20,000 nt of DNA, from the IMG/VR virus record IMGVR_UViG_3300020577_009925, one strand, 5' to 3'. Positions 1-20,000 of this stretch are shown here, piece by piece. The notes below the pieces were generated by a model that saw only the letters and a list, made by a program, of their open reading frames with translations, was not told the DNA's origin and did not search any database. The position numbers were made by a program, and so were the translations under genes. This DNA comes from an uncultured virus (IMG/VR IMGVR_UViG_3300020577_009925). Lineage: Duplodnaviria; Heunggongvirae; Uroviricota; Caudoviricetes. How positions within the stretch are numbered: the stretch's first letter is position 1; every line of letters starts with the position of its first letter.

Positions 1-71
1 GTGCAGAACAGATCTGCGTGATATGGGTGAAGTGCGATGAACGCTTTGATCACTCGTTTTTTCTTTGCCAT
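1..71 (-). CDS. 5' fragment of a gene running off the window (MAKKKTSDQSVHRTSPISRRSVL...)
   Basis: ATG at 71-69 directly after TAA (74-72), with GAGGGA SD upstream; frame open to the window edge. Confidence 0.6.
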   Translation of the reverse strand, partial: MAKKKRVIKAFIALHPYHADLFC

Positions 72-473
72 TTATCCCTCAACCAGAAAGAAGTTAGGTA
101 TCTCATCGGACAAGAATAGCTCTACTACCTTGCACATCATCTCGGCTAGCTCGGGCGTAACCAGCACCAGATCATAGTCCACCATCGTTTGCCCGTACTC
201 GGTCCACGTGTAAGGTCGCAGGACCCCGTAGGCAGATCTGGTGCCCTCTCGCTCACCCCTGAGCGTCTTGATTTTGTACCACTACCTGACGACTACAACA
301 GCCACGCCGAACTTGCCGCCAAACTCTAAGTACCGGTCGTCAATAACCTCATACTCCTCACCACTGAGCTTGTAGCTAGGCCAGGAATCCTCATGGATCT
401 CCACCTTCAGCGAACTGGGCCAATACTGTGCTCCAGCGGCGACTGTCTTTGCGTCTTCAAGGTTGATCGGCAT
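72..473 (-). CDS. Hypothetical protein; 63-aa ORF (282-473) whose frame continues past a TAG to TAA at 72-74 (133 codons if read through)
   Basis: ATG 473 overlaps the end of the AAA gene, with AGGGAG SD. After TAG (284-282) the same frame reads WYKIKTLRGEREG...IPNFFLVEG* and its stop abuts the next ATG. Confidence 0.55.
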
Positions 474-1698
474 GTTGCTCCCTGTACTCTAGTCCGATAT
501 CGATACATCCAGCCACCAAGTCAGCTATCGACCCGTATTGATACTGACTGATCGCCAAATCAATAGTCGCTTGATCCAGTCCCTTGAGCATGCGGTGACA
601 TACTTCGCGGGCGATCGTTTCATCGACATTCTTAAACTCCACGATTTCCCCGGCGCGGCCTGGCCGCCTCACCGCTGGGTCAATCTTCTGATAGTCGTTG
701 GTTGTCACAAACACAGCAACACCGTCAACCTCCGCAACGCCGCTAAGGCACTGCAAGAACGTGTCAAACGACAAACCGTTATCGAGGTGAACGGGTGTTC
801 GACCATCAAACACGTTGTCGAGGTCTTCGAACAGGGCTATGCAAGGAGTATTCGCCAGTACGATCTTCCAGTAGTTAGTCAGCTCGTTACTGCTCATCGT
901 TCCCAAATCAAATTGGAAGATCGGTAGGCCGTAATCCATGGCGATCGCGCGGACCATCGAACTCTTACCCGTTCCTGGAGGACCGTAAAGACAAGCTCCG
1001 AACTTCCAAGGTATGTTTCGCTCCAGGTACCAGGCACGGCCGCGGTACCAATTCCTAAACTTAGTTACCAAGTTCTCGAGTTCGTCGGTTGTCATCGTCT
1101 GCAGAAGCGTCGGCACGCCCTTACCGGACTCGCCGATATCCTCCTGCTTGCAAGTGATAAATCTGGTTCGGCTCTGTAATGGGCCCATCGCAGGCTTAGC
1201 AGTCTGATCTCCAGGTGGCATGACATCGACGCTCTTGTCTCTCCCCTGAAACACTGTTACGCCATACCGATGCTGCCTGTCATCAGTGTTGACTGAGTAA
1301 TCCCTGGCCAGCGTCAGAAGCTCATCCCGGTCAAACGTACCTCGGATGAAACTGAGCATCTTGAAACCGCTCTGGGGATTGCCCGCATTCGCGCACGCAC
1401 CAAGCCAAACAGGCCAGATACCTAGCCACCAAAACCCTCCCTGCTCCGGCATTTCGAACATCTGTAGTTCCCATTTGTTGGTTCCCTTCATCTGGTAGAT
1501 CCCACCACCAACGCTCGTCACCCCGTGCCTAGCCTTCTTGCCGTACTTGGCGAAGTAAAGACCTAGGGCCTTAGCGGAATTCCAGTCCAGCTCAACTCGC
1601 ACGATTGCGTAGCTGGAGATGCTGATCCAAAACGACTTGACCTGATTCCAGGCCATGGCCAAAGCAGCAACAACTGCACCAATCCAAACTGTGTTCAA
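457..1698 (-). CDS. BCS1-like AAA+ ATPase with N-terminal membrane anchor
   Basis: Walker A GPPGTGKS preceded by WYLERNIPWKFGACLY (BCS1-type pre-Walker A segment), Walker B IALFEDLD, sensor-1 TTN, second region of homology DPAVRRPGR; hydrophobic N-terminus; TTG start with AGGAGAG SD. Confidence 0.85.
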   Translation of the reverse strand: MNTVWIGAVVAALAMAWNQVKSFWISISSYAIVRVELDWNSAKALGLYFAKYGKKARHGVTSVGGGIYQMKGTNKWELQMFEMPEQGGFWWLGIWPVWLGACANAGNPQSGFKMLSFIRGTFDRDELLTLARDYSVNTDDRQHRYGVTVFQGRDKSVDVMPPGDQTAKPAMGPLQSRTRFITCKQEDIGESGKGVPTLLQTMTTDELENLVTKFRNWYRGRAWYLERNIPWKFGACLYGPPGTGKSSMVRAIAMDYGLPIFQFDLGTMSSNELTNYWKIVLANTPCIALFEDLDNVFDGRTPVHLDNGLSFDTFLQCLSGVAEVDGVAVFVTTNDYQKIDPAVRRPGRAGEIVEFKNVDETIAREVCHRMLKGLDQATIDLAISQYQYGSIADLVAGCIDIGLEYREQHADQP

Positions 1699-1844
1699 CG
1701 TACTCTCCTAATTGAAGCGATTGCAGACTCCGGACATCCCTCGGTCTTCATGGTTAGCTCAACTGCACTAGCGATCGAACGAGCCCATAACGTCAGAAAA
1801 CACTCGCCACGGTCATGCCTGAGCAGGACCTTGTACTTGTTCAT
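1695..1844 (-). CDS. Small hypothetical protein (49 aa, MNKYKVLLRHDRG...)
   Basis: ATG 1844 with AGGAGAG SD; stop overlaps the AAA start (TTGA). The longer ORF start (1913) would run through a terminator-like hairpin. Confidence 0.75.
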   Translation of the reverse strand: MNKYKVLLRHDRGECFLTLWARSIASAVELTMKTEGCPESAIASIRRVR

Positions 1845-1871
1845 GGAAACTCTCCTAGATAGGTAAACGCA

Positions 1872-1902
1872 AAGAGCCGGGCACTTGTGATGCCCGGCTC
1901 TT
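1872..1902 (-). terminator. Probable intrinsic terminator / RNA hairpin
   Basis: Perfect 12-bp stem AAGAGCCGGGCA / TGCCCGGCTCTT with 7-nt loop, followed on the minus strand by an interrupted U-tract (TTTGCGTTT), about 30 nt downstream of the stop at 1934. Confidence 0.75.
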
Positions 1903-1933
1903 CTATTAGTCAATCGACGCGTTTAACTACAAT

Positions 1934-2443
1934 CTATCGCTGATACGCAGCTGACCAGTACCAACGTCCATCAGTACCCTGAGCACCCGCCCTAGCAATC
2001 AGTCCGTGACCTACACAGTGACTCGGGTCGCTCGGTGAGTGACTCATACCAACTCCAGCCATACGTGCACCCGGGGCAACACCAAATAGGTGACCATGGC
2101 GTCTATTGGCAGCTTGAGCCTGCGCCTCTGCCAAACAGTGCTGATAAGCTGCTGTTCCAACTCCGACGTCAGCCAAACTTCCTCCGCCTGTTCCTGCATA
2201 GCTGTAAGCCTGATATCCGCCGTACTGCTGTGGCTGAGCTGTCTGATAGCCGCCGTCGCTGTACACCACGGTCTGACCGTAGTTCTGCGAATGTGCCCCA
2301 CGAGCATGCCCAAAGATGATTCCCGGTCGAGCGTTGTTGACTGCGCGAGCAAGTCTCCGCAAGGGTCCGTCAGCATTAAGCGGGCTGAGGTTGAACGACA
2401 GCAATGCTACCACTGCCAAAACGATTGTAACTGGCTTCTTCAT
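1934..2443 (-). CDS. Secreted protein with signal peptide, Q/Y/G-rich linker and reduced CAP/SCP-like C-terminal domain
   Basis: MKKPVTIVLAVVALLSFNLSPLNA-DG Sec-type signal peptide; GGAGAG SD before ATG 2443; C-terminal HGH...GVGMS...HC...GTDGRWYWSAAY resembles the end of CAP domains. Confidence 0.7.
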   Translation of the reverse strand: MKKPVTIVLAVVALLSFNLSPLNADGPLRRLARAVNNARPGIIFGHARGAHSQNYGQTVVYSDGGYQTAQPQQYGGYQAYSYAGTGGGSLADVGVGTAAYQHCLAEAQAQAANRRHGHLFGVAPGARMAGVGMSHSPSDPSHCVGHGLIARAGAQGTDGRWYWSAAYQR

Positions 2444-2464
2444 AAAGCTCTCCATGTTCACGCA

Positions 2465-3208
2465 CTAGGGCGTTGTAGTGACCGCCGGCTCTGTGCCGAC
2501 AAGAAATTTACCTAACTCAGCCGCACTGTAATCAACACTCTTGATCACTTTCGCGTCTGAGTTCCGCAATACTCGGTAGTAGCGTCTCTCGTTGATTTCG
2601 CACTGCTCGAACCGACATGGAACTCCAAGTCGCTCCTGAGCAGCAACAGTTCTTTCAGCTTCTTCCTGAGTCTCGCACAACTTGCTCATATTCGAGCGGT
2701 GCACCTCCTCAAAGGCATCAGCAAGTACCGGCAAAAAGCCTGTAAACACAGCAATGTGTCGCAGCTGTATCAACATGTCTTCGAATGTGATTCGCAGTCC
2801 AATGTTGACAACCGTCCCTACTTCATCACCCGGCCTGTTCGTCAGAGCCAAGAATCGGGACATAATCCTGTCCCACTCTGCCTTCCCAATATCCCACTTG
2901 TAAGCGAACACCGGCTTGGTGCTAGCGAGTAAGACGTCGATATTGGGGAATTTCTTCGAGTTGACGTAACCATACGACAACATCGAACCGACAACGACAT
3001 AAAAACTGTCGCAAAGACCATCCAAAATCTCTCGGCGGTTGCCCGTCTTAAATCCTGTCGTCAACTCTTCAAATTCTTCCGTCATCAAATTCACCCGAAG
3101 CTGGCGAACTTGCTCAGACTGCAATGTTGGGGTCTCAGCCTGGGTAACACCAAATGCTGAATGAAACTCCCGCAAAGCCGCGATCATGCGGTTAACAGTC
3201 AAACTCAT
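2465..3208 (-). CDS. MazG-like / all-alpha NTP pyrophosphohydrolase (DR2231/dUTPase-like) with internal insertion
   Basis: Motifs LREFHSAFG, LMTEEFEEL, EILDGLCDSFYVVVG, AFEEVHRSNMSK, DAKVIKSVDY; ATG 3208 with AAAGGGA SD. Confidence 0.85.
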   Translation of the reverse strand: MSLTVNRMIAALREFHSAFGVTQAETPTLQSEQVRQLRVNLMTEEFEELTTGFKTGNRREILDGLCDSFYVVVGSMLSYGYVNSKKFPNIDVLLASTKPVFAYKWDIGKAEWDRIMSRFLALTNRPGDEVGTVVNIGLRITFEDMLIQLRHIAVFTGFLPVLADAFEEVHRSNMSKLCETQEEAERTVAAQERLGVPCRFEQCEINERRYYRVLRNSDAKVIKSVDYSAAELGKFLVGTEPAVTTTP

Positions 3209-3242
3209 CGAATTCCCTTTGTTAAGTAACAAGGGCGGGTTG

Positions 3243-3257
3243 AGACAGCGCTGTCGC
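3243..3257 (+). repeat. Dispersed palindromic element AGACAGCGCTGTCGC, copy 1 (inside a 30-bp inverted repeat, 3235-3264)
   Basis: Exact 15-mer; intergenic, upstream of the MazG-like gene. Confidence 0.9.
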
Positions 3258-3303
3258 AACCCGCTCACTTGCTTCTGGACCGCCTGTGGCGACCATCCGT
3301 TTG

Positions 3304-3888
3304 TTATTGGTCCGACCTACGGCTAGGGTGACCAACTGGATAATCAAATGCTCCGCAGTTCTCCTGCCAGCACAGAGGTATCCTACCGCTGATTACCTTA
3401 TCGTAGCTTTCGTCGAAGTGCAACGCCTTGACCCGCCCTAAATAGCCTGTTGCGGTCTGACAAACCGTAAACTCTACCCTTCCTAACTTTCCGTCAGGAC
3501 GCCTAAGGGTGACTACGGCCGCCGTAAATGGCGTATCCATCTTGTCAACGTGCAAAGTTACAACATAAGTGGGCGGATTATGTTTTCCGTCACTGAGAAC
3601 CCCGGTTTCAACCAGGTGTGGATGCTTATCCAGCGGTGCAGCTTCCTGCGGCGAGTATTCTCTTAGCGGGAAACCGTCATCAACAACCTCAGTTGTCGCT
3701 TCGTCAACGATCAGAACAATTCGAGGATCGGTCATTCCAAGTTCGGGCCTGGCCTCCCAATTCTGGAACAGCTCATCCTTCTCGTACATCAGCTTGACCT
3801 TGGCAGCGCATTCCTCAAGCGAACTGGCGCTAACCTCCGTGGTTCCATAGCAAGAACAGTCAAATGCCCAATCAACTAGGAACTTCAC
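3304..3888 (-). CDS. Hypothetical protein (probable start GTG 3888, MKFLVDWAFDCSCYG...)
   Basis: GTG 3888 with AAAGGTGG SD overlaps the upstream gene end by 17 nt; the ORF-track start at 3978 implies an unnecessarily long overlap. Confidence 0.7.
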   Translation of the reverse strand: MKFLVDWAFDCSCYGTTEVSASSLEECAAKVKLMYEKDELFQNWEARPELGMTDPRIVLIVDEATTEVVDDGFPLREYSPQEAAPLDKHPHLVETGVLSDGKHNPPTYVVTLHVDKMDTPFTAAVVTLRRPDGKLGRVEFTVCQTATGYLGRVKALHFDESYDKVISGRIPLCWQENCGAFDYPVGHPSRRSDQ

Positions 3889-4408
3889 TGCTGCCACCTT
3901 TGCCAATCTCGATCTTCTCCCAGCCGCAGAAACCCGTCTGATCGATGTAGACCTCACTAAGCAAGTCAGGTCGGCCAATCTCAGCAGCGAACTCAGCTAC
4001 AACCTCAATGGCCTTGCCCTTGCTCAGCGGCTCGTCGTCATAGTGAGTCCAGATCTTCTCAGTGAACTTCTGACCATCGGGACGAGCAGCATCAATACAC
4101 CAGCCATCACTATCCTGCTCGAAGATGCGAATACGCGTTGCCTCCGATGGTTGGATGTAACAGTCGAGGCTGTTCTGAAGCTCGTCGTTCATCTCCTGCA
4201 GGAACATCTCACTGGAGTCTTTGATCAACTTGTTGAAGTCGATCCGTCGCTGCGCACACCAGTGAATGCAGTTGGTCAGGAGATCGGAAACAACAACCTT
4301 TGGATTGTGCTCTAGATCTCCTGCCACGTCCGCCTTAGTCACCTTCGCAAACGTCTCTAGGGCCTGGGCGAAAAACCCAGCCCTGTCCTGATTGGTTATC
4401 TCACTCAT
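3872..4408 (-). CDS. Hypothetical phage protein (N-terminal NQDRA...SDLLTNCIHWC...IDF helical domain)
   Basis: ATGAGTGA coupling with the methyltransferase stop; 178-aa open frame. Confidence 0.8.
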   Translation of the reverse strand: MSEITNQDRAGFFAQALETFAKVTKADVAGDLEHNPKVVVSDLLTNCIHWCAQRRIDFNKLIKDSSEMFLQEMNDELQNSLDCYIQPSEATRIRIFEQDSDGWCIDAARPDGQKFTEKIWTHYDDEPLSKGKAIEVVAEFAAEIGRPDLLSEVYIDQTGFCGWEKIEIGKGGSSEVPS

Positions 4409-5267
4409 TGCTGCTTTCCAAGGTTTTGACCTTCAAGAGTCTTTTCTGAATCACGGCTGCCTGCTCCTTGCGAAGCTCAATACTGATACTCGACCGTCCG
4501 TGCTTCTTAGCCATAGCTGCCGTTGTACCTGATCCTCCAAAGACATCCAGGACGATGCCGTCCGGGGGACAGTAAATCTGCACCATCTGCTCAGCCAGCC
4601 ACTCTGGATACGGAGCCTCGTTTTCATTGGAGAGCTCGTCACCCATGTGGCCGCCGCCAACTGCGCCACACCAGAAGATGTTGCCTACGTTTACCTTTTC
4701 CGGTGGCTTGTAGTCGGTCTCGGAGATATTGCGTCCGCCGTCTTTACGCCTAGGTCTGGTTCTACCTCCAGGTGCGAACTTCGGCGGTTCTCCTGTTGCA
4801 GTAGGGTCAATCCACGCTGTTTTAGGATCGCCAACTGCGCAGATAATGAACTCCCAATTGTTGCGGAGCACCTTGAAGCGACCAGGAAGCGAGTACCGGC
4901 CGTAGATGGCGGGTTTACACATCTTGATCCCCATCCGCACAAGGTCTGCATGCAGTAGGATAGGTTCAGATGTGTAATGCATACTCTGCATTCCAGCGCC
5001 TTCAATGACCCAGCAGACCATTCCTCGAGTTACTCGCAAGCACTCGAGGAATCGCACTTTAGCCCATTCAACCCACTCCTCGCCTTTGAGGTTCCACCCG
5101 ATGCCTAGGTCCCGCTGAGCCGCATAAGGGGGACTACAGATCGTTGTCGACACGCTTTTGGATTCTCGCTTCTTCAGCCAGTTCAAGCAGTCGTCAACAA
5201 CGATTTCGTGTATCTGCACACCTTCTAACTTCGTTCCCTTGCCAGCTCTCGATGTCGGTTTACTCAT
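4401..5267 (-). CDS. Orphan beta-class amino-DNA methyltransferase (N4-cytosine or N6-adenine)
   Basis: Motif IV SPPY near the N-terminus, then EAPYPEWLAE and motif I VLDVFGGSGTT near the C-terminus; no neighbouring endonuclease-like gene. Confidence 0.9.
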   Translation of the reverse strand: MSKPTSRAGKGTKLEGVQIHEIVVDDCLNWLKKRESKSVSTTICSPPYAAQRDLGIGWNLKGEEWVEWAKVRFLECLRVTRGMVCWVIEGAGMQSMHYTSEPILLHADLVRMGIKMCKPAIYGRYSLPGRFKVLRNNWEFIICAVGDPKTAWIDPTATGEPPKFAPGGRTRPRRKDGGRNISETDYKPPEKVNVGNIFWCGAVGGGHMGDELSNENEAPYPEWLAEQMVQIYCPPDGIVLDVFGGSGTTAAMAKKHGRSSISIELRKEQAAVIQKRLLKVKTLESSNE

Positions 5268-5464
5268 TCTCGCATGAACCCCAGAAAGTAATGTTCCTTG
5301 GCGGGCCCAAGTCTAAACGATGCAGACGGACTGCCGCAGATCTCTTGAGCCTCCTCCAATGTATACGTCTCTTCTCCGAATCGCTCCCGCGGCTTGCCAG
5401 ACTCGGGCGACCAGAACTTCATGATGATGTAGCGGTCCTCTTCGTCTTCATCGTAGTCACTCAT
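5264..5464 (-). CDS. Small hypothetical phage protein (66 aa; YIIMKF...TLEEAQEIC...YFLGF)
   Basis: ATG 5464 in ATGAGTGA overlap with the upstream stop; ATGA overlap with the methyltransferase start. Confidence 0.75.
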   Translation of the reverse strand: MSDYDEDEEDRYIIMKFWSPESGKPRERFGEETYTLEEAQEICGSPSASFRLGPAKEHYFLGFMRE

Positions 5465-5936
5465 CGCTGGTATCCACTTGATGCAATGACTGTTCCTCCA
5501 AAAATGTCCGCACGTGTGCAGGTCCATACTTTGCGGACAGCGCTACTGCTGTCACCATCGCGAGTACCGCATCGGGATCTTCCCACTCAGTGGACTCCCA
5601 CATGCAGACCTCACCCTCGCCGTCGATAACGTGCACCGATTCATGGGTCGTGAAAACCCCTGGAACCAACTCATGCAGGCCGTTAATGAACTCCCATACC
5701 TCAGGGTCAGTAACAATGACCACATTCTTCGTGCTGAGGTAGTTAACGATATCCGTCTGCATCTGGCCTGCAGCGTGGGCATCAACAACCAGGGAGCTAT
5801 GCAAGCATTCCATCAAACCTGAGTTGATAGCTACAACGTGCCCCGTTGATGTTGGGTAAGTCTTGACCTCAACTCGCTTGATCCCGTCATCAACCATCTG
5901 ATCGAGCATCAGACAAATGTGATTGGCTAGTGCCAT
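5457..5936 (-). CDS. Hypothetical protein
   Basis: ATG with AGGAGA SD; 159-aa ORF in the coupled array. Confidence 0.8.
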   Translation of the reverse strand: MALANHICLMLDQMVDDGIKRVEVKTYPTSTGHVVAINSGLMECLHSSLVVDAHAAGQMQTDIVNYLSTKNVVIVTDPEVWEFINGLHELVPGVFTTHESVHVIDGEGEVCMWESTEWEDPDAVLAMVTAVALSAKYGPAHVRTFLEEQSLHQVDTSDE

Positions 5937-5949
5937 AGATTCTCCTATT

Positions 5950-5964
5950 GCGACAGCGCTGTCT
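5950..5964 (-). repeat. Dispersed palindromic element AGACAGCGCTGTCGC, copy 2
   Basis: Exact 15-mer on the minus strand, in a 32-bp intergenic gap just upstream of an AGGAGA SD. Confidence 0.9.
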
Positions 5965-5968
5965 CACG

Positions 5969-6352
5969 CTACCAGTCAATGTTGATTAGATACTCACCGG
6001 CTTCGAGCTTGCCCTGAGCGTGCAGGTCATTGGCCACCATCTCTAACATCGGATAGTAGTTCCGCTGCCAAAATATGGCAACCTGCCAATCCTCAAGGCC
6101 TTCCCCGACACTGGCCGGGTCGCAGTTTTTCCAAACGTCAAACTTCACACCCATTTCATCGCCATTAACTTCGATTGGAATCGACTCATTCTCGTAGTCT
6201 TCGGCATCGGGGCATGGAACCGTCAGAGTCACCGTCCCTCGCTGTTTACATCCATCTTGCTGCTGCAACGCGTAGGTTCGGCCGTAGTTCTGCTCTACAA
6301 AATCATCCCAGTCGCTGACTTCAACAACACGTGTCAAGGTGTACTTGAGCAT
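5969..6352 (-). CDS. Hypothetical phage protein (DWDDFVEQNYGRTY...QQQDGCK...AGEYLINIDW)
   Basis: ATG with AAGGA SD; 127-aa ORF. Confidence 0.8.
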   Translation of the reverse strand: MLKYTLTRVVEVSDWDDFVEQNYGRTYALQQQDGCKQRGTVTLTVPCPDAEDYENESIPIEVNGDEMGVKFDVWKNCDPASVGEGLEDWQVAIFWQRNYYPMLEMVANDLHAQGKLEAGEYLINIDW

Positions 6353-6741
6353 GGTGGTTCCTTAGAAAAGAGAATTCTTGCTAGTTCTTGAAAATCCGTC
6401 GCGGGCACATAGATCTTAACTCGCTCACCTAGGTCAAGCTCGTCCACTCTCTGCCAAAACTCCTTGTCAGTTACACGTGAAAGTGATTCCAGCAAGCGAA
6501 GCATCGACGGCGAGCTGTCGCAATCTAAAATCGAACAGCCCAAGAGCTCTTCAGTGCTGTACTCTCGAACTGCACCTATCAAACTAGGCTGCTTAGTTCC
6601 GCGGCTCCACTGAACCTGCCACTTGTCACTTGTGGAAACATCTCGGTGAGCAGTCCCCGTGTGACCAACATCGACCCAAAAAACATCGCCTACTTCGTCA
6701 CTAACCTCGTGCGGCTTGACGCACAGTACCTTAAAAGCCAC
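6334..6741 (-). CDS. Hypothetical protein
   Basis: GTG start overlapping the upstream TAG (TAGTG), GGAGGA SD. Confidence 0.75.
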   Translation of the reverse strand: MAFKVLCVKPHEVSDEVGDVFWVDVGHTGTAHRDVSTSDKWQVQWSRGTKQPSLIGAVREYSTEELLGCSILDCDSSPSMLRLLESLSRVTDKEFWQRVDELDLGERVKIYVPATDFQELARILFSKEPPCSSTP

Positions 6742-7529
6742 TACAGTCCTCCTTCGAGAGAATCGATTGGATGCTGGTTACACGTCCCCCAGTAACGTCG
6801 TTCGTCTCCTCGCATCATCAGCAAATGCGAGATCACGTCATCAGTCGGTGCCATCGCGCCAGCCCATGTTCTGGCGTAATAGCCAATCCCATGCCAGCAA
6901 AGGCACACCAGCGGTCTAACTGGCTCATTGCCACGGCTGATGTACGCCACCGTTGGCTTGTTCTTTCGGAAGTTGTACAGAATGCCACTTCGAGCACTGG
7001 TCTCGATGAAGCTTCCGTTGACAACGTAGAGGTCAAATAGGTGCTTAGGAATCAACTCGGAAAGCTTTTGCATCGCCTTGAGCTCCGCCTCTGCGCTGAT
7101 CTGTATTTGACAGCAGAACGTCTTGATACTCATCGACGCGCGGCGAAGGGCAAACGCGTTAGGTACAACAACATGCTTGGTCTTATCGCTTCCGGGCTCT
7201 CGGTAGAGATAGATCTCTCGGCCCCTGCTATCGACCCAAAGGTTAACAACCTCACAATCTCCGTCACGAGCCACCTGCTCAAACGCCTGCTCCATGAGCT
7301 TGGTATGACGGTAGATATCGCCTTGGCCAACATCACCGTCACCACCCATTTTCGCCAAATCCGGATACGGAAACCGGTCACTGAGCATTAGCTTGGCGGT
7401 ATCGCAAGGAAGTGGATACCCGAAGTAGTGCTCTCGCTCGATGGCCAGATTACGCATTAACTCCCGGATATCACTCCAGGTGGGAAGATTATCCTCCTGC
7501 TCGGATTGGGACGCTTGTGACTTTGACAT
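6741..7529 (-). CDS. Enzyme-like hypothetical protein, partner of the upstream GG-terminated protein
   Basis: Probable start ATG 7529 (or 7457). C-terminal half has ETSARSGILYNFR, CLCWHGIGYY, PTDDVISHLLMMRGDE and CNQH, a cluster of Cys/His/Asp/Asn residues. Confidence 0.75.
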   Translation of the reverse strand: MSKSQASQSEQEDNLPTWSDIRELMRNLAIEREHYFGYPLPCDTAKLMLSDRFPYPDLAKMGGDGDVGQGDIYRHTKLMEQAFEQVARDGDCEVVNLWVDSRGREIYLYREPGSDKTKHVVVPNAFALRRASMSIKTFCCQIQISAEAELKAMQKLSELIPKHLFDLYVVNGSFIETSARSGILYNFRKNKPTVAYISRGNEPVRPLVCLCWHGIGYYARTWAGAMAPTDDVISHLLMMRGDERRYWGTCNQHPIDSLEGGL

Positions 7530-7872
7530 CAGCAGCCGGTACAGACTTCTTCCTGCCCCTCTTACCCTTTTTCGGAATCGCGTTGGGATTTGGCGGCGGT
7601 CCGAGATTTGACTCCGGTACATCACTATCGGCCGGCTTGGGTGGTCCCTGAGGACTATCCGAAACGTCTGCGATGATGTAGCTGTCGGTGTTAGCGTCAA
7701 AGTCTAGAATCCTTGTTGTTTTTCCCTCAATGTCTGCAAAGAGAATGCAGCCGCTTCGAAGGAGCGTAGTTACAGCCCGTCTGGCACGCTCAAGCTCGAT
7801 AGGATCAGCCTTATCAAACTTGAGCGTCAAATGTCCGTCGCCCACTGATAAAATATCTAACGTTCCACTCAC
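7489..7872 (-). CDS. Small protein ending in C-terminal di-glycine (…VPIRAGG*), candidate ubiquitin-like/sulfur-carrier-like modifier
   Basis: GTG 7872 in GTGA overlap, GAAGGAAG SD; compact beta-beta-alpha-beta-like N-domain, Pro/Lys-rich insert, terminal hydrophobic strand followed by GG and the stop. Confidence 0.75.
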   Translation of the reverse strand: MSGTLDILSVGDGHLTLKFDKADPIELERARRAVTTLLRSGCILFADIEGKTTRILDFDANTDSYIIADVSDSPQGPPKPADSDVPESNLGPPPNPNAIPKKGKRGRKKSVPAADVKVTSVPIRAGG

Positions 7873-8300
7873 TGGTCTTCCTTCACGCTCGTAGTTAATA
7901 GCTTGGCGATCTTCGTAGCTAACGCATACTGCCTCTTGTTGATCGCCGCATCCTGCCTTGTAGTTAGGTGCATGATCCTGCAAACTTCATGCTCGTTGAT
8001 GTCCACCACCTTCAAATGAGCTTGAGGCGCTGCGTCTGGGTCAGACATATCGTCAAACCAGCCATTCACAGCAAACGGAGGCTCATAATCATTAAGGGGG
8101 TCGTCCGGAAACAACTGATAAGCGAGCATCGCAGCAAACACCACCTGGTTGCCCAGATGCAAACAGGCTTTTGCTTCTTGCTTCAAAGCCTCTGGATTAA
8201 CCAACTCTTCAGCAGAACAGGTGGTCTCAAACGTATATTTCCTCCACGTTCCGTCAGCATACGCAATACCGACAGTAGTCTTTCCCTTACGATTACTCAT
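7869..8300 (-). CDS. Hypothetical protein
   Basis: ATGA overlap, GGAGG SD; 143-aa ORF. Confidence 0.8.
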   Translation of the reverse strand: MSNRKGKTTVGIAYADGTWRKYTFETTCSAEELVNPEALKQEAKACLHLGNQVVFAAMLAYQLFPDDPLNDYEPPFAVNGWFDDMSDPDAAPQAHLKVVDINEHEVCRIMHLTTRQDAAINKRQYALATKIAKLLTTSVKEDQ

Positions 8301-8731
8301 GTCACCTCCCAGGGTCTAATAAGTTCAACACCCTCCTGCGTCGCATCGGATCGCTCCAGCAGTAAACGATAGCCGACGTGATATCTCTGCGGAGAGTGAG
8401 AGAAAATCGTCGCATCTGGCTCCAAGTTGTTGGGGTCAGAAGCTAGATAAGCCACAACCCGGTCCCGGAACTGCTTTTGAGTTCGCCAACCTGACATCTC
8501 ATTCTCCAGCTCCGCCTGCTGCTGCCTGGCTATCGATTCAACGCTACCACTGTAACGGCGGTCCTGAACCTCTTCGATCGTTGGTGGATCACCACAATCG
8601 TACAGCGTTTCTTCGAGTCGCTCTTTGAGAACAGCACGGCAAACCTTATCCATCTTCGCTGACGTCGATACGTTGTAGTACACCGGATCACTGTCCGTCT
8701 TAAGCATCAGCACAGCAATCTGCTTACTCAT
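8297..8731 (-). CDS. Hypothetical protein
   Basis: ATGAGTAA overlap; 144-aa ORF. Confidence 0.75.
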   Translation of the reverse strand: MSKQIAVLMLKTDSDPVYYNVSTSAKMDKVCRAVLKERLEETLYDCGDPPTIEEVQDRRYSGSVESIARQQQAELENEMSGWRTQKQFRDRVVAYLASDPNNLEPDATIFSHSPQRYHVGYRLLLERSDATQEGVELIRPWEVT

Positions 8732-9113
8732 CTAGCGAGTCCCTAATTGGATGGCCAAACTGCATCCCAGCCAGTTGCACACTGCAAACAGCATCGTGGA
8801 AAAACAGCGGAAACTCCTTCGCGATGTAACCGGCATCAACGAACTCAAAGAACAGCTGTTTCATCGCAGCTTCATCAGCGTCCTTAGGCTCTTGCTCCCG
8901 CCACTGCTGAAGATTACGTCCTAGTGGAATACAGGCACAGTCATAATTGACCAGCATCTCGTAAACCATGTCCTCAAGTCGAAGCCGCTCCTTCGCCATC
9001 GGCGTGTCCCATTTGACACAGGCAATGAGCAGCTCATACGCCTTCTCACTTGGACGAATAGTCGGCAACACCCGCTCCGCGTTCTCGTCCGTATCGTAGT
9101 AATGTCTACTCAT
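8724..9113 (-). CDS. Hypothetical protein
   Basis: ATGA overlap, GGAG SD; 129-aa ORF. Confidence 0.75.
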   Translation of the reverse strand: MSRHYYDTDENAERVLPTIRPSEKAYELLIACVKWDTPMAKERLRLEDMVYEMLVNYDCACIPLGRNLQQWREQEPKDADEAAMKQLFFEFVDAGYIAKEFPLFFHDAVCSVQLAGMQFGHPIRDSLDE

Positions 9114-9415
9114 CTCGTCTGCTCCGCGTTTGTTTGACTTTCCTGAGCTTCAGCCGCCTGGATAATCTCCTTGGCCAACTGCCCTCGGACTTCCATCTCT
9201 CGCTTACGTCTGACGCACTCGGTCTTGAACCTGGCAATCTGATTATCGATCGTCTTGCACTTCAAGCACACACGATGATGAACAAGCCGTTTAAGTCCAT
9301 ACGACTGGACCAAAAGTGGCAGCTCAAAACTCCATAGAATGCGATTCTTGTCTTCGCTCGCAACGTAGTGCCAGTCGTGGTCGTCAATCAAACCAAACAA
9401 TTTGGTACAGCCCAT
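9110..9415 (-). CDS. Hypothetical protein with possible Zn ribbon (C...HDW...CLKC) and C-terminal coiled coil
   Basis: ATG abuts the upstream TAG; GAGGGGG SD; potential Cys/His ligands. Confidence 0.7.
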   Translation of the reverse strand: MGCTKLFGLIDDHDWHYVASEDKNRILWSFELPLLVQSYGLKRLVHHRVCLKCKTIDNQIARFKTECVRRKREMEVRGQLAKEIIQAAEAQESQTNAEQTR

Positions 9416-9844
9416 CTACCACCCCCTCAGCCACATGCCCAGAATCGCCATCGCCAAAATGACAACAGCAATCAGGATCTCGGCGGTGCTAGGTCTAGCT
9501 GCGACGTCTAAAGTTTCTACCGGCGGCTCGACCTTCTCCGCATGCGCAGCATCCCACTGGTCAAGCCTTTCAGCAATCCAGTCGTCAGCCTCTCGCTTGG
9601 AGAGAAATCCCATCTGTAGCCACCCGTTCTCGCTCTGCATGCTGTAAGACCAGGGCCGAGGATTGCCGTTGTCGCGGTAGAACGGTCCGCGAACATAACC
9701 ATTGGGAAATGGCACGAAGTTCCGGTTGCTGTCCACGTAGCCCTCGTAATGACCCCCTTGCTTGAACACGTAGCCCTGGGCAACCATCATCTGGTCAAGT
9801 TTGGCGTTGTGCTCTCTGATCCGCTCTTGAATTGTTTTGGTCAT
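9416..9844 (-). CDS. Hypothetical protein with C-terminal transmembrane anchor
   Basis: C-terminal ILIAVVILAMAILGMWL hydrophobic helix; ATG abuts the upstream TAG. Confidence 0.75.
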   Translation of the reverse strand: MTKTIQERIREHNAKLDQMMVAQGYVFKQGGHYEGYVDSNRNFVPFPNGYVRGPFYRDNGNPRPWSYSMQSENGWLQMGFLSKREADDWIAERLDQWDAAHAEKVEPPVETLDVAARPSTAEILIAVVILAMAILGMWLRGW

Positions 9845-10036
9845 CTATCCAACCCAATCTTGGTCGATGATCAGATCACCATCGTCACACATCAAAGAGA
9901 CCCCCTGAGGATTTCCTGGCTCTTCTCCATCGTTCTCCGCGGACACTGCCGCCTGCCATTTTCTAACGGCTTCAGCGTAGTTCTCTGCAACAACGAATCC
10001 TGGGCGATCTGAATCCTGCACGTGAAATAGTGGCAT
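9845..10036 (-). CDS. Small acidic hypothetical protein
   Basis: ATG with AGGAGG SD; 63 aa. Confidence 0.75.
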   Translation of the reverse strand: MPLFHVQDSDRPGFVVAENYAEAVRKWQAAVSAENDGEEPGNPQGVSLMCDDGDLIIDQDWVG

Positions 10037-10069
10037 CTTAGCCTCCTATTAGGAATGTGATTGAGTTGC

Positions 10070-10285
10070 TCAATCCTGAACAACCACGTAGTAACGACCG
10101 TCTGAGTCTGTTCCCAGACTCTCTCCGTCTTTGAGCTCCGGCGGACCAATAGAGATCTCCTGGGCGGCTATCTTCTCACCAATCAATTCACCTAGCTCCT
10201 CTTCGGAACAGGTTTCCAGATCTCGGTAATAGTCAATAGCCGCCCCGAAGCTCACAAAATTCGGCGTGCCGAATCTAGTCGCCAC
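10070..10285 (-). CDS. Small hypothetical phage protein (FGTPNFVS...AIDYY...ISIGPP...DGRY)
   Basis: GTG start overlapping the upstream gene end; 71 aa. Confidence 0.7.
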   Translation of the reverse strand: MATRFGTPNFVSFGAAIDYYRDLETCSEEELGELIGEKIAAQEISIGPPELKDGESLGTDSDGRYYVVVQD

Positions 10286-10982
10286 TGGTTTGATCTTCCG
10301 ACTCTTCTACGACAGTGCCGTCGACGGTGACGCCAATGGGTGACGTTCCCAAGTACAAATGCCCGCCAGCTACGTCTTGCACTGCAGCCAGAACGTTGGC
10401 GTAATGCTCTGGGTTAGCAGCCAGCGTTTTGGCAGTAAACGCCGCCAGCAGTTTCGAAGCCATCTCGTCGCGATCGGCGATCATCGCCTCTCGCTCAGCA
10501 ATGTAGCGGTACGCTGCGTTGTCCTGCTTGATCAGCGAGTTATAAGCTGCCCGTTTAGCTTCTGGCACTGTATACGTGGCCTGTAGCTGAAGACCTTCGG
10601 CTGCCGCCTCGAAACAATCAGACAGCTCAACACCGTTAATGTCGACGCAGTTACCGTCATCGTCTGTTTCGATCGCAACAAAAATCTTTACGTTACCATG
10701 CGGCTCAGACAGAGACAGCGAGTAAAACCCGATACTCCAATCGGCGAACTCGTCATGGAACTCACACAGTGCCTCCATGACTGACACAAACTTCGCCGAA
10801 TATCGTTTGGTAATATCAGCCTTGATCTCGAGGTTCAACTCCTCTCGCAAGGTCTCTATCTGCGATCGCAACTGCTCTCGCTCTCTCGACTTAGCTTCGA
10901 TCTCCAGCTCCAGCTCGGCAACTCGCTGCACTACGAGCAGGTTTACGACCTCGCTGTTCCCAATTTGAATATTTAGACTCAT
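10275..10982 (-). CDS. Hypothetical coiled-coil protein
   Basis: Heptad-rich N-terminal segment (ELELEIEAKSREREQLRSQIETLREEL); 235 aa. Confidence 0.75.
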   Translation of the reverse strand: MSLNIQIGNSEVVNLLVVQRVAELELEIEAKSREREQLRSQIETLREELNLEIKADITKRYSAKFVSVMEALCEFHDEFADWSIGFYSLSLSEPHGNVKIFVAIETDDDGNCVDINGVELSDCFEAAAEGLQLQATYTVPEAKRAAYNSLIKQDNAAYRYIAEREAMIADRDEMASKLLAAFTAKTLAANPEHYANVLAAVQDVAGGHLYLGTSPIGVTVDGTVVEESEDQTSGD

Positions 10983-11017
10983 ACTTCCGTTCCAGTTCTT
11001 GTTAATTGTGATAGTTC

Positions 11018-11031
11018 AGACAGCGCCGTCT
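11018..11031. repeat. Variant of the palindromic element (AGACAGCGCCGTCT, one mismatch in the 12-bp core)
   Basis: Core GACAGCGCCGTC at 11019-11030 lies immediately downstream of the stop of the 406-aa gene, in an intergenic gap. Confidence 0.6.
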
Positions 11032-12251
11032 TAGATGTGGCAATCGACAATGGTGAGATAGTGATCGTTTGGAATGCTGTCGAAGATCTGCTTGAAAACC
11101 TTCGGCCAATCCTCAACCTCGTTGGTTGAAGTTCCAAACCAACCCATCTCACCGTTTTGCATCCACTTTCCGTCTTTGACAACCGCCCAAACCGTTAGCG
11201 GCTCGGCCTGCCGCACCCACTGCTCAATCGTCTGGCCCTTCAGCTCAGGCAATTGCCAAGTGGATTCCCAAACGTCTGCTGCGTACTTGGCGTCTTCAGG
11301 AAGCCACTCCAAGAACATGGATCGATAAGCACCGCCCTTAGGTCTTTGATCCTCTGGCAAGGCCTTCCAGATCTCATGATGCTCCTCACACAGATGAATC
11401 GCCCGCTCCATCTCTGGTCGCGTGACAACTCGCTGTTTCTTCTTGAGCACCTGGTCAATGCAGTCATCGAGCCACTTGTAGCCGTTGGACATCTGGAGGG
11501 CGTGCATGGCGTTGATATCCAAATCTCCCTTGCGGGAACTATCACAACGGCCCGGTATCCGTCCGTTGATGAAACCTGGATAGATCATGTCGATGATGTT
11601 GACAATAGCCTGCTCAAGTGAGGACGACGCTCCGCAGGGAGCGTTGCTGATGAACTTGCCGGTGTAACGCCCGCCAACACTCCACCAATCCCACTGGGCG
11701 TTAGGATTGGTTCGCTTGATGACTCGTTGAACATCGCCGTTTTCGTCCAAACGGATGTAGCCGTACTTATGCTCCCCATCCAATTCTGGAGACTCAGCAG
11801 TCGCAATCGACTCATATCCTGTGTTACTGATCACGAACTCCAAAAACGTCATCGCCTCGTTTAACTTCTTGTCAAGCTCAATAGCACCTTCTGGCAAGAA
11901 GTGAACTCTCGCGGCGTAGCCTCGGCCGTCACCCCAATCACGACTGGTCCAAAACAAACCATCGCCTTGCCCAGTTCCGGCGATCGGTCCGATCTTCTTG
12001 GACTCCTCTTCTGTCGGCACGCGAAAAAACTGATCATCCCATTTGACGTGCTCAGTGCCGTCAGCCAGCCGAATCATCGGCTGCGTCTCCCTCTCGTATT
12101 CATCCTGAAGCGATTGGGTTCGGTCTACGTCTACAACATATTCATTTCGCACACCAGTGCACTCGAACTCGTGATACGGTCCAAGCACCTTATCGAGAAC
12201 CTTACCTGTTGGCGGCTCACTGGTGACGACTAGAACTGAAAAGTGGCTCAT
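11031..12251 (-). CDS. Phage hypothetical protein (MSHFSVLVV / NPNAQWDWWSVGGRY / GEMGWFG / VDCHI type)
   Basis: Trp/Gly-rich motif blocks recalled from an uncharacterised phage protein family; ATGA overlap, GAGGA SD. Confidence 0.85.
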   Translation of the reverse strand: MSHFSVLVVTSEPPTGKVLDKVLGPYHEFECTGVRNEYVVDVDRTQSLQDEYERETQPMIRLADGTEHVKWDDQFFRVPTEEESKKIGPIAGTGQGDGLFWTSRDWGDGRGYAARVHFLPEGAIELDKKLNEAMTFLEFVISNTGYESIATAESPELDGEHKYGYIRLDENGDVQRVIKRTNPNAQWDWWSVGGRYTGKFISNAPCGASSSLEQAIVNIIDMIYPGFINGRIPGRCDSSRKGDLDINAMHALQMSNGYKWLDDCIDQVLKKKQRVVTRPEMERAIHLCEEHHEIWKALPEDQRPKGGAYRSMFLEWLPEDAKYAADVWESTWQLPELKGQTIEQWVRQAEPLTVWAVVKDGKWMQNGEMGWFGTSTNEVEDWPKVFKQIFDSIPNDHYLTIVDCHI

Positions 12252-12664
12252 TGTTTAGAGTCCTCTGCTAAATCTTCTTTGATCGAGGCAACCGTTCTTT
12301 CAAGACGGGCCAGGCTCTCCCGTCGCTCCTTCAAAATTCGCTCCGCCTGATCAATGGATGACCGGGCCAACTGAAGCTGCACGTCGTAGAAGGCGATTCT
12401 GGCCTTCCGCTGGTCTGGATAGTACTCACCGTCAAACCAGTCAGTAATGCTGCGATCATGGTGGTCTACGTCTAGGTAGTCAACAAAGCGAATGTGATCG
12501 CCTCGATGACAAACCAGAAGCTCGATCCGACCTTGGGCGCCAACACCGTGATCAGCCCTCAGCTCATACATCACGTGGTCCTCATACTGGCGGACCCCGA
12601 TAACGGAGAACTCCAGTATGTCCATACAGCAAGGTCGCCAAAGCCTGTCCTTGCATTTAAGCAT
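12248..12664 (-). CDS. Hypothetical protein with C-terminal coiled coil
   Basis: Likely start ATG 12664 (ATGCTTAA overlap with the upstream stop); the ORF-track TTG 12715 is less likely. Confidence 0.7.
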   Translation of the reverse strand: MLKCKDRLWRPCCMDILEFSVIGVRQYEDHVMYELRADHGVGAQGRIELLVCHRGDHIRFVDYLDVDHHDRSITDWFDGEYYPDQRKARIAFYDVQLQLARSSIDQAERILKERRESLARLERTVASIKEDLAEDSKQ

Positions 12665-13445
12665 TTCCATCAAGAAGCTCCGTTTGTGGGCCTTTGAGTC
12701 GACTGGCCTGCTCAAGTCCCATCGTGTGCAGCATCAAATCAATCTGCGCTGCAACCTCAGTCCGGACCTGCTGAACCGTCTCCTCCATCTGCTCCTCCAA
12801 CAACGTCTGCACAAAGGCGAAGTTCTTGGGGATATTTCCCAAACGACAGTCCAGCTCATGAAGAAGGGCTGTAACCTCTTTGAGCGTCGGTCGCTTGCCC
12901 TCTCTTTGCCAATTGGCAACGGTATTCCGGATGTTGAACAGCGATTCGATAGCATCGCGACCTGCCGCTTTGATCCGCTCGGACGCGTCGTTAACGTCAT
13001 CAACAAGATTCTCCGGCCCTTCAATCATCTCACCGCAGAAACGCCCAAGTGTCGCCGGAACACCCTCGCCACCAAAGGACGTGATAAGGGTAGCGAACTG
13101 AGAGGCTGTCATGTACACCGTGATTATCGTGCCACTCTCGTAGAGCCTGCGATTGCTACCGTCGCGGATGATCTCCTGAGCAGTATGAATGCTCAGCGAT
13201 ACATAGTGCTGGTGATTGACCCTTGACTGCCAGAGCACCGCACCACTGCTGTGCGTGCGATTGAGCCTGACTACCGCCTGGTAAGGGGCCTCGATTCGAG
13301 TCTGCCCCTTATCGTCTACCGTTGTGCTGTGGGGCTTTACCGCTGCTCGATACGACCGGAGCTCTTCAAACACCGCCTGAGCCTGGGCGGCGGTCAGCTT
13401 GTTAGCCGCCACCGCCTCCAGTGGAACAAGCTTAGGCTGGGGCAT
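12657..13445 (-). CDS. Phage hypothetical protein (…VYMTASQFATLITSFGGEGVPATL…)
   Basis: 262-aa ORF overlapping the upstream stop; motif recalled from uncharacterised phage proteins; helical C-terminal half. Confidence 0.8.
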   Translation of the reverse strand: MPQPKLVPLEAVAANKLTAAQAQAVFEELRSYRAAVKPHSTTVDDKGQTRIEAPYQAVVRLNRTHSSGAVLWQSRVNHQHYVSLSIHTAQEIIRDGSNRRLYESGTIITVYMTASQFATLITSFGGEGVPATLGRFCGEMIEGPENLVDDVNDASERIKAAGRDAIESLFNIRNTVANWQREGKRPTLKEVTALLHELDCRLGNIPKNFAFVQTLLEEQMEETVQQVRTEVAAQIDLMLHTMGLEQASRLKGPQTELLDGNA

Positions 13446-13788
13446 CAATATTCGCCCCAGGTAGTGCCTTCTCAGCCAATCGAGCTGCGCGACGAAGCTG
13501 CCTCATCTTCCGATTAAACTTCCATCGCTCCCACCAGGTCGAACCAGTGCGGCCCTCCCGGATTCCTCTCACCAAGTCCCGCAATCGATTAGCCCAGTAA
13601 TGAGCACGATTGGCCTGCATCTTAAACTCGAACATGGCCGCAGCCAGCGAGTTCTTGATGATGGCGTTTTCCTTCTCAAGCTCTTGGCAGCGGCGATTAA
13701 GTCGCTGATTGGTTTCCACCATCTGCTGCCGAGTAGCTGAACAAAACTTCCAACCTTCTTGAGGCTTTTCCTTTTGAGTTTTACCCAT
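13432..13788 (-). CDS. Hypothetical basic coiled-coil protein
   Basis: ATG with AAGGAGAG SD; 118 aa. Confidence 0.75.
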   Translation of the reverse strand: MGKTQKEKPQEGWKFCSATRQQMVETNQRLNRRCQELEKENAIIKNSLAAAMFEFKMQANRAHYWANRLRDLVRGIREGRTGSTWWERWKFNRKMRQLRRAARLAEKALPGANIDAPA

Positions 13789-13805
13789 TACTCTCTCCTT
13801 GTTTA

Positions 13806-13820
13806 AGACAGCGCTGTCGC
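13806..13820 (+). repeat. Dispersed palindromic element AGACAGCGCTGTCGC, copy 3
   Basis: Exact 15-mer in a 36-bp intergenic gap between a TAG and an AAGGAG SD. Confidence 0.9.
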
Positions 13821-13824
13821 TGAA

Positions 13825-14088
13825 CTACGTCTTGGCCCACTTGAGCAAGTCAGCAATCTTCTGTTTGCCGACAGCCTCTCCATCGAAGCGGCCTATATGA
13901 TAAACCGCCCGAACCAGTTGTTCCACCTGGCGATGCAACTCAAGGTTGTAGGCTATCTCTTTGGTGGTCCTAATCGACGGCATGCTGTTGCCGTTGACCG
14001 AGATATTCATGACGAAAACGTCTGGCGGATCTTCGTCACTACCCTCGCCAGGCCATATGGAAACCCTAGGGTTCTCGTTTTTGCTCAC
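13825..14088 (-). CDS. Hypothetical protein
   Basis: GTGA overlap, GAGGG SD; 87 aa. Confidence 0.7.
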   Translation of the reverse strand: MSKNENPRVSIWPGEGSDEDPPDVFVMNISVNGNSMPSIRTTKEIAYNLELHRQVEQLVRAVYHIGRFDGEAVGKQKIADLLKWAKT

Positions 14089-14321
14089 ACGAACCCCTCG
14101 ATGTAATCCCGCATTTGCTTCTCGGTATTGAGCAACCCATTAACCAACAGTGGGAATCCCAAGTCCTGAATTATGGCCTTGAGATCGCGAGTTCCCTCAT
14201 GCTTCATCACGTCACTGGAAAAGGAATCAAACGCCTGTCGATAATCACCAGCCTCAACATACTGCATCGCCCTGTCCTTGCACCACTGAAGGTGCTCGGC
14301 CCTTGTCATTGGCTCTTTCAA
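14085..14321 (-). CDS. Small phage hypothetical protein (RAEHLQWCKDRAMQYV...KHEGT)
   Basis: Coupled to both neighbours by 4-nt overlaps; helical motif recalled from phage hypotheticals. Confidence 0.8.
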   Translation of the reverse strand: MKEPMTRAEHLQWCKDRAMQYVEAGDYRQAFDSFSSDVMKHEGTRDLKAIIQDLGFPLLVNGLLNTEKQMRDYIEGFV

Positions 14322-14779
14322 CTTAGCTTCCTCACCAGCTTGTCAAGCTTCTTGGCGATCTCTTTGGCTCCGACAATGAGCGTCTTCAGCTCTGTAGCTG
14401 CAGCCTTCTTTGCCATAGGCTCACGAGTTGGCACTGGTCGTTTCCACGCCGCACGTTTGCCCTTCTTTTTCTTCTTGGGCGGAAGTTTCTTTTTAACCTT
14501 CACCTCCTTGGGCAAGTACATCGCGTGATCAGGCAAGATCGTGATATTCGCCTCTGGATTTCCCGGTGTTTGGTGATCAGACAGATCCACCGCATAAGCG
14601 AAGCGGCCGACTTTGGCATAAGGTGCCAGATTTCCCTCAAGATCGTAAAAGGGCCCACAACAGCCGTCCGTCCTGGGCAAAATAGTATTCAACTTCTCCA
14701 GTCGATACCGCCCCAGGTCATACGTCTCGCCCTGGTTAGTTCCCTTTGGAAAGGTGTACACGCGAATTAAATCGTTCAT
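14318..14779 (-). CDS. Hypothetical protein with Lys-rich C-terminal region
   Basis: ATGA overlap, AAGGAG SD; KVKKKLPPKKKKKGKR tract. Confidence 0.75.
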   Translation of the reverse strand: MNDLIRVYTFPKGTNQGETYDLGRYRLEKLNTILPRTDGCCGPFYDLEGNLAPYAKVGRFAYAVDLSDHQTPGNPEANITILPDHAMYLPKEVKVKKKLPPKKKKKGKRAAWKRPVPTREPMAKKAAATELKTLIVGAKEIAKKLDKLVRKLS

Positions 14780-15381
14780 TTCTCTCCTTTGTTTTTGATT
14801 CCTAGTTCTTCATTATCCAGCTGAATGGCGCGGGCGAGCCAGAGTAGTGCCTGCCTGACACGCCCGTGACGTCCGCCGCCGATCCCTGTCCTGCAGCGAA
14901 TGCTGGGTAGTGGATAGGGCTTGCTACCTTCGTTCTGCACGTTCTCCCACTCCTGGGCGCTCAAGTGACAGTCACCGTCAGTAGCAACATATACCGAGAA
15001 ATAGGTAGCCTCGTTGGAGCCCTTGTCGTCGCAGTAGAACGTGTAGGCGTGGTTCATCTGCAGCCCCTCAGGCCACTGCGGACTGAGCACAAGGTTGTCT
15101 GGGGGAAGGCGATCACAGTTTACGTCTAAATACGCCAAGTGATCGTAACCCGCGAAGTCTGGAGGCTCGTCAGCATTGACAGCTAGATATATTCTTGGCT
15201 TATCGTCTTCGTCTTCATCGTCTTCATCCTCATCGTCTTCGTCGTTGTCCTCATCAAAGACAATCCCGCTGACTGGGATCATCTCAAAGGACTTCATCAT
15301 CGTCAAACCGACAGCAACCTCTTCAACAAGCTGCTCGTCGGTCATCTTCTGCGCAGCCCTCAGCACATCAATCCACCGCAT
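14776..15381 (-). CDS. Hypothetical protein with internal poly-acidic tract
   Basis: 201-aa ORF; DEDNDEDDEDEDDEDEDD tract. Confidence 0.75.
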   Translation of the reverse strand: MRWIDVLRAAQKMTDEQLVEEVAVGLTMMKSFEMIPVSGIVFDEDNDEDDEDEDDEDEDDKPRIYLAVNADEPPDFAGYDHLAYLDVNCDRLPPDNLVLSPQWPEGLQMNHAYTFYCDDKGSNEATYFSVYVATDGDCHLSAQEWENVQNEGSKPYPLPSIRCRTGIGGGRHGRVRQALLWLARAIQLDNEELGIKNKGEK

Positions 15382-15676
15382 CAGGTAGTTCTCCTACAGG
15401 TAATTGCCCAATCGCACAAACAGTTCCTGAAGCCAAACCGTTGATCGTAAACGGCGTCTCCATCAGTGTTCTACACGTGTTGTTGGGCCCATAAGCCAGA
15501 ACATACATCCGTCCAAACTGCGAAGAACCCATCAACTGGTTCTCCAGCAGCATCCAGCCCTCAGGACTAAAGTTAGACTTCTGAGCCTGAAGAACCATCA
15601 AGAGCGACTGTGGATCACTATCCTGTCGCTCGCAGTACTGCTGAGCCAACTCCTTGAAAGTCAGGTTTGGAATCAC
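15368..15676 (-). CDS. Hypothetical protein
   Basis: GTGA overlap; 102 aa. Confidence 0.7.
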   Translation of the reverse strand: MIPNLTFKELAQQYCERQDSDPQSLLMVLQAQKSNFSPEGWMLLENQLMGSSQFGRMYVLAYGPNNTCRTLMETPFTINGLASGTVCAIGQLPVGELPDAVD

Positions 15677-16332
15677 CGCGGCATCTTCTTAGTTGGAACT
15701 TTCTTACCAGGCCTAGCAGAAACGACCTTGGTACCAGGCTTGACCTTAGGCGGCGGGAACGCGGCGACGAGTTTCTGCATCGCTGGACCAGCCTTATCCA
15801 TCTTTTGCCTAACCTCGGTGAACATTACAGACAGCGCTGTCGCAAACTCAGCCAACTCCTTCTCCAGCTTTTCAGAGTACGGGTGCTCGTCCAGATAGCT
15901 GAGATCTTTGGAGCCCTCGCACCAGCCAGGAATCAAGCTATCAAGATGGGTGTAACGAGCAATACCTCTGACGTCGGATGTCAGTACCCGCTTCTCATAC
16001 ACGCCAGCAACAAACCCGATGCAAAGTCGCGGAGCAAAGCTTATATCGTTGTCGTGATAGTGCTTACCACCGATCGTAGCGTTGAGATTGCCGCTGACCT
16101 GACACAAAATGACCTTCTCCGTCTTGGTAGTACTGGTAAGGTACCTACTGACCGCATCCTGGTACCTTCGAAGGACCTCCTCCTTAGTCGTGCCAAGGAC
16201 GCTTTTCTGGTCCAGCATGTCTACGACCGGCGATGGGAGTTCAGCGCTAAAGCGACCCGCGGCGTCGCACTTGATCACCCGCTTATACGTCTGACCGGCT
16301 ACCTGGACATTCTCCGTGCTAATTATTGGCAC
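15673..16332 (-). CDS. Hypothetical protein with basic C-terminal tail
   Basis: GTG start with AGGAGG SD; 219 aa. Confidence 0.75.
   Translation of the reverse strand: MPIISTENVQVAGQTYKRVIKCDAAGRFSAELPSPVVDMLDQKSVLGTTKEEVLRRYQDAVSRYLTSTTKTEKVILCQVSGNLNATIGGKHYHDNDISFAPRLCIGFVAGVYEKRVLTSDVRGIARYTHLDSLIPGWCEGSKDLSYLDEHPYSEKLEKELAEFATALSVMFTEVRQKMDKAGPAMQKLVAAFPPPKVKPGTKVVSARPGKKVPTKKMPR
15829..15843 (+). repeat. Dispersed palindromic element AGACAGCGCTGTCGC, copy 4 (intragenic)
   Basis: Exact 15-mer within CDS 15673-16332, encoding ATALS. Confidence 0.85.
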
Positions 16333-16859
16333 CCGTTACCTCCTATGAGTGAATCGATCGATCTGTCAAATCTGTTCTTGACCAGGCTCTTGCCCACACT
16401 TCTAGAAGTCATGAGCTGCACCTTGCCCACTGTTGGAAACTCCGGACTAGGAGTCCAATTAGCTAGGCAAGCGACACCGGTCTTGCACCAATGCAAAAAC
16501 GCCTCCAACTGACCGTCATGAAGCTGCTTGAGGCCTCTAAACCTATTTCTCACGTAGGCCTTCGCTGATTCTTCTGAACTGCACTGCGCCACGCCGCACT
16601 CAAAGGGTTCGATCCACTTGTTAGCCCAGTCGAACATCGCAAACCGGCACGCCCACCCGTCAACTCGTCGCTCCAGATCGTAAAGCCCGTATTCGAAATC
16701 TGGAGGACGAACAATCTTCTTAGCCCGATGAGCCTCTTGGACAACAAGTAGCTCTTTGGGGCCTAACTTAGCTCCATGCTGCTGACAGCAAAGAACATAG
16801 TTGTACTCAAAGCACCCAACAGCTGCGTACTCAAAACCCGGTTCCCACTCAAACGCCAT
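16323..16859 (-). CDS. Hypothetical protein
   Basis: TAATG overlap; 178 aa. Confidence 0.7.
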   Translation of the reverse strand: MAFEWEPGFEYAAVGCFEYNYVLCCQQHGAKLGPKELLVVQEAHRAKKIVRPPDFEYGLYDLERRVDGWACRFAMFDWANKWIEPFECGVAQCSSEESAKAYVRNRFRGLKQLHDGQLEAFLHWCKTGVACLANWTPSPEFPTVGKVQLMTSRSVGKSLVKNRFDRSIDSLIGGNGCQ

Positions 16860-17353
16860 TACAGAGTCCCCTGCTTACAAACTTCGGCCAGAAGCTCCTT
16901 ACGCGTCGTTTGCATCGATTTGAGGTTCCGCCGAAGCTTAGCCTCCTCCTTCCAAACGTCATGTAGCTGACAAGCCATCACCTTAATCTCTTCATTTGGC
17001 CAGCCATGTCCAGTGACGCATAAGTGCGGGTTAGTCCACTCGACGCAGCGGTCGTCGGCCACAAAACCAATGGTCTTTGACAGAGCGACCGGCAGTCCGT
17101 CTTGTTTGGGCATCTCAACCAAGAGCGACTCAAAGACCAGTACCTGCAGCATCGGATGTGCATGCTCTTCAGCTAAGTACCGCTTACTCCACTCTCGCAG
17201 ATTCTCCGACCACATGTTGCACAGATAAGGCCCGTCAACAAGCGAACAGTAGTTTCCATAGTCCATCGGATAAGGACCGTCACTAACACCAACGCACGAC
17301 TCCATTCCGACAATCGGCTCGAAGTACTTAAGTTCCGCTTTGAACGTCTGCAT
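16859..17353 (-). CDS. Hypothetical protein
   Basis: ATG with AAGGTG SD; 164 aa. Confidence 0.75.
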   Translation of the reverse strand: MQTFKAELKYFEPIVGMESCVGVSDGPYPMDYGNYCSLVDGPYLCNMWSENLREWSKRYLAEEHAHPMLQVLVFESLLVEMPKQDGLPVALSKTIGFVADDRCVEWTNPHLCVTGHGWPNEEIKVMACQLHDVWKEEAKLRRNLKSMQTTRKELLAEVCKQGTL

Positions 17354-17618
17354 AGCCAGGCACCTTTGTTAAGTCATGGGAAATGTCGTAAATCACTCGC
17401 GTGGTTAAGGACTTCACCACCGCCGGTCTGCCGCTAGGGCTCATCAAAAACATCTGGGCCATTGCCAATGCGTGGCCGTACACCTCAAACTGCGTGGCTT
17501 CATTGATATTGCCGGTAACACCAACAGTATTTGAAGCGTCTATACGCAAGTACTCATCCAACCCCTTTTCTCTTGGCGGGTTGGGATAACAGACTATTGC
17601 TCGGACGACGACTGACAT
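17328..17618 (-). CDS. Hypothetical protein
   Basis: ATG with AGGAG SD; 96 aa. Confidence 0.7.
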   Translation of the reverse strand: MSVVVRAIVCYPNPPREKGLDEYLRIDASNTVGVTGNINEATQFEVYGHALAMAQMFLMSPSGRPAVVKSLTTRVIYDISHDLTKVPGYADVQSGT

Positions 17619-18229
17619 TTGATTACTCCTGTATCAGCAACAGCGTAGCATGGCCCAGTGTCGACAAACCTTGGGTCCCAAAGAACGCAACTTGTGTCCA
17701 ACAGCACAAGCTTCTGCAGGGCATTGAAGTTTCGCCATACGTTAACTGCAAATGCACTCATATCGATCTCCGATACCGTGCACTTGCATCTAACCTGAAT
17801 GTCCGTCGTCTGTGTAAGCAGCCACTGAGTTCGAGTGTCCGCGTCATAACAAGCAAAAATCGGCTTGTTCTCCAGCTCCACCATGTACACCGTGGTTGTT
17901 CGTCTAACTGGAGCCTCCGCCTTGTTACCCTCGTGCCACCGATGAACCTCCTCAAACATCCGACTATCTGAGAGCTTGCTGTGGCACAGCAGGCCGCCCA
18001 AAGAATCTCGGCAAATGAATTCCGGCTTATCAGTATCCCACTCCCACAAATGATCGTTCATAGTCCCGCGACGATAGGCGATGACAAACCTAGGGTTAAC
18101 GGCAAGAATCACCAAAACCGGCGCATCAAAACAAGCTGTCCAGAAATCACCAGGCTGCGGATTCTCGATATGGTAATCTCGCTTGGCGGTCTCCCAGTCC
18201 TTAGCTGCATATGTCTTGTTCACACTCAC
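17594..18229 (-). CDS. Hypothetical protein
   Basis: GAGGTG SD before GTG start(s); 211-aa ORF. Confidence 0.7.
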   Translation of the reverse strand: MSVNKTYAAKDWETAKRDYHIENPQPGDFWTACFDAPVLVILAVNPRFVIAYRRGTMNDHLWEWDTDKPEFICRDSLGGLLCHSKLSDSRMFEEVHRWHEGNKAEAPVRRTTTVYMVELENKPIFACYDADTRTQWLLTQTTDIQVRCKCTVSEIDMSAFAVNVWRNFNALQKLVLLDTSCVLWDPRFVDTGPCYAVADTGVIKCQSSSEQ

Positions 18230-18270
18230 CTCAACTTAAAAACTGCCGAATATGTCTTGTTCTACGTGCT

Positions 18271-18507
18271 CTAAACCGTGAACGCGTGATCAAAATGATC
18301 AGGCCTGTACCTTGCAAAACAAACCTGACATTCCCAAAACGAAGGTCTTGGAGGCCAGACTGTCTTACCCACACTGGACGGGTAGATAGCGTGTATATCT
18401 GTTGACCCACAATTGCACGCAAGCGCCGTAGAACAATGCAACGGACATGAAGCCCCAACAACGTCACTTGGCACTTCCTTGGAACCGCCCGTAATCTCTT
18501 CAGTCAT
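18271..18507 (-). CDS. Small Cys-rich, probable Zn-ribbon protein
   Basis: ATG with GGAGAG SD; CNCG...WECQVC. Confidence 0.65.
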   Translation of the reverse strand: MTEEITGGSKEVPSDVVGASCPLHCSTALACNCGSTDIHAIYPSSVGKTVWPPRPSFWECQVCFARYRPDHFDHAFTV

Positions 18508-18537
18508 AATCTCTCCAATCGTCGCTATCGTTTATGT

Positions 18538-18969
18538 TCACCTCGACTTAAAAAGAGCTGAATAGTACCAACGTCCAGATGCCTCACTTCGCTTAGACCA
18601 GAACGCCATCAGCGGCCACTCTTTGTGTGGCGGCAAGATCTTGTCAGCAGTGGGCTCGTCATAGTGAAATCCGTACGCGTGGTAATAGCCTGTTGGAGGC
18701 AAGTTACCAGACAAGCGAACCGAATTCTCGCCTGCCTCTACCAACGCTTTATCTCTATCAACCATGGCCGTAACCTCCCTGGCGCAAAACGACTCTGCGT
18801 CTGCGATCGATAGTTCGGGTAACCGCTCTACCGATAGCTGTATCGGCGGCTTGGCCTTGGAGTACTCCGCCTGAAGAAATATCCCAGCCAGCATCAAGCA
18901 GACTAACACGCAAATGAACAGCACAAAGACCACTAAATCGTAACCTGTAAACTTGCTGGCCATGCTCAC
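18538..18969 (-). CDS. Membrane-anchored protein, paralog of 18966-19406 and related to 1934-2443
   Basis: N-terminal TM (LVVFVLFICVLVCLMLAGIFL); PPTGYYHAYG...SGRWYYSALFKSR. Confidence 0.8.
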   Translation of the reverse strand: MSMASKFTGYDLVVFVLFICVLVCLMLAGIFLQAEYSKAKPPIQLSVERLPELSIADAESFCAREVTAMVDRDKALVEAGENSVRLSGNLPPTGYYHAYGFHYDEPTADKILPPHKEWPLMAFWSKRSEASGRWYYSALFKSR

Positions 18970-19406
18970 CTTCTCCTGTAAAGAACTGAGTAGTAAGTCC
19001 TTGGGGACTCCATATTGCGGTCAATGAAATAACTCACCAGCTGATAGTTCTCACCTGACGACTCCATCTTCGAAATGCTCACGTGCTGCAAGCTGTACCC
19101 GAACTTATGGTAGTAGCCCGCTGGTGGAAACGTTCTAGCAAGCAGCTTTGGCTCTTCGCCGTCCTGGGTCGCCTTGCGTTCATCGACAAGCATCTGAAGA
19201 ACTTGGGCCCTGACGAACTGGTTTACATCAAAGCTCTTATCAACCTCGTCATCGCTCTGTGAAACCTCAACTACCACGTGAGCGTCGGGACGTTTAGGTC
19301 TGACCCGTAGCATCGCCAGCACGACGACAATCGCCACTACAACAACAAACGCTGCAACCTCACCAATAAGCGAAAGTGCAGCGTCAGAAAATTGGAACTT
19401 GGACAT
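18966..19406 (-). CDS. Membrane-anchored protein, paralog of 18538-18969
   Basis: N-terminal TM (VAAFVVVVAIVVVLAML); PPAGYYHKFG...RTYYSVLYRRR; AGGAGAGG SD. Confidence 0.8.
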   Translation of the reverse strand: MSKFQFSDAALSLIGEVAAFVVVVAIVVVLAMLRVRPKRPDAHVVVEVSQSDDEVDKSFDVNQFVRAQVLQMLVDERKATQDGEEPKLLARTFPPAGYYHKFGYSLQHVSISKMESSGENYQLVSYFIDRNMESPRTYYSVLYRRR

Positions 19407-19417
19407 AGCCTCTCCTC

Positions 19418-19432
19418 GCGACAGCGCTGTCT
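19418..19432 (-). repeat. Dispersed palindromic element AGACAGCGCTGTCGC, copy 5
   Basis: Exact 15-mer filling the space between TAA (19433) and the SD in a 26-bp intergenic gap. Confidence 0.9.
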
Positions 19433-19681
19433 TTAATTTCGACCGTCTTTTCGTATCTCGTCCAGCAGCTCACGTCGCTCCCGATCAAGCCTCGCCTGAT
19501 CAACCTCAAAGAACTCATCTAAGAGCTTTGATAATTCAAGCGGAGCTGGCTTTTCAGGACTAACGCCATCGTAATCAAGACGAATTCCGTACTCGCTTTC
19601 AATCCAGAAGAGAAACTCCATTACGGCGATGTACTTACCATGGACACTCCGCCAGTGCTCGAGCTGATTTCTGTCAGCCAT
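19433..19681 (-). CDS. Small hypothetical phage protein (EFLFWIE...EFFEVD..RLDRERRELL)
   Basis: 82-aa ORF with GAGGA SD. Confidence 0.8.
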   Translation of the reverse strand: MADRNQLEHWRSVHGKYIAVMEFLFWIESEYGIRLDYDGVSPEKPAPLELSKLLDEFFEVDQARLDRERRELLDEIRKDGRN

Positions 19682-19683
19682 GG

Positions 19684-19926
19684 CTAATCATCCTCGTCAT
19701 CGTCATCCCAGTCATCGTCGTCATCATCTTCATCGTCGTCCCAGTCATCATCGATGTCGTCTTCGTCTTCTTCCAGCTCACTTTCGACTAACTCGACGTA
19801 GTCGCCTGCGTGATCTCGAAGATCTCGCATGCTCTCTCGCGTCTTGGCCTTACTGACACTGGTGTCGCTGAAGACTCGGGTGATGGCCGCTTTGGCCTGC
19901 TCGACTAAGGTCTCATGTGTCGACAT
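19684..19926 (-). CDS. Small helical protein with a highly acidic, Trp-punctuated C-terminal tail
   Basis: ATG with GAGGAG SD; ends ...EEDEDDIDDDWDDDEDDDDDDWDDDDEDD. Confidence 0.8.
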   Translation of the reverse strand: MSTHETLVEQAKAAITRVFSDTSVSKAKTRESMRDLRDHAGDYVELVESELEEDEDDIDDDWDDDEDDDDDDWDDDDEDD

Positions 19927-20000
19927 TGGTTTCTCCTCTAAATTTGTGTGGTTTCCATCTTGCCTACGCCTGAACCTCGACGCACCAGTTCGCTTCTGGC

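Follow-up and report, generated by a model that had tools for sequence, protein, structure and literature searches.

The C1 operators of P1 are an example of a phage-wide operator set. Phage-wide operators of about 15 bp are an established kind, represented by the stoperators of cluster A mycobacteriophages such as L5 and TipsytheTRex (PMC9283540) and by SPBRE of the Bacillus prophage SPbeta, which is bound by the master repressor MrpR (PMC10516654). Stoperators are many near-identical sites of 13-15 bp in short intergenic spaces, where they are proposed to stop elongating RNA polymerase; each is an asymmetric 13-mer recognised by a monomeric protein that has two DNA-binding domains, site orientation tracks transcription, and reversal abolishes function (PMC9283540). 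SPBRE is a 15-bp repeat occupying about 10 intergenic regions in the promoter regions of a large temperate phage, and its in silico prediction preceded by decades the discovery of the phage-encoded, recombinase-fold protein that binds it (PMC10516654). The 22-bp repeat of the lytic T1-like phages (T1, Stevie) is mostly intergenic, with 16-20 copies, is asymmetric and runs in a single direction relative to transcription; its function is unknown (PMC4319613). Among host operators, AGACAGCGCTGTCT is a perfect palindrome within the part of PgntP that the LacI-family gluconate repressor GntR of Pseudomonas plecoglossicida protects from DNase I, and GntR footprints on PgntR, PgnuK and PgntP give the consensus AG-N2-AGCGCT-N-TCT (PMC12195362). 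LacI-family motifs are mostly even palindromes, 1173 of 1303 have a central CG, their symmetric length is 16-22 nt, and their sites typically lie at -140 to -30 from the start codon and rarely in coding sequence (PMC4052901).

Motifs were counted over the whole window, meaning the entire 20,000-nt stretch of viral DNA that was analysed. The results revealed five exact copies of a 15-mer, AGACAGCGCTGTCGC, at 19418-19432 (minus strand; site A), 5950-5964 (minus; site B), 13806-13820 (plus; site C), 3243-3257 (plus; site D) and 15829-15843 (plus; site E). At two mismatches or fewer, seven matches were obtained against 0.07 expected, and none of 200 shuffles reached seven, in agreement with a preliminary description of this DNA that had judged the five copies to be far beyond chance; the two non-exact matches are opposite-strand readings of sites D and B. 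The core, GACAGCGCTGTC, is a perfect 12-bp even palindrome (GACAGC|GCTGTC) with a central CG, as had been described, and the only one of the four distinct 12-mer perfect palindromes in the window to recur. Its symmetry ends at 12 bp in all five copies, with A/G at -7/+7 and a variable base/C at -8/+8, and the A...GC flanks are invariant (5/5). The variant noticed earlier at 11019-11030 (site F) is real: on the plus strand it reads GACAGCGCCGTC, with one mismatch to the core and A...T flanks instead of A...GC. A core match with two mismatches at 10311 lies within chance (1.3 expected at two mismatches or fewer). Sites B and D, already reported to have 19 bp in common, were recovered as an inverted-repeat pair sharing 19 nt. 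The identity between B and E extends over 17 nt and that between A and C over 19 nt at 95%, and an AA after the 15-mer is common to B, D and E. Elsewhere, the 15-mer occurred once per contig in all 39 IMG/VR matches, and at least 120 genome contigs carried it, with one copy each in 80 among the matches listed; no other genome or viral contig scanned held it in multiple copies.

The gene model comprises 41 ORFs, all on the minus strand and three of them with a recognisable function, and leaves only 366 of 19,645 nt (1.9%) non-coding. The phage is uncultured, probably large and comes from rivers and wastewater, and the array looks like its early or middle genes. The non-coding part contains four of the five exact copies as well as the variant (binomial P for at least four of five = 6e-7), in gaps of 26-95 nt across the 20 kb examined that are scarcely longer than the motif plus a ribosome-binding site. 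The placement of five of six sites in rare gaps, noticed beforehand, is thereby quantified, and the suggested check on orientation bias gave a mixed result, with the flanks forward relative to transcription in two copies and reversed in three. Site centres lie 19, 21, 25, 42 and 42.5 nt upstream of start codons, and on the coding strand the motif is separated from the ribosome-binding site by 0 nt (19418), 3-4 nt (5950) and 5 nt (13806), which matches the three close spacings already remarked on.

Site A, forward on the coding (minus) strand, abuts the TAA stop of an 82-aa ORF and is followed by the ribosome-binding site GAGGAGAGG of a 146-aa ORF (ATG 19406). Site E, reversed on the coding strand, is the intragenic copy already pointed out; it lies in a 219-aa ORF (15673-16332), where it encodes A-T-A-L-S in frame, and this ORF had no homologue besides itself among 5.8 billion proteins. 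Site C, also reversed, occupies a 36-nt gap with a TAG stop 4 nt before it and, 5 nt downstream, the ribosome-binding site AAGGAGAGAG of a 118-aa ORF (ATG 13788) whose product is very basic (pI 10.9). Site F abuts the TAA stop of a 406-aa ORF, with the next ATG (10982) 36 nt downstream. Site B, forward, lies in a 32-nt gap; 4 nt separate it from the preceding TAG stop, and the AGGAGA ribosome-binding site of a 159-aa ORF (ATG 5936) follows after 3-4 nt. Site D, reversed, occupies the longest gap (95 nt), 34 nt upstream of the ATG (3208) of a MazG-like gene, and forms the tip of a 30-nt palindrome (3235-3264, minus). Because each intergenic copy sits in a minimal spacer between stop codon and ribosome-binding site, the sites cut the array into blocks, which contain 2 to 13 genes.

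We then set the motif against the phage-wide repeats. It resembles stoperators in its near-identical sites, in its short-intergenic placement over the 20 kb examined and in the working model for its action, but its core is palindromic rather than asymmetric and its orientation is mixed rather than tied to transcription. The stoperators named in the preliminary description, being asymmetric and monomer-bound, are thus not its family, and for the parS/matS sites also named there the window gave no support, no ParA/ParB being found in its 41 ORFs. With SPBRE the motif shares its length of 15 bp and its intergenic placement; in contrast to SPBRE, the sites have no recognisable promoter, and a binder is not visible in the window. 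It is mostly intergenic like the T1-like repeat and, unlike that repeat, has a symmetric core and no single direction. A REP/MITE-like mobile palindrome would come in many copies with a cognate transposase, whereas the contigs listed carried single copies and no transposase was found in the window.

The earlier likening of the central AGCGCT to LacI/GalR operators became much more specific: the phage AGACAGCGCTGTC agrees at 13 of 14 positions with AGACAGCGCTGTCT, a footprinted and genus-conserved LacI-family operator, with the proviso that Pseudomonas may not be the phage host. The two sequences have the 12-bp core in common, both are even palindromes with a central CG as is usual for the family, and the phage motif fits AG-N2-AGCGCT-N-TC, or 11 of the 12 specified positions of AG-N2-AGCGCT-N-TCT. 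Despite its name, the Pseudomonas repressor is distinct from the GntR/HutC winged-helix family. The GntR operator ends in T, whereas all five phage copies end in G; position 7 is A in 6/6 half-sites of the three published GntR footprints, from which the phage right half-site departs; and the phage has at least five copies per 20 kb, compared with one or two GntR operators in a host genome of 6 Mb. In the phage, the sites separate genes of a single long array at distances of 19-42 nt from the start codons and do not overlie a -35/-10 promoter, whereas TTGACA directly precedes the GntR operator in Pseudomonas. The symmetry of 12 bp is also shorter than the 16-22 nt, and the site centres (19-42.5 nt) are closer to start codons than the -140 to -30, given for the LacI family (PMC4052901).

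The operator was confirmed independently of the footprints. In a Pseudomonas genome, AGACAGCGCTGTCT lies between a LacI-family gene (gntR) and the gluconokinase gene (gntK), and at a second position between gntK and the GntP permease gene (gntP). It was detected in 51 of 121 Pseudomonas genomes (reversed control, 0/121), as pairs 578-582 bp apart in eight genomes, and in none of 250 genomes from elsewhere in the class; within the genomes we sampled it is confined to the genus. The phage-type 14-mer was no commoner than its reversed control among 401 Pseudomonas genomes (17 versus about 26 genomes by our count). There are 4096 possible 12-bp palindromes, and a chance match of one to any of hundreds of characterised operators would not be rare (7-25%, a rough estimate).

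Three other explanations were weighed against an operator. An RNA-level signal, with an mRNA hairpin by the ribosome-binding site acting as translational operator, RNA-processing site, stabiliser or terminator, would suit the three copies 0-5 nt upstream of a ribosome-binding site and a hairpin core that is identical in both orientations. It would also suit site D, which tops a strong terminator-like hairpin: as RNA, 3235-3264 folds at -27.4 kcal/mol (z = -5.0), with CCUUGUUACUU coming after it. However, site D is the only site with a significant fold, and its strong stem is joined to a weak U-tract. Local folding of sites A, B, C, E and F was no better than that of shuffles (z -0.56 to +0.40) and the motif hairpin was not consistently present in the minimum-energy structures, while the core by itself forms 4 pairs around a 4-nt loop. 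The stable G+C-rich hairpin and U-tract of an intrinsic terminator were absent (z about 0 at five of six sites, no U-tract), and none of the sites was among the predictions of a terminator scan of the window. One copy is intragenic, two lie 34-36 nt from a start codon, and no Rfam family matched, which together make a general RNA signal very unlikely. A true intrinsic terminator does occur in the array, at 1850-1925, and with its 14-pair stem followed by a U-tract (z = -6.7) it looks quite different from the sites. Overall, intrinsic terminators (18 versus 16.1) and sigma-70-like promoters (11 versus 13.9) were not enriched in the window. No promoter could be recognised at any site, nor a host-type promoter anywhere in the 20 kb, so some other signal must drive transcription. 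This would leave room for a promoter read by a phage-encoded RNA polymerase, and the dispersed palindrome has the right length for ParB-type or MatP-type proteins, as in a genome-organising or partition site (parS/matS, or an N15-type dispersed centromere). No ParA/ParB or RNA-polymerase gene was detected in the 41 ORFs, however, and centromeres are not known to be spaced, as these sites are, one per 2-5 kb and squeezed between stop codon and ribosome-binding site. A promoter should be one-directional, whereas the flanks point both ways around a symmetric core, and 0-5 nt separate three sites from the ribosome-binding site; we consider both variants highly improbable.

We also considered a copied mini-cassette or recombination joint, that is, a unit of 15-19 nt pasted in either orientation at gene junctions, or microhomology for module shuffling, for which PeSL cassettes of T4-type phages and REP-like elements are proposed precedents and which need not bind a regulator. 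The asymmetric flanks identical in five copies of both orientations, the subfamilies of copies with longer identity (B/D, B/E, A/C) and the gaps little longer than motif and ribosome-binding site are all consistent with pasting. In one diverged natural variant, moreover, other sequence takes the place of 5432-5968, which spans site B and the gene after it, and one breakpoint lies only 5 nt away from the site. Against this, clean gene-content breakpoints among natural variants lie at the motif-free junctions 12257/12651 and 9832/10073, and only one (5969) of about 30 breakpoints listed adjoins a site, against a chance expectation of about 0.4. The window showed no gene for a transposase, RAYT or homing endonuclease, and the motif was multi-copy in no other genome or viral contig scanned. 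REP and MITE elements are, furthermore, much longer than 15 nt. The earlier proposal of a recombination site through which gene modules are gained and lost therefore finds no support in these breakpoints, and the pasted unit appears unlikely.

Because flank orientation is mixed and five of the six sites lack an RNA fold, the sites as a whole are hard to read as promoters, terminators or RNA hairpins, and binding of a dimeric protein to double-stranded DNA is favoured. The preference of the preliminary description for such a site over a promoter is accordingly the best-supported of its readings, while protein binding itself is something we infer. With slightly better than even confidence, we propose that the motif is a candidate operator for a dimeric, LacI-like helix-turn-helix repressor that splits the one-strand gene array into blocks. 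The binder would be either the LacI-family GntR of the host or a protein that the phage encodes beyond the window. Once bound, it may stop or slow RNA polymerase reading through the array, as a roadblock, or alternatively may cover promoters of an unrecognised kind; release by an effector, or titration as the phage DNA multiplies, would then allow later blocks to be expressed. Several observations count against an operator. A symmetric dimer gives no reason for the invariant A...GC flanks, and the five identical copies vary less than real operator sets usually do. The departure at position 7, the failure of the phage 14-mer to exceed its control in the genus and the closeness of the sites to start codons weigh in the same direction. 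So do the missing promoters at the sites and the 41 ORFs themselves, in which searches with Pfam and PHROGs found no HTH, LacI, ParB or recombinase domain; the impression that no cognate regulator is visible was thus borne out, and the proposed look for such a gene near a site yielded none.

A bold reading, which we put forward tentatively and regard as possible though not probable, is that the array is wired to a host carbon-metabolism repressor, its sites being near-copies of the operator of the host LacI-family GntR. In cells lacking glucose or gluconate, GntR would occupy the phage DNA and prevent read-through from block to block, so that infection would be nutrient-gated and hibernation-like. 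The array would be opened by gluconate or 6-phosphogluconate, or multiplying phage genomes would soak up the scarce repressor molecules; such titration would also switch on the host gluconate uptake and kinase genes, fuelling infection. Our literature searches (full text for the 12-mer, and host transcription-factor sites in phages) found no description of a lytic-type phage with an array of host sugar-acid repressor operators, and none of the 12-mer matches concerned phages; in the parts of that literature covered, the LexA boxes of GIL01 were the only examples seen of host transcription-factor sites in phage genomes. The known phage-wide operator sets, such as stoperators and SPBRE, belong to a few temperate phages whose prophages are silenced by a repressor of the phage, and the same layout is now seen in an uncultured phage array. 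If the binder is the host repressor, the sites would give a phage a simple and testable means of sensing host nutrition, or alternatively of re-programming host sugar-acid uptake through titration, and the motif would double as a marker for predicting hosts. If it is a phage protein, the sites would define a regulon and its block structure across 41 genes. For either binder, the exact coordinates are available for mutational and footprinting work.

A tblastn search with Pseudomonas GntR against 50,697 phage records matched 131, whose organism names began with Listeria (48), Bacteriophage (44), Salmonella (17), Enterococcus (11), Escherichia (6) and Staphylococcus (5), with no Pseudomonas phage among them. 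Among the 20 of the 131 that were listed, none is a complete annotated phage genome; all are bacterial assemblies or unannotated records, up to 22.8 kb long. The motif was absent from five Pseudomonas phages, no spacer or prophage match to the window was found in the 401 Pseudomonas genomes, and no relative of the phage appeared in any collection searched. BLAST of the window against the same 401 genomes gave just 16 short matches (33-63 nt), 14 of them in acidic-repeat stretches, and protein relatives were scattered over phages of many hosts.

The 15-mer AGACAGCGCTGTCGC occurred in five exact copies in the window, at 3243(+) (site D), 5950(-) (site B), 13806(+) (site C), 15829(+) (site E) and 19418(-) (site A), compared to 0.07 matches in shuffled sequence at up to two mismatches, and none of 200 shuffles attained the observed count. 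Its 12-bp core, GACAGCGCTGTC, was a perfect palindrome and the sole recurring 12-mer palindrome in the window. A core variant with one mismatch was located at 11019-11030 (site F), and a two-mismatch core match at 10311 was within chance. A repeat search of the window recovered the same family, the only other dispersed repeats of note being acidic-residue codon repeats. These results confirmed the preliminary description, which had placed the five exact 15-mers far beyond chance and had reported both the perfect palindromic core and its variant.

The window had a GC content of 52% and a steadily negative GC skew. All plausible genes lay on the minus strand, and the gene model comprised 41 ORFs, mostly overlapping by 1-25 nt or abutting. 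Pfam identified a DNA methylase (4401-5267, minus strand; PF01555, E = 2.7e-23), a MazG-type pyrophosphohydrolase (2465-3208, minus strand) and an AAA ATPase (457-1698, minus strand), while PHROGs assigned six further families of unknown function among the 41 ORFs. The methylase is an orphan N6/N4 DNA methyltransferase whose restriction partner is not visible. The PHROGs search of the window ORFs returned no repressor, LacI, ParB, recombinase or polymerase; with Pfam and PHROGs, no LacI-, HTH- or ParB-like gene and no recombinase gene was found in the window, upholding the earlier statement that no cognate regulator is visible there.

Non-coding sequence amounted to 366 nt (1.9%) of the array and held four of the five exact copies as well as the variant (P = 6e-7), in agreement with the earlier claim that the sites occupy rare intergenic gaps. 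At sites A, B and C, the gap consisted of a stop codon, 0-4 nt, the motif, 0-5 nt, a ribosome-binding site and a start codon, so that three copies do lie just upstream of an SD sequence, as had been described. Motif-bearing gaps barely exceeded the motif itself, and the sites therefore divide the array into blocks of internally overlapping genes. The 95-nt gap with site D was the longest, and a 30-nt palindrome there carried the site at its tip. Site E, the copy previously placed within a CDS, was indeed intragenic, in a 219-aa ORF (15673-16332, minus strand) that matched only itself in a near-length search of 5.8 billion proteins, its sole record being on a 24-kb contig. We conclude that the palindrome is genuine, far from random in occurrence, intergenic and operator-like.

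Read on the coding strand, the 15-mer was forward at A and B but reversed at C, D and E, which is unexpected of a directional signal, and a promoter was rejected; the 0-5 nt between motif and ribosome-binding site also leave no space for a downstream start site. Sigma-70-like promoters were not enriched in the window (11 vs 13.9 in shuffles) and none fell at a site, and intrinsic terminators were likewise not enriched (18 vs 16.1 in shuffles), none coinciding with a site. RNA folding was no better than in shuffles at five sites (A: z = -0.56; B: z = 0.00; C: z = -0.30; E: z = -0.35; F: z = +0.40), and no tRNA genes or Rfam families were found in the window; these results argue against an RNA-structure signal at the five sites, site D alone folding better than shuffles (z = -5.0). 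A textbook intrinsic terminator was present at 1850-1925 (minus strand), in an 89-nt gap (1845-1933) after a 175-aa ORF, with a 14-pair G+C-rich stem and a 5-nt loop followed by UUUGCGUUU (-35 kcal/mol, z = -6.7), indicating that host-type termination signals exist in the array and that the motif is unlike them in appearance. A restriction or methylation target was dropped because a 15-bp site is too long, and an N4-type hairpin promoter because of the mixed orientation and the excess of copies. A T5-type nick site was dropped because the motif is a palindrome; a palindromic nick site would be cut on both strands.

Single-protein relatives showed 22-50% identity and were found among large phages of Pseudomonas, Vibrio, Aeromonas, Erwinia, Caulobacter and others; since they are distant and scattered over many phages, the window represents a fragment of a novel tailed phage. 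Megablast of the window gave one low-complexity match against phages and no match against plasmids, and the Asp/Glu runs of two small proteins (19684-19926 and 14776-15381) accounted for spurious DNA matches to many genomes. In protein-seeded scans, a 406-aa ORF had only 31-40%-identity relatives in IMG/VR, similar relatives (31-40%) plus short fragments (19-32 residues, 53-84%) in metagenome contigs, and none in genome contigs; the AAA ATPase had no relative in IMG/VR. The 19 sequencing runs listed as containing the window or close variants were metagenomes of rivers, wastewater, sludge and digesters, with no RNA run among them; in three (X1-X3), 97-99% of the window's sampled words were present. 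The 15-mer matched 39 times in IMG/VR and at least 120 times in genome contigs, and was single per contig in 39/39 IMG/VR matches and in all 80 genome-contig matches listed, which argues against a host repeat or uptake sequence; no multi-copy element carrying the motif was found in IMG/VR or among the genome-contig matches listed. The 19-mer common to sites B and D had five exact matches in genome contigs, which is chance level (about 4 expected). Four of these five (loci L234, L235, L237 and L238) lay in metagenome-assembled Chloroflexota genomes, an odd clustering.

The phage core fits the general design of LacI-family motifs, which are mostly even palindromes, 1173 of 1303 having a central CG (excerpt of PMC4052901). 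GntR of Pseudomonas plecoglossicida is a LacI-family gluconate repressor with DNase I footprints on three promoters; its PgntP footprint includes AGACAGCGCTGTCT, and its consensus is AG-N2-AGCGCT-N-TCT (excerpt of PMC12195362). For CcpA, another LacI-family protein, TGACAGCGCTGTCA is a synthetic site (excerpt of PMC10992428). The phage motif was identical to the perfect GntR palindrome at 13 of 14 bases, which, together with the even palindrome and central CG, supports the likeness to LacI/GalR operators proposed in the preliminary description. In the Pseudomonas genome examined (G001), the perfect 14-mer occurred twice, 579 bp apart, one copy separating a gluconokinase-like gene from a divergent LacI-family gene, the other separating that gluconokinase-like gene from a GntP permease gene. 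It was present in 51/121 sampled Pseudomonas genomes (reversed control 0/121), with pairs 578-582 bp apart in eight of the sampled genomes, and in 0/250 other genomes sampled from the class, demonstrating a conserved operator of one genus only in these samples.

The likeness has its limits. All five phage copies have G and then C at the end, where the Pseudomonas operator has T; the GntR operator keeps A at this half-site position (7) in all six half-sites of the three published footprints (excerpt of PMC12195362). The phage-type 14-mer was not enriched in the genus (17/401 genomes vs about 26 for the reversed control). The phage sites are centred 19-42 nt upstream of start codons, while most LacI-family sites are further away (excerpt of PMC4052901), and a -35-like TTGACA hexamer immediately precedes the Pseudomonas GntR site, with nothing similar at the phage sites. 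Against 401 genomes of Pseudomonas, the candidate host genus, BLAST of the window yielded only 16 weak matches, 33-63 nt long, of which 14 fell in acidic-repeat stretches; one of these genomes, G622, is flagged as unpublished and supports no claim here. The exact 12-mer was absent from five Pseudomonas phages that have a gene in common with the window, and the perfect 14-mer had 40 IMG/VR matches, all single, with no contig carrying more than one copy. As 12-bp palindromes have only 4096 possible forms, chance agreement with a characterised operator is not very unlikely.

Among mechanisms, we somewhat favour, as the most likely, a dimeric repressor, for which the motif would be an operator or a roadblock position separating gene blocks. 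Within this repressor reading, a specific and testable but rather doubtful candidate binder is the LacI-family gluconate repressor of the putative host; should it prove to be the binder, the finding would be considerably more interesting. A search of 50,697 phage records with the GntR protein (tblastn) matched 131, none from a Pseudomonas phage, and the 20 matches listed were either bacterial assemblies or records without annotation and no longer than 22.8 kb, which counts against a phage-encoded LacI-family binder. In SPbeta, a master repressor encoded by the phage itself binds the intergenic 15-bp repeat SPBRE (excerpt of PMC10516654). The stoperators invoked earlier share the mode of action proposed here, but they are asymmetric, monomer-bound and orientation-dependent, unlike the phage motif (excerpt of PMC9283540); since two defining features differ, the motif does not belong to this class. 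T1-like phages have a 22-bp repeat that is likewise asymmetric and one-directional, its role being unknown according to the excerpt of PMC4319613.

The motif was a hybrid in which one half-site was of the host type (AGACAGC) and the other read GCGACAGC; the homotypic form was never present, and both orientations occurred. This constant asymmetry may reflect an asymmetric binder acting irrespective of orientation, or one 15-19-nt unit propagated by copying, with which the extended identities within groups B/D/E (B/D, 19 nt; B/E, 17 nt) and A/C (19 nt at 95%) agree; the two are not exclusive. The recombination-site alternative, by which the motif would be a joint for gene modules, was compared with natural variants, contigs from four metagenomes differing by 0-12% from the window, for the differences listed; variants in runs X8, X12, X13 and others were 2-12% diverged. 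In one variant, the segment 5432-5968, which comprises site B and the gene after it, was replaced, with a breakpoint 5 nt from site B. However, the variant from run X8 lacked a 140-aa gene (12248-12670; breakpoints 12257/12651; 12 other letters instead) and that from run X13 a 63-aa gene (9845-10036; breakpoints 9832/10073; 25 letters instead), both at motif-free junctions. One of about 30 listed breakpoints lay beside a site, in keeping with chance (about 0.4 expected), so the recombination joint is not supported.

Such clean single-gene losses at gene junctions show gene-by-gene turnover in the array, and in the X13 variant 655 other letters stood in place of 4398-4825, in the methyltransferase region. 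A variant diverged by about 10% had, in the surroundings of site D, five small indels at 3208-3227 and 3273-3279 and, among the differences listed, none inside the 30-nt palindrome, a pattern only compatible with conservation.

Several small proteins carried tails of extreme composition. The C-termini of those at 15673-16332, 14318-14779 and 7489-7872 were rich in Lys/Arg/Pro. Following site C, the 118-aa protein was strongly basic (pI 10.9) and coiled-coil-like in appearance; the Atlas placed it near unnamed or leucine-zipper-like clusters, all with scores under 0.9, a lead at most. The first genes after site A, adjacent minus-strand ORFs at 18966-19406 (146 aa) and 18538-18969 (143 aa), were paralogues (28% identity over 87 residues, E = 2e-14), both with a hydrophobic N-terminal segment and a common PP.GYYH...YYS.L motif.

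Follow-up and report, generated by a model that had tools for sequence, protein, structure and literature searches.

Phages carry a very common, unnamed two-gene unit that follows the same outward logic as Gly-Gly protein tagging, without an activating enzyme and without detectable ancestry in known families. In the window, a stretch of 20,000 nucleotides from an uncultured Caudoviricetes virus, the unit consists of a small protein (gene 1) that ends in Gly-Gly and a larger partner with an invariant Cys and His. Tagging of proteins via a C-terminal Gly-Gly, for a long time regarded as eukaryotic, has only recently been discovered in bacterial anti-phage defence. We tentatively propose, giving it somewhat less than an even chance, that the two proteins form an obligate pair that uses a Cys-His site for acyl transfer on the Gly-Gly end and has no E1 of its own. 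The observations in its support are the conservation of the tail, the linkage of the two genes, their overlap and fusions, the invariant Cys and His, and the absence of phage-encoded E1 and JAB from most records; a predicted interface between the two proteins is backed by covariation.

Gene 1 begins with the GTG at 7872, which comes just after an AAGGAAG and overlaps the stop of the upstream gene as GTGA. It closes with the TAA at 7489-7491, and the protein ends exactly in Gly-Gly, as had been read from the sequence beforehand (VPIRAGG-stop, Gly-Gly codons 7492-7497). In the AF2 model, the N-domain has a pLDDT of 83-92 across residues 11-60, and strands 108-112 and 117-121 are packed on it (pLDDT about 91). 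The residues conserved in the alignment of this domain are L8, G11, G13, F19, M37, G41, R54, F58, and Y65, whereas the linker varies in both length and sequence (homologue alignment A2). Among 55 relatives, 16 have RGRP and 27 have [KR]G[KR] at 21-32 residues before the C-terminus, and the Pfam AT_hook profile matches 6 of the 55 at E ≤ 10, the best at 0.0067. Searches for a second copy of the module in the window and for a conserved acceptor lysine found neither.

Table 1 Features of the two-gene unit in the window.
Feature	Position	Strand	Basis
Gene 1, Gly-Gly-tailed small protein, 127 aa	7489..7872	-	GTG start, TAA stop; homologues known
Gene 1 N-domain, residues 1-69, beta-beta-alpha-beta-beta-beta	7666..7872	-	AF2 model
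Gene 1 variable Pro/acidic linker, residues 70-100	7573..7665	-	Predicted disordered, pLDDT about 50
Gene 1 basic patch KKGKRGRKK	7546..7572	-	Position of AT-hook-like RGRP core in relatives
Gene 1 C-terminal strands and tail SVPAADVKVTSVPIRAGG	7492..7545	-	Gly-Gly codons 7492-7497
Two-frame overlap of 41 nt, gene 1 end and first 13 partner codons	7489..7529	-	Partner in +1 frame
Partner, 262 aa, large unannotated phage family	6741..7529	-	Family searches
Partner ETSARSGILYNFR, second conserved cluster	6966..7004	-	Outside predicted gene 1 interface
Partner CLCWH, C211 and H213 at end of strand 205-211	6891..6905	-	Invariant in alignment
Partner PTDDVISHLLMMRGDE (PTDD..SH..GDE), helix 228-241, predicted docking surface for gene 1	6801..6848	-	Conservation and complex model
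Partner CNQH motif	6771..6782	-	Sequence

The original prediction hinged on a Gly-Gly end that homologues keep and on two genes that stay together, and both were found. Direct termination after Gly-Gly is a pattern far beyond chance. It is exact in 55 of the 56 partner-adjacent gene 1 homologues at viral loci, the 56th (locus L048) having AGG plus 20 residues; in 36/41 adjacent homologues at genome loci, where three more have 2-17 residues after the GG; and in 115/117 further database homologues, all with R[ST]AGG. In total, 206 of the 214 unfused homologues terminate in this way, and the rare other forms carry a short extension past the GG or are fused (…AGG-MS…). The stop codons that follow the GG vary (TGA 25, TAA 17, and TAG 14 among the 56 viral-locus homologues).

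The terminal Gly-Gly could in principle be a by-product of a Shine-Dalgarno-like AGGAGG serving the downstream gene, with the pairing reflecting operon packing only, and the last codons in the window (GCA GGA GGA TAA) do contain AGGAGG. However, the Gly codons elsewhere are GGC, GGT, and GGG in many combinations with no Shine-Dalgarno sequence conserved, the partner starts upstream of the AGGAGG site in the window and in 32/48 loci, and the conserved peptide extends to AV[AG][RP][TS]AGG. Since both the third positions of the Gly codons and the stop codons vary, selection acts on the peptide rather than on a Shine-Dalgarno sequence. The by-product explanation, already contradicted by the varied Gly codons and the upstream partner starts, is in our judgement extremely improbable.

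A gene 1 homologue adjoins the partner in 56/58 viral loci and 41/53 genome loci. The partner lies in the +1 frame relative to gene 1 in 47/56 loci, the overlap of the two frames is forced in 32/48, and four natural fusions of gene 1 to the partner read ...AR[ST]AGG-MS.... A programmed +1 frameshift joining both genes was considered as the source of the frame bias and rejected, because no slippery site exists, neither the stop codon nor the third base of the Gly codons is constant, and the majority of partners possess an in-frame upstream start of their own.

The partner family comprises 678 clusters at E ≤ 1e-3. The stretch PTWSDIREL...GYPLP (7407-7484) fits the family consensus P...W...R......A...GEWAG.P.P, and the ATG at 7529 is the only in-frame ATG, GTG, or TTG upstream of it, which places the start of the partner there. 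Some gene calls (P0004) begin the partner at the ATG at 7457. The CLCWH, PTDD..SH, GDE, and CNQH motifs first noticed in this gene are all present (Table 1). C211 and H213 are invariant in 146/146 sequences, C211 being the sole conserved Cys, and P228, D230, R240, and E243 are likewise invariant. In the second cluster, ETSARSGILYNFR, S178, Y185, and R188 are invariant and E176, R180, S181, and F187 are shared by at least 90% of the sequences; this cluster may form a substrate, phosphate, or carboxylate site.

The pair resembles ubiquitin-type or sulfur-carrier chemistry without detectable kinship to either. Pfam scans at E ≤ 10 retrieved no Ub or ThiS family for 55 gene 1 members, no Prok-E2 or UQ_con for 146 partner members, and no JAB, OTU, UCH, or peptidase family for the partner. 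Using hhalign, the probability was 0.14% over 8 columns for alignment A2 against 24 ThiS/MoaD sequences and 0.4% for the partner against Prok-E2_B. The His-Pro-(Asn) motif upstream of the Cys that is typical of E2s is not present; the partner has C-x-H-P, with the Cys ahead of the His. MoaE, ThiG, and PP-loop families matched none of the 146 partner members and have no entries in the fold-search lists, where the absence of MoaE is not decisive. PADLOC and NCBIfam gave no match for the pair, and no toxin or antitoxin family matched in Pfam, PADLOC, or NCBIfam. Fold searches with both proteins gave no assignment, a PDB sequence-profile search returned 0 matches at E ≤ 10, and the Atlas neighbours of both proteins are unnamed viral clusters only. 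The one BFVD match at E 1.4e-4 is an unnamed protein. The original prediction, a ubiquitin-like modifier module, is partly supported: the exposed Gly-Gly and the linked partner with an invariant Cys are there, and homology to ubiquitin, ThiS/MoaD, E2, E1, or JAB was not found.

Models of the complex between gene 1 and the partner gave ipSAE values of 0.82, 0.82, and 0.76, against 0.00 for the best control; that mark is reached by 116/157 solved pairs and by 2/215 mismatched pairs. The runs share at least 36% of contacts, with a partner pLDDT of at least 61. The predicted interface comprises partner residues 211-217 and 224-251 and gene 1 residues 6-17, 29-54, and 119-127, and the lowest-error contacts join partner residues 226-242 with gene 1 residues 8, 45, 52-54, 119, and 121. 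In this prediction, partner strand 211-217 and helix 228-241 receive the tail of gene 1 together with its conserved face. Docking of the Gly-Gly tail at the Cys-His site had been raised as a question at the outset, and in the model tail residues 119-127 share the interface with partner residues 211-217. Covariation was computed on columns with few gaps and checked against 60 shuffled pairings. Of the 40 strongest inter-protein MI pairs, 9 fall inside the predicted interface, including all of the top 4; the shuffled pairings place 1.5 there on average and never more than 5. A first run, dominated by gappy high-entropy columns, had placed 0/30 pairs there. Covariation backs the domain interface strongly and the tail docking weakly.

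The small protein is represented by 455 sequences, and the hosts of the module range from Verrucomicrobiota to Proteobacteria, Planctomycetota, and Firmicutes. Prophages with the module occur in Sphingopyxis and Verrucomicrobium isolates. No match was found among 50,697 cultured phage records by blastn of window positions 6000-9000, by tblastn of both window proteins, or by tblastn of the partner from locus L007, which also had no match among plasmids; a single-sequence locus search with gene 1 returned no loci. As first stated for the surroundings of the pair, the 29 window ORFs scanned include no E1/ThiF, E2, or JAB. ThiF exceeded the cut-off in 1/35 viral records, 22/23 near-complete ones lacking it, and Prok-JAB did so in 2/35. 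In host controls, ThiS-family carriers were matched in 11/14 genomes and E1s in 14/14. The gene context includes DNA methylases, a MazG-like enzyme, and recombination/replication genes, and Pfam analysis of 38 neighbour representatives describes a changing replication/recombination/methylase context. A conserved third gene was rejected after clustering 964 ORFs from 59 sources, given that no neighbour occurs in more than 9 loci except antisense artefacts.

In the mechanism that we favour, the two gene products would be the obligate halves of a single machine. The small protein would be a compact alpha/beta domain whose last about 20 residues fold back after a disordered basic, often AT-hook-like, linker and offer the terminal ...R-x-A-G-G tail to a partner pocket around the Cys211-x-His213 strand and the next helix. 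The partner would transfer acyl groups through its Cys-His site, acting like an E2 or a cysteine transpeptidase without descending from either; it would take the Gly-Gly carboxyl end onto Cys211 and then hand it to an acceptor encoded outside the pair. Forms with residues past the GG, whether fused or extended, would first be cleaved behind it at this site, as by the stand-alone E2 of E2-CBASS; forms already ending in GG would be activated either by an adenylating host enzyme of the E1 type (MoeB/ThiF class) or by reversal of hydrolysis inside the tight complex. We infer each of these chemical steps, as well as the acceptor. Basic patches, together with a gene context of replication and modification, hint at a link to DNA.

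The pair could instead be a carrier-plus-synthase enzyme like MoaD-MoaE, ThiS-ThiG, or CysO-CysM, in which a host-charged Gly-Gly carboxylate (e.g. a thiocarboxylate formed via MoeB/ThiF-type E1s and sulfurtransferases) enters the large subunit to modify a small molecule, a nucleotide, or DNA, and the small protein is never transferred. The predicted heterodimer looks permanent, co-varies, and buries the tail in the larger subunit; the two-frame overlap over the GG end and the partner N-terminus mirrors human MOCS2, and the fused forms mirror Mycobacterium tuberculosis MoaX. The S178, Y185, and R188 cluster outside the interface could hold a substrate, the DNA methylase, MazG-like, and recombination/replication context and the basic or AT-hook-like patches would suit such a role, and carriers and E1s are near-universal in the hosts. 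However, the profile similarity to ThiS/MoaD is absent, the partner matches no MoaE, ThiG, or PP-loop family in either type of search, no sulfur-transfer gene lies nearby, and charging by a host E1 is pure supposition. We consider this explanation rather unlikely.

A type II antitoxin is typically encoded by a small upstream gene that overlaps the next one or is translationally coupled to it; the N-domain is folded, and a long disordered linker leads to a partner-binding C-terminal segment. The layout of gene 1 and its partner recalls such antitoxins, which raises the possibility of a non-covalent regulatory pair: the partner would be an enzyme, perhaps acting on nucleic acid, and the small protein a stoichiometric regulator or antitoxin-like inhibitor whose tail plugs the Cys-His site as a pseudo-substrate. 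The large and conserved interface agrees with this, and the natural fusions show that both can work as a single chain. Yet plug peptides normally need no exact chain end, while nearly all unfused homologues stop at the GG, and AGG is still present in the few forms that are extended or fused; no toxin or antitoxin family matches, and a stable toxin-antitoxin fusion would be unusual. We regard such a regulatory role as rather unlikely, too. More doubtful still is a third option, in which the partner is a Gly-Gly-specific, deubiquitinase-like cysteine protease that strips Bil, Bub, or type II CBASS conjugates, or the small protein is a decoy substrate for such defences, as originally suggested; the Cys-His site is predicted to hold the GG tail, the extended and fused forms imply cleavage after the GG, and the pair is phage-encoded without an E1.

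If covalent intermediates form, the pair would represent either a convergent invention of ubiquitin-like chemistry or a viral hijacking of host MoeB/ThiF enzymes, and much phage 'dark matter' would gain a function. The module is easy to probe experimentally thanks to its natural fusions and the conserved overlap of the two frames. A bolder version, which we think unlikely as a whole, is a new kind of Gly-Gly-carboxyl chemistry with an origin separate from the ubiquitin and ThiS lineages, in a self-contained, DNA-associated phage machine; its tail would be loaded on the Cys-His site without a dedicated E1, to serve in early infection either as a tag for host or phage proteins on DNA or as the carrier of a group, such as sulfur, for DNA or nucleotides.

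Several known systems share parts of this arrangement. As Iyer et al. reportedly noted, gpI of lambda-type tail assembly is ubiquitin-like and gpK combines JAB with NlpC/P60, both being encoded in the tail module. There, a small phage protein with a beta-grasp-like domain is the neighbour of a peptidase, much as gene 1 is the neighbour of a putative enzyme, whereas the present pair sits among early, replication, and methylase genes and has no JAB or NlpC/P60. The Bil (BilABCD), Bub, and type II CBASS Cap2/Cap3 operons and the classes of Iyer, Burroughs and Aravind 2006 encode an E1 (ThiF) and usually a JAB. Bil, Bub, and type II CBASS likewise place a small C-terminal-Gly protein beside a Cys enzyme in a setting of phage-bacterium conflict, but their Pfam families match neither protein of our pair, whose phage records rarely contain ThiF (1/35) or Prok-JAB (2/35).

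In MoaD-MoaE, and also in ThiS-ThiG and CysO-CysM, a small GG-ending subunit inserts its tail into a large subunit, the genes are adjacent, and the adenylating enzyme is encoded elsewhere. In human MOCS2, 77 bp encode both subunits, the frames overlapping across the GG end (PMC9607355); the M. tuberculosis MoaX fusion must be cut after the GG, between Gly82 and Ser83 (PMC4326299). MoaD-MoaE and the present pair both have the gene for the small GG subunit next to, overlapping, or joined with that for the large one, a likeness in layout only. Our pair differs by its lack of ThiS/MoaD sequence or profile similarity and of a MoaE or ThiG match, by the invariant Cys-His at the predicted tail site, by the long disordered basic insert before the tail, and by its phage replication/modification setting. 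In E2-CBASS, the substrate tail enters a Cys/His pocket and is trimmed after a conserved Gly, and a thioester and then an isopeptide are formed without an E1 (10.1101/2022.05.25.493364). This type II 'short' CBASS, composed of a CD-NTase and a stand-alone E2, is like the present pair in having two proteins without an E1; its stable complex, with a Gly-bearing tail in a pocket with essential Cys and His, resembles the predicted docking of the gene 1 tail at the invariant Cys and His of the partner. Trimming past the Gly, as described there, would account for the extended and fused forms of the present pair.

Single-sequence searches returned only 3 relatives of gene 1, the small protein with the Gly-Gly tail, and 15 of its partner, the Cys-x-His protein. 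In a search of 1.84 billion proteins, the partner profile matched 678 cluster representatives at E ≤ 1e-3, of which 476 reached E ≤ 1e-30; it also recovered 58 IMG/VR loci. Using an HMM of gene 1 to find its neighbors, we detected a homolog adjoining the partner in 56 of these 58 loci, directly upstream on the same strand in 52 and directly downstream in 4; among the loci, the partner of L053 is partial and the match in L057 lies 421 nt from the locus end. In bacterial genomes and MAGs spanning many phyla, 41 of 53 loci show the linkage; the 12 that lack the neighbor are mostly partial matches or contig-end positions. The two genes, paired as a ubiquitin-like modifier candidate in the original prediction, are thus linked well outside the window.

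The terminal Gly-Gly, the other pillar of that proposal, held as well. It directly precedes the stop codon in 55 of the 56 viral neighbors (consensus AV[AG][RP][TS]AGG), and in the 56th (L048, 6669-7136) the AGG motif is followed by a Cys-rich extension of 20 residues. Among the 41 genome-locus neighbors, 36 end in GG-stop, 3 extend 2, 9 or 17 residues past GG, one is broken and one divergent. The gene-1 alignment profile retrieved 455 proteins; 115 of 117 newly listed homologs terminate in R[ST]AGG, the others in TSGD or in SAGG plus 6 residues. Because stop codons (TGA 25, TAA 17, TAG 14 in the 56 viral loci) and the third positions of the Gly codons vary, it is the peptide that is conserved; AGGAGG, present in the window, was rejected as a conserved element.

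By ORF reading, the window genes all lie on the minus strand with little space between them. The partner frame is open from 7700, and the family-conserved W, R, A and G.P.P all occur in the stretch PTWSDIREL...GYPLP, which lies between the gene 1 stop and the ATG at 7457. The ATG at 7529 is the sole canonical start upstream of this stretch and was therefore taken as the partner start. The public gene call for P0004, a near-identical protein of 238 aa, begins at the inner ATG (6741-7457) and omits 24 N-terminal residues, conserved positions among them. At the other end of the window partner, AAGGAGG (window 6741-6760) codes for the conserved C-terminus ...EGGL (PEAGL in the family consensus) and serves in addition as the ribosome-binding site of the following gene; the GTG of that gene, at 6741, shares one base with the partner TAG.

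Features of the gene pair, the window and two other viral loci
Feature	Coordinates	Strand	Remarks
Gene 1	7489-7872	-	127 residues; GTG start overlapping preceding stop codon
Gene 1 N-domain	residues 1-69	-	compact
Gene 1 linker after N-domain		-	Pro/acidic
Gene 1 basic patch KKGKRGRKK	7546-7572	-	precedes tail
Gene 1 tail SVPAADVKVTSVPIRAGG		-	TAA immediately after
Partner	6741-7529	-	262 aa; 41-nt overlap with gene 1, +1 frame
N6/N4 DNA methyltransferase	4401-5267	-	downstream of pair
MazG-like / PRA-PH pyrophosphohydrolase	2465-3268	-	downstream of pair
413-aa protein	457-1698	-	classical AAA domain PF00004 at residues 236-356
Adenylosuccinate-synthetase-family gene	L004:7254-8285		344 aa; 2 kb from pair
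Reverse-transcriptase domain gene (RVT_1)	L028:465-1211		near pair in one viral locus

Relative to gene 1, the partner occupies the +1 frame at 47 of 56 viral loci (binomial p 8e-15, for loci that are not independent). Among 48 upstream-type loci, 32 have a forced overlap of 8-167 nt, because the in-frame start closest to the partner conserved region on its upstream side falls within gene 1. Natural fusions occur in 4 cluster representatives (P0015, P0017, P0023, P0025), with the junction ...AR[ST]AGG-MS-....SIE. In the viral locus L005, the gene 1 TGA is overlapped by the partner ATG (…GGAGGATGAGC…), from which we infer that the GG-MS fusions arose from stop/start overlaps of this type. The fusions, together with the forms carrying 2-20 residues past AGG (L048, L096, L105, L109), look like precursors that would need a cut after Gly-Gly.

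Many partners start with a basic peptide, M.K..Q.RR, which the window partner lacks; it is also found in partners without overlap (L034, L037, L050) and is therefore a genuine feature. The gene-1 family has its own basic patch 21-32 residues before the C-terminal end; of the 55 proteins in the family alignment, 16 show the AT-hook core RGRP there and 27 show [KR]G[KR], and Pfam AT_hook matched 6 at permissive E. These sequence elements hint at nucleic-acid binding and, taken with the gene context, suggest that the module may act on or near DNA. Neighbors across loci include RecT, YqaJ, a DnaB-like helicase, C5 and N6 methylases, DUF5131, DUF2303, integrases, PolA and exonucleases, and in the window an N6/N4 methylase, a MazG-like enzyme and an AAA ATPase; comparison of neighborhoods across loci found no third gene linked to the pair. 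The window methyltransferase and MazG-like genes form a nucleotide-pool and DNA-modification block. The AAA protein, whose N-terminal half has no assignment, is unusual in phage and is unlinked to the pair elsewhere. The adenylosuccinate-synthetase-family gene of L004 may encode a PurZ-like enzyme, of the type that belongs to 2-aminoadenine genomes.

Pfam, PHROGs, PADLOC and NCBIfam returned nothing for either protein, the family-wide scans covering 146 partner and 55 gene-1 members at E ≤ 10. Comparison by hhalign gave a probability of 0.4% for the partner family against five genome-derived Prok-E2_B domains and 0.14% for gene 1 against 24 ThiS/MoaD sequences, and a PDB sequence profile search gave no matches. 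The module therefore cannot be placed in the ubiquitin/ThiS or E2 families; it would work like them while standing outside them by profile. No account of a phage pair of this kind emerged from a full-text literature search at the level of listings and abstracts.

Modeled with AF2 from an alignment of 55 rows, gene 1 (pLDDT 76) has a bb-a-bbb order, disorder at 69-107 and two C-terminal strands that return onto the domain (pLDDT ~91). The partner model (pLDDT 75.6 overall, 80-96 in the C-terminal half) consists of three helices and a four-strand meander ending at C211, followed by helices 228-241 and 243-249. Fold searches gave no assignment for either model. The predicted complex scored ipSAE 0.82, 0.82 and 0.76 (best control 0.00). 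In the reference sets, 116 of 157 solved pairs attain that mark, as do 2 of 215 mismatched ones, counts that are only rough because custom alignments were used; at least 36% of contacts agree between runs, with partner pLDDT of at least 61. The interface comprises gene 1 residues 6-17, 29-54 and 119-127, including the conserved L8, G11, G13, M37, G41 and R54, and partner residues 22-39, 48-53, 144-155, 211-217 and 224-251. When inter-protein mutual information was ranked for 89 non-redundant gene-1/partner pairs, 9 of the top 40 position pairs fell in this interface, among them the four best (45-245, 45-148, 45-249, 6-148), and none of 60 shuffled pairings reached 9 (mean 1.5, maximum 5). Covariation thus backs the interface as support rather than proof, since shuffling also removes relatedness; with gappy columns kept, 0 of 30 pairs were in the interface. 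Tail covariation is weak: position -4 pairs best with partner residue 212, which the invariant Cys and His flank, and the score is only 0.13.

Every motif that the original prediction listed for its enzyme-like partner is present, and across 146 sequences C211, H213, P228, D230 and E243 are invariant, whereas C209 and C250 are unconserved; T229, H235, D242 and H253 are conserved in at least 90%. The near-absolute AGG terminus, the rare precursors that are extended or fused to the partner, C211 as the single invariant Cys next to the invariant H213, and the predicted docking together point to a Cys-His site that either acts chemically on the Gly-Gly carboxyl end or recognizes it exactly. Cys-His acyl transfer by the pair is a reading we favor tentatively, at somewhat less than an even chance. 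A non-covalent plug or regulator is a reading we consider unlikely. The extensive co-varying interface and the lack of any conserved lysine in the family conservation check weigh against a freely diffusing modifier.

A carrier-plus-synthase enzyme, for which host E1s would do the charging, seems just as unlikely as the plug. The E1 absence that had been noted near the pair largely extends to whole viral records, a ThiF-type E1 exceeding the cut-off in only 1 of 35 and missing from 22 of the 23 that are at least 90% complete; Prok-JAB exceeds the cut-off in 2 of 35. One record has both, in a classical Prok-E2_D / DUF2016-Prok-JAB / ThiF cassette (L059 1-3646) ~19 kb from the GG pair of the same record (L052) and followed by a SNF2-type helicase; we take it to resemble a PRTRC cassette. 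A GG-protease, which the precursor-like forms could suit, or a decoy is improbable, and something else takes what likelihood is left.

For Cys-His acyl transfer, the closest working E1-less precedent is the stand-alone E2 of E2-CBASS, for which a preprint describes a Cys/His pocket holding the substrate tail, trimming of the residue following the conserved Gly, and formation of thioester and isopeptide bonds (10.1101/2022.05.25.493364). In layout, molybdopterin synthase is as close an analogy: the tail of its small GG subunit enters the large subunit, and reading the gene 1 end and partner start in two frames is the arrangement of human MOCS2A/MOCS2B. In human MOCS2 the two reading frames have 77 bp in common, spanning the GG end (PMC9607355), and M. 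tuberculosis MoaX is a fusion in which a cut after Gly82 is required (PMC4326299).
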